From the NCBI GenBank assembly GCA_031423875.1, contig JANPGI010000105.1, forward strand, positions 1 to 51,727: a DNA stretch of 51,727 nucleotides. Direction: 5' to 3'. Origin of the DNA: Verrucomicrobiota bacterium. GTDB lineage: Bacteria; Verrucomicrobiota; Verrucomicrobiia; Limisphaerales; JADLHS01. A program made the translations under genes and the position numbers. This document shows, piece by piece, positions 1 to 51,727 of the stretch. Positions within the stretch are counted from its first letter, which is position 1, and every line of letters begins with the position of its first letter. The notes beneath the pieces were generated by a model. It saw nothing but the letters and a program-made list of their open reading frames with translations. It did not search any database and was not told the origin of the DNA.

Positions 1-432
1 CGCGCCGAGTGTTTTCAGCAGAGCGACATTGCCGCTGCGTTTGTGGCCGAAGACGAAATCTGTGCCGACGCAGATGCTTTGGATGCCGCCGAGATCGCGC
101 GCGAGGCTGCGGATGAATAACTCGCCACTCTGCTGGCTGAAGTCTTCATCGAAGCGGATCACGAGCAACGCGTCTGCGCCGAGGGATTCGATGGCGCGAA
201 CTTTTTGTGGCTGCGAATAGATGAGAGGCGGGACGCGATCCGGTGCGACGATGGCACTGGGATGTTGGTCAAATGTGACGACGACGGCGAGGGCGTTGTG
301 TTGTCTCGCATCGGCGATGGTCTGGCGGATGATCTGTTGATGGCCGAGGTGGACGCCGTCGAACACGCCGATGGCGAGGCAGGATTTACGACCGCGAGTG
401 TCGAGTTGGTTGGCTTGTTCGATGAGGTTCAT
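1..432 (-). CDS. ribF: Bifunctional riboflavin kinase/FMN adenylyltransferase, N-terminal part only (gene runs off the left edge of the window)
   Basis: Reverse-strand translation from ATG 432..430 reads MNLIEQANQLDTRGRKSCLAIGVFDGVHLGHQQIIRQTIADARQHNALAVVVTFDQHP..., which contains the GxFDGxHxGH nucleotidyltransferase motif of RibF. The ATG overlaps the truB stop (ATGA), the classic truB-ribF order. It is absent from the ORF track because it is open at the window edge. Confidence 0.8.
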   Translation of the reverse strand, partial: MNLIEQANQLDTRGRKSCLAIGVFDGVHLGHQQIIRQTIADARQHNALAVVVTFDQHPSAIVAPDRVPPLIYSQPQKVRAIESLGADALLVIRFDEDFSQQSGELFIRSLARDLGGIQSICVGTDFVFGHKRSGNVALLKTLGA

Positions 433-1142
433 GCCACCGCAAGTTTCAGATACGGAATCACGCGCTTCTCCAGTTCTGCACCAGAAAGATTCATGACCGC
501 GTCGAGTGTTATTGCATCGGTGACATCGAACTTACCAGAGACAGCGCGCCGCAGCGTAGTGAGGTGTGCGCCGCAGCCGAGCTTGTTGCCGAGATCGTGT
601 GCGACGCTGCGGATGTACGTGCCCTTGGTGCAGGCGAGTTTGAATTTGGCGAGTGGCTCGGTGTAGTCGGTGAAGCGGAAGTTGTAGATGTGGATGAGGC
701 GCGGCTCGCGTACCACCTCGATGCCTTGGCGTGCGAGTTTGTAGAGCGGCACGCCGTTTTTCTTGATGGCGGAAACCATCGGAGGAATTTGCATCTGATC
801 GCCGATGAAGGTGGCGGCGTCTTCATTGAGTTGATCGAGCGTCATCGGCGGGACGGGCAAGGAGCCAGTGAGTTCGCCGTCGGAATCATAGCTGTCCGTG
901 GCTTCACCGAACTTCATCGTGCCTTCGTAAACTTTGTCGTCGCCCATCAAGCGTTCGGAGAGTTTCGTACCGCGACCGAGGACGATGATGAGCAGTCCAG
1001 TGGCGTTGGGATCGAGCGTGCCGCAATGGCCGACTTTCTTGATGCCGAACCTGCGACGTATGGCGTCCACGACATCGTGCGAGGTCGGGCCGCTGGGTTT
1101 ATCAATCAGGATTGCGCCATCAAGCGCGGTAAAATCTTGCAT
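429..1142 (-). CDS. truB: tRNA pseudouridine(55) synthase TruB
   Basis: 237-aa ORF. TruB hallmarks: ILIDKPSGPTSHDVV, catalytic Asp in GHCGTLDPNATGLL, MQIPPMVSAIK, C-terminal PUA-like end. Confidence 0.93.
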   Translation of the reverse strand: MQDFTALDGAILIDKPSGPTSHDVVDAIRRRFGIKKVGHCGTLDPNATGLLIIVLGRGTKLSERLMGDDKVYEGTMKFGEATDSYDSDGELTGSLPVPPMTLDQLNEDAATFIGDQMQIPPMVSAIKKNGVPLYKLARQGIEVVREPRLIHIYNFRFTDYTEPLAKFKLACTKGTYIRSVAHDLGNKLGCGAHLTTLRRAVSGKFDVTDAITLDAVMNLSGAELEKRVIPYLKLAVA

Positions 1143-1276
1143 CGTTGAAATGTGAAATGGTTGAAGGGAAACAATTCTCCCTGCCTCAAGGCGCGAGGAG
1201 TAGAAGTGTTTTGATGCGCGCGTTCAAGAAAAACACGCGGGCGGACGGCGGGCGGACGTAGCGAATGACGCAGTGA

Positions 1277-2032
1277 TTACTTCGCGGTCCTGGCCGAGCG
1301 CACGCTCCAGTCGTAATAAAGATACTGGCGTGTGGCGGGTGATGCGCCGCTGTGGACGGGGAGCGCAGGGACGTAGCCTTGGTATGTTGCGCCAGCGATG
1401 CCGAGGCTGGTCAAGAGTTGTTGATCGCAGTCCGTCATGGCCCAACTTTCAGAGCGGTTGCGAATGGCGAGCGATTTTTGCGATTTCTCGTATTGGCGAG
1501 TGGGGTCGCGATCCGTAAGTGAGGCGTCTATTTGCGGGCGTCCGAAGGGATAAATCACACGGTCATTGCCAACGGGCGGATCATTAGTGACGGATCTCAG
1601 CGAGAAGTAACTGACTGGCACACTCAGCGGTGGTGCTGGGGTAACTTTTGGCAACACGCGATATTGGGCAGGACAGATCGCAACGATGGCCGTTCGAATG
1701 AGAAGCGGAGCGGGCGACGGATAGGAAAGGTAATTGGCGATGTAGGCGGCGAGCGACCCGTCATAGCCTTTAGGATCCTGCGGTGTTGATGCTCCGATTC
1801 TGTAAGTGAAAAACATCCCCGTCCAGCAGGGGCCGGGCAGAAAGTCGTTGTTATCCATCGAATACATCTCAATGGCGACGCCGATCTGTTTGAGGTTGCT
1901 GGTGCAGTTGATTTGAAACGCCTTGGCCTTCGCCTTGGCGAGCGCGGGCAGCAACATCGCTGCGAGGATCGCGATGATGGCGATGACGACGAGCAGTTCG
2001 ATGAGGGTGAAGCCGGGGCGTCTGATTCTCAT
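1277..2032 (-). CDS. Prepilin-type N-terminal cleavage/methylation domain protein (DUF1559-like pseudopilin paralogue)
   Basis: MRIRRP|[29 protein letters not shown] followed by [22 protein letters not shown], the DUF1559-type signature CxxNLKQxG...Y..D. Confidence 0.85.
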
Positions 2033-2068
2033 GGGTTTGGTTTCAGTTTGTTATATTGTGCCGAAAAT

Positions 2069-4966
2069 TTATTGCCGCGCACGATAGAACCCTGCGTCGG
2101 CATTCGTAGCGGCATCATCCGTGAACGCCGATGTGCCGTTGGTGTTCATCAGATTGGTGATCTGCTGCCAGAGGGCGAGGTTTGTGGAGTAATCCACAGA
2201 GTAGGCATAACCCGGCTCGCCCGTGACGACGAGTGTCATGCGACCGTCCGGTAGCGGTGTGATGGATTGAACCCACATCGGCGCGAGCGGCAACACGGTG
2301 AGCGCAGCGTTGGAACTGACGGGCGAGCCCGCGCTGTTGGTGACGAGGACGGAATAATTTCCCGCATCGGCGAACTGCGCGTTGCTGCGGATGTAGGTGC
2401 TAGACGTGGCACTCGCGATTGGTGAGCCGTTGAATTGCCATTGATAGCCGGGGGTCGGCGTGCCGGTGGCGACGACGGTGAAGGTGACGTTCGAGCCGAG
2501 CTTCACGGTTTGAGATTGGGGCTGGGTGCTGATGGATGGCGGAACGTTGGTGATGGGCAGTGATGTGATTTGAACCGCGCCTGTCGCGCTTCCGCCGCTG
2601 GCGTCGCTGAGGGTGTAGGTGAAGCGGTCGCTGGCGCTGACTGAGTTCGAGTAGAAAATCGTGGTGGCGTTCGTGGTCAGTGTGATGCCGTTGGTGGTCG
2701 TGAGCGTGATGCCGCTGACGGAGAGCGTGTCGCTGTCCGCATCGGTATCGTTGGTGAGGAGGCTCGCGATGGGGATTTCCAAAACGTAAGTCGGCGCGTT
2801 GGTGGCGTTGTCGGTATTGGCGACGGGAGCGCGGTTCACGCGGATGGTGCCGTCGGTGGTGAGTCGCCCGAGATGCCAGTTCAATCCGGCGGAGTTTGTC
2901 GGGAGAATTGTGGAGGCAAAGGCGCCAGAATAAGAAGCTGCGCTAAAGTTCGTGAAGACTTCGCCGCCGACGAGTGCCGCGCCTGCGTTGGAAACAACGA
3001 GTGTGCCACCGTAATTCAACGTGCCGCTGGTGAGAGCGAGTTGATCAAACAGGGGTGTGCCACCGTTGCGATTGATGCGCGTGAAGTTTGTGCCGCTGAA
3101 CACAGGCGCACTGCCGAGCGTGAGTTTGCCGATGGCGGATGCGGTGCCGGGGGCAATTGTGCCGGTGTTACTGACGGTGACTGTTCCCGCGATGGTGCCC
3201 GTGCCGCCGAGGAAGCCGCCGACGGTGATGTTGACGCTGCCTGTGCCTGTGCCGGAGTTGGTGGTGTTGTTGACGAGCAAACGTCCGGCAGTGACGGTTG
3301 TGCCGCCTGCGTAGGAATTCGCGGCGTTCAAACTCATCGTGCCGAACCCGGCTTTGGTGAGTGCGCCGTTGGTGATGGCGACATTCACGGACAAGTCCAC
3401 TTCTGCCGTGCCGTCGCTGATGCCGAAGACGCGAGTTCCACCTGTGAGATCAATGAAACCCTGCGCGCCCGCGCCGCTGCCGTTGGCGATGACGGAGGCA
3501 CTGTTGGTGAGCGGACTGAAACCCACGCTTCCGCCAACAGAAATTTTGGCGGGCGTTGTGCCGGGCATGAGTTTGATGGTGTTCAGCATGACTGTGCCGC
3601 CGTTGAGCGTGAAGGTTTGTGCGGCGTCCACTTGAAGCGTGTGGACACTAAAGACGGCGCTGCCGCTGAGTGTCACGGGTCCGGAGAATTGTGCGCCGTT
3701 GGTAGTGGAATCCGAGGACGGGGCAAAGAGCACCACGAGTGAACCGCCGGTGATGTTGAGTGTCTCGCGTTGGTAAAGTTTGCGGATGTTGTGACTGCCC
3801 GTGGAGAGCGTGACGGTGATGTTGGCGTTCGGGCGTTCGAGAATCACGGTGTCGTGCTGGCCGGAGGTTGTGCCTGAGCCTGCTGCGCCCGGAAGTCGTG
3901 GCGTGGGCATGGTCAACGTTCCCGCGCGCGCGACTTGTCCAGTGCCTGTGACAGGTGCGATGGGGGTCAATCCACTGTTCCAGTTGGTGAGCGTGCTCCA
4001 GTCACCGCTGGAGTTGTTCATCCAGACAGCGGGGATGAGTTGATCTTTTAGGAATTCAATTCCACCACGCACGACGTCAGCGTCGAGACTCACTCCGCCG
4101 CCGCCCCAACTCGGTAATGTGAGGGTGCTGGCATATTGCCAGAATGTCCACGGGTGTGTGGTGCCGTAATCGTCCCACGGGCCGTAGATGGCGGCGTAGG
4201 TGTCCTTCGGCTCGGCGTTTTGTACGTCAATGGAGTTGGGGTCAGCTTGGTTTGGCCAGCGCGCGCTCCACAACTGTGGGGCTGCTGGAGAAACCGGAGT
4301 GGGCGGATTGGGCGCGGGTTGAGCGAGTTGATTGCGCAGTGAGGCGGACGCTCCTCCAAGTATGAACTCAGCGTAGTTGCCATTGATGTAAATGGCGGGA
4401 CGAATCCCCATCTGCTGGTAGATGCGATCAGAAAAATCTATGGAGAACTGCGCCATGTCATTGTCGGTGCGGATGCCATCGCCCGCTTCGAGATCGTGAA
4501 CGGGAACGAGGTAGCCAGGGCGCATCCACGGGCCGGCCATCTGGATGAAATGATCGGCCTCGTCCGTGCCGGAGTTGGGGATGCCACCTGAATTGGTTGT
4601 GGTGGCAATGATGTCAGGCCGGGAGAAGTGATATGAACCGGCATACATCCCTGCGGCGGGAACGCGGTTGATGTTCTGGACGTAGTAGGGATCGTCGTAG
4701 CGTTGGGAGAGCGTGTTGGTGCCGAAATTGTTGTTCGGGTAATTCTGGTTATAGACGCCAGTGGTCCCGCCGCGACTTGAGCGCAGGATGATGAAGTGCC
4801 TGTTTTCGTTCGTGCGAACGTTGTTCCAAGTCGTCTGCGAGATGCTGCCCTGCCATGCCGAAATGTCGAGGCCGAGCAATCGGGTGACTTGTGCGCTGGC
4901 GGTGAACGCAGTCGCCAAGAAAAGTGCGACATGGATTCTGAGTAATGAATGGAGCAAGCGTTTCAT
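2069..4966 (-). CDS. Secreted multidomain GH25 muramidase (lysozyme): GH25 + PATR beta-strand repeats + cadherin-like + Ig (I-set-like) + C-terminal FYR module
   Basis: Start chosen at MKRLLHSLLRIHVALFLATAFTASAQ (signal peptide, cat at 4964..4966); the ORF extends to 5074. GH25 motifs: GLDISAWQG, YHFSRPD, VHDLE (DxE), WTFWQYAS...DADVV (about 4040..4885). PATR-type repeats: NSYAGGTTVTAGRLLV, GTGSVNI. Cadherin-like: LLTNDTDADSDTLSV. Ig module: YQWQFNG...AGNYSVLVTNSAGS (2294..2542). Confidence 0.85.
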   Translation of the reverse strand: MKRLLHSLLRIHVALFLATAFTASAQVTRLLGLDISAWQGSISQTTWNNVRTNENRHFIILRSSRGGTTGVYNQNYPNNNFGTNTLSQRYDDPYYVQNINRVPAAGMYAGSYHFSRPDIIATTTNSGGIPNSGTDEADHFIQMAGPWMRPGYLVPVHDLEAGDGIRTDNDMAQFSIDFSDRIYQQMGIRPAIYINGNYAEFILGGASASLRNQLAQPAPNPPTPVSPAAPQLWSARWPNQADPNSIDVQNAEPKDTYAAIYGPWDDYGTTHPWTFWQYASTLTLPSWGGGGVSLDADVVRGGIEFLKDQLIPAVWMNNSSGDWSTLTNWNSGLTPIAPVTGTGQVARAGTLTMPTPRLPGAAGSGTTSGQHDTVILERPNANITVTLSTGSHNIRKLYQRETLNITGGSLVVLFAPSSDSTTNGAQFSGPVTLSGSAVFSVHTLQVDAAQTFTLNGGTVMLNTIKLMPGTTPAKISVGGSVGFSPLTNSASVIANGSGAGAQGFIDLTGGTRVFGISDGTAEVDLSVNVAITNGALTKAGFGTMSLNAANSYAGGTTVTAGRLLVNNTTNSGTGTGSVNITVGGFLGGTGTIAGTVTVSNTGTIAPGTASAIGKLTLGSAPVFSGTNFTRINRNGGTPLFDQLALTSGTLNYGGTLVVSNAGAALVGGEVFTNFSAASYSGAFASTILPTNSAGLNWHLGRLTTDGTIRVNRAPVANTDNATNAPTYVLEIPIASLLTNDTDADSDTLSVSGITLTTTNGITLTTNATTIFYSNSVSASDRFTYTLSDASGGSATGAVQITSLPITNVPPSISTQPQSQTVKLGSNVTFTVVATGTPTPGYQWQFNGSPIASATSSTYIRSNAQFADAGNYSVLVTNSAGSPVSSNAALTVLPLAPMWVQSITPLPDGRMTLVVTGEPGYAYSVDYSTNLALWQQITNLMNTNGTSAFTDDAATNADAGFYRARQ

Positions 4967-5086
4967 GTGTTTCGTTTTGAACATAGCGCGTTCAGTCATC
5001 TCGGCCAACGGCATCTTTGTGTCATTCCAAAAAGAAACCGGGACGGTTCGCGTCCCGGTTTCCGTGAATCTCAAGCGGTTGGCATA

Positions 5087-7588
5087 TCAGCGGCGAACGC
5101 GGAAGAACTGCGCGTTAGCCGCCGTGTTCGTGTAGGGGCTGCTGGTGGCGGTGTCCACGTAAGGGCCGGTCACGACGGAAGCGGCTTGCAGGATGCCGGG
5201 GCCTGTCCATGTGAGGATGCCGCCTGCGACTTCCGGCGTGATGAAGAGCCGCGGCGCGTAGTTCACGGCGAGGATGCCGTTGTTGGAATCCAGCGAGAAG
5301 ATGCGGCCACCCGCTACGTCGAAGGCGACAGCCCCCGTGCCGTTGCCGTTGCCGTTGTTGCCCGCGTAGTATTCGCGATCAATCAACGCCGGGCCACCGC
5401 TCGCGGCCACATCATAAAGCGCGAGGTTTTGCGGGATTTGGCCGATGCCAATGCCAGCGATGAAGCTATTGACGTTGTCTGCGCCGATGGGGGAGACGCT
5501 GCCGGGCGGTGTAGTGAATGATGCGATGACTTCACCTGTGCCAGCCGTCGCGTCGTAACGGACGAGGCGGAGGTTGAATCCGGATGATTTGGCCCAGAAG
5601 GTATTCGTTGGGCCAAACGCGATGCCGAGACGAGAGAAGCCGTTGGCCTGCGCGTCGAGCGGGAGGTTGGTGACGGCGATGTTGACGAAGTTAAACGTCG
5701 AGCCGTCTGCGGTGTTGAACAAGGCGATGTTGGTGCCAGTGGCGCAACCCGCGATGATTTCGGTGTTCACGCCGGCGCCGCGAACAGCCAATGTGTCACC
5801 CACACGACCGATGCCGGGATTCGCGAGATAGGCGACTCCTTGGCCGCTGTTGTTGGTGGCGTCTGCCCAGCGATAGATGCTGAAGCTGTCGGACGCGCCG
5901 CTGAGGATGAGGTTGCAGGCATAAACCGCTCCGTCATCCGCCACGCCCACCATGTTGAGCGGGAAGAATCCGGGAGGCGTGCCAGCAAGCAGGAGGGAAA
6001 TGTCTAACTCGCCGATATCCGCTCCGTTGGAAGCATTCAGCGTGTGGACGCCGTTGGTCGGCGCGCGGCTGATCACGACGAGGCGTTGGCTGATCGGGTC
6101 GTAGCCGATGCCGCGTTGGGTATCGCCAGAGGTGGTGAGGTAGTCGCGGCTACCGGCGGCGAGAGTCCAGGCTTGGGTGGCTACGGTGGAATGTCCGGCG
6201 GCGATGATGGAAACGGTGGTGACGCTGATGGTGATGCTGCCGTACAGGTTTGTCACGATGACGTTGTAAGTTCCCGCATCAGTGAGGTCTGCTGCTCCGA
6301 GCGACCAAGTGTTGCTGGTGGCGCCGGGAATCGGGGTGTTTGTGTTGAAATACCATTGGTAGGCGAGCGGGGATGAGCCGCTGGCGGAGACAGAAAGAGA
6401 GACGGGAGAATAGCCTTCAACATAGATGCCACCGCCGGAGGGCGCACCGCCGAGCAGTGGAGGTGTGTTGGTGATGAAGCCGGTGATTTTCGTGAGTTTA
6501 ATTCCATTGTTGGGTTCGCTAAACACGACGTAGCCATTCCTGAAATCAACCAGTCCAAGGAGGTTTCCGTTGGCGATGTAGGGTTGAGCCAAGGGTTGGT
6601 TGAACACCACTGTGGCATTGGAGGCGGAGTTCAATTGCATGACTTTGCCATGATGCAGAATGGTGTTGGTCGTCGTGCCGTTTTGCGTCGCGACGGTGGC
6701 AATCAACTTCAATCCGTTCGTCTCAAAGTATTTCAGACCGTTGTTGGCGGCTTGATCCATGTTGAAGGTTGACGCGACTGCGGCGGTGAGTGTGACTGGA
6801 TTGTAGGTGATGCGAAAGACGGTCTGCACGCCAGCCAGCCGACTGTAGAACGCATTGTTGGTTCCTTCAAACGTCACGCCGCCGCCGCCGCGGTTCACAG
6901 TGCCGGGATAGGTGATGGTGAGATTCGTGAACAACGTCGCTGTGGCATCTGTGGCTTTGAAGATGTTGAAGTTAGTGGAGAGGTTCGCTGCGGTGCCATT
7001 GCCAGCGACGATGATTTCAGTATCAAGTCCAGTACCTCGCAGGTCCATGTAGTCGCCTGCACGCCATTGGAAAGAGGTTCCAGCACCAGAATCATAGACG
7101 ATGGTGGCTGCCGTGGTGAAGTCGCTGTCTGAAGGCCAGCGATAAATGAGGAAGCGGGATGCTGGGGCGCCTGAAAGGTTGCAAGCGTAAACGAAGCCAT
7201 CGTCGGAGACACGGATTTGAGTAAGGTTCAATGTTCCTCCAGCAACACCTGTGGCATTTCCCTGACCGATGTAAGCTCCGGCACTTGCGCCGTTCAAAAC
7301 CGTGAAGTGGTTGTTGCCGCCGTTTGTTCCGCCTGTTGTGCTGGCATACAAAACATTTCCGGTCAGCGGATTGATGGCAATTCCGCGGACGTTATTTCCG
7401 CCGTTGGGCAAATCGTTCGGCAGACCCGCGCCAGCATTGGTGCCTGCGCCGATGTCCCAAAGAGTTGAGAATGTGGGAACTTGTGCCTGCGTTATGGTGA
7501 TGGCTGAAACGAGCAGTGCAACCGCCAGGAGCTTGGATTGTAATCCTGTTTTGCCGGAGCGAACTTGGGTATGTGGATTTGTTTTCAT
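5087..7588 (-). CDS. Secreted hypothetical protein: two homologous ~320-aa domains flanking an Ig-like module, with a C-terminal FFR module
   Basis: Signal peptide MKTNPH...LLAVALLVSAITITQAQV. Internal duplication: GFVYACNLSGAPASRFLIYRWPSD versus GAVYACNLILSGASDSFSIYRWADA, and LRGTGLDTEIIVAGNG versus VRGAGVNTEIIAGCATG. Ig module: AYQWYFN...AGTYNVIVTNLYGS. Confidence 0.75.
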   Translation of the reverse strand: MKTNPHTQVRSGKTGLQSKLLAVALLVSAITITQAQVPTFSTLWDIGAGTNAGAGLPNDLPNGGNNVRGIAINPLTGNVLYASTTGGTNGGNNHFTVLNGASAGAYIGQGNATGVAGGTLNLTQIRVSDDGFVYACNLSGAPASRFLIYRWPSDSDFTTAATIVYDSGAGTSFQWRAGDYMDLRGTGLDTEIIVAGNGTAANLSTNFNIFKATDATATLFTNLTITYPGTVNRGGGGVTFEGTNNAFYSRLAGVQTVFRITYNPVTLTAAVASTFNMDQAANNGLKYFETNGLKLIATVATQNGTTTNTILHHGKVMQLNSASNATVVFNQPLAQPYIANGNLLGLVDFRNGYVVFSEPNNGIKLTKITGFITNTPPLLGGAPSGGGIYVEGYSPVSLSVSASGSSPLAYQWYFNTNTPIPGATSNTWSLGAADLTDAGTYNVIVTNLYGSITISVTTVSIIAAGHSTVATQAWTLAAGSRDYLTTSGDTQRGIGYDPISQRLVVISRAPTNGVHTLNASNGADIGELDISLLLAGTPPGFFPLNMVGVADDGAVYACNLILSGASDSFSIYRWADATNNSGQGVAYLANPGIGRVGDTLAVRGAGVNTEIIAGCATGTNIALFNTADGSTFNFVNIAVTNLPLDAQANGFSRLGIAFGPTNTFWAKSSGFNLRLVRYDATAGTGEVIASFTTPPGSVSPIGADNVNSFIAGIGIGQIPQNLALYDVAASGGPALIDREYYAGNNGNGNGTGAVAFDVAGGRIFSLDSNNGILAVNYAPRLFITPEVAGGILTWTGPGILQAASVVTGPYVDTATSSPYTNTAANAQFFRVRR

Positions 7589-7641
7589 GGTGTGTCTTGA
7601 GTTTGTGTTTAGAGGAAGTTGAGTGGAAGTTTTGTGATTTT

Positions 7642-8625
7642 TTACGGTGCGACAGTTCCTTGAAGGCGCGTGTAGTCGCGCACGTTTCCGGCGGTGCTGG
7701 GGGGTGTGGTAAAATTCAACAGGTCGGCACTCTTCGAAAAAAGATAGTCACCGGACCACTTCCAGTATTCCGCATGACCGTCAGCGAAGGAGATGGTGCA
7801 TCCGCGACCATGCCGTTTGCCGGGGGTATTCCAGTTGAACAATGCAGGCGCGGCACCTGTTCCCAACCCTGCGATGCCGAAGGCACCGTTGTCTATGCTG
7901 TACTCGTCTTCATCAAGAAAAACCGATGCTTGCGAGGCACTAGGGTTGTTGATGAGGCTTGTTTTATATGGAGTGCGCGGCGTGGTTAGACCGGGAGGAA
8001 CAAAACCGTCAGATACATTGCAATCAACCCAATTGATCCAATTCATCCCAATGCTCATGGAATAACTCCGAACCCGGGGATAAGCTGACTTGGGTGCGCT
8101 GGGGCTAGTCTCACCTATCGTGGCGCGGTCAGCGGGGCATTTGTAAACGCCCATCGCGGTGTTGTATCTGAAGAGAGTTCCGTTTTTGATGTTGTTGGTT
8201 TGAACCAAGATGGAGTCCACCATCGCATTGCCTTTGATCCAAGAGCAGTCGGTTGAGCCAGTGCCGCTGGTCCAGTTGCGCACCAAGGACTCATTGAAAT
8301 CGCCCGAATACATCGTCCAACAAAGCGTGAGCTGTTTGAGGTTGTTCAAGCATTGGGTCGTGTAGGCTTTTTCCTTGGCCTTGGCGAGCGCGGGCAGGAG
8401 CATCGCGGCAAGGATGGCGATGATGGCGATGACCACGAGCAACTCAATCAAAGTGAATCCATTCGAGCTATCACGCGCGGATCGATTTGTTCTGTCTGCG
8501 ACGTTGATTCGGCTGCAACGAGGCGTTGACGAGAATGGGTTGAACACGGAGCTAAATAACCTCACAGCAAAAAGACTTTCAACGAAAAACACCTTCCAGA
8601 CCATCTGCATTCCCAACATATCCAT
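7642..8625 (-). CDS. Prepilin-type N-terminal cleavage/methylation domain protein with H-X9-DG C-terminal motif (DUF1559 family)
   Basis: [45 protein letters not shown] and C-terminal [19 protein letters not shown] (H-X9-DG). The start is uncertain: the ATG at 8625 gives an atypically long 55-aa leader, and the nearest in-frame alternative is GTG at 8547. Confidence 0.8.
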
Positions 8626-8682
8626 GTGACAACTTGGATTGTTTTGTGTTTCCAGGACGGCGTAATTATCCTGCGCTCATTG

Positions 8683-11600
8683 ATGTGTTTGAGACGGACA
8701 AAGCCCACCCATCCAAAGCGCAGACTCCCGAGCCTGTTGCGGATCGCCTGTATTTTTGGGCTGTTGTCAGTCGCGCTCGCAAGCTCCGGATGGGCGGCCA
8801 CTCCGGTTCGTTACGACATCCGGGTATGGCAAACAGACGAGGGGTTGCCTCAGAACTCCGTGAACGCCATCGCACAAACAAGCGATGGTTATCTCTGGGT
8901 CGGGACGCGTGAAGGGTTGGCGCGGTTTGATGGGCTTCATTTTACGCCAGTGGACGAAGCTGCGGCCCCGCACTTGAAAAACGCGTCCATCGCCGCGCTC
9001 TGTGTCAGCCGGGATGGGAGTTTGTGGATCGCCAGCGAAAGCAATGGCTTGACCCGCTTAAAGGACGGCAGCTTCACGCATTTTCTCAAGGCGGACGGTT
9101 TGCCGGACAACCAAATCCAATGCCTTTTAGAAAGCCGGGAGAGCGGGCTTTGGATCGGGGGAGAGACCGGACTTGGTCGTTTTAAGGACGGGCGTTTTAC
9201 GCTCTACCCCGAGGGTGACCTGCTGCATAACAACTCCATCAAGGCGCTTCATGAAGATGCGCAGGGGATTCTGCGAGTGGCGACAGTGACGGGGTTGGTC
9301 AGTATCAATCATGACGGAGTGGCCAGCGCGGATAATTTCGGCATCGGGCCGGTGACGGGGATTTTCAAATCGGTGTGCGTGGATCAACTCGGACGCATCT
9401 GGTTGGGCACCACAGACGGGCTGATCTGTCTGGCCGATGGCAAACCAGGAAGCTATGCGGCGAACAAAACCGTGCCGGAAAAAATAACCACCGTGATCCA
9501 TGAAGATCGGATCGGCCAACTCTGGGTCGGCACCTATGGCGGATTGACCCGGCGGATTGGCGGCGCCCTGGCGCAACAGTGGTGGTTGAACAAGGGCGGC
9601 GTGGATGATGTGGTCAACACCATTTACGAAGATCGCGAACAGAATCTGTGGGTCGGCGGTCGCGACGGATTGTATCGCCTCAGTACGGCGCGGTTTGTCA
9701 ACGTGACGACGCAGGATGGATTGAATGGCAACAACGTCGTCTCGCTGTTGGAGGATCGGGAGGGTGCGATGTGGTTTGCCACCTGGGGCAACGGCGTCAC
9801 GCGGTTCAAGGGTGGAAAGTCCACCTCCATCACCACGAGCAATGGCCTCTCGTATGACAAGGTTTTATCCTTGGGGGAAAGTCGAAATGGCAGTTTGTGG
9901 GTGGGCATGGATTTTGTCGGGGTGCTGAACCGGTTGCCAGCCACGTTATCCAATGACTTTCCTCGTCCGAGCGAGTTGTTCAATTCTGCGGTTCGCGTCA
10001 TTCACGAGGACAAGACCGGGGCACTTTGGGTGGGCACGGGCAAAGGTTTGAACATCATCCTCAGCAACAAAGTGGTGGCCTACACCACCACAAACGGACT
10101 GGCGGGGTCGGACGTGACGGCGATCTGTGAGGATCTACAGAAACGGCTTTGGATCGGGACAGATGGCGGACTGAGCTGCTGGACAGGAAGTGGTTTCACC
10201 AATCTCACCACGGCGCAGGGCTTGTCGCACAACCGTATCAATGCAATTTACGCAGATGCGATGGGCGAGTTGTGGATCGCCACCCGAAGCGGCGGAGTGA
10301 ACCGGCTCAAGGCGGGAAAAATCACGAACTACACGACCAAGCAGGGACTCTTCAACGACGATGTCTATGAGATTCTCGAAGATGCGTCCAGCCATCTGTG
10401 GATGAGTTGCCGGCGCGGAATTTTCCGGGTCAGTCGCAGTGAGTTTGATGATTTTGACCGTGGAAAAATCCAGCGGATCAACTGCATATCCTTCGGGCGA
10501 GAAGATGGTCTGGCCACCGAGCAATGCAATGGTGTGGCCAAGCCTGCCGGGTGGAAAAGTCGGGATGGTCGGCTGTGGTTTGCCACGATTCGCGGTGCAG
10601 TCGCCGTGGAACCAAACGTCCGGATCAACGATCAACCACCGCCAGTGGTCATCGGAAAGATTGTGGTGGATCAACAGGTTTTGAGGGCGAACGGAGTCGG
10701 ACAACCGGACGCCGCCGTGTTGACGATTCCACCCGGGAGCGGGCGCATTGAGATTCATTACACAGCACTCAGCTTGCAGGCAGCGGAAAAAAACCGATTC
10801 AAGTATCAGTTGGAAGGGCTGGACGGTGACTGGGTAGAAGCAACGCATCAACGCATCGCGAACTACCCGAATGTGCCGCCGGGGAGGTATCTTTTCCGCG
10901 TCATCGCGTGTAACAACGACGGCGTCTGGAATGCGACAGGCGCGCAACTCGCCTTGCGTGTGTTGCCGCACTTCTGGCAGACGTTGTGGTTTCGGGCGGC
11001 ACTGGTGGCAGTCTCCATCCTGTTGGTGGCGGCGTTCTATCGGACGCGTGTGGCGCGATTACGTGCGCTGGCTGATCTGCGCATACGCATCGCACAGGAT
11101 TTGCACGACGACGTCGGATCTCGGCTCACCCGTGTGGCGATGGTCACGGAGCTTGCCGATCGCGAAATGCCTGCTGGCGGGCCAGGCAAATCGCACATCC
11201 AGAACATCTCGCGAACGGTGCGGGACATCACCCGTGCGATGGATGAAATCGTCTGGACGATCAACCCGCGCAACGACTCGCTCGAAAATCTGGCGAACTA
11301 CATCTTCCACTACGCACAGGAATATTTCCAAGACACCGGCGTGCGTTGCCGCCTTGATCTTCCGCATGACTTGCCGGACCGCCGCGTCACCACGGGGGAG
11401 CGGCACAATCTGTTCATGGCGGTGAAAGAAGCGTTGAACAATGTCCTCAAGCACGCGGGAGCAACCGAGGTTCGCATCTCGCTGACTCATGTTCAAAAAC
11501 GAATGATGATCGTCATCAGCGACAATGGGCGCGGCGTGAGCGTGGGGCTTGCCGACCCGACGGGTGTCGGGATGTTGAACATGAAACAACGACTCGCAAC

Positions 11601-11685
11601 CATCGGCGGCGGATTTGATCTGGAAAGCAACCCCAGCACCGGCACCACCGTGACGATGCGCCTGCCCAGAAGATGGTCTGCATGA
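8683..11685 (+). CDS. Sensor histidine kinase with periplasmic two-component-regulator propeller (Reg_prop) repeats and Y_Y_Y domain; HisKA_3 + HATPase_c; no adjacent response regulator
   Basis: Repeated Reg_prop-type units (WVGTREGLARFDG, LWIGGETGLGRFKDG, LWVGTYGGLTRR, LWIGTDGGLSCW...). YYY region: FKYQLEGLDGDWVE...YLFRVIACNNDGVWN. TM segment, then RIAQDLHDDVGSRLT (HisKA_3) and NVLKHAGA...DNGRG (HATPase). Start taken at MCLRRTKP... (8683), which gives a signal/TM; the ORF opens at GTG 8626. Confidence 0.85.
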   Translation: MCLRRTKPTHPKRRLPSLLRIACIFGLLSVALASSGWAATPVRYDIRVWQTDEGLPQNSVNAIAQTSDGYLWVGTREGLARFDGLHFTPVDEAAAPHLKNASIAALCVSRDGSLWIASESNGLTRLKDGSFTHFLKADGLPDNQIQCLLESRESGLWIGGETGLGRFKDGRFTLYPEGDLLHNNSIKALHEDAQGILRVATVTGLVSINHDGVASADNFGIGPVTGIFKSVCVDQLGRIWLGTTDGLICLADGKPGSYAANKTVPEKITTVIHEDRIGQLWVGTYGGLTRRIGGALAQQWWLNKGGVDDVVNTIYEDREQNLWVGGRDGLYRLSTARFVNVTTQDGLNGNNVVSLLEDREGAMWFATWGNGVTRFKGGKSTSITTSNGLSYDKVLSLGESRNGSLWVGMDFVGVLNRLPATLSNDFPRPSELFNSAVRVIHEDKTGALWVGTGKGLNIILSNKVVAYTTTNGLAGSDVTAICEDLQKRLWIGTDGGLSCWTGSGFTNLTTAQGLSHNRINAIYADAMGELWIATRSGGVNRLKAGKITNYTTKQGLFNDDVYEILEDASSHLWMSCRRGIFRVSRSEFDDFDRGKIQRINCISFGREDGLATEQCNGVAKPAGWKSRDGRLWFATIRGAVAVEPNVRINDQPPPVVIGKIVVDQQVLRANGVGQPDAAVLTIPPGSGRIEIHYTALSLQAAEKNRFKYQLEGLDGDWVEATHQRIANYPNVPPGRYLFRVIACNNDGVWNATGAQLALRVLPHFWQTLWFRAALVAVSILLVAAFYRTRVARLRALADLRIRIAQDLHDDVGSRLTRVAMVTELADREMPAGGPGKSHIQNISRTVRDITRAMDEIVWTINPRNDSLENLANYIFHYAQEYFQDTGVRCRLDLPHDLPDRRVTTGERHNLFMAVKEALNNVLKHAGATEVRISLTHVQKRMMIVISDNGRGVSVGLADPTGVGMLNMKQRLATIGGGFDLESNPSTGTTVTMRLPRRWSA

Positions 11686-11751
11686 GTAGCGCGACCGAAA
11701 TCTCACTTGTTTCAAGATTGTAATCCCGCCGCGTTTTGATTGCCTGTGTGC

Positions 11752-12570
11752 ATGAGACAATCCAATCGAGGCATTTCGTGCAACCTGTTGGTGATTTCCG
11801 CCATCGCAACTTCGTTGGCATTTCTATTCACGGGTTGCAGCACTGTTCCCGTCACGGGCAGGTCGCAGTTGAATCTGATGTCGCCTGGACAGGAGATGCA
11901 ATTGGGGCTGACGAGTTTCGAGGAAACGAAGAAGCAAGTCCCCATCAGCATGGACACCGCCGTCAATGCGATGGTGCAGCGCGTCGGTCAACGCATCGCT
12001 GCTGTGGCGGGCAGGGATTTACCGGATGCGAAGTGGGAGTTTGTGGTGTTCGAGAGCAAGGATGTGAATGCGTTTTGTCTGCCCGGCGGCAAAGTCGGTG
12101 TCTATACAGGCATTCTTCCCATCACGAAAGATGAAGCAGGTCTCGCAACCGTCATTGGACATGAGATCGCTCACGCCGTGGCGCGTCATGGCGGTGAGCG
12201 GATGAGTCAGGCCATGGTGATCCAGAAGGGCGGCAGTTTGTTGGGCGCAGGTTTGGCGAACACCGATCCGCGCTGGCAGGCTGTGGCACAACTCGCTTAC
12301 GGTATCGGCACAAAAGTTGGTGCTGAACTCCCGCACAGTCGCGCACAGGAATCCGAGGCGGATCACATCGGACTGATCTACATGACACGTGCGGGTTACG
12401 CACCGGAGGCGGCGGTGGATTTCTGGAAACGCTTTGGTGAATTCAACAAGCAACACGGCGGTGATACTCCGGGGTTTCTCCGCACGCATCCGCTGGATGA
12501 CGTGCGCGTGAAACAATTGCAGGGTTGGATCCCGGAGGCCAAGGCGAAGGCCAACGGCCCTGCGAGGTGA
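11752..12570 (+). CDS. M48-family zinc metallopeptidase lipoprotein (YcaL/LoiP-like)
   Basis: Lipobox LFTGC, HEIAHAVARHG (HExxH) and ESEADHIGLIYMTRAGYAP. The ORF opens at TTG 11740; the first ATG is at 11752. Confidence 0.85.
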   Translation: MRQSNRGISCNLLVISAIATSLAFLFTGCSTVPVTGRSQLNLMSPGQEMQLGLTSFEETKKQVPISMDTAVNAMVQRVGQRIAAVAGRDLPDAKWEFVVFESKDVNAFCLPGGKVGVYTGILPITKDEAGLATVIGHEIAHAVARHGGERMSQAMVIQKGGSLLGAGLANTDPRWQAVAQLAYGIGTKVGAELPHSRAQESEADHIGLIYMTRAGYAPEAAVDFWKRFGEFNKQHGGDTPGFLRTHPLDDVRVKQLQGWIPEAKAKANGPAR

Positions 12571-12694
12571 GCTGAGTACAACATCCAAGCTCCAGAGAAG
12601 CACCAATTTTCAATGTCCAACAGGCGCGGTGGTGGGAATGAATTGAAGCCGTTGTTTGAGCGAGGATTGAAGCTTGGGATTTCTCTGGAGCTTT

Positions 12695-14053
12695 CTAAAC
12701 TTTCCTCGCCGCGATGTCCGCCTTGATGAGATTCAACCGTCGCTGCGCGGCGAAAGCCTGCGGCGTGGAGGGAAAATCAGAAACAATCTTTGTGAGTGTG
12801 TCCATCGCGGCGGCTTCGTCGCCGAGCAGTTGCAATTGCCAGCCCGCGATGAGCGTCAGCCATTCCACTCGTTTCACACCGGGTTGATTCTGCATACCCA
12901 GAAGTAACTCGATCTGTTCGACCGCCAGTTGCACTTTTCCCAACGGCTCGGCGAGGAGGCGGGCGAGTTTCTCGCGGTCGGAGATACTCTCAGGATTTCG
13001 CGTGAGCACTTCGGTGAGTTGATTGATAAGTGTTACGGCGTTCTGCGTGTCAGCGTTTTTTTGGTCTGAGGCGATCTTCTCCGACACATCACCGCTGGTC
13101 ACCGGCAGGGGCAGGGGACGATTTTGTTGTTGCTCGCGGTACTCAACATTTGTCTGGGGAAGTTGCCTGCGCCGCATCTCCGCCATGTAGGCGAGGTGTG
13201 TACCGGGCAACCGGTCAGAGATCAGGTCAAGCGAGCGGGCAGCACTCTCGGAATCTGCTGCCACGTTGATTTGCCAGTCGGCGAGTTTATGGAGTGCCAC
13301 GGAGATCTGCGACGGCGTGATGTCAGGTTGCAGGCAGAGATCGAGGATGATCTGTTCGGATTCAGTCAATTCCTTGAAACGCGTGGCGTGAAGTTCCGCA
13401 AGCATCAACCATCCGTCGAAATCGTTCTCCGCTGTTTCGAGTTGCTTCAAAATCTCCGCCTCCGCCTGCGCGTATTTGCCGAACTTCATCCGGGCGATGG
13501 CGCGAGCGTAGCCGGGTGACTTCATTGGTTTGCGGATGACAGGCCCGGCGTAATAAGAGATCGGCGCGCAGATCATCATAAGTGACCAGCCCAGCACCCA
13601 CCAATGCCCGATGTAAAGAAGAAAGGCGGCGGGCAGAATCATGATGGCGATGGCCGTGAAGCACACTCCGTGGAATTCGAGTTTCAAATCGTCACGTAAA
13701 TTGTTCCGTGCCTTCAGCACCGACCAACCCAGCGTGAACGCACCCCAATACGAACCGATCACGAGCAGGCCGCAGTTCATGGTGTGAACGAAGGGATGCA
13801 GCCAATTGCCCCCGCCGTTTTTTGCGGCTTGGATGACGGGCATGAACGGTTGCAGATGGAAGGACAACCCGATGTTCATCAGAAACCACAGCGCGACGGG
13901 CAGGCTGAATCCTTTTGTGAACCAACCCCAATCCATCAAGAGAAAAGAGTCATCTTCATCCGCCTGCACCGACAAGTGGCGGACAGCCCAACTGACGATG
14001 ACAATCAGTGCCGCCACGAGGAACAGGGTGAAGAAAAAGGTGATCCAAATCAT
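12695..14053 (-). CDS. Hypothetical polytopic membrane protein with a C-terminal helical-repeat (TPR-like) domain
   Basis: Start taken at MIWITFFFTLFLVAALIVIV (cat 14051..14053), because the longer ORF (to 14122) would overlap the tRNA-Leu gene. There are about 6 hydrophobic segments, followed by a soluble helical region. Confidence 0.65.
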   Translation of the reverse strand: MIWITFFFTLFLVAALIVIVSWAVRHLSVQADEDDSFLLMDWGWFTKGFSLPVALWFLMNIGLSFHLQPFMPVIQAAKNGGGNWLHPFVHTMNCGLLVIGSYWGAFTLGWSVLKARNNLRDDLKLEFHGVCFTAIAIMILPAAFLLYIGHWWVLGWSLMMICAPISYYAGPVIRKPMKSPGYARAIARMKFGKYAQAEAEILKQLETAENDFDGWLMLAELHATRFKELTESEQIILDLCLQPDITPSQISVALHKLADWQINVAADSESAARSLDLISDRLPGTHLAYMAEMRRRQLPQTNVEYREQQQNRPLPLPVTSGDVSEKIASDQKNADTQNAVTLINQLTEVLTRNPESISDREKLARLLAEPLGKVQLAVEQIELLLGMQNQPGVKRVEWLTLIAGWQLQLLGDEAAAMDTLTKIVSDFPSTPQAFAAQRRLNLIKADIAARKV

Positions 14054-14090
14054 GCGAAGCGTGTGAAGAGGATGGTTTTCACGCTGAAGT

Positions 14091-14177
14091 TGGTGCCGAC
14101 GGAGGGGGTCGAACCCACACACTCGTAAGAGTACCAGATTTTGAGTCTAGCGCGTCTGCCAATTCCGCCACATCGGC
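14091..14177 (-). tRNA. tRNA-Leu (anticodon CAA), class II with long variable arm, CCA encoded
   Basis: Reverse complement GCCGATGTGGCGGAATTGGCAGACGCGCTAGACTCAAAATCTGGTACTCTTACGAGTGTGTGGGTTCGACCCCCTCCGTCGGCACCA. It has a 7-bp acceptor stem, anticodon stem CTAGA/TCTGG with loop CTCAAAA, variable-arm hairpin ACTC-TTAC-GAGT and T-loop TTCGACC (one U-U mismatch in the T stem). Confidence 0.88.
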
Positions 14178-14187
14178 TACCGGGGAC

Positions 14188-14215
14188 ACTATATTTTTTG
14201 CGACTAGCGAAGTAA
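14188..14215 (-). promoter_or_regulatory. Putative sigma70-like promoter of tRNA-Leu (-35 TTACTT, 16-nt spacer, -10 TATAGT)
   Basis: On the minus strand, TTACTT (14215..14210) - 16 nt - TATAGT (14193..14188). The -10 ends 10 nt upstream of the mature tRNA 5' end. Confidence 0.4.
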
Positions 14216-14470
14216 ATGTTTTTCCCCGCAAGGTTTTTGGCAAAATGTCTCGGCATATCTCCACTTGTCCCGCCCGATCGGTCTGGAAAAAATGTTGAGT
14301 TCTTACTTGCTATTCTGGTGGGAAACGTCACGCTCACCCCCGTCTGTAGATGCTATAGCTTCCACGTCATGGTGAATCCTCAGGTGAACGACGTTCAGTG
14401 ATGATTTGAAACCCGGTATTTCGGGAACAGTCTGGAGAAAGCAGAGTTAGTCTAGGACAGTTAACATCAC

Positions 14471-14842
14471 ATGAGCACAAAACTGTTTGTTGGAAATCTT
14501 TCCTTCAACACCACTGAAAACGACCTTTCCGACGCGTTTGCCGCACACGGCACCGTTGTGGAAGCCAACCTGATGATGGATCGCATGAGCGGCCGTCCTC
14601 GCGGTTTCGGTTTCGTCACCATGAGCAGCGCCGACGAAGCACAGAAAGCAATTGACGCTTTGAACGGTCAACAACTCGATGGTCGCGCCCTTACGGTCAA
14701 CGTGGCTCGTCCGCGTGAAGATCGTCCTCCCGGCGGCGGCGGTGGTGGTGGCGGTAGCCGTGGACCTCGTCGTGAATACGGCGGCGGTGGCGGTGGAGAT
14801 CGCGGCGGTCGTGGCGGCGGCGGCGGCGGCGGTCGCTACTAA
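14471..14842 (+). CDS. RRM-type RNA-binding protein with a glycine/arginine-rich (RGG) tail
   Basis: RNP-2 LFVGNL and RNP-1 RGFGFVTM. The tail PPGGGGGGGGSRGPRREYGGGGGGDRGGRGGGGGGGRY is encoded by GGC/GGT repeats. Confidence 0.92.
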   Translation: MSTKLFVGNLSFNTTENDLSDAFAAHGTVVEANLMMDRMSGRPRGFGFVTMSSADEAQKAIDALNGQQLDGRALTVNVARPREDRPPGGGGGGGGSRGPRREYGGGGGGDRGGRGGGGGGGRY

Positions 14843-14858
14843 GAAGTAGATTTTCATA

Positions 14859-14893
14859 GCGGGGTTCAGCTTAAAACTGAACCCCGCTTTTCT
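14859..14893 (+). terminator. Rho-independent terminator after the RRM gene
   Basis: Perfect 11-bp stem gcggggttcag / ctgaaccccgc, 7-nt loop, followed by ttttct. Confidence 0.85.
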
Positions 14894-14958
14894 GTAACAA
14901 CGAGCGGCGTCATTGCGCCACCGGGGGAAAAATCCCCGAACGTTCAAAAGAACATTCA

Positions 14959-15174
14959 ATGAAAGAAGAACACATCGAAGTTGAGGGGAACATTCATACT
15001 GTTCTGCCGGGAACCATGTTCCGGGTGGAGCTGGACAACAAACATCTCGTGCTGGCGACGATCTGCGGCAAGATGCGCAAACGGTTCGTACGGCTGACCA
15101 CTGGCGACCGCGTGAAGATGGAGATGTCTCCCTACGACCTGACCAAAGCTCGCATCACTTGGCGCTTGCGCTGA
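14959..15174 (+). CDS. infA: Translation initiation factor IF-1
   Basis: 71 aa, [70 protein letters not shown], the canonical IF-1 S1-fold sequence. Confidence 0.95.
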
Positions 15175-15244
15175 ACGGTCAAAATTTCAACAACCGGAGG
15201 CGTGCGTCCGCTATTCGACTTGGACGTTGCACTCCGGTATTTTC

Positions 15245-16477
15245 ATGCCCATGAACTCGCGGCGAATCATCGTGGTCGGCGGCGGTGCGGCGGGATTTTT
15301 TGCCGCCATCACTGCGGCGGAGGCATCTCCTGACGCGCAAGTCACACTGCTCGAACGTGGGCCGCAATTCCTTTCCAAAGTCCGCATCTCCGGCGGCGGG
15401 CGATGCAACGTAACTCATTCGATGTTCGATTCGCGTCAGTTTGCCACACGCTATCCGCGCGGTGAACAGGCACTCATCGGTGCGTTCCGAAGATTTCAGG
15501 CCAGCGATACTGTGGCGTGGTTCGAAGCGCGCGGCGTGCAACTCAAGACTGAGAACGATGGGCGCATGTTTCCCATCACGGATTCTTCCGAGACGATTGT
15601 GAATTGTCTGGTGACTGCGGCGACGTCTGCGGGAGTTTCTGTGCGGACGAATTGCGGCGTGGATTCCGTGACGCGAAGTGGTCAGGGTTTTGATCTCGTG
15701 TTGACTGGCGGGGAAAAGATTTCATGCGACTGCTTGTTGCTGGCCACGGGAGGATGTCGTGCGGTGGTGGCGGGGCAGTTGGCCGCAGTGTTCGGTCACA
15801 CGATTGAGCCCCCCGTGCCGTCGCTTTTCACATTTCACATCGCCGTGCCTTGGCTGCGGGAACTGGCTGGTGTATCCGTGGAATCTGCGGAGGTGAATGT
15901 GCCCGGGACGGAGTTGCGCGAGCGCGGGCCGCTGCTGGTGACGCACTGGGGATTGAGCGGGCCGGTGGTGTTGCGATTATCGGCTTGGGGCGCGCGTGAG
16001 TTGCATGAGCGTGATTACAAGTTTCAGTTACTGGTGAACTGGCTGCCGCAGCATTCGTCAGAGATGTTGTTGAAAGAGGTTGTGTCACGTCGGCAAGGGC
16101 AGGGGGCAAAGTTGGTGGTGAACGCGCCTATCGCTCCGTTGACAGCGCGATTATGGGGGGCGTTGGTGCTGGCAGCGGGGCTGAATCGCGAGACGCGTTG
16201 GGCATCATTGACACGCGCGCAACAACATCAACTCATTCAGCAACTCTCCCGCACAGAACTGGCGGTGACGGGCAAGAGTTTGAACAAAGATGAATTCGTG
16301 ACGTGCGGCGGAGTGAAGCTCGGCGAGGTGAACTTCAAGACGATGGAAAGCCGCGTGTGTCCGGGGCTTTATTTCGCGGGCGAACTGTTGGACATAGACG
16401 GCATCACCGGCGGATTCAATTTTCAAGCTGCGTGGACGACGGGCTGGCTCGCAGGCAATGCGATGGTGGTGGGGTGA
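15245..16477 (+). CDS. NAD(P)/FAD-dependent oxidoreductase, HI0933/BaiN family flavoprotein
   Basis: RRIIVVGGGAAGFFAAITAAE (FAD Rossmann), RISGGGRCNVTH, HWGLSGP, C-terminal LYFAGELLDIDGITGGFNFQAAWTTG. The ORF opens at TTG 15227; the first ATG is at 15245. Confidence 0.85.
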   Translation: MPMNSRRIIVVGGGAAGFFAAITAAEASPDAQVTLLERGPQFLSKVRISGGGRCNVTHSMFDSRQFATRYPRGEQALIGAFRRFQASDTVAWFEARGVQLKTENDGRMFPITDSSETIVNCLVTAATSAGVSVRTNCGVDSVTRSGQGFDLVLTGGEKISCDCLLLATGGCRAVVAGQLAAVFGHTIEPPVPSLFTFHIAVPWLRELAGVSVESAEVNVPGTELRERGPLLVTHWGLSGPVVLRLSAWGARELHERDYKFQLLVNWLPQHSSEMLLKEVVSRRQGQGAKLVVNAPIAPLTARLWGALVLAAGLNRETRWASLTRAQQHQLIQQLSRTELAVTGKSLNKDEFVTCGGVKLGEVNFKTMESRVCPGLYFAGELLDIDGITGGFNFQAAWTTGWLAGNAMVVG

Positions 16478-16891
16478 AGATAAGTTTGTGGCCACGCCCT
16501 TGGACGAAGAAATAGGATGACGTTCGGCGACGCGGCGAAAACCTTTGAAGTGGAGTCAGGAACAAACCCTCTAGCACCACCAACAGAGCGATGCTTTGCA
16601 CACACTTCTGTAATTTAGAAATTATTTTCCAACGGGCAACGACCACCGCTCTTACCAAAGCGACGCAACTGCACCGCAGCAGGGGTTGGGAACGTGAGGC
16701 TTGTCTCATAGTGTGATTAAAAACTTACTGCGGTAACGCCGCATTGCGAACCGCGGGATTGGCATTGCCCGTCGGTTCGCGGGGAAATTCGTGTTGTAGC
16801 TCACGCGGATGGGATCGTTTGCATCCAGCCCGACGATGCGATTCACTTGACTGAACTTGCCCAACGGGAAAGTGCTCTACTAAACTGCGGT

Positions 16892-19800
16892 ATGTCACTC
16901 CTGAACCCCTGTCGTTCATCAAGCAGATTTCGATGTTCTGCCTTGCTGTCCTCCATGGTGCTGATCTCCATCTTTTATCAGACGACTCATGCGCAAGTCT
17001 TCACCAATTTGCAGCAACTGACGCAGGCGTTGACGACTCATCAATCAGTTATCGGAGATGTGGACATCGAAGTCACAGTCTGTGCCGCCAGCCGTCGCCA
17101 ATTGGGTGTGCTGATCGCGCAAGACGCAAGCGGCACCGAATTTTTACAGATTGGCGATGCGAACCCCGCTTTCCAGCCGGGAGAGCGAGTTCGGATTCAA
17201 CACAAAGGTTGTCTCTTGCGCCGGCGGGAGATGGGTGTGGAATTATCTGCCTTGCCACTCGTGGTGAATGACGGGCTGCACCCGTGGACCGAAAAGTCTG
17301 GAGAGATGTATTTGCAGGCGGGGAAAATTCCATTGCGAGTCGAGTGGTTCAATTATTGGCGCAACATCGGTCTGGGATTATTCGTCGCGATGGCCAACCA
17401 GCCGCGTAATACGATTTCTGCCGCCCAACTTTGGCACGCCGTGGTGACTGAGTCTGGCGACACGAACTTTCTGCCGGGTTTGCGGGCGGAATGTTTTGAG
17501 GGTTCGTGGGAGACGGTTCCGGATTTCAATCTGCTTCAGCCTGTGAAGTCGGGCGTGGTGACAAATTTAGACTTGGACTTTAGGTCACGCGACGAGCGAG
17601 TCGGCATTCGTTATTCCGGTTATATTGAGATTCCGAAGGATGGGAGATACCGGTTTGCGATCGGGTCGGATGATGGCTCATTGCTGTTTCTTGGGAATCC
17701 GAATGTGCCGGCAACAAGCCTTGGCCATGGCGAACCGCCCATCGCAAAACCGAGTGAGCTTTTGGGGACGCGCTTCAACAGCGTGGACGAGCGCCGTTGG
17801 ATCTCGCTAGAAGGCAGGGTCAGATTCGTGGCTCGAACCGGGGAAGGAGTCAGGTTTGATTTGGGAACAGATCGGCATGTGATCGCAGTCACGGTAGCTG
17901 ATGCGGCAGGCCTGGACATAAACACGCTACGGAACTCCCGCGTTAGAATTGCTGGAATTGGTCGTGGCGTTTGGGTGGCCAATCAATCGTTGATGCTTGG
18001 CAAACTTTTCGCAGCAAGTGCAAAGAACCTTGTGTTCGTCGAGCCATCACGTGGAACAGGTGAAAACAAATCTCCGCTTACTTCCGTTTCTCAAGTGCAG
18101 GATTTGCCGATTGAAGAAGCACGGAAAGCTCTGCCAGTGCGAATTCGCGGTACCGTGACTGGCGCCGTCAACACGAGCCAAGAGCGTTGGATGTCGTTCC
18201 AAGACGACACGCGCGGGATCTTCGTTCGGTTGACTGGCATTTCCAATGCAGCACCTGCATCTGGCGAATTGTGGGAATTAGAGGGTGTCAGCGGTGCCGG
18301 TGATTTTGCCCCGATAGTCGTCGCGAAACAGATGACCCCGTTGGGTGAAGGACTGCTGCCCTTTCCTGTGAGCCCGACATGGACTGAATTGCTCAACGGC
18401 AGCCGGGATGTTCAGTGGGCTGAATTGAACGGTCTGGTAACCGATGTGAGCAGCAATATCATCAGCCTCCATTTGCCTGAAGGCCGACTTGAGATCGAGG
18501 TGGAGGGATTCTTCGAGCCAGAACTTAAACCCTTTCTCAAATCCGTCGTGCGCATCCGAGGCGTCCTCTACGCAGTATGGGATGCGGCTACGAGAGAAGT
18601 TCGGGTGGGGCATGTCAAGATGCGGAATTCTAGCATCAGCGTGGATATTCCCGCCCCGACGGACGCATTCGATGCGGTCTTAAGAACACCTAGAGAACTC
18701 CTGTTATTCGACGCCCAAGCCTCGGCGTTTCGCCCGGTGAAAGTCCGGGGACAGATCATCTACGCGGATTCGACTAAGATCATCATACAGGCGGACGAAG
18801 CCGGGTTGCAGGCAATCCCCTTGAGAAAAACCGAATCAAGTCCCGGTGATCTGGTGGAAGTGGTGGGGTATCCAGACATCACGAAGATGGAAATCGTATT
18901 GCGCGAGGCCCAGATAAAACGGATCGGTCGGTCACCCTTGCCCCCGCCAAAAACACTGGCAGACGCTTCTCTGTCGCCCTTGAACTTGAATTCCACCCGC
19001 GTGCGCGTGGAGGGGAAATTACTGGGCTGGCACACCGAGGAGAGCGGGCCAGTGTTGGAAATGCAATCGGGCACGCGATTGTTTCTGGCGCGAATCGCAT
19101 CCATAAAAAACAGCGCACTTTCTTTCCCTCCCGGCAGCCGCCTAGCACTGGAGGGAGTTTATGTGGGGCGAAGACAAGGCCCAACCCCCGAGGCGGACAA
19201 TGAATCATTTGAAGTGTTATTGAATTCGCCAACCGATGTCACGGTGCTCTCCCGTCCCTCTTGGTGGACATTGCCCCGCCTCCTCGTCGTGCTGACGGTG
19301 TTGCTCGTCATCCTGATTTTCACAGTCGTCTGGAACACTCAACTCCACCGCATCGTAGCTCAACGCACAAACCAACTTCAGAATGAAATCCGGGAACGCG
19401 AACGGTTCGAGCGCCACGCCGCACTGGAAACGGAACGCTCCCGCATCGCCCGGGATTTGCATGACGACTTGGGTTCAAGCCTCACCGAAATCAGCGTGCT
19501 GGCCAGTTCGGGGCAACTTCCGCAGGCTAGCGTGATGAGCCATTCCAGTTTGTTTCAATCCATAAGCACCAGAGCCCGCAGCCTTATCGCAGCTCTGGAT
19601 GTCATCGTCTGGGCAGTGGACCCGGAAGATAATTCGCTGCAATCTCTGGCTGATTATCTGACTGGCTACACCAACGATTACTTCTCACACACTCAGATCG
19701 CCTGTAGGTTCAAAGTACCTGTGTCGTTCCTCCCCATCACTCTGGAAGGACGCGTCAGGCATGACCTCTTGATGGCGGTCAAAGAAGCGTTGAACAACAT

Positions 19801-20050
19801 CGTGCGCCATTCCCAAGCCACAGAATTGGAATTCCGACTAGACGTCGTGGACGGCAGATTAGAAATAGACATCGCCGACAACGGAAAGGGCATTGAAGCC
19901 GGGGCACAAAGCAGTGGTCATGGACTGAAAAACCTTTCCACGCGACTGAACAAATTGGGCGGGCAATGTACCGTCGAACCCCGCACAACGGGCGGGACTA
20001 TTGTTAAAATCAGATTACCGCTCGCCGCTTCCGCAGTGATAAGCTCGTAA
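16892..20050 (+). CDS. Sensor histidine kinase with a ~755-aa periplasmic region (PA14-like carbohydrate-binding module plus repeated ~95-aa beta-rich modules), one TM, HisKA_3 + HATPase_c
   Basis: PA14 signature: GLRAECFEGSWETVPDF...IRYSGYIEIPKDGRYRFAIGSDDGSLLFLGN. TM: WWTLPRLLVVLTVLLVILIFTVVW. Coiled coil, RIARDLHDDLGSSLTEI (HisKA_3), NIVRHSQA...DNGKG...GHGLKN (HATPase). The first ATG with a signal-like segment is at 16892; the ORF opens at TTG 16847. Confidence 0.85.
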   Translation: MSLLNPCRSSSRFRCSALLSSMVLISIFYQTTHAQVFTNLQQLTQALTTHQSVIGDVDIEVTVCAASRRQLGVLIAQDASGTEFLQIGDANPAFQPGERVRIQHKGCLLRRREMGVELSALPLVVNDGLHPWTEKSGEMYLQAGKIPLRVEWFNYWRNIGLGLFVAMANQPRNTISAAQLWHAVVTESGDTNFLPGLRAECFEGSWETVPDFNLLQPVKSGVVTNLDLDFRSRDERVGIRYSGYIEIPKDGRYRFAIGSDDGSLLFLGNPNVPATSLGHGEPPIAKPSELLGTRFNSVDERRWISLEGRVRFVARTGEGVRFDLGTDRHVIAVTVADAAGLDINTLRNSRVRIAGIGRGVWVANQSLMLGKLFAASAKNLVFVEPSRGTGENKSPLTSVSQVQDLPIEEARKALPVRIRGTVTGAVNTSQERWMSFQDDTRGIFVRLTGISNAAPASGELWELEGVSGAGDFAPIVVAKQMTPLGEGLLPFPVSPTWTELLNGSRDVQWAELNGLVTDVSSNIISLHLPEGRLEIEVEGFFEPELKPFLKSVVRIRGVLYAVWDAATREVRVGHVKMRNSSISVDIPAPTDAFDAVLRTPRELLLFDAQASAFRPVKVRGQIIYADSTKIIIQADEAGLQAIPLRKTESSPGDLVEVVGYPDITKMEIVLREAQIKRIGRSPLPPPKTLADASLSPLNLNSTRVRVEGKLLGWHTEESGPVLEMQSGTRLFLARIASIKNSALSFPPGSRLALEGVYVGRRQGPTPEADNESFEVLLNSPTDVTVLSRPSWWTLPRLLVVLTVLLVILIFTVVWNTQLHRIVAQRTNQLQNEIRERERFERHAALETERSRIARDLHDDLGSSLTEISVLASSGQLPQASVMSHSSLFQSISTRARSLIAALDVIVWAVDPEDNSLQSLADYLTGYTNDYFSHTQIACRFKVPVSFLPITLEGRVRHDLLMAVKEALNNIVRHSQATELEFRLDVVDGRLEIDIADNGKGIEAGAQSSGHGLKNLSTRLNKLGGQCTVEPRTTGGTIVKIRLPLAASAVISS

Positions 20051-20065
20051 CAGTAACCGGACGGG

Positions 20066-20083
20066 ATACGACGTTTGTCGGAT
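20066..20083. promoter_or_regulatory. Palindromic operator copy S0, ATACGACGTTTGTCGGAT (7-2-7 NarL-like site) upstream of the response-regulator gene
   Basis: 17/18 match to the consensus of the other copies. It lies in the 142-nt HK-RR intergenic region, 110 nt before ATG 20193. Confidence 0.6.
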
Positions 20084-20192
20084 TCCACAGTCTGAAGCGC
20101 CAGATAGAGTTTCATCGGTCGGGTGGCACAAAGCCATCAGACCAAGAGATGACATGGCAGCACATTTAGCACACAATACAGGAACAGATTTA

Positions 20193-20855
20193 ATGACAAA
20201 AGTTGCCATCGTCGAAGACAACGCCACGCTGCGCAAGTACCTCACTGAGTTGATCGGCAACACGCGAGGCTACCAATGTGTGTCTGCCTGCGGCTCCGCA
20301 GAAGAAGCGATCATAGAACTCCCCAAGCATCGCCCGAATGTGGTGCTCATGGACATCCACCTGCCCGGCGAATCGGGAATCGCCTGTACCGCTCGCTTGC
20401 GTGAAACGATGCCAGAACTTCAGGTCATCATGTTGACCGTCTATAAGGACATCAAAATGATCTTCCAAGCTCTAAAGGCGGGTGCGTGTGGATACGTTTT
20501 GAAACGAGCTGATGAATCCGAAATCATGGAAGCCATCGCCGAAGTGCGCACGGGCGGAGCACCGATGACCAGTGAAATCGCCCGCATGGTCGTGCGCTCA
20601 TTTTCGGATGTCTCGCAGGTCGCCATCGCGGATGGAACAGACCAACTGTCGAGCCGCGAGATGGAAATCCTTGCATTGGTCGCTGAAGGTTGCCCGAACA
20701 AGGAGATCGCGTCGCGACTCACCATCAGCACCGCCACCGTCAGAACTCACCTCATGCACATCTACGAGAAGTTGCATGTCCATTGCCGCACCGAAGCAGC
20801 CGCCAAATATCTTCGCACCAACCAATCCAATCCGACGAAATACGCTTCTGCGTGA
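20193..20855 (+). CDS. NarL/FixJ-family response regulator (REC + LuxR/GerE-type HTH)
   Basis: MTKVAIVEDN..., phospho-acceptor context VVLMDIHLPG, K in GYVLK, HTH LSSREMEILALVAEGCPNKEIASRLTISTATVRTHLMHIYEKL. The ORF opens at 20154; the REC domain starts right at M20193. Confidence 0.9.
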   Translation: MTKVAIVEDNATLRKYLTELIGNTRGYQCVSACGSAEEAIIELPKHRPNVVLMDIHLPGESGIACTARLRETMPELQVIMLTVYKDIKMIFQALKAGACGYVLKRADESEIMEAIAEVRTGGAPMTSEIARMVVRSFSDVSQVAIADGTDQLSSREMEILALVAEGCPNKEIASRLTISTATVRTHLMHIYEKLHVHCRTEAAAKYLRTNQSNPTKYASA

Positions 20856-20877
20856 TCGGGTTGAAGGTTTGTCAGAC

Positions 20878-22386
20878 TCAGGCCGCGCCAGCTTTGGCAC
20901 GGCGAGCAGCAAGTTCGTCAGCCATTTCAATCGTCGCCTGCTTGTTGAGTTTGTAAGCAAGGAGCAAGACCGTGCAGATGGCGAACATGACTCCCACTGC
21001 GATGCCCGATGTGGCGCGATACCCGGCCACCGCGTCCGCTGCTGCTGGCAGTTTGGTGTCGTATTTGAAGAACCACGTCATGATCCACAGGAACGAAGCC
21101 GAGCCGAGTGCAAGCCCCGACTTCAACGCAAAACCAATCGTCGCGAAAACCATTCCGGTGAAGCGTCGCCCCGTCTTCAATTCAGAGTAATCCGCCACGT
21201 CAGCGAAGATCGCCCACACCAGCGGGATCGTCGGCGCATAAACAATCGAGCCGATGATCGTGAGCGCGATCATGCCAGCGGTGTTGGTCGGGCTGAGAAA
21301 ATAGAACGCGAAGGCGTTGAGTGTCGAGAGCGCGAAACCGACCACAGCCACGGCTTTCTTCCCATACTTCGACGCGAGCGACGCCGAGAGCATGATCACG
21401 ACAATGGTCACAGCCGTGCCGAGCATGTTGATGATGCTGTTGAACACGTCGGCGACATTGGATGCGGCAAGATTGTCGCGCGTGCCATGGACGATGTATC
21501 CCAGCCATTCGAGCAACCCGCCGGGCTTGGCCGCACCTTCAGCGAGAGCGGGCGCAGTGAGGCCGAGTTTTTCAACGACATCAAACATCGCGGCCTTGTC
21601 AACGTAGTGATGATAGTAGTTGTAAAGTGCGCCGCCTCGGAACGAGAGGATCGCGAAGTGGACGAGTGTCATCACCGCCATGACGCGCCACGGGACGTTC
21701 TTAAGCAGGTCGGCGAAGTCTTGTTTCGGAGATGATTTGGTTTCTGAGACAGGCTGGATGCGTTCGCGAGTGGTGGCAAACGTGATGAGGAACAGGATCA
21801 AACACAACACCGCCCAAATGGTCATGGTCATCTGCCAGCCGTATTGGCGGTCATGACCTGATGCGAACTTCGCCACGAGCGGCAAGGTGAATCCACCTAC
21901 GATGAACTGCGCGATGTTCACAGCGATGAATCGGAACGAGTTCAATCTTGCGCGCTCGTTCAAGTCCGCCGTGATGACACCACCGAGCGCGGAATACGGC
22001 ATGTTGTTCATCGAATACAGCGTCATCAACATCGTGTTGGTGATCGCGGCATAGGCGATAAGTGAAGCGTAGCTCCAACCCTTCGGAGTGGTGTAAGCCA
22101 GAACCATCACGATGGCCCACGGCACGGCGGTCCAGAGAATCCACGGACGGAATCGTCCCCAACGCGTCTTAGTACGGTCGGCAAGCACGCCCATGATGGG
22201 ATCGAAGATGGCATCCCACAGACGCGGCCAGAGCAGAATCGCGGCAGCGGCACTGGCACTGAGGCCAAAGGTGTCCGTGTAGAAGTTGAGCTGGAACAGA
22301 ATCATCGTCATGAAGACGAAGTTCGCGGCAGCATCGGCGCAACTGTAGCCAGCCTTCTCGAAGAAGGAGAGTTTTTGGGTAGTCAT
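20878..22386 (-). CDS. Glycoside-pentoside-hexuronide (GPH):cation symporter, MFS superfamily (xyloside/oligosaccharide transporter-like)
   Basis: LSFFEKAGYSCADAAANFVF...YTDTFGLSA...WDAIFDPIMGVLADRTKTRWGRFRPWILW, the typical MelB/XylP/YicJ N-terminal signature, with about 12 TM segments. Start at MTTQKLSFFEK (cat 22384..22386). Confidence 0.88.
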   Translation of the reverse strand: MTTQKLSFFEKAGYSCADAAANFVFMTMILFQLNFYTDTFGLSASAAAAILLWPRLWDAIFDPIMGVLADRTKTRWGRFRPWILWTAVPWAIVMVLAYTTPKGWSYASLIAYAAITNTMLMTLYSMNNMPYSALGGVITADLNERARLNSFRFIAVNIAQFIVGGFTLPLVAKFASGHDRQYGWQMTMTIWAVLCLILFLITFATTRERIQPVSETKSSPKQDFADLLKNVPWRVMAVMTLVHFAILSFRGGALYNYYHHYVDKAAMFDVVEKLGLTAPALAEGAAKPGGLLEWLGYIVHGTRDNLAASNVADVFNSIINMLGTAVTIVVIMLSASLASKYGKKAVAVVGFALSTLNAFAFYFLSPTNTAGMIALTIIGSIVYAPTIPLVWAIFADVADYSELKTGRRFTGMVFATIGFALKSGLALGSASFLWIMTWFFKYDTKLPAAADAVAGYRATSGIAVGVMFAICTVLLLAYKLNKQATIEMADELAARRAKAGAA

Positions 22387-22444
22387 CTTATTTTTTAACC
22401 ACGGATTGAAACAGTATGATGCTGGCACACTCGGAGTCTCAACA

Positions 22445-22462
22445 ATCCGTCAAATGTCGTAT
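22445..22462. promoter_or_regulatory. Degenerate operator copy S1w, ATCCGTCAAATGTCGTAT
   Basis: Right half perfect (TGTCGTAT), left half 6/9. It lies 59 nt upstream of the GPH transporter ATG, 63 bp centre-to-centre from S1. Confidence 0.4.
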
Positions 22463-22507
22463 TGATTGAATCTTTCTGGATTCGTCACCCAAACGGAAAA
22501 CAGCAGC

Positions 22508-22525
22508 ATACGACATATGTCGTAT
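22508..22525. promoter_or_regulatory. Perfect palindromic operator S1, ATACGACATATGTCGTAT
   Basis: Perfect 18-bp palindrome in the divergent region between the GPH transporter (ATG 22386) and the malectin lipoprotein (ATG 22580). Confidence 0.65.
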
Positions 22526-22579
22526 AGCTCTTCACCCTGAAAACCTGAGATACATTCCTAACAAACCTAATTTTAAAAA

Positions 22580-23209
22580 ATGAAAAACAGACTTTTGATT
22601 CTCCCGATCGCAGCCGGTCTTCTGGCACTTGCCAGCGGATGCAAGACGTGTTGCACCGACGCACCCAAACAGGCGACTGCTGGCGCGACGCCGACTGTGA
22701 CTGTGGCAAAACCCGCCGCGCCAAAACCTCAATTGCCGACCCTACGGATCAAGGCCGGGGCTGGCACGGTCAAGGATTCCTCCGGCTTGGAGTGGCTCGC
22801 AGAGTGTGGTTTCACCGGCGGCGACATCGTCGAACGACCTGACCTACCAATCACCAACACCAAGCAACCTGAAATCTACCGCTCTGAACATTACGCAATG
22901 GAGTCATTCACCCAGAAACTTCCCAACGGAAAGTATCAGGTGAAACTTCACTTCTGCGAAACTTTTGAAGGCATCAGCGGACCGGGCGAACGCGTGTTCT
23001 CCTTCGACGTTGAGGGCAAGACTTTCAAGGATTTCGACGTTTGGGCGAAATCAGGCGGTGCGGCCCGCGCCTACGTAGAGACCGTCGCAGTGGACATCAC
23101 GGACGGACAACTCGACATCAAGTTCACCTCTCAAGTGGAGAATCCCCAGATCAATGGCATCGAGATTCTTCCCCACGAAGCAACCACCGCGTCGAACCAG
23201 TATCGTTGA
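22580..23209 (+). CDS. Malectin-domain (carbohydrate-binding) lipoprotein
   Basis: Lipobox LALASGC. Malectin-like core: LRIKAGAG...EIYRSEHY...YQVKLHFCETF...GERVFSFDVEG...DFDVWAKSGG...NPQINGIEIL. Confidence 0.75.
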   Translation: MKNRLLILPIAAGLLALASGCKTCCTDAPKQATAGATPTVTVAKPAAPKPQLPTLRIKAGAGTVKDSSGLEWLAECGFTGGDIVERPDLPITNTKQPEIYRSEHYAMESFTQKLPNGKYQVKLHFCETFEGISGPGERVFSFDVEGKTFKDFDVWAKSGGAARAYVETVAVDITDGQLDIKFTSQVENPQINGIEILPHEATTASNQYR

Positions 23210-23219
23210 TCGGGTTAGT

Positions 23220-25937
23220 CTATTTCGCTGACATCACAACGGCCTTGACTGTTGCCGAGCCTGCAACCAGCCCATCAGATTCCGCGATGACTTTGATCGC
23301 TCCCGATTGATTTGGTAGCCCCGCCACAATGACCAGACAATGCCCGCCGAACGCCTTGCGCTCGTGCGATGCGAATGGTTCAAAACTCGTCGCATCTCCG
23401 TTGTCAGTGGCGATGATCTTACCCGCGCCCTCAACTTTGAACCGGATGCGATTTGTCGCACGAGGCGCTTCAATGCCTTCGCTGTCCGTCACAGTCACAG
23501 TCACAAAACACAGATCCTTTCCGTCAGCGGAAATCTCTTTGCGGTCAGCATCCGCTTTTAATCTGGAAGGTTCACCTGCTGTCCTCACTTCGTCCGTGGC
23601 CCACTTCTTTCCGCTCTTGTAGGCGACGACTTTGAGTTTGCCCGGTTGGTAGGTCACATCATCCCAACGGAGACGATATTCATTCGCGCCTTTTTTCTTT
23701 CGCCCGAGAGATTGATCGTTGAGAAATAATTCCGCTTCATCGCCGGAAGTGAAGACATGGACGGGCGTAATTTGGTTCGTGCGTTCCGGCCATGTCCAGT
23801 GTGGGAGAAGGTGCGCCATGGGCAGCTCCGGCCGCCAGCGGGATTGATAGAGGAAGAACCTGTCCTTCTTGAACCCAGCCAGATCAATGATCCCGAAGTA
23901 GGAACTGCGCGCGGCATAATACGGCGTTGGCTCGCCCAGATAATCGAACCCGCTCCAGACAAATTCGCCTGCCACAAACGGATATTGGTCTTGCGCGGCG
24001 AACACTTTGTCCGCCGACGATCCAAAGTCCGCCGTGTGCAGCTCGTAACTGCTGACCTGGCGGATTTTGGAATCGCCGCCATTGCCATCACGCGTTGGAT
24101 TGCTAACTCCACTGGCCACCGGAAAAAGATAAACCCCTCGGCTGCTCAAAGCCGCTGCGCTTTCGCTGCTGACAATCATCCTGTCGGGGAACTTCTCGTG
24201 AAATGCGCCGTACAGCGGCGGCGTCTTGATGCCGTTGAAGCTCGCGAACTCAGGCGTGTTGCGGATGCCTTCTCCCTGATAGTTCAAACTGATCACATCC
24301 ACCGCCGCAGCGAACGCCGAGTCCGGTTTGGCAAAATTCATCGAAGCGGTCGCGCGACGCGTCGGGTCTTCGTCGTGTGCCAATGCGATGAGTTGCTGAG
24401 CCACTTTCGCGCCTTCTTCACCGGTGTATTGTTCGCCGACTTCATTGCCCACGCTCCACATGATCACCGAAGGATGATTGCGGTCGCGGCGAATCCAGGC
24501 GCGCAAATCCTGTTCGTGCCAGTCGGCGAAGATCAGGTGAAAATCAAACGGCGTCTTGCGACGCACCCACGAATCAAACAATTCGTCCACTACCAGAAAG
24601 CCCATGCGGTCGGTCAACTCCAGCAGCTCTGTCGCGGGCGGATTGTGAGCCATGCGGATCGCGTTGCAGCCCATCTCGCGCAGGATTTCAAGCTGCCGCT
24701 CGGCGGCGCGCACATTGAACGCCGCGCCCAGAGCCCCAAGGTCGTGATGTTGATTCACACCCTGCAACCGGACGCGCTCACCATTGAGATAAAATCCATC
24801 CGGTTTGCATTCGACGGAGCGGATACCAAAGCGCGTCTCGTAACGATCCACAACTTTGCCATCCTGCGAAAGAGTGGTGACTGCGACGTAGCGATTCGGC
24901 TGCTGCGTGGGCGGCGCACCCCATAGACGAGGATTCGTGATGCTGACAGAGCTTTCCGTCATCGCAATTTCCCCGGCGATGATTTGCAACTCTTGCGGTT
25001 CAAATCTCGCAACGGCTGAACCTATCGCCGCGCCGTTCACGTCCGCGAGGAACAATTCGCTCGCAACACGAACCTTCGCCGATTGCTTGGAATCGTTATC
25101 CACCGTCACCCGCAAATTCACCTTGGCGCGTTCTCGCGAAACTTCCGGGGTGGTGACAAACGTCCCCCACTGACCGACGTGAGTCGGGGCGGTTTTCGTG
25201 AGCCAGACGTTGCGATAAATTCCCGCGCCCGGATACCAGCGCGAAAAGTCCGACGGATTATCGAGCCGGATCGCGATCTGGTTTTCACCGCCCAGAACGA
25301 CGTAAGGTGTGATGTCGAGTCGCCACGAGTTGTAACCAAACGGCCAACCGCCCGCGAGTTTGCCGTTCACCCAAACTGCGGCATACGACATCGCGCCGTC
25401 CACATCGAGAAAGATGGATTTGCCCGCATCGCTCGCGGGAATCTCGATCAGCTTCCGATACCAAGCGATGCCAGGACTCGGCAACCGCCCCATCGAGCCG
25501 CCCACGCCACCGGAGTTGAACGGCCCTTCGATGGCCCAATCATGCGGCAGATTTATTTTGCGCCAACTACTGTCATCAAAACTGTTTTGCACATACGCAA
25601 CGTCCCCGCCGGGATTTCCTTCAGGACGAACGAACCACTTGGCCGGGTCTTTGATGAACTGGTTGCCCGAAGGTAGAATCCACGGCTTGAGTACGCGATT
25701 GGTTGCCGTCGCCACTTTCTCAGCATCAGCGGTGGCTTCAGCCAGACGTTCTTTCTGATCCTCGCCGCGCGCGGTAGGGCGGATATCGTAAAGCAGGTCG
25801 CGCGAGTTGACATTCGTCGGATCGCCCTTGGTGAAACGCCACCCGTCATTGATGGAGATGCGCTCGCGGGTCGCGGGTTGTGCGGTAGCAATTCCTGTCA
25901 ACAGCACGGCCAAAGCGAATGTAAAAATGGCTCTCAT
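23220..25937 (-). CDS. Glycoside hydrolase family 2 (beta-galactosidase/beta-glucuronidase-type)
   Basis: Signal peptide. INDGWRF, WRKINLPHDWAIEGPF, NAIRMAHNPPATELLELTDRMGFLVVDE, NHPSVIMWSVGNE. The ATG overlaps the upstream CE15 stop (ATGA at 25934..25937). Confidence 0.88.
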   Translation of the reverse strand: MRAIFTFALAVLLTGIATAQPATRERISINDGWRFTKGDPTNVNSRDLLYDIRPTARGEDQKERLAEATADAEKVATATNRVLKPWILPSGNQFIKDPAKWFVRPEGNPGGDVAYVQNSFDDSSWRKINLPHDWAIEGPFNSGGVGGSMGRLPSPGIAWYRKLIEIPASDAGKSIFLDVDGAMSYAAVWVNGKLAGGWPFGYNSWRLDITPYVVLGGENQIAIRLDNPSDFSRWYPGAGIYRNVWLTKTAPTHVGQWGTFVTTPEVSRERAKVNLRVTVDNDSKQSAKVRVASELFLADVNGAAIGSAVARFEPQELQIIAGEIAMTESSVSITNPRLWGAPPTQQPNRYVAVTTLSQDGKVVDRYETRFGIRSVECKPDGFYLNGERVRLQGVNQHHDLGALGAAFNVRAAERQLEILREMGCNAIRMAHNPPATELLELTDRMGFLVVDELFDSWVRRKTPFDFHLIFADWHEQDLRAWIRRDRNHPSVIMWSVGNEVGEQYTGEEGAKVAQQLIALAHDEDPTRRATASMNFAKPDSAFAAAVDVISLNYQGEGIRNTPEFASFNGIKTPPLYGAFHEKFPDRMIVSSESAAALSSRGVYLFPVASGVSNPTRDGNGGDSKIRQVSSYELHTADFGSSADKVFAAQDQYPFVAGEFVWSGFDYLGEPTPYYAARSSYFGIIDLAGFKKDRFFLYQSRWRPELPMAHLLPHWTWPERTNQITPVHVFTSGDEAELFLNDQSLGRKKKGANEYRLRWDDVTYQPGKLKVVAYKSGKKWATDEVRTAGEPSRLKADADRKEISADGKDLCFVTVTVTDSEGIEAPRATNRIRFKVEGAGKIIATDNGDATSFEPFASHERKAFGGHCLVIVAGLPNQSGAIKVIAESDGLVAGSATVKAVVMSAK

Positions 25938-27304
25938 TTAGTTTCGGTAGTTACGATTGCCGTAGGCGATGGCAGCGGAGGCGCTTTGATGTAGGCAGAA
26001 ACCCACTGGAAGAACGCTGGCCAGTTGGGCGTGATGTCGTGGCCGCCGTCGTGCTGACGCCAAGCCAATTCACCGCCGATGAGTTGATTGACCGATGGCA
26101 TAGGGTCAGTGAGATAATCACCCGGCGTGCTGAAATCCTTTTTTCCGAACAAGCGATAAACCGGTCCGGCCAAGACACCCGCCATGAAACTCCCGCGCGC
26201 ATCCACCCATTTGGCATCGCCTTTTTCGACAACGCCGTAACTGATGAAACACGGTCGCGGCGCGCACATCGCGATCAGTTGATGCGAATCCACGGGCAGA
26301 TCAGCGGCGGTTTTCAATGGCTCGTTCGCGCCATACTTGATGTAATTTCCAGCCATCCAATAGTACCCGCCGCCGGTAAGATTCTCTACCGCCTCACCGA
26401 AGATGTGCCGATGCAATTTCGTGCCGCCCTGCCCGGATGAGCCGATCAAGCCCACGGCCACGCGTGCGTCGAACGCCTGACTGACGATAGCGGCTTTGCC
26501 ATAACGCGACAGTCCGGCAATGCCGACCTTCGTCGCGTCCACTTGCGAGTTGAGGTTTGTTTCAAAGTAATCAATGAACCGACTGACGCCCCATTGCCAC
26601 GCGCGCAACGCACCCCAATCGTCCGGTTTGCGCGGCTGACCTTTGTTCACCAGACCGATGATGCCGGTAGTCAGCTTATTGTTGTCTGGTTGGATGCTAG
26701 TGGGAATGATCGAGCCGTAACCCCAGCCGTTGGTGATGGCGATCGTCTGCCACAACGGTTCGCGCCTGCCACCACCACCAGGCCCGCGAAACCCAAAACC
26801 GAACTCAATCATGATCGGTACGCGATTCGTGGTCTTGGCTGGCACGGTGAAGCTCGCCTGAATGTCCACGGTGATGTTGGTGTAACTGGTGTTGTCCACA
26901 TGACCCACCAGCGTTTTGGTCACGATGGGAACACCGCCGAGGACGCTCTCGCTGACAGAAGTTACCTCCCAGTTTATCTTCGGCACTGCGGACGGAATGC
27001 GGCCGTAAATCTCTCGCTCAAAATCTTCCTGAATCTCCGCGCGTCGCGCTGGCCATTGCTCGGGACGCGTGATCTTCGTGCCATCCTTCATCGTCAACAC
27101 TTCCGGCAGGGTGTGCGCGTAGGGGTTTGCCGTGGCTTCGTTGAACGTGTCTTGGTTGTTCGGGTCCGCGCCGCGCCGCAATTTTTTCACCCCCAACTGA
27201 TCCATCATGTTCTGATGGTCGTTGAAGGGTGCGGCTGTGGATTGGGCGTGGGCCGACAGCGACGCCAGCGTCAGCAGCGACACGATGAGATTCAGGCAAC
27301 GCAC
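25934..27304 (-). CDS. CE15-like glucuronoyl esterase (4-O-methyl-glucuronoyl methylesterase family)
   Basis: Signal peptide MRCLNLIVSLLTLASLSAHA. Nucleophile motif GLSRYGKAA (G-x-S-R-x-G-K as in CE15), C-terminal HDGGHD. The gene context is alpha-glucuronidases and a xylanase. Confidence 0.7.
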   Translation of the reverse strand: MRCLNLIVSLLTLASLSAHAQSTAAPFNDHQNMMDQLGVKKLRRGADPNNQDTFNEATANPYAHTLPEVLTMKDGTKITRPEQWPARRAEIQEDFEREIYGRIPSAVPKINWEVTSVSESVLGGVPIVTKTLVGHVDNTSYTNITVDIQASFTVPAKTTNRVPIMIEFGFGFRGPGGGGRREPLWQTIAITNGWGYGSIIPTSIQPDNNKLTTGIIGLVNKGQPRKPDDWGALRAWQWGVSRFIDYFETNLNSQVDATKVGIAGLSRYGKAAIVSQAFDARVAVGLIGSSGQGGTKLHRHIFGEAVENLTGGGYYWMAGNYIKYGANEPLKTAADLPVDSHQLIAMCAPRPCFISYGVVEKGDAKWVDARGSFMAGVLAGPVYRLFGKKDFSTPGDYLTDPMPSVNQLIGGELAWRQHDGGHDITPNWPAFFQWVSAYIKAPPLPSPTAIVTTETK

Positions 27305-27350
27305 AAATTTGATAGGGTCGGGATGATCTCGGAACAGTTGATCAAAATCG

Positions 27351-28655
27351 TCATGGCACGAACAGATTCAAATCAATCGAGTCCGCCATGGCTTTGTAAC
27401 CAAGCACGTTCAAATGCAACCAGTCGTTGGCATTCACGCCCGGGAAATACTCCGCCTTGAACTTCGTCGTATCCGCTGGATCGCGCACCGCCGCGTCGAA
27501 ATCGATCACGCCGTCGAACACCGTGTTCGTGCGGAACCATGCGTTGACGAACTGACGTTCCTCTTCATGAAGCGTGCTGTAATAGCCGTTGCCACCGAAC
27601 GGCGTGATCGTTGCGCCATAACATCGAATCCCCCGCGCCTTGGCCTTGGTGGCGATCTGGGCGTAAGCGTTCACGAGATTCGTCGCAGTGGTCATGCTGC
27701 TGGCGCCGCTGCCGATGTCGTTCACGCCTTCAAAACAGACGAAGTAGCGCACGCCATTCTGCCCCAGCACGTCCCGGTCAAATCGGTTCACCGCCGCGAC
27801 GCCAAGCCCGCCGAAAATGCCGTTACCGCCAACGCCCATGTTGGCCACCCCGACGCCCGCTGTCGGCGCGTTAGTGATCAGACGTTCGGCGAGAACATCC
27901 GTCCAACGATTGTTTAAGTCGTCGGTCGAACCCCGACCATCGGTGAGAGAATCACCCAGCACTGCAATGGTTCTGCCGAAGCTGTTGGCCAACACCTCTA
28001 AGCCGGTGATGATATACCAATGCTTGGTCTTGCTAGCGCTCGGCATGCTCGCAGCGGAAAGCACATTACTGGACTGGATGAACGACGTAGTGCGCGAGCC
28101 GGGATGTCCGTTGATAGTCGTGGCGGAGATGTCGCCGAAATAGATGCTGATGGCGACGTTGGTCAACGCTGGTAAGTCTAATGTGATCGGATCGGAGAAC
28201 ACCGCTTCGCCGCGCGGAATGACGACGCCGGGAGCGCCGCGAAAAGTGACGTTCTTTTCCGTGGCGGAGATGATGTCGCCATTGCCGATGCTGGCGGAGC
28301 TGGGAGCTAGCGCGACGCGGGCGGCATTGATGTTCACGGCGTTGGTGCCGTAATTGTTGGAGAAACGCACCCGCACCTGTTTTCCGCCAATGCTCACACG
28401 GATAAACTGGCGCAGCGTGCTGTGAGCCAGCGGCGCAGGCGGCAGGTTTCCAGGTTCGGTCAGTTGTGGTGCGGTGCCCCAAGTTGTCACCCAATGGCCG
28501 TCTGCGGCGCGGAGTTCGGACGGCAAACAGACAAGCGCGCCGAGCAACACCATAAACATGAACGCCGAGTTCGATTTCCGAATTCTCACCAGGGCAGTCA
28601 GTGCGCAGCGAGAGAAGGCACGCGCGTTAGTGATGGGATGATTGTCAGTTTGCAT
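27351..28655 (-). CDS. SGNH/GDSL-family hydrolase (probable acetyl esterase) with an N-terminal beta-sandwich domain
   Basis: Block I IAVLGDSLTDG, block III GVNDIG, C-terminal DWLHLN (DxxH). Alternative starts at 28559 and 28553 (MFMVLLGALVCL signal). Confidence 0.8.
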   Translation of the reverse strand: MQTDNHPITNARAFSRCALTALVRIRKSNSAFMFMVLLGALVCLPSELRAADGHWVTTWGTAPQLTEPGNLPPAPLAHSTLRQFIRVSIGGKQVRVRFSNNYGTNAVNINAARVALAPSSASIGNGDIISATEKNVTFRGAPGVVIPRGEAVFSDPITLDLPALTNVAISIYFGDISATTINGHPGSRTTSFIQSSNVLSAASMPSASKTKHWYIITGLEVLANSFGRTIAVLGDSLTDGRGSTDDLNNRWTDVLAERLITNAPTAGVGVANMGVGGNGIFGGLGVAAVNRFDRDVLGQNGVRYFVCFEGVNDIGSGASSMTTATNLVNAYAQIATKAKARGIRCYGATITPFGGNGYYSTLHEEERQFVNAWFRTNTVFDGVIDFDAAVRDPADTTKFKAEYFPGVNANDWLHLNVLGYKAMADSIDLNLFVP

Positions 28656-30699
28656 AGGAACGATAGTAGCGGGTTGAGGTGTTGTTGACGTCTGTGAATT
28701 GCCACGCGCCGTTCACGTCGGCGATGTTGGTGGACACGTTTTGCCAGATGACAGGCGGTGCAAGATTCGCCGTCGCCTGAACGACATTCGTCGAGTTGGG
28801 CGCGCCAAGGAAATGAAGCGTCACCGTGTCATTCATGTTGCGAACAATGTTGGTGATCCACGCTGGTGGCAACGGCAACGGAATACTGAACACAGTTCCA
28901 GCCGCACCCGGCCCACCGCTGAACGTCGTGCCGATCAAGGAATCTCCCACGCGCGACACCGGCGCGACGGGATAAGCACCGTACGCGTTCGTGCCGTTGC
29001 TCGCGAGCGCGCTGAAGTTGTGCACCAGCGTGAACTGAGAACTGCTTAGGTTATACGAAAACACTGCTCCCGCCGCGCCAGTCCCACCGGCGGATGCCGT
29101 GCCATAGAGAACATTGCTCGACAGAATCAAACCGGCGGCGGGAGATGCGCCACTGGTATTGGTACGCGTGACAGGATCAATCGCACCGAAGTGATGTAGC
29201 ACAGAAAAGCCGCTGCCGTTGGTAGAGAGCGAAAAGATTGTGCCGCGTCCGCCGCTGCCACCCGCGAAAGTTGTTCCGTACAGCCAGCCATTCGAGAAGA
29301 CCAGTCCACCGTAAGGAATCGCGCCGTCGGCGTTCGTGCCGGTCAGAGGATCGAGCGGCGCGAAGCTGCGAAGCGTGGTAAAACCGGCACCGTTCGTCCC
29401 GATGGAAAACACCACGCCGCTGCCCCCGGTTCCACCGGCAGAGGCAGTGCCGTAAAGCCTACTGCCCGAAATAATCAAACCTCCCGACGGAACTGCGCCG
29501 TCAACATTTGTACCCGTCTGTGAGTGCAGGATATTAAAATTATACATTACCGAGAAAGTCACGCCGTTGGTCGTGAGTGAGTAGATTGTGCCGTTTGCGC
29601 CCGCACCGCCCGCTGTGGTTGTTCCGTAAAGCGTGCCGCCAGCCAATGCAAGCAATGCCGTCGGACTCGCGCCGCCAGAGTTAGTAGCAGTGTCTGCGTG
29701 AACGGCGGAAAAATGACGCAGCACCGAAATGCTGCCGTTGGTTTGAACCGAGAAGACTGTTCCCACGCCGTTGTTGCCACCGGCGAAACTGGTGCCAAAG
29801 AATCCGTTTCCAGAAGCGGTTAAATCTCCATCCGAATTGTTCGCATCAGGCGCAACGGCGAAGGTGCGGAACGTGACAAAGTTCGAACCATTCGCGCTGA
29901 GATAGAAAGCCGTGCCTGCACCATTGGCGCCGCCGTTGAAAGTCGTGCCGCACAGGACGCCATTCAACAAAGCCACGCCCGCCGCCGGATTCGCGCCATC
30001 AGAGTTGAGACCGTTGCTCAACGGACTGAAGCGATGCAGCGCGATTCCGTCGGGGCCGTTGAATGTGTTCGTGCTAGGGCTAGGAGGCGGTGTTCCACCC
30101 GTGCCGTTGTCGAGATCAGTCACCGTGAAAGTGTTGCTGCTGACACCGAACACAAACTTGTCCAAGTCCAGCCCGTTTTCCCGCGCCCCGATCTGAACCG
30201 TCTGCGTTAGGTTTCCGGCAGTGACATTGAACCCGGACTGACTTGTGAACTGCGAGAGGTTGATCCATTTCCACATCCCGCTCCCGAGTGTTCCGCCGCC
30301 CGTCACCACGTCCACGCTATTGCTGAACCCGACGCTGCCGAGGCCGTTGGCCAATACCCAATCCGAGTTGAGCGTGGGTGATTTGCTGCCAAAGCTGGCT
30401 GCGTAAAACATGCTGTCGTCGTTGAACGTATCAGGGCCGACGCGCAGTCGGGCATAAAGTTGATAGAGTCCGGCAGCGGGAAAATTGACCGTGTAAGTCG
30501 CGACGCGCGTGGAGTTGCTGGGATTAGATCCTCCACCGATCGAAGTGATGGTGATAAACGCCGGACTGCTGCTGTTACTCACCGCCCAATCAGATCCAAG
30601 CGCACCGGACTCGGCTTGCATCGTCACTGAATTGGCCTGAGCGAGTCCTGGCACGATCACGATCAACGCAATCAGTAACCATTCTGTAAGAAATTTCAT
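28645..30699 (-). CDS. Secreted protein: N-terminal CBM-like domain + seven Gloeo_Verruco (GloVer) repeats + C-terminal YYR module
   Basis: Signal peptide. MQAESGALGSDWAV...YQLYARLRVG...LDLDKFVFG (CBM6/35-like logic). Repeats of the type DGA.P.GGL....G.LYGTT..GG..G.GT[IV]FS...NG..F..L..F. Confidence 0.8.
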   Translation of the reverse strand: MKFLTEWLLIALIVIVPGLAQANSVTMQAESGALGSDWAVSNSSSPAFITITSIGGGSNPSNSTRVATYTVNFPAAGLYQLYARLRVGPDTFNDDSMFYAASFGSKSPTLNSDWVLANGLGSVGFSNSVDVVTGGGTLGSGMWKWINLSQFTSQSGFNVTAGNLTQTVQIGARENGLDLDKFVFGVSSNTFTVTDLDNGTGGTPPPSPSTNTFNGPDGIALHRFSPLSNGLNSDGANPAAGVALLNGVLCGTTFNGGANGAGTAFYLSANGSNFVTFRTFAVAPDANNSDGDLTASGNGFFGTSFAGGNNGVGTVFSVQTNGSISVLRHFSAVHADTATNSGGASPTALLALAGGTLYGTTTAGGAGANGTIYSLTTNGVTFSVMYNFNILHSQTGTNVDGAVPSGGLIISGSRLYGTASAGGTGGSGVVFSIGTNGAGFTTLRSFAPLDPLTGTNADGAIPYGGLVFSNGWLYGTTFAGGSGGRGTIFSLSTNGSGFSVLHHFGAIDPVTRTNTSGASPAAGLILSSNVLYGTASAGGTGAAGAVFSYNLSSSQFTLVHNFSALASNGTNAYGAYPVAPVSRVGDSLIGTTFSGGPGAAGTVFSIPLPLPPAWITNIVRNMNDTVTLHFLGAPNSTNVVQATANLAPPVIWQNVSTNIADVNGAWQFTDVNNTSTRYYRSYAN
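28882..30048 (-). repeat. Array of about seven ~48-aa Gloeo_Verruco-type repeats (coding)
   Basis: LCGTTFNGGANGAGTAFYL / FFGTSFAGGNNGVGTVFSV / LYGTTTAGGAGANGTIYSL / LYGTASAGGTGGSGVVFSI / LYGTTFAGGSGGRGTIFSL / LYGTASAGGTGAAGAVFSY / LIGTTFSGGPGAAGTVFSI. Confidence 0.8.
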
Positions 30700-30739
30700 G
30701 CGAATAAAACGGTTGTTAAGTTCATCATCATTTTCCCGG

Positions 30740-33700
30740 CTACAACTGCGCGGGGGTCACGGCGCGGTAAAATCGCCGAGCGGCGCCTTGCGGGTTGTCC
30801 AAGACCACCGCCGCATGATTCGACGGTTGCGCGGGCACATCTTTCAATCGCAGCCAGGCTGTGTCACCCAGAGACGACTTGTATTGCACGGTGAACGAAT
30901 GGTTCGAGATCGCGTTAAAACTCAGCGAGACGATACCGGCATTCGCGCTGATGCTTTCCATGCGAAGGCTACCGCTAAAATTGTTCGTCTGCATCGGCGT
31001 GACCAACCGGTAGAAACGCTGCGCATCGCCGGCCACGGTATTGGTCAGGTTGACGACGCGATTCGTCGGATGCGCGGGGACGTTGCTCAACATTGACCAC
31101 TGTGCCGCGTCCAGTGACGATTTGAAAAGCAGACTGTAAGTGCGATTGGAACTGGCGAAAAATTGCAGGACGACATTGCCATTCTGCGCAGCGATCTGCG
31201 AGAACCTCAAGGCGCTCGCCGCGAATTGCGGATGCGTGCCCGCCAAATATTCCTCCCAGTTCGTCAGCCCATCAAGGTCTGGATCGTCGTTCGCGTCCGC
31301 GATGAAAACGAACGTGCCGAACTCCTGCTCCCACGCATCCGGCAGACCGTCGTTATCCGAATCACTTGTGCCGACGGCTTGCCCGGGCGTTGGCGCAGCG
31401 GCAATCCAGTGGGTCGGTTCGTTCCCGTAACTGGAAGCGGGCACGCGTTGCAACGACATGCCGCTGCCGTCAGCGGCTGGCGGCCAAGGAGTTTTATCAT
31501 TGTAACGCACCGCATCCATCGCCACGTACGGCACGCCATTGGTGTTGGGATTATCGGGCGCTTGCAACTCCACGTTCTCTCCGCCGTCCTGTAACTGTCC
31601 GGCAAACGGGCCAAAGATTTGGATGTTCGTCGGCACATTGTATTGGGAGCGGAACGCCGTCGGGTTGGTCGCCACGACGAGCAAAGTGCCGTTAGCGCCA
31701 ATCGTCACATTCGTCGGAAACGTGAAGTCCACGCCGCTGAGTTTCCAGGTATTCGTTGGGAAGGTGGCGTGCGCCAACGCCACCGGACTGGCGGTGAGGT
31801 TGAGCAACTCGACAAATTCCACGCCGTTGGTTTCCGGGTTGTAATGGATTTCGCTGATGACCACCGGGCCGATGACTGGAGTTCCATTCGCCACACCAAG
31901 TGTCAACGTCGCCTGCTGTGGATACGATTCCTCACCGGCACTATTCACATAGCGTCCAAAACTCACGCCATTGAATGACGCACCGAACTCCGCGCTGTGG
32001 CTGTAGCCGGTCAATGTACCATCGAGCGCGGCAGAAAAGAGATGCACGTCGTCGCCGGTGGAACTCAGCAGGAAACTATTCGTCGCGCCGGGCGTGGCGT
32101 TGAAATCGTCTTCATCGAAATAAATCCGCGCACCCGCGTTGATGACGGTGTTGTTCGGGATGCGGAACTTCTTCGGCGTGTCCGGAGCGTCTGTCAAATA
32201 CCAACCGCCGATGTTCACGTTCGTGCCAGTGGGATTGTAAAGTTCGACGGCGTCCTTTTGCGGCGGATCGGTGTGGGCAAGCACTTCGTTGATGACGATG
32301 GGCGCAATCGTCTGCACAGGATCATCCGCGCCCGGCGAGCCGCCGGGATTCGTGCTGGCACGCCAGCGATTGCCTTTGTCCGGCGCTTGCGACACACCGG
32401 GAGCGACCTGCACGAGCGAGAAATCCGCCACATCCGGCCCGACCGGCCAGTCGGGGCGATCATCATACGTGACAGAGAAGATCGGCGTGCCGAGCGCGTG
32501 TGAAAGCGTTAGCTGTTCGCCGCTGTTATCGAGTTGCCCGGTGTATGTGCCGCCGATGGTCACGCCCGGATACTTGCTAGTGAACGCCGCCGCGTTGCGC
32601 GCGAGCACGAAGAATTGTCCCGGCGCGAGAGTCGTTCCGTTTGTGAAGGTGAACGTCAGTCCGCTCGTGAACGTCAATCCGGAAAGATTCAGCGTATTCG
32701 TACCGGTATTTTTGAGTTCGAGGAATTCCAGATTGTTACCGGTCGTCGCGCCGATGGTGGGTGGATTGTACATGATCTCCGTGAGGGCCAGCTTGCTCAG
32801 GTCTTGCGGCGGAAAAAACACCGCTTCCGTCAGCGCGCTCCAATTGCCTGCATCGAACACACGCGCGCGCACCACCGTCGGCGCGTTGATCGGGATGGAG
32901 GCCGCGTAAGCCTGCGCGCTGGCCGCGATTGCGCCCGTCCCGTATTGGCGGGGGTCACTGCCGTCTGTGGTGAAATAGATCAACCCGGCTAAATTTGTGT
33001 GCGAAATGGTGAGCGCAAATCCGTTGCTCACCGCGCCGCCAAACTGGCTGAACTCCGGCGCGCTGGTGCTGGGAAAAAGAAGCGCCGCTTGCAAGCGCGC
33101 GATGGTGCGTTGGTGCATCACGTTGGGAAACCAGTTCGTGTACAGCTTATGCAACTCCGCCACCCACCACTCGTCGCGCGTCAAGGTCTGACCAGTGCCG
33201 CCATTGCCTCCGATCGCGAACTCGCGGGCGTCGCCCCAGCGCGCCGATTCGCCGACGATGGCGCGGTCAATTTCCGCAGCGAGCAATTGCAACCGGGCAA
33301 CGTTGTTCGACGGCGAAAGGGCGCCGCCGTTGAACATCTGCTTCTGCACGCGGTCGCCATACAGGCGGCGGAACTCGGGCCAGTTGCGCAATTGATTATA
33401 GAGGCGCGACGGCAATGATCCGTCACTCAGGCCGTTCACCCGATCATCGTTTCGCAGCCGGTTGAAGGCGATTTCCTGATCCCAGGGCAGGAAGATCCAT
33501 TTCGTGGTCGGCAAGCCATTGGTGGCATTGGCCCGACGGTGCGCCCAATAAGAGTTGTGCGGGTTGCTGATTTGCAGCCAGTCGTTGGCCTCCACCAAGG
33601 CGTGCAGCAGGAAGTAATCAATCAGGTTGTCCAAATCCACCTGATCTGCCACGGCCTGAAAAGCGGACTCGCTGTTGATGCCAAGATTGACCAGGGCGAT

Positions 33701-36445
33701 CAGGTTGTCCCAATCGGCACGGCTTCCGTCCTGTAGCTCGGAGTTATCCTTGATGATGTCCCAATCCTTTTCGTAACCACCGAGGTGATTTGCGAAATAC
33801 GTCGGCCCGAGCCGCTCGATGACATTGTAGATGCCCCAGTAAAGTCCGTTCATGTAGAGATGCACATGTCGTCCGCGACTCGCCAGATGGCTCATGTCCC
33901 GCATCGCCTCCTTCACCCACTGATCCCGGAGATACGTGGCGTTCTCAGGCCGATACCGCAGGGGAAAATTTTCTGCCCACGGATAAGTCCCGCCACTGAA
34001 CGGATCGTAACGCGTCGTCCACGTATCGGCCCAAGTCGAACGCAGGATGACGCTGTCAAAATCCGTCACCCCGCCGCCATACCAGTCGTAATCAAGCCGG
34101 GTCGGCCCGTAGTCGCCTTTGAATTCAAGACGGAATGAATGTTTCGGCGTGCGCACGTTATCCCGCCCCGCCTGACCATGCATCTGCACGGCGCAATTGA
34201 TCTGGAATTGCGAGGTATTGTCTCCGCTGAACAACTCCGCCGAGGTGGCGCGTTCGCCACGATCTGTCACCGCGTCCACGTAGATGCCCGTCGTGGCGTT
34301 CCAGAACGAATCATGATCGCTCACCAGCGATAGCGTCGGGATAGCACGCAAGTCGTTGGAGATAGTGACGCCGTAGTTGGTGTGGTTCACGATGAACGGA
34401 TCCATCCCGTAGTCGGCGGGAAAACTGCCCTGCCAAGTGGTCGGATAGCCCGGCTGCACATCCGATTGCTGGAGCACCTGGTTGAGGAAAATATACGAAT
34501 GCGTGTCTGGCTCACTCGGAATGTGATTCGTCAGAAATGCCGCCGCGCGCAATAACCGCGTGCCGGGAATCGAAACCGGCGCGGTATAAAGCGTGCCGTT
34601 CGTGGGCGACGGAGTACTGCCGTTGGTCGTCCAGTAAATCGAAGCCGTCACCGTGGCTGACGTGATTCCCACCGTGAACGGCGTGTCGTAGAAGCCGCGA
34701 TCCACGCTGAACTTCGTATCCGCTACCAATCCGAGATAACCCGCGCCGTTGTTCGTGCCGGGCGATGGCAGCGTGAAATAGCGCTCCACAGACGCGCCTG
34801 TTGCGAGTCCTTCCAACTCCGGCAGGATAAAGAAGTCCGTGTCCGTGGCGCTGACGTTCAAGCCGTGTATCGCCAGAACATTTGCTCCGGCCAACAACAG
34901 ACCGGGCGAATTGGTAAATGTGATTTCTTCATACACGAGCGATTGCGAATCCGTCGCGGTCGCCGTCGCGGTGGAATTCCATTGCGGCGACCCTGGCGCA
35001 TTGCGCGACGCGACGACTTGACCGTTGATGTAGGCGATAAAGCCGTCATCGGATTTCATCCGCAGCTTCAGAGTCTGGAACGCGTTCGGATTGGCGACAT
35101 TAAACGGGACACGGATGTAAGCCGTAGCGTTGTTGCTCAACATCAGTGCGCCGAGTGCATTGGTCGCGGCCTGCACGGTCAGGCGTTCGACTTGGAGCGC
35201 GTTGAGGAAAACGCCAGTTCCGCTGCTCGTCGGATCGCGTCGCCCAGAAATGAGCATCGTCCCCGAACCGGTCGCGTTTGCCTCAAAGGTGAAACGACAT
35301 TGCTCGTTGGAGGTGGGTGACGTCGTCGGATTGAACGTATAGTTGCTTTTAACGAGCAGACCGTTGGCATACCAATCCGAGACCTTAGTGCTGGTGCTAT
35401 CATCGTCAAACGACCACACGGTGAAACGATGTGACGTGTTCACATTGAGTCCGCTTAGACTGATGTCGAGTCCCCCCGTGCCCGAGCTGTCCTCCGAACG
35501 AATGAAATCTCGCAGCAACAAGGATTCGGTGAACGCGCCACTGTTCAATGGAACGCCGCGCAACCGATCGTCGTATCCGAATCCTACCGTGTTCGACACT
35601 GTAATGGTGATGCCGGAAAACACCCGCACGGTCGCCTGCGTTTGAATCGTCGTGGCGGAAACGTTGGAGTTGATGACGAAGGAATTGAACCCGGCCTGCG
35701 TCAAACCCGCCGCTGCGGAAGATCGGTCGTTGATATCCACGGACAGCACCGGCGTGGCCGTCACGCCAACCAAATAACTGGCAGGCGTGTTCACCGCCGT
35801 CCACGCGGCATCGTTGAATGCTGTCGCGGTCCACGTCGTTCCCAACGCACCGCTCGTCGGCACCAGCACGCGCGAAGTTGCCCCGGATGAAAGCAGCGAA
35901 GTGCTGATCGTGGGGATTTCTACGCCGTAAGAAACGTTCTGCCGCTGGTTCGGATACACTGGCGAATACTCGTCCACCACCACGCCTCCCGGCTGCACCA
36001 GCGCGAGATACTCGCCGTTGTTGTCCAACTGGAAATTGGCGTGCAACGGCCAGCCGAGGTTCGCACGATTTTTTCCAGAAGCGAACACCACCTGGTAACC
36101 GCCCGCCGGAAGATTCGTCGCCGGGAAAGCCCACTTGGTCAGGTTGGCAAGTTCATCCGTGAGGTGCCATCCGCCGAGATTCACCGCGCCGGGGCCGCTG
36201 TTGTAAATCTCGATCCAACTCGGGCTCTGCGAATCTTCGTCGCGCAATCCGCCTCCATTGTTCGCAAGAAACTCGTTGATGAAGACGGCGGCATGACTCG
36301 CAGGCGCTACGACCAACGACAACAGCAACAGGCCAAGACTTGATCGAGAGCGGAGATCAAAGCGGTGTGATTTCACCGCGCCCGCCTCGGACAGGCCGCA
36401 GCACCAGCGCGACTCGCAAGACGACGATTGGCATTTCATAAACAA
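30740..36445 (-). CDS. Giant secreted CotH-family (atypical kinase fold) protein with four lamin-tail domains, two CHB_HEX_C-like modules, TSP3-like Asp-rich repeats and two tandem C-terminal FYR modules
   Basis: LTDs: VFINEFLANN...WIEIYNSGPGAVNLGGWHLTD; LTEIMYNPP...LEFLELKNTGTNTLNLSG; VINEVLAHTDPPQKDAVELYNPTGTNVNIGGWYLTD; VISEIHYNPETNGVEFVELLNL. CotH core (about 33116..34498): YLRDQWVKEAMRDMSHLASRGRHVHLYMNGLYWGIYNVIERL. IYWTTNGSTPS and IYFTTDGSDP modules. DSDNDGLPDAWE...DDPDLDGLTNWEEY. Confidence 0.85.
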   Translation of the reverse strand: MFMKCQSSSCESRWCCGLSEAGAVKSHRFDLRSRSSLGLLLLSLVVAPASHAAVFINEFLANNGGGLRDEDSQSPSWIEIYNSGPGAVNLGGWHLTDELANLTKWAFPATNLPAGGYQVVFASGKNRANLGWPLHANFQLDNNGEYLALVQPGGVVVDEYSPVYPNQRQNVSYGVEIPTISTSLLSSGATSRVLVPTSGALGTTWTATAFNDAAWTAVNTPASYLVGVTATPVLSVDINDRSSAAAGLTQAGFNSFVINSNVSATTIQTQATVRVFSGITITVSNTVGFGYDDRLRGVPLNSGAFTESLLLRDFIRSEDSSGTGGLDISLSGLNVNTSHRFTVWSFDDDSTSTKVSDWYANGLLVKSNYTFNPTTSPTSNEQCRFTFEANATGSGTMLISGRRDPTSSGTGVFLNALQVERLTVQAATNALGALMLSNNATAYIRVPFNVANPNAFQTLKLRMKSDDGFIAYINGQVVASRNAPGSPQWNSTATATATDSQSLVYEEITFTNSPGLLLAGANVLAIHGLNVSATDTDFFILPELEGLATGASVERYFTLPSPGTNNGAGYLGLVADTKFSVDRGFYDTPFTVGITSATVTASIYWTTNGSTPSPTNGTLYTAPVSIPGTRLLRAAAFLTNHIPSEPDTHSYIFLNQVLQQSDVQPGYPTTWQGSFPADYGMDPFIVNHTNYGVTISNDLRAIPTLSLVSDHDSFWNATTGIYVDAVTDRGERATSAELFSGDNTSQFQINCAVQMHGQAGRDNVRTPKHSFRLEFKGDYGPTRLDYDWYGGGVTDFDSVILRSTWADTWTTRYDPFSGGTYPWAENFPLRYRPENATYLRDQWVKEAMRDMSHLASRGRHVHLYMNGLYWGIYNVIERLGPTYFANHLGGYEKDWDIIKDNSELQDGSRADWDNLIALVNLGINSESAFQAVADQVDLDNLIDYFLLHALVEANDWLQISNPHNSYWAHRRANATNGLPTTKWIFLPWDQEIAFNRLRNDDRVNGLSDGSLPSRLYNQLRNWPEFRRLYGDRVQKQMFNGGALSPSNNVARLQLLAAEIDRAIVGESARWGDAREFAIGGNGGTGQTLTRDEWWVAELHKLYTNWFPNVMHQRTIARLQAALLFPSTSAPEFSQFGGAVSNGFALTISHTNLAGLIYFTTDGSDPRQYGTGAIAASAQAYAASIPINAPTVVRARVFDAGNWSALTEAVFFPPQDLSKLALTEIMYNPPTIGATTGNNLEFLELKNTGTNTLNLSGLTFTSGLTFTFTNGTTLAPGQFFVLARNAAAFTSKYPGVTIGGTYTGQLDNSGEQLTLSHALGTPIFSVTYDDRPDWPVGPDVADFSLVQVAPGVSQAPDKGNRWRASTNPGGSPGADDPVQTIAPIVINEVLAHTDPPQKDAVELYNPTGTNVNIGGWYLTDAPDTPKKFRIPNNTVINAGARIYFDEDDFNATPGATNSFLLSSTGDDVHLFSAALDGTLTGYSHSAEFGASFNGVSFGRYVNSAGEESYPQQATLTLGVANGTPVIGPVVISEIHYNPETNGVEFVELLNLTASPVALAHATFPTNTWKLSGVDFTFPTNVTIGANGTLLVVATNPTAFRSQYNVPTNIQIFGPFAGQLQDGGENVELQAPDNPNTNGVPYVAMDAVRYNDKTPWPPAADGSGMSLQRVPASSYGNEPTHWIAAAPTPGQAVGTSDSDNDGLPDAWEQEFGTFVFIADANDDPDLDGLTNWEEYLAGTHPQFAASALRFSQIAAQNGNVVLQFFASSNRTYSLLFKSSLDAAQWSMLSNVPAHPTNRVVNLTNTVAGDAQRFYRLVTPMQTNNFSGSLRMESISANAGIVSLSFNAISNHSFTVQYKSSLGDTAWLRLKDVPAQPSNHAAVVLDNPQGAARRFYRAVTPAQL

Positions 36446-36463
36446 CGACGACGGGTTGGAATT

Positions 36464-37825
36464 CTATTCAAACTTCCAGTGATCCAGATTCAGCAAGGGT
36501 TTCTCGCCTCCCGTGAATTTCACATACAGGTCCTGCACGCCGCTCGCGGCTTCAACTGCGCATGAAATTTCTTTCCATTGCTGCCAACCGCCGGTGTTTT
36601 CTACTTTGCATTTGCCAATCACCTTGCCGTCCAAAGCGCCGAGCCGGAGTTCGATGTTGCCGCCCTGTTCCGCGCTGGCGACGCGGGCGCTAAATTTCTT
36701 CGCACCCTTCGCACCGAAATCAACTCCAGCAACTTTCACCCAATCGCCATTGTGGAGTTCAGACAGGTTCAAGCCTCCGTCGCTGCACGGCTCTGTCTCG
36801 ACGCCGCTTTGCGCGCAGAAGGTTTCTCCCTCTACCCGTACATAGGGATTGAGATGGCCAAGTTGGCCGACACCATTCGTCGTATAGGTGACTTTCTTGA
36901 TCGAGCCGTCATCGTTGAAACTGAATTCCTCGATGCCGAGGTTGCGGCGGAAGCCTGTCGGGATACCCGCCTGTTTCGCGACGATACGGTTGTGATAGAT
37001 GTGATACCAGCGGCCTTTGAACTCGAACTGCGCGGAATGGTTGTTGTCGTTGAAGTTGAGCGGTGGTTGATCCGCCACGATGCCGCGATAGGTAAAACCG
37101 TTCGTTGGATTATCGCTTGTCTGATAATCAATCCGCATCTTTGCATTCGGCGTTGTAGAATAGGAAAAGTAGTAAGTCCCGTTGCGCTTGAAAACCCATG
37201 CTGCCTCAAAAAAGTTTGTCGCGTTCATCTTGATGACTTCGCCATTGATGCTGGTCATGTCGCGATTGAGCCGGGCGCAGCGAACATTGTCGTCGCCGTT
37301 GCCGCCCATGTAGAGGTACGCCTGTCCATCGTCGTCAATGAAAGCACCGGGATCAAAGAGCCACATGTTCTTCGCGGGCTGGATGCCGGGAGTTCCGTGA
37401 GTGACGAGCGCTTTGCCGAGAGGTTCGGTGAACGGCCCGACCGGAGTGGGCGCGACGGCGACGCCGATGTCCGCACCGCCGTTGCCGAAATAGAGGAAGA
37501 ATTTTCCGTCTCGCTCAATCGCCGCTGGTGCCCAAGTTTTCTTTGCCCACTTGGTGCTGTCACTCGCGCGGAACAGAGAGCCGTGATCCGTCCAGTTCTT
37601 CATGTCGCTGCTCGATATGCAGATGACGTTGGGAATGTTGTAGCTGCCACCCACGGGACTTTCATCGTCGTTGGAGCAATAGACATAGACGCGATCCTTG
37701 GTGACGAGTGTGGATGGATCGGCCAGATAACGATGTGAGGCGATGGGGTAATCAGCCAGCAGTGCAGGCGCAGAGGCGACAAGGGCGATACAGGAGACAA
37801 AGAGCAAGAACCGTGATTGTTTCAT
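36464..37825 (-). CDS. GH43 glycoside hydrolase with C-terminal CBM6 (arabinoxylan arabinofuranohydrolase/xylosidase-type)
   Basis: Signal peptide. YLADPSTLVTKDRVYVYCSNDDE, WAPAAIERDGKFFLYF, five-bladed-propeller GH43 pattern. CBM6: VEGETFCAQSGVETE...GDWVKVAGVDFG...NIELRLG...TGGWQQWKE. Confidence 0.88.
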   Translation of the reverse strand: MKQSRFLLFVSCIALVASAPALLADYPIASHRYLADPSTLVTKDRVYVYCSNDDESPVGGSYNIPNVICISSSDMKNWTDHGSLFRASDSTKWAKKTWAPAAIERDGKFFLYFGNGGADIGVAVAPTPVGPFTEPLGKALVTHGTPGIQPAKNMWLFDPGAFIDDDGQAYLYMGGNGDDNVRCARLNRDMTSINGEVIKMNATNFFEAAWVFKRNGTYYFSYSTTPNAKMRIDYQTSDNPTNGFTYRGIVADQPPLNFNDNNHSAQFEFKGRWYHIYHNRIVAKQAGIPTGFRRNLGIEEFSFNDDGSIKKVTYTTNGVGQLGHLNPYVRVEGETFCAQSGVETEPCSDGGLNLSELHNGDWVKVAGVDFGAKGAKKFSARVASAEQGGNIELRLGALDGKVIGKCKVENTGGWQQWKEISCAVEAASGVQDLYVKFTGGEKPLLNLDHWKFE

Positions 37826-37961
37826 ACTAGATTTTGAAAGGATGAGTCACCAACGAAAGCGGGCGGCGATCCTCGGATATAATGTTTTGAGTGATTGAAC
37901 GTCGAACAGATCACGCGCCCACAACCGATAAGTCGGTGGACAGGACAACCAATACGCCCTG

Positions 37962-38735
37962 TCACTTTAACGTCGGCAGTCGTATAACCAACGGTTGCTC
38001 AAAGTCCTGAGTCTCCTGTGACCAGTAGGTGTCGGTAACGCCAAACGCTCCATTTCGAGTTGCAAAGCGATACCACGAATCAATTTTTCGCCACGCGGCA
38101 GAACCGTCGGCAAAGACTTCATTGCCACCATTCGGGTTGTTGCCCTTCTTGTGTGGCGGAGAGTTTGCATAGATGTAGTAGCGGGTCGAGGCTCTCGCGC
38201 CAGGATCGTTTTCTGACCAATTGACACCAATTTTTATCAAGGCATCAGCTGCCAACACCCAATGCGGCTTTGAGGTGGATAACTTGACCGGGCTGTAAGA
38301 CTTAAAGGCACCACCCGGCGTTACCCAATTGGTCAAACCACCCATATAATTGTACCCGATCACCCATTGAGGAACGCCGGCTTCAAAATCCGGCAAGCCT
38401 GGGGCAAGCTTTCCCCGATTCGGGCAACACCAAATCGAACTCGCCTTCGAATCTACATTCAACCCTACGTTTTTTGCTCCCGAGGCTCCTGGGTCTGTAA
38501 GCGTATTAAGAACATCCAGCCGGACAGGAAGAACCAGGTCGTTGTTGTCCACAGAATAAACCGTCATGCCGATGCCGATTTGTTTAAGGTTGTTCAAGCA
38601 TTGGATTATTTTCGCCTTCTCTTTGGCCTTAGCCAACGCCGGGAGTAGCATCGCCGCTAAGATGGCGATGATGGCGATGACCACGAGTAATTCGATTAGT
38701 GTGAAACCGGCTGTGCTGGATGATTTTGTTTTCAT
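37962..38735 (-). CDS. Prepilin-type N-terminal cleavage/methylation domain protein (DUF1559-like pseudopilin paralogue)
   Basis: MKTKSSSTA|[57 protein letters not shown]; C-terminal VFADGSAAW. Confidence 0.85.
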
Positions 38736-38796
38736 TAAAAACTTCGACTAGGGGCTAAGTTTGATTTAATTCGATGACATTTTGAGAAGTGTTGGC

Positions 38797-39630
38797 TTAA
38801 TAAAACCAGCCGGACGTGGCACTTTTCCAAACGCACACAATTTTTTGCCTGTTGTGTGATTCCACATGGCCATCCGCATACGCCACGTTGACAGAATTCA
38901 ATTGCCTGTTCGAGACGTGACCGGAATATTTTTTAGCGATCTTCAGATTGGCCGTGTTGTCCGCGCCAGTGATGTTGATGTCATTCACATTGGCTCCGAT
39001 CGTTGAACCGTAGCCCGAAAAGCATGTGTCACTGATGAACGGAACATATTGGCTGGCTTTATCAGTCGCCTTCTTTGGGAAGCCGTAAGTTTTGAGATCG
39101 GTACCGGGCACGATATTCTGGGGATCGGGAGACTCGATGACAGAGATGCCGACCGTGGTGGATCCCCGCGAGACCCATAAATTGTGATTCATGACGTATA
39201 ACCCGGCCGCACCTACCAGTTTGTACATGTAGTTGGTCACATCCGTTAATGTGGAGATCGGCAGGCCACCATTGATGGTGACTGCTGCATTGGCTTCTTC
39301 AGGCCGGGCCGGACAGAACCACATTCCAGCCGTCAATCCGTATGTCCCCATGACCGGCACAAATTCCGGGCCGATGTCCCACGGATTGCCCTCACCAATC
39401 GTCGCCATCATGCCCATTCCGGGCAACGCATCCTTTGAATCATTGGCATACATGTTCGCCATCACTCCCCACTGTTTGTAATTGGAAGTGCAGTTGATGA
39501 CCTTGGCTTTGAACTTCGCCTTGGCCAAGGCGGGTAACAACATGGCGGCCAAGATCGCGATGATGGCGATGACCACGAGCAGTTCGATCAAGGTAAAACC
39601 GGACGACTTTTGTTTTTTATAGTTCATCAT
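38797..39630 (-). CDS. Prepilin-type N-terminal cleavage/methylation domain protein (DUF1559-like pseudopilin paralogue)
   Basis: [10 protein letters not shown]|[57 protein letters not shown]; C-terminal [11 protein letters not shown]. Confidence 0.85.
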
Positions 39631-39656
39631 TTTCGGCTGTTATTTTTCGGCACACA

Positions 39657-39700
39657 GAAAAAATGCGAGGGGCTACCCAACCCAAGGCACGCCCCTCGCA
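39657..39700 (-). terminator. Rho-independent terminator downstream of the PATR giant
   Basis: 10-bp stem (39664..39673 pairs with 39691..39700, tgcgaggggc/gcccctcgca), 17-nt loop and a run of six T on the minus strand (39658..39663). It starts 21 nt after the TAA at 39721. Confidence 0.7.
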
Positions 39701-39720
39701 CTCAACCAGTCAACCAACCC

Positions 39721-42700
39721 TTAAGGCGTAGAAATAAGACGGAAGAAGACCGATCCGTTTGCCGGGTTAATCGTCACGTTGACCGGGCTGCTGCCACCGC
39801 CGGGATAATCACCCCAGTTGCTGTTGATACCCACGCTGACGCTGTTCGTCTGCGCTTGCAGCTTGTAACCACTGCCGGGCCAGGTGAATTGCAGGTTGTT
39901 GCCCGTCTGTGTGAAGCCCAATGACGGTGGAGCCAACACTGTGGCGACTGTGATACTGCCGTCCACGGCGAGGGCGTTGGTCCAAGTCGCACCACCGCCG
40001 GTGACGGTCAGTGCCGCACCGCCGGTGACCGGCTGGCTGAACAGGGTGAACTTAGTGCCCACGGTAAGAACCGGGCCGAGGTTCGCCACAGTGAGAGTTC
40101 CAGAACCAGTCTTGGACAATACTCCAGTCACAGCAGCTACGTCATTGGACTGCGCGAGGGATGTGTTCACCTGCACAGAAACATTGCCGCCGATGGTCAG
40201 GTCGCTAACAGCCGTGAGTGTGCCGATCGCACTGGCTGACGCACCGGGCGAGAACGTGGTGCCCGCCTCCAAGGTGATTGGGCCGTAGAACGCGCCCGTG
40301 CCACCCAGTGTGCCGCCATAGACGGCGGTTGAGCTGGCAAAGTTCTCATTGTTCATGAACAACGCGCCGTTGCTGACGGTGAGGGATCCCGTGATGTTAT
40401 TCGTGCCGGTGAGCGTCAGGGTGCCAGCGGCCAGTTTCACAATTGAACCCGCTCCGCTGATGGCGCCGCCGAAGGTCAAGTCGTTCGCGCGATTAAACAC
40501 AAGCACGCCGTTGTCAGTCACAGGGCCGGTGCCGATGTCACCAGTGGTGCCGCCGTCACCGACTTGGATCGTGCCAGCGGTGATGACTGTGCCGCCCGGA
40601 TAATCATTGTTAGCCGTGAGCGTCAGAACACCAAGACCACGTTGCTCTACGATGCCGCGGTTACCGAACGGCAGGGTCGGCGCGAAGGTGATGAGGCCCG
40701 GGAACGTAAAGTCTTCCGGATGGTTGAAGGCAACTCTCCGTGGATTTTCGTTCGGAGTGAGGCTGTTGGTGAAGAGGATGCCACCAACAATCGAGCCAGC
40801 ACCGGGAGTGCCGCCATCGCCGAGAACAAGTGTGTTGTTGGCGATGATCGTGCCGCCTGTGTAAGTATTCGTGCCGGTCAAGGTCACGTCGCCCACGTTG
40901 ACATTGTTGGCATCTACCAATATGCGACCCGTTCCGACAACAGGACCAGCGTAAATGAAGACTGCGTTGTCTTGGCGGACAAGTTTCAGGGTGCCATTAT
41001 TGGTCACCATCGAACTGGACAGTGACCCTTGATTGCCTTGTGCAGGCTGGAACGTGGCGCCGGGTTCGATGAGTGTCCAACCGGTATAGGTGTTCGCGCC
41101 GAGCGCTTGAAACAGGTTGCCCGCACCTCGAACAATCACATTGCCCGTACCGCTAATGCCGCCGCCGCCAGACATGGTGAACGATCCAGTGCTGTCAAAG
41201 ATGAAGGTGCCGTCGTTGACCACGGGAGCGGTGGAGTTCAATTTACCCGTCGCCCCGCCGTTGCCCACCTGCAAGGTGCCTGCAATGATAGTGGTCTGGC
41301 CTGCATAGCTGTTGTCACCGGGCAAAACGACCTTGCCCGTGCCATCTTTGGTAACGGTTCCGGTACCGCTCACAGTGCCATTGGTAAGAGTGCTGGAAGT
41401 GTTGAAGACGAGGCTGCCGTTGTTTAGGATGTTCCCGCTGCCCAGCGAGCCGCTGGCCCCGCCCACGCCAACTTGCAACGTTCCGGCAGCGATCGTGGTC
41501 GCGCCGGAATACGTATTGTTCCCGGTCAAAACCCACTTGCCCGCGCCGCTCTTCGTCAGCGCAGTCGCGCCACCATTGTCACCGAGCGAGGCTGCGAGAG
41601 TATTATCGTTCATGTCTGCGCCCGACAAGGTGAGCGTACGTGCGCCGGTGCCGCTCAAGGCGACTGAACCAGCGTTGCCCAGAGCCAACGCGCCAGAGCC
41701 TGAAGAGTTAATCGCACCGTTCCCAGTACCGAGCGTGAACAGACGATCACTGGTCGCCCCGCTGCCGGTGTATTGTAGTGTGCCGCCATTGAGCACCAAA
41801 CTTCCTGCGGTGTTGTTCGCAGCACCGATGTCGCTCGCAGCTCCACCGTTGGCCAACGCACCGACGCTCACCGTGCCGCCGCTGATAGTGGTGGCACCAC
41901 TGTAAGTATTGACGCCGCCTGCCAGCGTAAGAGTGGTGCTGCCACTCTTGGCCAAACCGCCGCTACCACCGATGAGGTTGGCGCCGCTTGATGTGATGCT
42001 GTAAATCTTGGCACTGCTGCTCACCGCAACGCCCGTAGGCGAAACCGGGGAATTGAGGACCACATTGGTCTCTCCCGTAGCGGTGTCGTCAAACAATGCG
42101 GTGTTGCCGTTGACAAAAACTGCCGAAATGCCGCCAGCCTTCCAGTTGTTCGCCGTGGCGGTGTCCCAGTTGCCGTTGCCCAAGCCAGTCCAGACAAACG
42201 CCAGTGAGGTGATGTTCAGTTTGATCGTATTGCCGTTGGTGGTGAGATTGCCACCGGCACCGGTCAACGTTCCGAGAGTGACCGCCGGGGCCGAGCCGCT
42301 GCTCCAAGAGAACAACGGGTAGCTTTGACCAATGGCGAACGTGCCGCTGTTGACATTGACGGTGATCGTGCCGCCAGCCGAAACTGAACCTGCCGCGATC
42401 AACGCGGTTGATGTGCTGGTGACGTTGTTGAATTCTAAGGTGGAACTGGTTCCCACAGTCAGCGTGGTCGGCGCGATCGGCGTGCCGGTGGCTTTGACAC
42501 CGAGTGCCGCGCTGTTGGCAATCGTGATGTCCCCTGCGCCTGCTGAACCTTCAATCACCAGCTTACCAGCGCTGACCGTGGTCAATCCGCTGTAAGTGTT
42601 CGCACCGGAAATTGTCAGCGTGCCCGATCCGATTTTGGTGAACGTACCGCCACTGCTGGTCAGAGCGTTTGTGAGGGTCACACTCTGTCCACCCGTATCA

Positions 42701-43791
42701 ATTCGATACGACTGGGAGGCTGCAGTGCTGAAGCGCGGGGAATAATCGAAGGTGTTGTTGACGCTGTATTGCAGCGTGCCACCAGTGAATGAAACCGTGC
42801 CGCCGACTCCAAGCGGTCCAAAAATGCCAGCGCTTTCCGCCCCGTTGACGACCAAAGCACCGCCACTGAGAATGGTATTGCCCGTATAGGTGCTCGCGCC
42901 GGAGACGGTGAGCGTGCCGTTGGCTACCTCCAGATTGCCGGAGCCAGAAATGACCCCGGTAAGAGTCTGCGCCTTGGAAGGAGCATCATATTTGAAAAGC
43001 GTTCCATTGTTGACGATGCCTTGGGAGCCTAAGGTACCCACCCCAGCCGGGCTAAGCACCGTATTATGCATCAGAACCACAGTGCCACCAACGATGGTGA
43101 TGGGACTGTTAATGGCGCCGTTACCCACCGCCCCCGAAAGCGAAGGACCACCCCAATACAATGTGCCGGAACCGGTTTTCTGAATCAGAGTTCCCGGACC
43201 GTTGGCAACAATAAGGTTGTTGGTGACCCACCAATCTCCCGTTCCAGCAAACAACAAAACATGCACAGCGCCGCCGCCTGATTGTACCCGCACGTTGGGA
43301 TAGATGATGCTCGGGGCCGTTGAATTATTGATGAATTGATGGAGCTGGTTGGCATTACCCGGTCGCCAAATGAGATTCAGTATGTTCGCGGAAGTATTTC
43401 CTAAACTGAACTGTGCGCTGGCCGTGTCATTAGAGATCGAAAGAATGGCAAGGTTGACAGAAGCCCCGACCGGAGAATAGATGTTCACGTTGCCGGTTTG
43501 GGGAGGGATCATGGAGAAACTCACCCCTGAGTTCCCGAAGCCGCTGGCCAGACCACCATTATAGTCCAAGGTGAGATTGCCGGGCACGATACCGCTCCAC
43601 TGACCGATGTCACCCCCACCGGTACCGGTGATGACTGGCAAGGTGCCGCTCCAGTTGCTGGCAGCACCGACGTATGTTCCAGTACCATTTCCGCCGTTCC
43701 AAGGGCGTATCGTCTGGCCGAAGGCAGCCGTCGTAGCGAAGGCGCAGCACAGGAGGATTAATACTTTAATATCTTTGAGTCTTGTTTTCAT
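39721..43791 (-). CDS. 1356-aa secreted PATR (autotransporter-associated beta-strand repeat) protein without a beta-barrel translocator; C-terminal FFR module
   Basis: Start at MKTRLKDIKVLILLCCAFATTAAFGQ (cat 43789..43791); the ORF extends to 44019. More than 15 PATR units (GANTYSGLTTVSAGKLVI, NNTYSGATTIAAGTLQVG, DNSYAGQTTIIAGTLQVGNGGATG, TNTYTGGTIIANNTLVLGDGGTPG, NNDYPGGTVITAGTIQVGDGGTTG...). Confidence 0.88.
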   Translation of the reverse strand: MKTRLKDIKVLILLCCAFATTAAFGQTIRPWNGGNGTGTYVGAASNWSGTLPVITGTGGGDIGQWSGIVPGNLTLDYNGGLASGFGNSGVSFSMIPPQTGNVNIYSPVGASVNLAILSISNDTASAQFSLGNTSANILNLIWRPGNANQLHQFINNSTAPSIIYPNVRVQSGGGAVHVLLFAGTGDWWVTNNLIVANGPGTLIQKTGSGTLYWGGPSLSGAVGNGAINSPITIVGGTVVLMHNTVLSPAGVGTLGSQGIVNNGTLFKYDAPSKAQTLTGVISGSGNLEVANGTLTVSGASTYTGNTILSGGALVVNGAESAGIFGPLGVGGTVSFTGGTLQYSVNNTFDYSPRFSTAASQSYRIDTGGQSVTLTNALTSSGGTFTKIGSGTLTISGANTYSGLTTVSAGKLVIEGSAGAGDITIANSAALGVKATGTPIAPTTLTVGTSSTLEFNNVTSTSTALIAAGSVSAGGTITVNVNSGTFAIGQSYPLFSWSSGSAPAVTLGTLTGAGGNLTTNGNTIKLNITSLAFVWTGLGNGNWDTATANNWKAGGISAVFVNGNTALFDDTATGETNVVLNSPVSPTGVAVSSSAKIYSITSSGANLIGGSGGLAKSGSTTLTLAGGVNTYSGATTISGGTVSVGALANGGAASDIGAANNTAGSLVLNGGTLQYTGSGATSDRLFTLGTGNGAINSSGSGALALGNAGSVALSGTGARTLTLSGADMNDNTLAASLGDNGGATALTKSGAGKWVLTGNNTYSGATTIAAGTLQVGVGGASGSLGSGNILNNGSLVFNTSSTLTNGTVSGTGTVTKDGTGKVVLPGDNSYAGQTTIIAGTLQVGNGGATGKLNSTAPVVNDGTFIFDSTGSFTMSGGGGISGTGNVIVRGAGNLFQALGANTYTGWTLIEPGATFQPAQGNQGSLSSSMVTNNGTLKLVRQDNAVFIYAGPVVGTGRILVDANNVNVGDVTLTGTNTYTGGTIIANNTLVLGDGGTPGAGSIVGGILFTNSLTPNENPRRVAFNHPEDFTFPGLITFAPTLPFGNRGIVEQRGLGVLTLTANNDYPGGTVITAGTIQVGDGGTTGDIGTGPVTDNGVLVFNRANDLTFGGAISGAGSIVKLAAGTLTLTGTNNITGSLTVSNGALFMNNENFASSTAVYGGTLGGTGAFYGPITLEAGTTFSPGASASAIGTLTAVSDLTIGGNVSVQVNTSLAQSNDVAAVTGVLSKTGSGTLTVANLGPVLTVGTKFTLFSQPVTGGAALTVTGGGATWTNALAVDGSITVATVLAPPSLGFTQTGNNLQFTWPGSGYKLQAQTNSVSVGINSNWGDYPGGGSSPVNVTINPANGSVFFRLISTP

Positions 43792-43947
43792 GAACTGCAA
43801 GGTTGTCATAAAGACAGCTAGTTGATGGGGTTTGTTTGGTGTTTTCATTTTACTATTGGAGTTGGTGGTGTGTGGGTAGAGATAGATTGGTTGTGATGGT
43901 TTCGGTTCAGTTGTTGCATAGATTCTGTCAAAGAATGTATGGAAAAC

Positions 43948-43965
43948 CATACGACGATTGTCGTA
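43948..43965. promoter_or_regulatory. Palindromic operator S2, ATACGACGATTGTCGTAT
   Basis: In the divergent region between the PATR giant (ATG 43791) and GH115 (ATG 44077). Outer 7+7 nt are perfectly symmetric. Confidence 0.65.
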
Positions 43966-44017
43966 TCTGCAGGAGACGGTCAAACCCGGTTGAAGTGTCC
44001 AAAAATGTCTGCTCACC

Positions 44018-44035
44018 ATACGATAAATGTCGTAT
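44018..44035. promoter_or_regulatory. Palindromic operator S3, ATACGATAAATGTCGTAT
   Basis: 70 bp centre-to-centre from S2 and 42 nt upstream of the GH115 ATG. Both S2 and S3 are preceded by CC (CCATACGA). Confidence 0.6.
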
Positions 44036-44076
44036 GGCCAAGCCTGCGGGACATCCCTGACGATGTCCCCACGCAG

Positions 44077-47025
44077 ATGACAAATCCAATCACACGTTCG
44101 GACGGCTTGAGATCCTTCACGTTTGCCGTCCTGATGCTGCTTTCCAACATTGCGTCGAACAATGCTGTTGCCATTGGCGGAGCAAACTATGTGGAAACCA
44201 TTCCGACGCCGGGCAGTTTTGCCTTGTGCGAAGGTGCTCCCGCAACACTTCTTGTGGACTCAAATGATTGGCCAGGCGTGACGCGTGCGGCTGGTGATTT
44301 GTCAACCGACATCAAGCGAGTCACCGGACAACGTCCCCAGATTCACAACCATCTCCCATCTGAGGAGACAAACATCGTCATCATCGGCACCATCGGAAAA
44401 AGCGATCTCATTTCCAGATTGATCCGCGAAAAGAAAATTGACGTCTCAGACATCGCTGGAAAATGGGAATCGTTCTTCCATCAAGTGATCGCCAAACCAT
44501 TTCCGGGAATCGAAAGCGCGCTCGTCATCTGCGGCAGCGACAAACGCGGCACGATCTATGGCATCTACGATTTGTCCGAGCAGATCGGCGTTTCGCCGTG
44601 GCACTACTGGTCCGACGCGCCGGTTAGAAGACAGGAGCGACTCTTCGTCCGCGCGGGCAGGGTCGTTACCGGCCCGCCAGCGGTAAGGTATCGCGGCATT
44701 TTTTTGAATGACGAAGCCCCGGCGTTGAGCGGCTGGGTAGAAGAACGATTCGGTAAGGTCGAAGGATTGCCCAACGTCGCCAATTATGGTCGCGGCTTTT
44801 ACACCAATATCTTCGAGCTGATGCTCCGTATCCGCGCGAACTATCTCTGGCCCGCCATGTGGAACAACGCGTTCAACGAGGACGATCCCGCCAACGCCCG
44901 TCTCGCCGACGAATATGGCATCGTCATGGGCACGTCACATCAAGAGCCGATGCTGCGCGCCCAGAAGGAATGGGATCGCAACCTCGGCAGGCAACACGGC
45001 AATTGGGACTACAACAAAACCAACCAGCGCCCCGTGCTCCATCAGTTCTGGCGCGAGGGCGTGAGACGGAACAAAGACTACGAGAGCATCATCACGATGG
45101 GTTTGCGCGCCGAGAACGACAGCGGCGAGCCGGTGGGCAAGGGATTGACCGAAGTAATTCTCGCCGAACAGCGAAAGATTCTGGCCGAAGAAATCAATTC
45201 CGACCTCACGAAAGTTCCGCAGACATGGTGTCTCTACAAGGAAGTCATGGGTTACTACAAAGACGGCCTGCGCGTGCCAGATGACATCACTTTGCTCTGG
45301 GCCGAAGACAACTGGGGCAACGTCCGCCGCCTGCCAACCGCAGCGGAACGCCAACGCAGCGGCGGGAGCGGCGTCTATTATCATTTCGATTACCACGGCG
45401 GCCCGCGTAGTTACCAGTGGATCAACACCAGCCCCATTGCCAAAGTCTGGGATCAGATGTCGCTGGCGAAACACTACGGCGCGGATCGCATCTGGATCGT
45501 CAACGTGGGCCATTTCAACAAGAGCGCCGAATTCCCGCTCGAGTTTTTCATGCACCTCGCGTGGAATCCGGATCGCTGGACGAACGAAAACCTCGACGAG
45601 TTCACTCGTCTCTGGACCGCGCGTGAGTTTGGCAACAAACACGCCGATGAGATCGCGCACCTCATCACCACCTACACGAAATTCACCGGGCGACGAAAAC
45701 CTGAACTGCTCGATGCGACGACCTACAGCCTGTTGAACTATCGCGAGTTTGAAACCGTCTCAGCCGACTTTGAATCTCTCGCCGAACGCGCGCAGAAAGT
45801 TTATGACCAGTTGCCGACTGAATCTCGCGACGCCTTCTACGGCATGGTGCAATACCCCATCAAGGCCGCAGCCGGGTTGCACGCGATGTATCTGGCCGCT
45901 GCCAGGAACGCGCTCTACACCAAGCAAGGTCGCGCCAGCGCCGAAGACTTCGCCGCAGAAACCCGCACGCTGTTCATCGCGCAAACAAATCTGGCCGACC
46001 ACTTCAATCGCACTTTTGCTGGCGGCAAATGGAAGCACTTCATGGATCAAGCCTACATCGGCTATCAGAGCTGGAATCCTCCACGCAGCAACAACCTGAG
46101 CGCAGTCAGGCTCGTCGAGAGCTCGTTGCCCGAGGCAGCGGCAATGGGCGTGACTGTCGAGGGCGAAAGTGGAACGACTGGCGGCAAACTTCACTTCGAC
46201 AAATTCGGCCAGGCCACGCGTTACGTTGAAGTCTTCAACACAGGGCAAAAGACTTTCGAGTTCGTCACCACTTCAAGCGCGCCGTGGATCGTCCTCAGTG
46301 AAACCAAAGGAACGATTGCGAAAGAACGCCGGTTTGAAGTCAGCGTGGATTGGAGCAAAGCACCCGCAGGCAAAGCCAGCGCACAGATCAAAATCTCTGG
46401 CGCGGACACGAATTTCACAGTCCACGTCAGTGCGTTCAATCCGTCAGAGCAAACGTATCAGGGATTTGTTGAATCCGATGGATGCGTATCCATCAACGCG
46501 GAGCACTTCACAAAGAGATCGGATGCTGGTACGAAGCGTTGGATCAAAATCCCAAACTATGGCCACACGCTTTCCGGTATGCGCGCAGACGGTCCACCCG
46601 AAGTCCTCGCCACACCGGGCAAGGATTCGCCATGCCTCGAATATCAGATGCACTTGTTCAATCCGGGGCAGATCGAGGTTGAGGCCATCGTCGGCCCGAC
46701 GCTGAATTTCATTCCAGACCGACCGCTACGCTACGCCGTCGCGTTCGACAATGAAGAGCCCCAGATCATCACAGTTGTCCCCGCGAATTTCGACGTGCGC
46801 AACGGCAACCGCGACTGGGAGGAATCGGTGAAGAACAACTGTCGTCGCATTGTCTCCAAACACACCGTCACCGCGCCCGGCACTCACACACTTAAAGTTT
46901 GGATGGTGGATCCGGCTGTCGTACTGCAAAAGCTCGTCGTCAACACCGGCGGTGTTAAGCCTAGCTATCTCGGCCCGCCGGAAAGTTATCGCCGATCTAA
47001 AACTTCAACGGCTTCCACTCATTGA
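44077..47025 (+). CDS. GH115 xylan alpha-1,2-glucuronidase
   Basis: Signal peptide from MTNPITRSDGLRSFTFAVLMLLSNIA. GH115-type N-terminal pattern: IIGTIGKSDLISRL...GKWESF...LVICGSDKRGTIYGIYDLSEQIGVSPWHYWSDAP, RYRGIFLNDEAPAL. The ORF opens at 43939. Confidence 0.85.
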   Translation: MTNPITRSDGLRSFTFAVLMLLSNIASNNAVAIGGANYVETIPTPGSFALCEGAPATLLVDSNDWPGVTRAAGDLSTDIKRVTGQRPQIHNHLPSEETNIVIIGTIGKSDLISRLIREKKIDVSDIAGKWESFFHQVIAKPFPGIESALVICGSDKRGTIYGIYDLSEQIGVSPWHYWSDAPVRRQERLFVRAGRVVTGPPAVRYRGIFLNDEAPALSGWVEERFGKVEGLPNVANYGRGFYTNIFELMLRIRANYLWPAMWNNAFNEDDPANARLADEYGIVMGTSHQEPMLRAQKEWDRNLGRQHGNWDYNKTNQRPVLHQFWREGVRRNKDYESIITMGLRAENDSGEPVGKGLTEVILAEQRKILAEEINSDLTKVPQTWCLYKEVMGYYKDGLRVPDDITLLWAEDNWGNVRRLPTAAERQRSGGSGVYYHFDYHGGPRSYQWINTSPIAKVWDQMSLAKHYGADRIWIVNVGHFNKSAEFPLEFFMHLAWNPDRWTNENLDEFTRLWTAREFGNKHADEIAHLITTYTKFTGRRKPELLDATTYSLLNYREFETVSADFESLAERAQKVYDQLPTESRDAFYGMVQYPIKAAAGLHAMYLAAARNALYTKQGRASAEDFAAETRTLFIAQTNLADHFNRTFAGGKWKHFMDQAYIGYQSWNPPRSNNLSAVRLVESSLPEAAAMGVTVEGESGTTGGKLHFDKFGQATRYVEVFNTGQKTFEFVTTSSAPWIVLSETKGTIAKERRFEVSVDWSKAPAGKASAQIKISGADTNFTVHVSAFNPSEQTYQGFVESDGCVSINAEHFTKRSDAGTKRWIKIPNYGHTLSGMRADGPPEVLATPGKDSPCLEYQMHLFNPGQIEVEAIVGPTLNFIPDRPLRYAVAFDNEEPQIITVVPANFDVRNGNRDWEESVKNNCRRIVSKHTVTAPGTHTLKVWMVDPAVVLQKLVVNTGGVKPSYLGPPESYRRSKTSTASTH

Positions 47026-47146
47026 CCAGATGTAATGCTGCGACGTGAGATGACTCGATAAAGTTCTGTTAGACAACTGGCGGAAACCTAGCCTGTAGTT
47101 TCTTCGCGTATCCTCAAACTGTCGTCGTCCGCTTGATCTCCATCGC

Positions 47147-48025
47147 TCACTTCGGTTCAGCCAACTTGAAACCCAGAATACTCAACATCTTCTCCGCGTA
47201 GCGTCGCCCCAATTCGCGGTAACCCGCCGGACTGAAGTGCAGTTTGTCGCCCAACACAGCGCAGCCTTGCGATGAAACAACCTGCGCTGTCGGAATCGTC
47301 TGGGGCAGTGCGCCGATGATCTTATTCATGCTCGCGCACACGCCCTTTTGCTCCGCATGAACCACCTCGCCCGCAATCAATGGAACTTCCTCAGCCTTGA
47401 GGTTCAAGTCGCGGAGCAGATTCTCGTAAACTCCCTTCACTTTCGCGGGCCATTCCTTGTCGTTCGTGTTCGACTCGCCTTGATGGAGCAAAATGCCCTT
47501 TATCACCCCGTCTTCCTGCGCGCGCTTCGCCATCAGCACGAGATGCGCGTAGGGATTTCCGCCGTAGGTGGCGATGATGTTGGTCATCCAGTTCGGCGCG
47601 GTGGCGGCATACGACTTATAATTTTCCTTGTCGAACAACTCGATCTTGCAACCGCCGATGGAAACATTGACGACGCCCACGCGGATGTGCGGCGGAAGAT
47701 TTGAAACCAAGGTGCGACCAAAATAATCCGCCGGGCCAATGCCTGCCGAAGGCCGGCTCAACGGCGGAATCGCCGGATACCAGTTACCCTTCTTCCGTTC
47801 GAGGCGCGGAAAATCCACCACCGCCAACATCTGAAATCGTTCATCCACCGCTTTCTTGTCCTGCTCTTCCAAACCCGGAAAACCCTCCATGTTCGACTGC
47901 CCCAAACACAGGAACACAAAGAGGTTTGTGTCCCTAGCGACAGCAGTCATCTGGAGACAAATCAAGGCAACTGCCAATGACCCTAGGAATTTGATTTTCT
48001 TCATGCTTGGAACGGAATCCTTCAT
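47147..48025 (-). CDS. SASA-family (sialate O-acetylesterase-like, DUF303) carbohydrate esterase, probable acetylxylan esterase
   Basis: LCLGQSNMEG nucleophile motif, LLHQGESN, signal peptide MKKIKFLGSLAVALICLQMTAVA (alternative ATG at 48004). ATG 48025 overlaps the GH10 stop (ATGA). Confidence 0.8.
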   Translation of the reverse strand: MKDSVPSMKKIKFLGSLAVALICLQMTAVARDTNLFVFLCLGQSNMEGFPGLEEQDKKAVDERFQMLAVVDFPRLERKKGNWYPAIPPLSRPSAGIGPADYFGRTLVSNLPPHIRVGVVNVSIGGCKIELFDKENYKSYAATAPNWMTNIIATYGGNPYAHLVLMAKRAQEDGVIKGILLHQGESNTNDKEWPAKVKGVYENLLRDLNLKAEEVPLIAGEVVHAEQKGVCASMNKIIGALPQTIPTAQVVSSQGCAVLGDKLHFSPAGYRELGRRYAEKMLSILGFKLAEPK

Positions 48026-49251
48026 TCAACTCTCGACGTCGGCTCGGTTGCCACGCGAATCACGGCATCGAACGCAGGCTTGGGCTGATTGTTGCCATCG
48101 AAGAGGAGTGGTTTGCCGTTAGCCCGCCAAGACACCGCGTCGTTCACGCCCCATAGCGTGACCATCTTCACAGAGTCGCGATGCTTCACGAATGCCCGGA
48201 AAAGATTCGCGTATTGGTCCGCGAGCCGTTTGTTGGCGTCATCTATCAGTCCACCCTGCGTGGAAGCGGCGTTTTCAGAAATGTCCGCCCCGCCGTTCTG
48301 CTGGCCAGCGCGCGCGCCGTTGACATCAAGTTCGGTGATGTGGATGGGCAGACCGAGCGATGCGATTTCCGTCAGGCACGCATCCATGCCCTCAAAGCTC
48401 GGCGACGAAACATTGACGTGGGCTTGCGAGCCGATGGCATGAACCGGAACTTTTTTCTCTTGGAGCGACTTGATGAGTGTGATGAGCTTCTGCCGCTTCG
48501 CGGGACTTTCCAAGCCGTAATCGTTGTAACGAAGAATCGCATCCGGGTCGGTTTCATGTGCGTATTCAAAAGCCTTGGCGATGAAATCCGGCCCGATGAT
48601 TTCGAGCCAAAGTGAATTGCGCAGGACGTTTGTGCCGGTGTCGGAAATGGCTTCGTTCACAACATCCCAGACCTTTATTTTGCCTTTGTAGCGTCCCACC
48701 ACGGTATGGATGTGTTCACGCATCCGGGCGAGCAATTCATCACGCGACGCGCGTGGGCCGGAATATCCAAAGCGGTCAGCCCGGCGTTCGCCGGGCGCGG
48801 TTGTGACGGCTGGCGGCGGATTCGTTCCTGCGAAAACCCAACCGGGAGTTTGCGAATGCCAGACCAGCGTGTGCCCGACGAGATGGAGTCTGTTGTTCAA
48901 ACCGAAATTCACGAACGCATCAGCAGGGCCAAAATTGTAGCCGTCAGCTCCGGCGCGTGGATGGATTACTTCCCACTTTAAATCGTTCTCTGGAGCGGCA
49001 TGGTTGAACTGCCCCAACACGACCCCCGTGTCTTTGCGAACTTGCTCCATGTTCCGATTGGCGTTGTTGACCAGACCTGGATTGCCGGTCGCAATCGTTT
49101 GATTAACGGCCACACCAACCATGAAATGATCTTTGTAGGCATCCTTGAGGGAAGACTTATCGGCAGAATGAATTGTCCCCGCTGTGGTCAGCAGCAGCAT
49201 TGCGATGATGAAGCTGGTGTGTGAGAAGATTTTTTGGAAATGTGTATTCAT
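48022..49251 (-). CDS. GH10 endo-1,4-beta-xylanase
   Basis: LVGHTLVWHSQTPGWVF, WDVVNEAI (acid/base Glu), IHITELDV (nucleophile Glu), signal peptide. Confidence 0.92.
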   Translation of the reverse strand: MNTHFQKIFSHTSFIIAMLLLTTAGTIHSADKSSLKDAYKDHFMVGVAVNQTIATGNPGLVNNANRNMEQVRKDTGVVLGQFNHAAPENDLKWEVIHPRAGADGYNFGPADAFVNFGLNNRLHLVGHTLVWHSQTPGWVFAGTNPPPAVTTAPGERRADRFGYSGPRASRDELLARMREHIHTVVGRYKGKIKVWDVVNEAISDTGTNVLRNSLWLEIIGPDFIAKAFEYAHETDPDAILRYNDYGLESPAKRQKLITLIKSLQEKKVPVHAIGSQAHVNVSSPSFEGMDACLTEIASLGLPIHITELDVNGARAGQQNGGADISENAASTQGGLIDDANKRLADQYANLFRAFVKHRDSVKMVTLWGVNDAVSWRANGKPLLFDGNNQPKPAFDAVIRVATEPTSRVE

Positions 49252-49341
49252 AAATTCATGGTTCGTGCGAACCAGTCGAACATGATGGACTGGTTTGTTG
49301 CGAGATCATGTGGAGGCTACGGGCACACTCACCCCCGAGAT

Positions 49342-49359
49342 ATACGACAAGTGTCGTAT
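49342..49359. promoter_or_regulatory. Palindromic operator S4, ATACGACAAGTGTCGTAT
   Basis: In the 158-nt gap between the GH67 stop (49410) and the GH10 ATG (49251), 91 nt upstream of the GH10 start. Confidence 0.65.
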
Positions 49360-49409
49360 ATCGTTCGCTACCGAGACCATGAATCTTGCCCACATTCGAA
49401 TCATATGAT

Positions 49410-51542
49410 TCAACGCGACAATGGCTTTTTGCTGAAGCGACCGAAGTATTCGAGAATCTGATCGCGCCACTTCGCAGAGTCTGCGACTTGGATAGCGAGG
49501 CGATCCGCGACTTCCTTGTGACGCCGAGCATCAATCTTGCCCGCCAGTGATTCCCAAGTCCTCTGCAATTCTGCCGCTTGAGCCACACCCATCTGATATT
49601 TCGTGCAGAGTTCCTCCCACAACGTTTTCCCGGACTTCATGCGGCGATCCCACGCGCAACGATGAAACCAGAGGAGATATTTCTCCGGGCAGTGTGCTAG
49701 GTCATCGAACTCGTCAGCCAACGGCGGGAAGTATTGTTCCACCGCGCGATTGCCGCGTTTCGTGCGGTCAAAACCGATTCCTTCGGCGGAAGCCTGATGG
49801 TAATACGTCGCCGTCCAATCAGGACGCGGCGCGCGATCGTTCCACGGCATCGGCGCGTAATGATCGCCACCGATCAAATGATGCAAGCCGAGCGGCATCG
49901 TGTAGTTCACGAACGTCTCATACGACGACATCATCATCCCGTGGATGACCGCCACGACTTTGTCATCGTTGGAAAACGTCATGCGTGTCCACTCGTCGGC
50001 GATCTGCGCGGCGGACGATTCCGGATTCCAAGACAGCCGTCCGCACGCATACCAGTTGGCTTGCGAGAAATGATGTCCGCACCAGTTCGTGTCTAAACCG
50101 GGATTCACCACCGACGCCATGCCGGTGATGCGACTCGGGTGTACCTGACCGGCGAGCACCTTGGCCACGGTTGATCCCTTGCCCTTGGCATACGTGTCCG
50201 ACTTCAAGAACTCCTCCCATTGTGTCCCGAGATAAACCAAGTGCTTCGCGTGGCCGAGATATTCCTGGCTGGGTTGGATTTCAGCGATGATCGGCGTTTC
50301 CTTCAACGCGCCGAACAGCGGATGAAACGGTTCACGCGGCTGGAAATCCAAAGCGCCATTCTTCACCTGCACCGCAACGTTCGGACGGAACTTGCCATCG
50401 AGTCGGGTGAACTCTACGTAAGCACGCTTGAGCCGATCCGCATCCACGTCCTCGTCATAAACAAACGCGCGCCAGATGACATTGCCTTTGTGCGGGGCAA
50501 GCGCGTCGGCCAGCACATTCGCGCCCTCGGCGTGGGTTCGCCCGTAAGTTTTCGGGCCGGGCTGACCTTCAGAATTGGCCTTCACGAGAAAGCCGCCGAA
50601 GTCAGGAATCAGTTTGTAGATTTCAGCGGCTTTAGCCTTCCACCAATCAATGACTTTAGGATCAAGTGGGTCAGCAGTGGGCAATCCCCCCAAGCGTTGT
50701 GGCGCGGCGAAATTTGCGCTGACATATATCCGCACGCCATAAGGCCGCCATGTCTCCGCCAGCGCGGCAACTTTGCGGAGATTGTCCAGCGCGAGAATCT
50801 GCGTGTTGGCGTTGACGTTGTTGATGACCGCGCCGTTGATGCCGATGGAGGCGCAAGCGCGGGCGTAATCGGCATAGCGCGGACTGATCTTGTCCGGCAA
50901 CTCGTTCCATTGCCACAACGAGCGCCCAGCGTAACCGCGTTCAATCGTTCCGTTGGGATTGTCCCAATGATTCAACAACCGAAGCTGGAGCAACGGCTTC
51001 TCCACGATGTCGAGTCTCTCAATCGGCTGACCGGTTTGCATCAACCGGAGGAAATGGAAACTGCCGTAGAGCGCGCCGCTGTCAGTGTTGGCAGCGATCA
51101 CCGTCACCGGTGTGTTTTCAACTCGCACCGAGCGGATGATGAAACCTTCGTCGCCGATGCCGCGCAACTCTGCGGCCCAATTCAAATCGCGCACGAACGC
51201 AGAGCTCGCTGGTGTGCCGACGATGACCAGTCCCTCCGCCAGACCAGTGTCTCTCCGCTGAATCGTGGCGGTCAGCATCAGTGAGGTAGCCATTCGCAAT
51301 TCATCGCGGATGACGTCGCTCGTGGCCGAAGTCCCGTCCACGCGAATCTGTCGCACAATACGGCGATAGCTTTTGGCGGCATCACCCGGAGGCTCGTAAC
51401 GCAGCCAGAGTTTGTAGCCGTCTTCATCCGCGAGTGAATTGGCCGGCTCGGCAGCGAGCGTGCGCGTCACCTCCCCGCCGACACACAGACCGGCAGCACC
51501 TGTTAGTCCCGCCACCACAAATTCTCGGCGCGTCAGCTTCAT
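49410..51542 (-). CDS. aguA: GH67 alpha-glucuronidase (AguA-type) with a Tat-like signal
   Basis: MKLTRREFVVAGLTGAAGLCVG (twin-Arg). EDGYKLWLRYEP, the typical GH67 N-terminus. LRLLNHWDNPNGTIERGYAGRSLW. Start at cat 51540..51542, which avoids overlap with the upstream gene end. Confidence 0.9.
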   Translation of the reverse strand: MKLTRREFVVAGLTGAAGLCVGGEVTRTLAAEPANSLADEDGYKLWLRYEPPGDAAKSYRRIVRQIRVDGTSATSDVIRDELRMATSLMLTATIQRRDTGLAEGLVIVGTPASSAFVRDLNWAAELRGIGDEGFIIRSVRVENTPVTVIAANTDSGALYGSFHFLRLMQTGQPIERLDIVEKPLLQLRLLNHWDNPNGTIERGYAGRSLWQWNELPDKISPRYADYARACASIGINGAVINNVNANTQILALDNLRKVAALAETWRPYGVRIYVSANFAAPQRLGGLPTADPLDPKVIDWWKAKAAEIYKLIPDFGGFLVKANSEGQPGPKTYGRTHAEGANVLADALAPHKGNVIWRAFVYDEDVDADRLKRAYVEFTRLDGKFRPNVAVQVKNGALDFQPREPFHPLFGALKETPIIAEIQPSQEYLGHAKHLVYLGTQWEEFLKSDTYAKGKGSTVAKVLAGQVHPSRITGMASVVNPGLDTNWCGHHFSQANWYACGRLSWNPESSAAQIADEWTRMTFSNDDKVVAVIHGMMMSSYETFVNYTMPLGLHHLIGGDHYAPMPWNDRAPRPDWTATYYHQASAEGIGFDRTKRGNRAVEQYFPPLADEFDDLAHCPEKYLLWFHRCAWDRRMKSGKTLWEELCTKYQMGVAQAAELQRTWESLAGKIDARRHKEVADRLAIQVADSAKWRDQILEYFGRFSKKPLSR

Positions 51543-51579
51543 GATTTTTGACTTAGAGTTTCGGATGTCGGGGGTGAGT

Positions 51580-51727
51580 TCATTTGCTTGCGGTAAGTTG
51601 ATCACTCACGCGGAAAAAGTCGAACTCCGCGTGACCGCCCGCCGTCTTCGTGGCGTAGTTGAAAAGACCAAAGCGATAGCCCATGAAATGCGGAAGCGTG
51701 TAGCTCATCTTCAATTCATTTCCGATG
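51580..51727 (-). CDS. C-terminal 48 codons of a gene running off the right edge; resembles the concanavalin-like C-terminal domain of GH43 beta-xylosidases
   Basis: Reverse translation ...IGNELKMSYTLPHFMGYRFGLFNYATKTAGGHAEFDFFRVSDQLTASK* with stop at 51582..51580. The G.R.GLF.....GG.A.FD.F pattern is typical of GH43_C2-type domains. The fragment is too short for certainty. Confidence 0.5.
   Translation of the reverse strand, partial: IGNELKMSYTLPHFMGYRFGLFNYATKTAGGHAEFDFFRVSDQLTASK

Follow-up and report, generated by a model that had tools for sequence, protein, structure and literature searches.

The question raised by this locus is whether large secreted proteins without enzymatic domains, encoded among xylan-degrading enzymes, are themselves parts of xylan utilisation. 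The window, that is, the whole stretch of 51,727 nt that was analysed, is contig JANPGI010000105.1 (GCA_031423875.1) of a soil-type Verrucomicrobium. The minus-strand block at 23220-43791 had been likened in an earlier note to a polysaccharide-utilisation locus (PUL) in which capture of the SusC/D type is replaced by a different extracellular apparatus.

The block, its flanks and its non-enzymatic proteins

The open reading frame map, together with Pfam and NCBIfam scans, yields nine consecutive genes on the minus strand (the earlier note counted ten, although its own list held nine). In the order of transcription they encode the PATR giant (39721-43791, 1356 aa), pilin-like protein A (38797-39630, 277 aa, N_methyl), pilin-like protein B (37962-38735, 257 aa, N_methyl and the start of DUF1559), an arabinofuranosidase-type GH43-CBM6 protein (36464-37825, 453 aa), a giant with CotH, four LTD, CHB_HEX_C and Fn3_assoc domains (30740-36445, 1901 aa), a protein with seven GloVer repeats (28645-30699, 684 aa), an SGNH/GDSL esterase (27351-28655, 434 aa), a CE15 glucuronoyl esterase (GCE_fung; 25934-27304, 456 aa), and a GH2 protein of the GalB beta-galactosidase type (23220-25937, 905 aa; NCBIfam GalB, 1469 bits with a cut-off of 900). 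The distances between them are 90, 61, 136, 18, 40, -11, 46 and -4 nt, the last of these being an ATGA overlap of CE15 and GH2 read directly from the sequence. Thus the domains, gaps and overlaps listed earlier agree with the map, as does the estimate that about two thirds of the coding capacity is non-enzymatic (4475 of 6723 residues, 66.6%).

The enzymes of the block proper are GH43-CBM6, CE15, SGNH and GH2. On one side they are flanked by genes for a GH115 alpha-glucuronidase (44077-47025, plus strand, divergent from PATR), an SASA esterase (47147-48025), GH10 (48022-49251) and GH67 (49410-51605), the latter three on the minus strand. The GH115 gene probably starts at 44077 and not at 43939, as listed by the open reading frame search. 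On the other side are a malectin-domain lipoprotein-like gene (22580-23209, plus strand), an MFS_2 sugar symporter gene divergent from it (20878-22428, minus strand), and the plus-strand genes of a PA14-domain sensor histidine kinase (16847-20050) and a LuxR/NarL-type response regulator (20154-20855), the candidate regulator of the regulon. The domain assignments in the block and its flanks support the proposed coherent glucuronoarabinoxylan set. No SusC, SusD or TonB-dependent receptor domains were found in the 27 scanned open reading frames of the window. The window likewise contains no genes for type II secretion, type IV pilus assembly or an outer-membrane transporter. Clusters without SusCD are known from another study as well (PMC11980603). 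A second cassette of a pilin-like gene and a giant is situated at 1277-8625; in total, the 52-kb window encodes four pilin-like and two PATR proteins.

The PATR giant starts with an ATG at 43791 followed by a Sec signal peptide. It has seven to eight PATR repeats (TIGR02601/PF12951) and, judging by this repeat family, would fold into a beta-helix. The Pfam and NCBIfam scans detected no beta-barrel autotransporter domain in it; its last 70 aa form an Ig-like module that ends in FFRLISTP. The ShdA adhesin model matches it in part (E = 1.3e-26), far below the model cut-off. The five large non-enzymatic proteins encoded in the window all have C-terminal Ig-like modules, the CotH/LTD giant two of them in tandem; none of the window CAZymes has one. 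Since elsewhere this module is also internal and occurs in tandem arrays, it is not a strict sorting signal.

The GloVer protein (TIGR03803, 209 bits with a cut-off of 44) consists of a signal peptide, an N-terminal beta-sandwich (DNA positions 30085-30636), a seven-repeat propeller region and the C-terminal Ig-like module (28648-28872). Modelling with AlphaFold2 (mean pLDDT 83.7) and a Foldseek search support the predicted beta-propeller, in line with the earlier suggestion. The N-terminal module matched no known CBM structure. The CotH domain of the other giant scores 87.7 bits in Pfam, the cut-off being 23.8.

Both pilin-like proteins of the block have an N_methyl domain with the same prepilin motif. 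Protein A combines a type IV prepilin N-terminus (G|FTLIELLVV) with a large head domain and a weak H-X9-DG-like C-terminus. The head of protein B has no match in PDB, and no structural match of the pilin head to pilins or pseudopilins was found. GspG and GspH are among the best NCBIfam matches, both below threshold: the GspG scores are 36.6 and 28.1 bits with a cut-off of 88.85, and the proteins are approximately twice the size of GspG.

Candidate operator and hairpin

A palindrome ATACGAC-N4-GTCGTAT (of the 7-2-7 type) occurs upstream of the PATR/GH115, MFS/malectin, GH10 and response-regulator genes. The window contains seven matches, with 1.34 expected, and none of 100 shuffles reached this number. 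Site O1, ATACGACGATTGTCGTAT (43949-43966, no mismatches), precedes the PATR start codon by 158-175 nt, and site O2 (44018-44035, one mismatch) precedes the revised start of GH115 by 42-59 nt. Two sites (22445-22462 and 22508-22525) lie between the MFS_2 and malectin genes, one (49342-49359) upstream of GH10, and one (20066-20083) between the PA14 kinase and response-regulator genes. The remaining weak site with three mismatches (37968-37985), at the end of the pilin B gene and upstream of GH43-CBM6, may be a chance match, as about 1.3 such matches are expected at this stringency.

The operator is found at the operon head in nine sister loci. Its equivalents precede PATR in L007, L054, L055, L056, L057 and L059; in L056 and L059 the divergent GH115/PATR pair recurs together with the paired sites between the two genes. 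The 18 sites of the sister loci (about 1.2 expected for 17 of them) are situated either before the first gene of the block, which is PATR in six loci and GloVer in L008 and L061, or beside other cluster genes. No locus has an operator within the stretch from PATR to the final block gene, except for the three-mismatch match in the window. The operator is absent from L058 and L060, which have an AraC-type gene upstream instead. The PA14 kinase and response-regulator pair, again with an operator site between the genes, recurs in L008 and L039, and a PA14 kinase gene also adjoins the cluster in L007 and L054. The response regulator of this pair is the probable binder of the operator. The block is probably co-regulated, with a promoter ahead of PATR most likely driving a single long transcript.

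The PATR stop codon is immediately followed by a GC-rich hairpin with a T6 run (39658-39703, minus strand; the hairpin itself at 39661-39703). Its energy is -36.9 kcal/mol (z = -6.4), and none of 200 shuffles folds as well, which bears out the terminator noted here earlier; with its loop of more than 8 nt it escaped a simple terminator scan. The start codon of pilin A comes only about 25 nt after the T-run. Strong GC-rich hairpins of different sequence follow the PATR stop codon in each of the seven loci examined; the following start codon is 23-70 nt away. The hairpin probably attenuates transcription or stabilises the transcript, in which case the PATR mRNA would be more abundant than the message downstream. 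On the other hand, since the T-tract is canonical, the hairpin of the window could be a full terminator, making PATR monocistronic.

Conservation of gene order and domain fusions

The related loci are Verrucomicrobiia metagenome and MAG loci; they were found by homology and do not sample the phylogeny independently. Among labelled relatives, MAGs of Verrucomicrobiia and Limisphaerales come nearest. The loci have a common backbone: the PATR giant, one to three pilin-like genes, variable large genes, GloVer, SGNH, in some loci CE15, and GH2. Over a dozen related genomes share this backbone, with identities between loci of 47-84%. The variable inserts are GH43-CBM6 and the CotH/LTD giant, which may be regarded as cargo placed into the conserved backbone.

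The first gene of the block is a full-length PATR orthologue (47-84% identity) in L007, L038, L052 and L054-L060, and a pilin-like gene follows PATR in 10 of the 11 loci with PATR, L038 among them. Pilin A orthologues (68-79%) retain their position in L052, L058 and L059. Five of six independent look-ups placed pilin B orthologues directly downstream of the PATR giant in xylan loci, with xylan CAZymes within 10 kb; an orthologue in P0167 (64%) lies among housekeeping genes. The four pilin-like proteins of the window are only 21-25% identical to each other in the head domain, whereas positional counterparts in sister loci are 56-94% identical, which indicates orthology rather than paralogy.

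The GH43-CBM6 query retrieved 48 related metagenome loci. One or two pilin-like genes lie directly upstream of it in L005, L004 and L044 (81-89% identity); the order is PATR, GH43-CBM6, CotH in L007, and GloVer, GH43-CBM6, ..., SGNH, GH2 in L006 and L008. All three first look-ups with GloVer gave the order PATR, pilin, ..., GloVer, ..., SGNH. Full-length GloVer orthologues form more than 120 clusters, and in all nine loci examined the gene resides in a xylan cluster. In L058 the block consists of PATR, pilin A, pilin B, GloVer, SGNH, CE15 and GH2 (62-76% identity), CE15 (76%) being fused to a GDSL domain. SGNH orthologues (69-78%) are found downstream of GloVer or CotH in L006, L008, L038, L039, L052-L055 and L058; SGNH/GDSL is a conserved backbone member. 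The block is closed by GH2 orthologues (66-74%) in L008, L053, L054 and L058, and by a GH2 assigned from Pfam only in L061, which begins at GloVer.

Several of these genes are fused. GH43-CBM6 is joined to the GloVer N-terminal module in L038, L039 and L052, and to the whole GloVer protein in P0046/L060, which has the same backbone. Fusions of the N-terminal module with GH98 and BNR_4 proteins also occur.

Synteny of the non-CAZyme genes with the CAZymes therefore holds for PATR, the pilin-like genes and GloVer, whose order and orientation are kept in many loci. It holds in part for the CotH/LTD giant: orthologues belong to xylan loci in L007 (67%) and L055 (73%) as in the window, but the closest one, L001 (79%), stands alone among unrelated genes and without an operator. 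The giant is a facultative insert. In the close xylan loci L042, L010 and L043 the accessory genes are all absent, or a lone pilin-like gene is present.

Possible roles and known systems

PATR, the pilin-like proteins and GloVer are very likely real parts of xylan handling in this group lacking SusC/D. Taken as a whole, the block is probably the central part of a regulon for glucuronoarabinoxylan utilisation that includes the non-catalytic proteins. In the proposed mechanism, the PATR, CotH/LTD and GloVer proteins would be exported by Sec and serve outside the cytoplasmic membrane in xylan binding or display. GloVer would target xylan via its CBM-like N-terminal beta-sandwich, the module fused to xylan-cluster enzymes in sister genomes. 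After cleavage of the pilin-like proteins by a prepilin peptidase, a type II secretion system (T2SS) or type IV pilus apparatus with genes outside the window would assemble them into a short fibre exporting or displaying the large proteins. The small enzymes would debranch xylan, and the oligosaccharides would enter via the MFS_2 symporter.

The same genes could serve secretion and not capture. Then the pilin-like proteins would be cargo-dedicated T2SS pseudopilins exporting the PATR, CotH and GloVer proteins together with the enzymes, and the giants might be adhesins or spacers. We consider this possible, though with considerable doubt. The N-termini are canonical prepilin-peptidase substrates with GspG and GspH among the sub-threshold matches, and the pilin-like genes nearly always directly follow a gene of an exported protein longer than 1300 aa, the second cassette of the window being another such pair. 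Klebsiella regulates its pul genes together with the debranching enzyme pullulanase. T2SS export was also proposed for an alginate operon with a PulG-like pseudopilin (PMC13274419). However, the size, the GspG scores and the head domain without structural match to pseudopilins argue against this, there are no other gsp genes nearby, and L007 and the GloVer-headed operons of L008 and L061 function without a local pilin-like gene. For the pilin-like proteins as such, a role in secretion accounts for the data equally well as capture replacing SusC/D. A rather unlikely reading is that they form a type IV-pilus-like fibre with the PATR beta-helix as its adhesin, co-regulated with the xylan enzymes but serving attachment of cells to plant particles and not glycan capture or import. 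The regular PATR-pilin pairing and the repeats, typical of adhesin passenger domains and partially matching ShdA, agree with it, and Ruminococcus albus binds cellulose with the Pil-family proteins CbpC and GP25. Yet PATR has an ordinary Sec signal peptide and neither a tip-adhesin signature nor a pilin-like N-terminus, and the hairpin implies unequal stoichiometry rather than assembly.

It is improbable that the CotH/LTD giant is not a binding protein but an extracellular CotH-type kinase acting on proteins or the substrate. The CotH match above the cut-off points in this direction, as do the cellulosomes of Clostridium thermocellum, which contain CseP (CotH-dockerin) and Cthe_0239 (LTD, LTD, Fn3, CotH-dockerin) (PMC6083626), and a review that allows structural or kinase roles for CotH proteins (PMC12484212); however, extracellular ATP supply is in doubt and the gene is facultative in this type of locus. 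Least likely is that greatly expanded pilin-like, PATR and GloVer families merely hitch-hike near CAZymes without a role in xylan use. Their abundance in the window, the many paralogues of the PulG-like family (67 pseudopilin homologues in a related Verrucomicrobium; PMC13274419), the orthologues of CotH and pilin B outside xylan loci and the xylan loci devoid of accessory genes are compatible with chance. But it is specific orthologues, not arbitrary paralogues, that hold their order and orientation at 47-84% identity, the operator of the xylanase and transporter promoters also precedes the accessory genes, and GloVer and its N-terminal module are physically fused to xylan-cluster enzymes.

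Like the PULs of Bacteroidota, the regulon favoured here brings substrate-specific CAZymes together, under what appears to be common control, with non-catalytic secreted proteins, a dedicated sensor/regulator and a sugar transporter; GloVer, with its CBM-like module, recalls surface glycan-binding proteins. It differs by the absence from the window of SusC, SusD and all TonB-dependent receptors, by PATR, pilin-like, GloVer and CotH/LTD proteins unrelated to SusD/E/F, and by a PA14 kinase with a separate LuxR-type regulator instead of a hybrid two-component sensor. Classical type V autotransporter adhesins share with the PATR giant the passenger-domain repeats and the partial similarity to ShdA, but in place of a detectable beta-barrel translocator it has the Ig-like C-terminus. 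In R. albus, CbpC/GP25 are likewise type IV pilin-like proteins implicated in binding of plant cell-wall polysaccharides; the phylum, head domain and substrate differ. As in the Klebsiella pullulanase secreton and other T2SSs exporting enzymes for plant polysaccharides, pseudopilin-type genes are linked to, and apparently co-regulated with, a debranching enzyme, but here the pilin-like subunits, larger than GspG and with a head of unknown fold, stand alone, without GspD/E/F or a minor-pilin set. The combination of CotH with lamin-tail and Fn3-type modules in a plant cell-wall system is shared with the cellulosomal CotH proteins (CseP and Cthe_0239; CotH dockerin proteins of anaerobic fungi), whereas the much larger protein of the window has C-terminal Ig-like modules, no dockerin or cohesin, and a Gram-negative host. 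Closest by phylum is Verruconatronum alginivorum, where a PulG-like pseudopilin is encoded inside the alginate-induced operon pgaptmp_000046-60, also without SusCD (PMC13274419). The substrate there is alginate and not xylan, no PATR/GloVer backbone, operator or fusions are described for it (PMC13274419), and the pilin-like genes of the xylan block are positional orthologues conserved together with the PATR giant across many loci.

Gene order in the locus and in related loci

According to the ORF list and the Pfam and NCBIfam assignments, positions 23220-43791 of the window are occupied by an uninterrupted run of nine minus-strand genes. An earlier note, made by a model from the sequence alone, had described the same run as ten genes, although its own list contains nine. 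In the order of transcription these are the PATR-repeat giant (39721-43791, with the ATG at 43791 followed by a signal peptide), the pilin-like proteins A (38797-39630) and B (37962-38735), GH43 with CBM6 (36464-37825), a 1901 aa protein with CotH, four lamin-tail (LTD) and CHB_HEX_C domains (30740-36445), a 684 aa protein with seven GloVer repeats (28645-30699), an SGNH esterase (27351-28655), the CE15 glucuronoyl esterase (25934-27304), and GH2 (23220-25937). The gaps and overlaps between the genes are as the note had described them, the ATGA overlap of CE15 and GH2 being directly visible in the sequence. Non-enzymatic proteins comprise 66.6% of the residues, in agreement with its estimate of about two thirds of the coding capacity.

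The block is flanked by genes assigned by Pfam to GH115 (divergent from PATR), SASA esterase, GH10 and GH67, and by an MFS_2 symporter, a malectin-domain lipoprotein-like gene, and a PA14-domain histidine kinase with a LuxR-type response regulator. These flanking genes complete the glucuronoarabinoxylan system of the block. In Pfam scans the locus has the composition of a CAZyme gene cluster, as several CAZymes (GH43, CE15, SGNH, GH2, GH115, GH10, GH67 and SASA esterase) are combined with a sugar transporter (MFS_2) and signalling genes (the histidine kinase and LuxR response regulator pair). It is not a polysaccharide utilisation locus of the SusCD type found in Bacteroidota, as adjacent susC and susD genes are absent: none of the 27 window ORFs scanned belongs to the TonB_dep_Rec, Plug or SusD families. 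Neither dockerin nor cohesin modules were found on any scanned window protein, and thus the proteins do not qualify as cellulosome components. An exact look-up of the GH43-CBM6 protein gave no match, and a relaxed Pfam scan of the N-terminal half of the SGNH esterase gave nothing significant.

Two observations concern gene starts and signals elsewhere in the window. The GH67 alpha-glucuronidase (49410-51605) has a twin-arginine-like N-terminus (MKLTRREFVVAGLTGAAGL), pointing to export to the periplasm by the Tat pathway, whereas the signals of the other enzymes are of the Sec type. A tRNA-Leu(CAA) gene (14091-14177, minus strand) overlaps the 5' end of the listed TPR protein ORF (12695-14122), and thus the true start of this ORF must be further downstream.

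The earlier note had proposed comparative genomics as a check of whether enzymatic and non-enzymatic genes are syntenic. Synteny was conditioned separately on three genes, GH43-CBM6, GloVer and pilin B, in related metagenome and MAG loci (denoted L); the taxon is inferred from the labels of relatives, which are MAGs of Verrucomicrobiia and Limisphaerales. The metagenome scan with GH43-CBM6 yielded 48 loci, which were compared with all window proteins by tblastn, phmmer and Pfam. The closest ones, L005, L004 and L044 (81-89% identity), resemble the window in that one or two pilin-like genes directly precede GH43-CBM6. The gene order is PATR, GH43-CBM6, CotH/LTD in L007, and GloVer, GH43-CBM6, then, after other genes, SGNH and GH2 in L006 and L008; in L038 a pilin-like gene comes after PATR. 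Accessory genes are few or absent in L042, L010 and L043.

The GloVer protein has full-length orthologues in more than 120 clusters, and all five contexts looked up are xylan clusters. Four of them have the order PATR, one to three pilin-like genes, a variable large gene, GloVer, further genes, and a GDSL/SGNH esterase as the last one or followed by GH2 (L053 and L054); in the fifth (L061), GloVer is the first gene. Six pilin B orthologues were picked without regard to CAZymes. Five of these are directly preceded by a PATR giant, with xylan enzymes encoded within 10 kb; the remaining one, P0167, is surrounded by housekeeping genes. The whole backbone of PATR, pilin A, pilin B, GloVer, SGNH, CE15 and GH2 is present in L058 at 62-76% identity. 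Pairwise identity between the head domains of the window's four pilin-like proteins is only 21-25%, whereas positional counterparts in other loci are 56-94% identical. Thus these are orthologues keeping their place rather than arbitrary members of an expanded family.

The synteny of the PATR, pilin-like and GloVer genes with the enzyme genes therefore holds with all three conditioning genes. It does not extend to the CotH/LTD giant, which is a facultative insert. It occurs in a xylan cluster context in L007 and L055, but a scan of the genome collection produced only one true relative (L001, 79% identity, the closest in this collection), which sits alone among unrelated genes encoding a molybdopterin oxidoreductase, the ligase of a polynucleotide kinase-phosphatase (PNKP), and other oxidoreductases. 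With this partial exception, the non-enzymatic genes are conserved parts of a type of xylan utilisation locus, and very probably they are co-regulated with it.

The loci show signs of turnover. An IS1595 transposase lies between GH10 and the candidate operator with PATR in L055 (3466-4422), a 33 aa remnant of GH43-CBM6 follows pilin B at the end of the cluster in L057 (10813-10911), and in L059 (4839-9031) two ORFs take the place of a single PATR gene. Enzyme domains are extensively shuffled between loci, the examples from L039 (15810-17858), L058 (17788-19827), L052 (13497-15905) and L042 (15267-20393) being SASA-SGNH, CE15-GDSL and GH43-esterase fusions and a giant consisting of an esterase, three malectin domains and GH51. 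In the window malectin is encoded by a separate small lipoprotein-like gene (22580-23209).

Candidate operator and transcription of the block

Comparison of the intergenic regions of the window revealed a palindrome, ATACGAC-N4-GTCGTAT. With at most three mismatches, it has seven matches in the window against 1.34 expected, and none of 100 shuffles reached seven. Six of the seven sites fall into promoter regions. The PATR-GH115 and the MFS_2-malectin intergenic regions have two each, and single sites are found upstream of GH10 and between the genes of the sensor kinase and the response regulator. The GH115 ORF as mechanically listed starts at 43939 and would cover the two sites next to PATR; if the start is placed at 44077 (MTNPITRSDGLRSFTFAVLMLL...), the protein has a normal signal peptide and is similar in length to its orthologues.

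The predicted operator is conserved in nine sister loci. In all, sister loci have 18 sites with at most two mismatches (17 against approximately 1.2 expected, plus one in L061). It is upstream of PATR in L007, L054, L055, L056, L057 and L059, immediately 5' of GloVer where this is the first gene (L008 and L061), and between the kinase and regulator genes in L008 and L039; other sites precede GH10, GH43 and malectin-GH51 genes. The motif can also be read as TACGACA-N2-TGTCGTA. Such inverted heptamers in the 7-2-7 arrangement fit regulators of the NarL/LuxR type. Predicted sites are found upstream both of the presumed target genes and of the response regulator gene itself, as in a NarL/LuxR-type regulon, and the adjacent LuxR-type response regulator (20154-20855) is the natural candidate for the protein that would bind them. 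L058 (4160-4651) and L060 (1172-1669) have the same backbone and no palindrome, and a gene for an AraC-type regulator lies directly upstream of PATR, which suggests that the regulator has been replaced in these loci.

The terminator that the earlier note had placed after PATR is indeed represented by a strong hairpin with a T6 run (z = -6.4), missed by a simple terminator scan. In each of the seven loci examined, a GC-rich hairpin comes after the stop codon of PATR; its sequence differs between loci, and the distance to the next start codon is 23-70 nt. One possibility is that the hairpin is a full terminator, and the downstream genes are transcribed from an unrecognised promoter within the 3' part of PATR. 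In the window only about 25 nt separate the T-run from the start codon of pilin A, too little to accommodate a separate promoter 3' of the hairpin. From PATR to the last gene of the block, no operator was found in the window or the sister loci, except for one window match with three mismatches. Most simply, these sequences are read as encoding a single long transcript that starts at the PATR promoter and is probably attenuated, or stabilised in its upstream part, by the hairpin.

Non-enzymatic proteins and their modules

Both pilin-like proteins belong to the type IV pilin/pseudopilin superfamily: the N_methyl scores are 37.7 and 31.5 bits (cut-off 21.2), TIGR02532 is above its cut-off, and the prepilin cleavage/methylation motif (G|F...E5) is present. 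They are not GspG, the major pseudopilin of type II secretion, as they score 36.6 and 28.1 bits against the TIGR01710 cut-off of 88.85, have 277 (A) and 257 (B) aa instead of about 140 aa, and the window lacks gsp genes. The match of pilin B to pilins from PDB covers only residues 11-68, that is, the N-terminal helix, placed at 13-60 in the structural model. The head in the model has no match in PDB, and Foldseek found nothing better than E=1 and no pseudopilin head. Pilin B scores 21.7 bits with PF07596 (DUF1559; cut-off 23.3), in the N-terminal part only, and pilin A scores 16 bits with TIGR04294 (H-X9-DG; cut-off 19). The pilin B orthologues have invariant H195 and D210-G211, with a spacing of 14 residues, not 9.

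The PATR giant is not an autotransporter of type V secretion, since there is no C-terminal beta-barrel and only PATR repeats are detected; the C-terminus is a 70 aa Ig-like module. In the CotH/LTD giant, the CotH domain (PF08757, residues 754-1074) scores 87.7 bits with the cut-off 23.8, which places it in the CotH kinase family, and a PWDQE motif is visible; a relaxed Pfam scan of region 165-560 gave nothing significant. PDB sequence searches with PATR, the whole CotH/LTD protein and the CotH domain produced no matches.

The GloVer repeat (TIGR03803) is found in seven copies with 209.1 bits (cut-off 44). The AlphaFold2 model (mean pLDDT 83.7) consists of an N-terminal beta-sandwich, repeated beta-strand blades over the seven repeats, and a C-terminal beta-sandwich. 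The only Foldseek matches are generic beta-propellers, which supports the propeller and leaves the N-terminal module unclassifiable by this method. This module (residues 22-205) is mobile, as sister loci have it in fusions with GH43-CBM6-Laminin_G giants (L038, L039, L052), a GH98-CBM giant (L053) and a BNR_4 protein (L054), and in protein P0046 from L060 the whole GloVer protein is fused to GH43-CBM6. The fusions argue for a common target substrate of the module and the enzymes and, together with the predicted beta-sandwich, for a CBM-like role. It has no match among known CBM families; in Pfam at E<=10 the only hit is Golvesin_C (E=0.019), and PDB sequence searches with the GloVer protein and the module profile found none. 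When the module alone was used to search for homologues, most of the hits were short fragments, and none had an informative domain architecture.

A module of about 70 aa ending with [FY][FY]R is shared by PATR (39721-43791), the CotH/LTD giant (30740-36445, two copies), GloVer (28645-30699) and two large proteins of another cassette (2069-5074 and 5087-7588), at the protein C-termini. It is on none of the CAZymes of the window and is present on giant multi-domain CAZymes of sister loci. Pfam scans, including relaxed ones, and NCBIfam scans found nothing significant in it. A profile search retrieved at least 4909 cluster representatives, often with tandem and usually with C-terminal copies (up to 37 in P0248, a protein of 7939 aa), and thus this is a widespread Ig-like module. 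Internal and tandem copies in other proteins are inconsistent with a strict sorting signal.

This other cassette (1277-8625, minus strand) again combines pilin-like and giant proteins: a DUF1559 pilin-like gene (7642-8625), the 833 aa Ig protein (5087-7588), the 1001 aa GH25/PATR/cadherin/Ig protein (2069-5074), and another pilin-like gene (1277-2032). It is divergent from a Reg_prop/Y_Y_Y histidine kinase (8626-11685, plus strand). It has no operator site, and so presumably belongs to another regulon.

Possible role and comparison with known systems

Thus the observation made in the earlier note is correct, and its interpretation is supported in part, namely as regards conserved and very probably co-regulated genes. 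The non-enzymatic proteins may serve in glycan capture, enzyme display, adhesion or secretion. A bolder reading, which we regard as rather doubtful, is that PATR, the pilin-like proteins and GloVer form a new extracellular apparatus for glycan capture and display, driven by a pilus- or secretion-type machine and specific to the PVC group (Planctomycetota-Verrucomicrobiota-Chlamydiota). If so, its part in Verrucomicrobiota lacking SusC/D would be the one that SusC/D and surface glycan-binding proteins have in Bacteroidota, and the backbone, conserved and under the control of the operator, would accept different enzymes or binders (GH43-CBM6, GH98, CotH/LTD) as cargo.

Plant and algal polysaccharides have major degraders in Verrucomicrobiota and their relatives, which lack the SusC/D machinery that accounts for glycan capture in Bacteroidota. 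For the question of how they bind, process and import polymers, this type of locus offers testable candidates: a set of non-enzymatic genes in fixed order, a predicted operator with a candidate regulator, a new CBM-like module suitable for expression and for assays with xylan, and pilin-like proteins from huge paralogue families hitherto without an assigned role. Among the papers searched, none describes the PATR-pilin-GloVer backbone, its operator, the gene fusions or the C-terminal module common to the large proteins, and none was relevant to TIGR03803, Gloeo_Verruco or GloVer.

CAZyme clusters without SusCD are the described state for Verrucomicrobiota (PMC11980603). In Verruconatronum alginivorum, a PulG-like pseudopilin with 67 homologues in the genome is encoded in an alginate-induced operon, for which the authors suggested type II secretion (PMC13274419). 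In cellulosomes, dockerin proteins with CotH and with the LTD-LTD-Fn3-CotH architecture are unexplained components (PMC6083626, PMC12484212). The locus links these two puzzles, the pseudopilins of polysaccharide-induced operons and the CotH/LTD proteins of cellulosomes.

Follow-up and report, generated by a model that had tools for sequence, protein, structure and literature searches.

Evidence for an unnamed, C-terminal domain family on secreted proteins of Verrucomicrobiota, with a putative role in surface attachment

Introduction

Do the C-terminal tails of five otherwise unrelated secreted proteins, encoded together on one verrucomicrobial contig, belong to a single domain, and what might such a domain do at the ends of these proteins? 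Verrucomicrobia and other PVC bacteria are abundant polysaccharide degraders of soil, peat and freshwater. To our knowledge, how giant adhesins and enzymes are delivered to the surface and retained there in diderm Verrucomicrobia and the PVC group is essentially unknown.

The DNA analyzed here, called the window throughout, is the whole 51,727-nt stretch of contig JANPGI010000105.1 from a Verrucomicrobiota bacterium. A first-pass annotation had singled out six copies of a module ending in [FY][FY]R, at the extreme C-termini of five proteins, as a candidate sorting or anchoring signal.

Six tails on five secreted proteins

The five carriers, with the matches that identified them, are as follows.

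30740..36445, minus strand: carrier 1, a secreted LTD/CotH giant of 1901 aa (Pfam)
2069..5074, minus strand: carrier 2, a GH25 protein (Pfam and NCBIfam)
28645..30699, minus strand: carrier 3, a 'choice-of-anchor' GloVer tandem-repeat protein of 684 aa (NCBIfam TIGR03803)
39721..44019, minus strand: carrier 4, a PATR (autotransporter-associated beta-strand repeat) giant (Pfam PATR x8, TIGR02601)
5087..7588, minus strand: carrier 5, a secreted 833-aa protein, the body of which had no family match save one weak Ig_3

Carrier 1 begins with a signal-peptide-like segment (SSLGLLLLSLVVAPASHA), followed in the Pfam scan by four Lamin-tail (LTD) domains, a CotH kinase-like domain, CHB_HEX_C/Fn3_assoc and two modules; a TSP3-like match was weak and sub-threshold (E 0.008). 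Carrier 2, the only enzyme among the five, has a GH25 lysozyme-like domain, a PATR repeat, a Big_9/cadherin-like domain, an Ig domain and the module, in this order. Its true start is likely the ATG at 4966, immediately ahead of the signal peptide. Carrier 3 matched TIGR03803 at E 3.7e-63 over seven stretches (NCBIfam), and an exact look-up of this protein gave no record. The true start of carrier 4 is likely the ATG at 43791; a beta-barrel domain was absent from its Pfam and NCBIfam matches. The signal peptide of carrier 5 is LLAVALLVSAITITQAQ.

A Sec-type signal-peptide-like N-terminal segment was read from the translations of all five carriers. The earlier description of unrelated upstream domains joined to signal peptides was borne out by these scans and translations. 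So was the reported lack of other known tails: models for beta-barrels, PEP-CTERM, LPXTG and T9SS signals in Pfam and NCBIfam matched none of the window carriers. A T1SS signal was ruled out because all carriers bear Sec signal peptides. An autotransporter (T5SS) was ruled out because the C-terminal barrel is absent; the PATR repeats are present, and the proteins end in the 66-74-aa module.

All six quoted tails were recovered from the translations where the annotation had placed them, every one on the minus strand.

30758..30952, minus strand: CotH copy 2, the terminal module of the LTD/CotH giant (HMM envelope, E 3.5e-15, with a profile built from outside representatives)
30740-30742, minus strand: stop codon of this giant, reached from copy 2 through a 7-residue tail, AVTPAQL (translation)
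31001..31195, minus strand: CotH copy 1, the internal module of the LTD/CotH giant (E 1.8e-14)
2075..2260, minus strand: C-terminal module of the GH25 carrier, ending in FYRARQ and the stop (outside profile, E 3.6e-17)
28657..28845, minus strand: C-terminal module of the GloVer carrier, ending in YYRSYAN and the stop (E 2.3e-18)
39727..39933, minus strand: C-terminal module of the PATR giant, LQFTWPGSGYKLQAQTN...VFFRLISTP and the stop; divergent subtype
5090..5260 (approximate), minus strand: tail of the 833-aa protein, ILTWTGPGILQAASVVTGPY...SPYTNT...QFFRVRR and the stop; shortened subtype of ~50 aa

The tails were present as quoted, with CotH copy 1 lying internal to copy 2. The two copies are joined by the linker LVTPMQTNNFSGS, and the two-copy arrangement is kept in the homologues P0008, P0041 and P0059. 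The GH25 module was also found by a profile made from the loci only (E 4.2e-12).

Homology of the tails

Comparison within the window linked CotH copy 1 to copy 2 (43% identity, E 6e-19) and the GH25 tail to the GloVer tail (32% identity, E 2e-9). None of the remaining tail pairs was significant by BLASTP, and leave-one-out HMMs failed for the rest. These results would be expected if no shared module existed and the six tails had only [FY][FY]R and a beta-strand-like composition in common by chance. Four subtype pairs in the window were non-significant by both methods, and the 833-aa tail was recovered by no HMM (leave-one-out, divergent-tail and locus-only profiles). Statistics from the window did not suffice to place the PATR tail or the 833-aa tail, so sequences from outside were needed.

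A genome scan with a 4-sequence alignment gave 38 related loci, for which a module match was required and nearness to a stop codon played no part. These loci were picked with the GloVer type, so that the other subtypes are under-sampled; the PATR-type profile had no match in them. A word-indexed protein search with the module returned short C-terminal fragments only, and a search with a broad 40-sequence alignment returned two matches only.

The GH25/GloVer-type and CotH-type profiles converged on the same ~50 domains in the 38 loci. The PATR tail was matched at E 5.7e-7 by a profile of 11 divergent locus tails, which contained no window sequence, and all of its 13 homologous fragments ended at this tail. 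In profile-profile comparison with an automatically built family alignment of 467 copies, the GH25/GloVer type scored 99.4%, the CotH type 99.2%, the PATR type 92.1% and the 833-aa type 83.9%; hhalign of the PATR tail against the family alignments gave 92-97%. The PATR type and the 833-aa type, the latter a profile of the 833-aa tail's eight homologues, matched each other at 95.5% (E 1.5e-8), and the 833-aa type matched the 11 hand-picked divergent locus tails at 94.9%. An equally long protein beside a pseudopilin in locus L002 aligned to the 833-aa carrier in the tail only (E 0.13). It was ruled out as an orthologue, as the tails alone align.

Independent profiles thus connected every subtype, at E 1e-6 to 1e-22, which argues against chance. 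The motif count argued in the same direction: among ORFs of at least 150 aa in the window plus the 38 loci, 60 of 1046 had [FY][FY]R no more than 12 residues from the end, vs 3.5 expected (a 17-fold enrichment). A third point against chance was the identical strand order in two structural models, described below. The chance reading is refuted for five of the six tails, and we give it almost no credence as a whole. These profile comparisons assign all six tails to one superfamily. The PATR tail and the 833-aa tail stand apart in it as subtypes that are divergent or shortened, and the 833-aa tail is its weakest member.

Predicted fold and database status

The AlphaFold2 (AF2) model of the GloVer module (pLDDT 92) was a six-stranded beta-sandwich, and the model of the PATR module (pLDDT 85) had the same strand order. 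From these models the module is predicted to be a compact six-stranded beta-sandwich of ~55-75 aa, loosely FnIII-like. Its best Foldseek neighbors were FnIII domains, at non-significant values (E 0.03-0.3, TM 0.5-0.64), and nothing in the PDB matched the models at E<=1e-3.

The annotation had also asked whether the module is already named. No Pfam-A or NCBIfam match covered the module regions. The hmmscan runs behind this result took whole carriers against both collections at E<=0.1, isolated tails against Pfam-A at E<=10, and relatives with several copies at E<=1. A sequence search of the PDB likewise gave no match that covers the module, only transthyretin (E about 0.08). A tblastn search of a plasmid collection gave no match, and a literature search turned up no paper that describes the module. 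All the tails derive from a single ancient domain that had no name before, and we are highly confident that they represent a real, unnamed and strictly C-terminal domain family.

Position, copy number and cargo

In an exhaustive search, the module was detected at E<=1e-3 in 22,609 representative proteins. The best 148 of these carried 1-12 tandem copies each, and 132 of the 148 had 2-12, in a list whose whole-protein scoring favors multi-copy proteins. Linkers between tandem copies were short. The last copy lay at most 10 residues from the C-terminus in 142 of the best 148, and only three were true exceptions with an extra domain beyond the module (98% of arrays terminal); none had a TM helix or PEP-CTERM signal after it. 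In the related loci, 48 of 52 module matches stopped 2-6 residues ahead of the stop codon, among them about 10 copies in flanks irrelevant to locus selection. The strict C-terminal position was therefore upheld by both samples. The claim of an always C-terminal tail stood in that arrays end proteins, but not in its picture of a tail: the module is a repeatable domain, present as 2-12 copies in tandem arrays, and no lone tag at the terminus.

The cargo of the arrays was diverse (fn3, NHL, Ig, SBBP, cadherin-like, cohesin, DUF11, LTD, GH9 and PhoX), and signal-peptide-like N-termini were found by a crude heuristic in 61 of 93 Met-starting representatives. The expected combination of signal peptide and varied cargo, seen in all five window carriers, was also seen in this wider set. 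These sequence features support confinement of the module to signal-peptide-bearing, extracellular-type proteins of Verrucomicrobiota. Some small proteins are composed solely of a signal peptide, fn3 and 2-5 modules. The genomic context of one such protein, P0060, was uninformative.

Internal copies also keep [FY][FY]R. The motif therefore belongs to the fold itself, as its final core strand, and is not as such a signal for recognition at the C-terminus; the earlier view of it as a terminal signature was abandoned. Terminal copies nevertheless had ends of their own. Of 134, 120 ended 4-7 aa past FYR; the last residue was Pro in 55%, vs 14% of all locus genes, and Pro stood at +4 in 37%, vs 11% of internal copies. 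The nearest cross-protein relative of a terminal copy was also terminal in 85 of 142 cases, and the corresponding figure for internal copies was 51 of 292. The likeness among terminal copies could stem from conserved array order in distant orthologues rather than from a special function. An outer-membrane-protein beta-signal was ruled out, since proteins with the module end in Pro, Gln or Arg and not in an aromatic residue.

Such a repeatable unit, with its short linkers, might have a structural role only, as an FnIII-like spacer or a unit of oligomerisation that holds no sorting or anchoring information. Arrays would then form stalks, or edge-strand pairing would let them polymerise into a surface layer or fibres. 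The closest structural neighbors, weak as they are, are FnIII domains, and canonical fn3/Ig spacers are also present in many carriers. On the other hand, a spacer at the extreme C-terminus has nothing beyond it to space, single-copy tails on giants (four window carriers) are hard to reconcile with stalks, and terminal copies have the distinct end features described above. We regard a purely structural role as distinctly unlikely.

Neighboring pseudopilin genes

Four pseudopilin-like genes lie beside the carriers in the window.

1277..2032, minus strand: pseudopilin-like gene (N_methyl, PF07963; Pfam), 37 bp downstream of the GH25 carrier
7642..8625, minus strand: pseudopilin-like gene (N_methyl + DUF1559), directly upstream of the 833-aa carrier
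37962-38735 and 38797-39630, minus strand: two pseudopilin-like genes, directly downstream of the PATR carrier

All four window pseudopilins have the same N-terminal 29 aa. If the module were a secretion signal proper, its folded terminal copy would be recognized in the periplasm by an outer-membrane translocon and possibly cleaved. This translocon could be T2SS-like, with the abundant DUF1559 pseudopilins, or a PVC-specific system. The strictly C-terminal position and sharply defined end, together with the signal peptides and diverse cargo, are as such a signal would have them, and of the seven pseudopilin-like genes seen in the window and the loci, five are immediate same-strand neighbors of a carrier.

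This adjacency was not general. The 38 loci contained only three pseudopilin-like genes in 560 kb, 35 of the loci had none within 10 kb, and no neighbor gene family recurred beside the carriers. The pseudopilins were rejected as general machinery, a role that the annotation had offered for them. Up to 12 equally conserved tandem copies are also unlike any known cleaved secretion tag, and the other secreted enzymes of the window locus lack the module. A T9SS-type tail was not recognized either: T9SS CTD models matched no carrier in Pfam-A or NCBIfam, no isolated tail in Pfam-A and no multi-copy relative, and no CTD structure was among the 50 Foldseek matches listed. Taken with the points in its favor, a secretion signal seems to us rather unlikely.

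Carbohydrate-related context

The window is a xylan-utilisation neighborhood, and the module might instead bind a ligand as a lectin/CBM-like or adhesive unit. Its target would be a polysaccharide or the surface of another cell, with avidity from the tandem copies, and its place at the C-terminus would have no meaning of its own. Lectins typically have tandem repeats, the small fn3-plus-module proteins exist, and Foldseek placed the small beta-sandwich weakly near CBM56 and CBMs of Ruminococcus. All these matches were non-significant (E>=0.03), however, and the module has no significant similarity to a CAZy CBM family. The soluble CAZymes of the window (GH10, GH43-CBM6, GH115, CE15-like and GH2) are all without the module, and the GH43 protein bears a normal CBM6 instead. 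A GH family was matched in only one of 37 scanned representative carriers (GH9; 25 families shown). CBMs are not limited to protein ends, vs the 98% of module arrays that are terminal. We consider ligand binding unlikely, at about the level of a secretion signal. For the small proteins with fn3 and 2-5 modules, a role as matrix, lectin or fibre is no less fitting than surface attachment.

A possible role in surface attachment

The reading that we put forward, with less than even confidence, is that of a putative C-terminal surface-attachment or sorting module at the cell-proximal end of surface-displayed proteins. Carriers would first be exported by Sec, and the N-terminal cargo (adhesin-like repeats, propellers and a few enzymes) would then project outward. 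The terminal copy would engage an envelope component or outer-membrane partner non-covalently. Its partner-engaging C-terminus would be the tightly defined one, FYR plus 4-7 residues, often with Pro last. Internal copies would be duplications that serve as a stalk, add avidity, or both.

'Choice-of-anchor' proteins are surface proteins, and relatives carry alternative C-terminal anchors, e.g. LPXTG, PEP-CTERM or T9SS (10.1101/2023.03.06.531300). The module sits in the slot where 'choice-of-anchor' GloVer and PATR relatives bear known anchors. Its absence from the soluble CAZymes of the window is also in keeping with attachment.

A more specific form of surface attachment is quite unlikely in our estimation. 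The module would be the recognition/attachment domain of a Verrucomicrobiota/PVC-specific surface-display route, an independently evolved functional analogue of the T9SS CTD. The FnIII-like fold of the terminal copy would stop at the equivalent of strand F, leaving an edge strand exposed, which a partner would capture by beta-strand complementation. Candidates for this partner are an outer-membrane protein and the DUF1559 pseudopilin-like proteins encoded next to several carriers. Edge capture of this kind would account for the strictness of the C-terminal rule, for the fixed end at FYR plus 4-7 residues and for the terminal Pro.

A family of tens of thousands of members, without a database name and held to its position as strictly as the T9SS CTD, offers a concrete handle on surface proteins of these bacteria. 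The module defines a candidate surface proteome that is predictable by sequence alone. It can serve as a tag to be fused to reporters and as a query for phylogenetic profiling of partner machinery. However cautiously it is read, the module merits a Pfam/NCBIfam model, with which thousands of verrucomicrobial proteins now misnamed or called 'hypothetical' would be better annotated.

Comparison with known systems

Like FnIII (PF00041), the module is a small beta-sandwich in tandem arrays, and its motif order L.W / Y.hQ / W / FYR parallels strands B, C, C' and F. FnIII has seven strands (A, B, C, C', E, F and G), vs six in the models of the module, which by our mapping appears to end at the F-strand equivalent. 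FnIII also lacks the strict C-terminal rule. Pfam placed no fn3 over the modules, though the N-terminal fn3 of the same proteins was detected, and hhalign of the family against these canonical fn3 domains was non-significant (E 0.078, probability 0.7%).

PATR and 'choice-of-anchor' proteins elsewhere terminate in PEP-CTERM and similar signals. The PEP-CTERM/exosortase, LPXTG/sortase, GlyGly-CTERM and MYXO-CTERM systems thus share with the module both its slot and the kinds of cargo that it sits on. They are short signals with a TM helix, whereas the module is predicted to be a folded soluble domain without a signature motif, hydrophobic helix or basic tail. No NCBIfam sorting-signal model matched the window tails, no hydrophobic helix was seen in the tails read, and no sortase-like partner for the module was identified.

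The T9SS CTD of Bacteroidota (PF18962 Por_Secre_tail, TIGR04183; type B TIGR04131) marks proteins for surface display. It is an Ig-like beta-sandwich of ~70-100 aa, and it resembles the module as a folded sandwich that forms the very C-terminal end of proteins exported by Sec, on a wide range of cargo. It differs in having seven strands, vs six in the AF2 models of the module, and in being a single copy, vs tandem arrays (two in the CotH carrier). The T9SS CTD is cleaved; for the module, no evidence of cleavage was found. We know of no T9SS in Verrucomicrobiota, and no T9SS components were among the Pfam matches in the 52-kb window.

The GW, choline-binding, SLH and CWB2 anchors are lineage-restricted, form variable tandem arrays at a protein terminus and sit on functionally unrelated secreted proteins, as the module does. 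Their sequences and folds are unrelated to it; no SLH, GW, CWB or LysM match was found by Pfam in carriers, tails or multi-copy relatives. They target Gram-positive wall polymers, whereas the host of the module is diderm and its envelope binding is putative. The module is a member of neither class; by analogy, its proposed function resembles that of the Gram-positive C-terminal repeat anchors and the anchoring by the T9SS CTD.

Carriers of the module in the window

Translation confirmed that five large minus-strand open reading frames (ORFs) end in the tails quoted in the first-pass annotation, and the domain content described there matched the Pfam and NCBIfam calls.

Carriers of the C-terminal [FY][FY]R module (coordinates, strand, content, source)
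2069-5074, minus: GH25 protein; GH25, PATR, Big_9/cadherin-like and Ig domains, then the module (Pfam, NCBIfam)
5087-7588, minus: 833-aa protein, unassigned, tail at the end (ORF translation)
28645-30699, minus: GloVer protein; GloVer 'choice-of-anchor' repeats, module at the end (Pfam, NCBIfam)
30740-36445, minus: CotH giant; four Lamin-tail domains, CotH and CHB_HEX_C, then two tandem tail copies, CotH1 (internal) and CotH2 (terminal) (Pfam, NCBIfam)
39721-44019, minus: PATR giant; eight PATR domains, module at the end, without autotransporter barrel (Pfam, NCBIfam)

Sec-type signal peptides, as proposed earlier, were read directly from the translations of all five carriers. The longest ORFs of the PATR giant and the GH25 protein began well upstream of the signal peptide; their likely starts are ATG at about 43791 (MKTRLKDIKVLILLCC...) and ATG at about 4966 (MKRLLHSLL...), respectively. 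The 5' end of the PATR ORF as listed overlaps the listed start (43939) of the divergent GH115 ORF.

Relationship among the six tails

The six tails had been taken as copies of one module. Inside the window, only two pairs were significantly similar, CotH1 and CotH2 (43% identity, E 6e-19) and the GH25 and GloVer tails (32% identity, E 2e-9). Leave-one-out HMMs from the window tails did not recover the other tails. The claim of a shared module therefore required outside data.

In a database search the six tails matched 31 fragments, every one a protein C-terminus, which sorted into three subtypes. They were mostly metagenomic, and the two with organism names were both Verrucomicrobia. With the GloVer subtype as query, scanning a single genome for each GTDB species gave 38 loci. 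Most were labelled Verrucomicrobiota (Limisphaerales, Verrucomicrobiia, 'subdivision 3'); there were also one Pontiella, one unclassified 'bacterium' and six labelled Bifidobacterium/Bifidobacteriaceae. These six (L002, L012, L026, L030, L031 and L032) were 'uncultured Bifidobacterium/Bifidobacteriaceae' TPA MAGs with typical verrucomicrobial genes, and their GloVer carriers were 39-70% identical to the query tail. Their taxonomic labels are probably wrong.

Iterative HMM searches of the six-frame ORFs of the 38 loci, started from either GH25/GloVer or CotH, arrived at the same approximately 50 domains. The PATR tail was matched full-length (E 5.7e-7) by a profile of 11 divergent locus tails only, and the same profile also matched the CotH2, GH25 and CotH1 tails. 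The 833-aa tail had conserved homologues of its own, whose profile matched the PATR subtype (95.5% probability, E 1.5e-8). When the types were compared by hhalign with an automatically built family alignment, made of 467 copies from unrelated database proteins, the probabilities were 99.4% for the GH25/GloVer type, 99.2% for the CotH type, 92.1% for the PATR type and 83.9% for the 833-aa type. Together, the outside profiles and the hhalign comparison indicated that all six tails form one superfamily. The PATR tail is a divergent member; the weakest is the 833-aa tail, which is shortened.

An [FY][FY]R within the last 12 residues was found in 60 of 1046 long ORFs, compared with 3.5 expected. 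A few of these were unrelated chance matches, such as GH43-type DFDYFR ends. Three ORFs (L002:10089-11807, L007:2712-4343 and L007:4307-5944) ended in ...DFD[YF][FY]R... and were recovered by no module HMM; by eye, the sequence upstream resembled the C-terminal beta-sandwich of GH43-type glycoside hydrolases.

Size of the family and its cargo

A profile combining the GH25/GloVer and CotH subtypes was run with HMMER exhaustively against 1.84 billion representative proteins; 22,609 of them matched at E<=1e-3, of which 1,765 reached E<=1e-10. No Pfam or NCBIfam model covered the window tails (for isolated tails against Pfam, even at E<=10) or the module in multi-copy relatives (even at E<=1), and literature searches turned up no description of it. 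The named cluster members were all Verrucomicrobiota, and their NCBI names come from other domains. In the cluster of P0040, 54-aa fragments (P0189-P0191) grouped with a DUF11+module protein were called 'nitric-oxide synthase (brain)' by JGI, an evident misannotation.

The cargo of the representatives bore out the predicted diversity, with many unrelated domains of extracellular type: fn3, NHL/teneurin-NHL, Ig, SBBP, F5/8-C, MBG, cadherin-like, cohesin, DUF11, GH9, Calx-beta, LTD and PhoX. A class of small secreted proteins (320-490 aa; P0044, P0046, P0058, P0060, P0078 and P0100) had nothing but a signal peptide, a single canonical fn3 domain and 2-5 modules. The genomic context of P0060 was uninformative.

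Copy number and position

Domains were mapped in the best 148 of the 22,609 proteins, a ranking that favours multi-copy proteins. Most of these carried tandem arrays, which did not fit the earlier analogy to a single T9SS-type tag.

Module copies per protein (best 148 of 22,609 proteins)
1 copy: 16 proteins
2 copies: 49 proteins
3 copies: 38 proteins
4 copies: 21 proteins
5 copies: 12 proteins
6-12 copies: 12 proteins

The array was terminal in 142 of these 148 proteins, and 48 of 52 module matches in the 38 loci ended 2-6 residues before the stop, in agreement with the strict C-terminal position claimed earlier. About 10 of these locus copies lie in flanks that played no role in locus selection. 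Three of the six non-terminal arrays (P0061, P0067 and P0077) were rare genuine exceptions, with a further domain of at least 180 aa past the modules. In P0061 this was, by eye, an SGNH/GDSL-type esterase-like domain; in P0067 and P0077 it was 180-215 aa of other sequence. Another was frameshift-like, and in one more the FYR-like strand of the last copy lay at the very end and was missed by the envelope. The sixth, P0032 (7939 aa), had partial matches only. No transmembrane helix or PEP-CTERM followed the module in any of the six. Weak internal matches to the module profile in two carriers, L006:7079-10216 (aa 285-331) and L011:3790-6813 (aa 244-289), at E 1e-3 to 1e-4, covered only HMM positions 10-50; they may be noise, or else an Ig-like internal domain related to the module.

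Internal copies, joined by short linkers, also kept RFYR, so the FYR as such does not stand as the terminal signal proposed earlier. Other features distinguished the last copy. Among the representatives P0033-P0179, the protein ended 4-7 residues past the Arg of FYR in 120 of 134 terminal copies (mode 4). The final residue was Pro in 55% of terminal copies versus 14% of all locus genes, and Pro at +4 occurred in 37% of terminal versus 11% of internal copies. The closest relative in another protein was a terminal copy for 85 of 142 terminal copies, compared with 51 of 292 internal copies. The spacing, the Pro excess and these relationships suggest that the last copy and the true C-terminus are under a constraint of their own. 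Part of this pattern could come from array order being conserved in distant orthologues.

Predicted fold

AlphaFold2 modelled the GloVer tail from a 20-sequence alignment (pLDDT 92, pTM 0.76) as a six-stranded sandwich with FYR as the last strand. The PATR tail (pLDDT 85) had the same strand order. Foldseek gave no PDB match at E<=1e-3. Its nearest neighbours (TM 0.5-0.64) were generic small sandwiches (FnIII/Tencon, CBM56, Ruminococcus CBMs and ToxA), and no T9SS CTD was among the 50 matches listed. A PDB sequence search gave only a non-significant transthyretin match. A ligand-binding role is a live rival, which we consider unlikely; a purely structural role, also live, seems slightly less likely still.

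The motif order L.W / Y.hQ / W / FYR parallels strands B, C, C' and F of FnIII, which suggests that the fold is FnIII-like and ends at the equivalent of strand F. The strand mapping is a tentative one, since hhalign gave no significant match between the module and the canonical fn3 domains of its own carriers.

Neighbouring genes

Domain calls placed the carriers in a xylan/hemicellulose utilisation neighbourhood (8626-11685, 16847-20050, 20154-20855, 20878-28655, 36464-37825 and 43939-49251). It encodes GH10, GH115, GH43-CBM6, GH2, a CE15-like glucuronoyl esterase, and SASA and GDSL esterases, together with two hybrid histidine kinases (one with Reg_prop/Y_Y_Y, one with PA14), a response regulator of LuxR type, an MFS sugar transporter and a malectin-domain protein. 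None of these window genes carries the module.

Four pseudopilin-like genes lie beside three of the five carriers.

Pseudopilin-like genes (N_methyl with or without DUF1559)
1277-2032, minus
7642-8625, minus
37962-38735, minus
38797-39630, minus

All four share an identical 29-aa N-terminal segment. They had been put forward as candidate machinery for the module, but 35 of the 38 loci had no such gene within 10 kb of the carrier, and only 3 were present in 560 kb of loci versus 4 in the window. Five of these seven directly adjoin a carrier on the same strand (<=110 bp). We regard this adjacency as a lead, chiefly where the divergent PATR/833-type tails are concerned. When all locus genes were clustered against one another, no neighbour family recurred; outside the cargo, the largest cluster was present in only 5 loci.

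Possible role of the module

These results define a large FnIII-like domain family without a Pfam or NCBIfam model, borne by secreted verrucomicrobial proteins strictly at the C-terminus, as a single copy or as an array. The earlier interpretation was supported in part: its positional rule, signal peptides and cargo diversity stood, but the FYR signal, the single T9SS-type tag and the pseudopilins did not in the form proposed.

A pure secretion tag is improbable. It is disfavoured by the tandem arrays, by the co-located secreted enzymes without the module, and by its place in the anchor slot of PATR and 'choice-of-anchor' proteins, the latter being surface proteins whose anchor may be LPXTG, PEP-CTERM or T9SS (10.1101/2023.03.06.531300). 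On these three grounds we prefer, tentatively, to see the module as the putative cell-proximal end by which surface-displayed proteins are attached or sorted. Its last copy would contact the envelope or a partner, and the internal ones would form a stalk or increase avidity.

The family is of interest as a large one that lacks a Pfam or NCBIfam model and keeps to a striking rule of position in a phylum that has received little study, and the module gives experiments a direct way into PVC surface display. If its role were plainly structural or that of a lectin, it would be unremarkable.

The module belonged to none of the known classes compared: T9SS CTDs, fn3, short transmembrane sorting signals, autotransporters, SLH/GW-type anchors and CBMs. 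Functionally, its putative closest counterpart is a domain for C-terminal anchoring or sorting.
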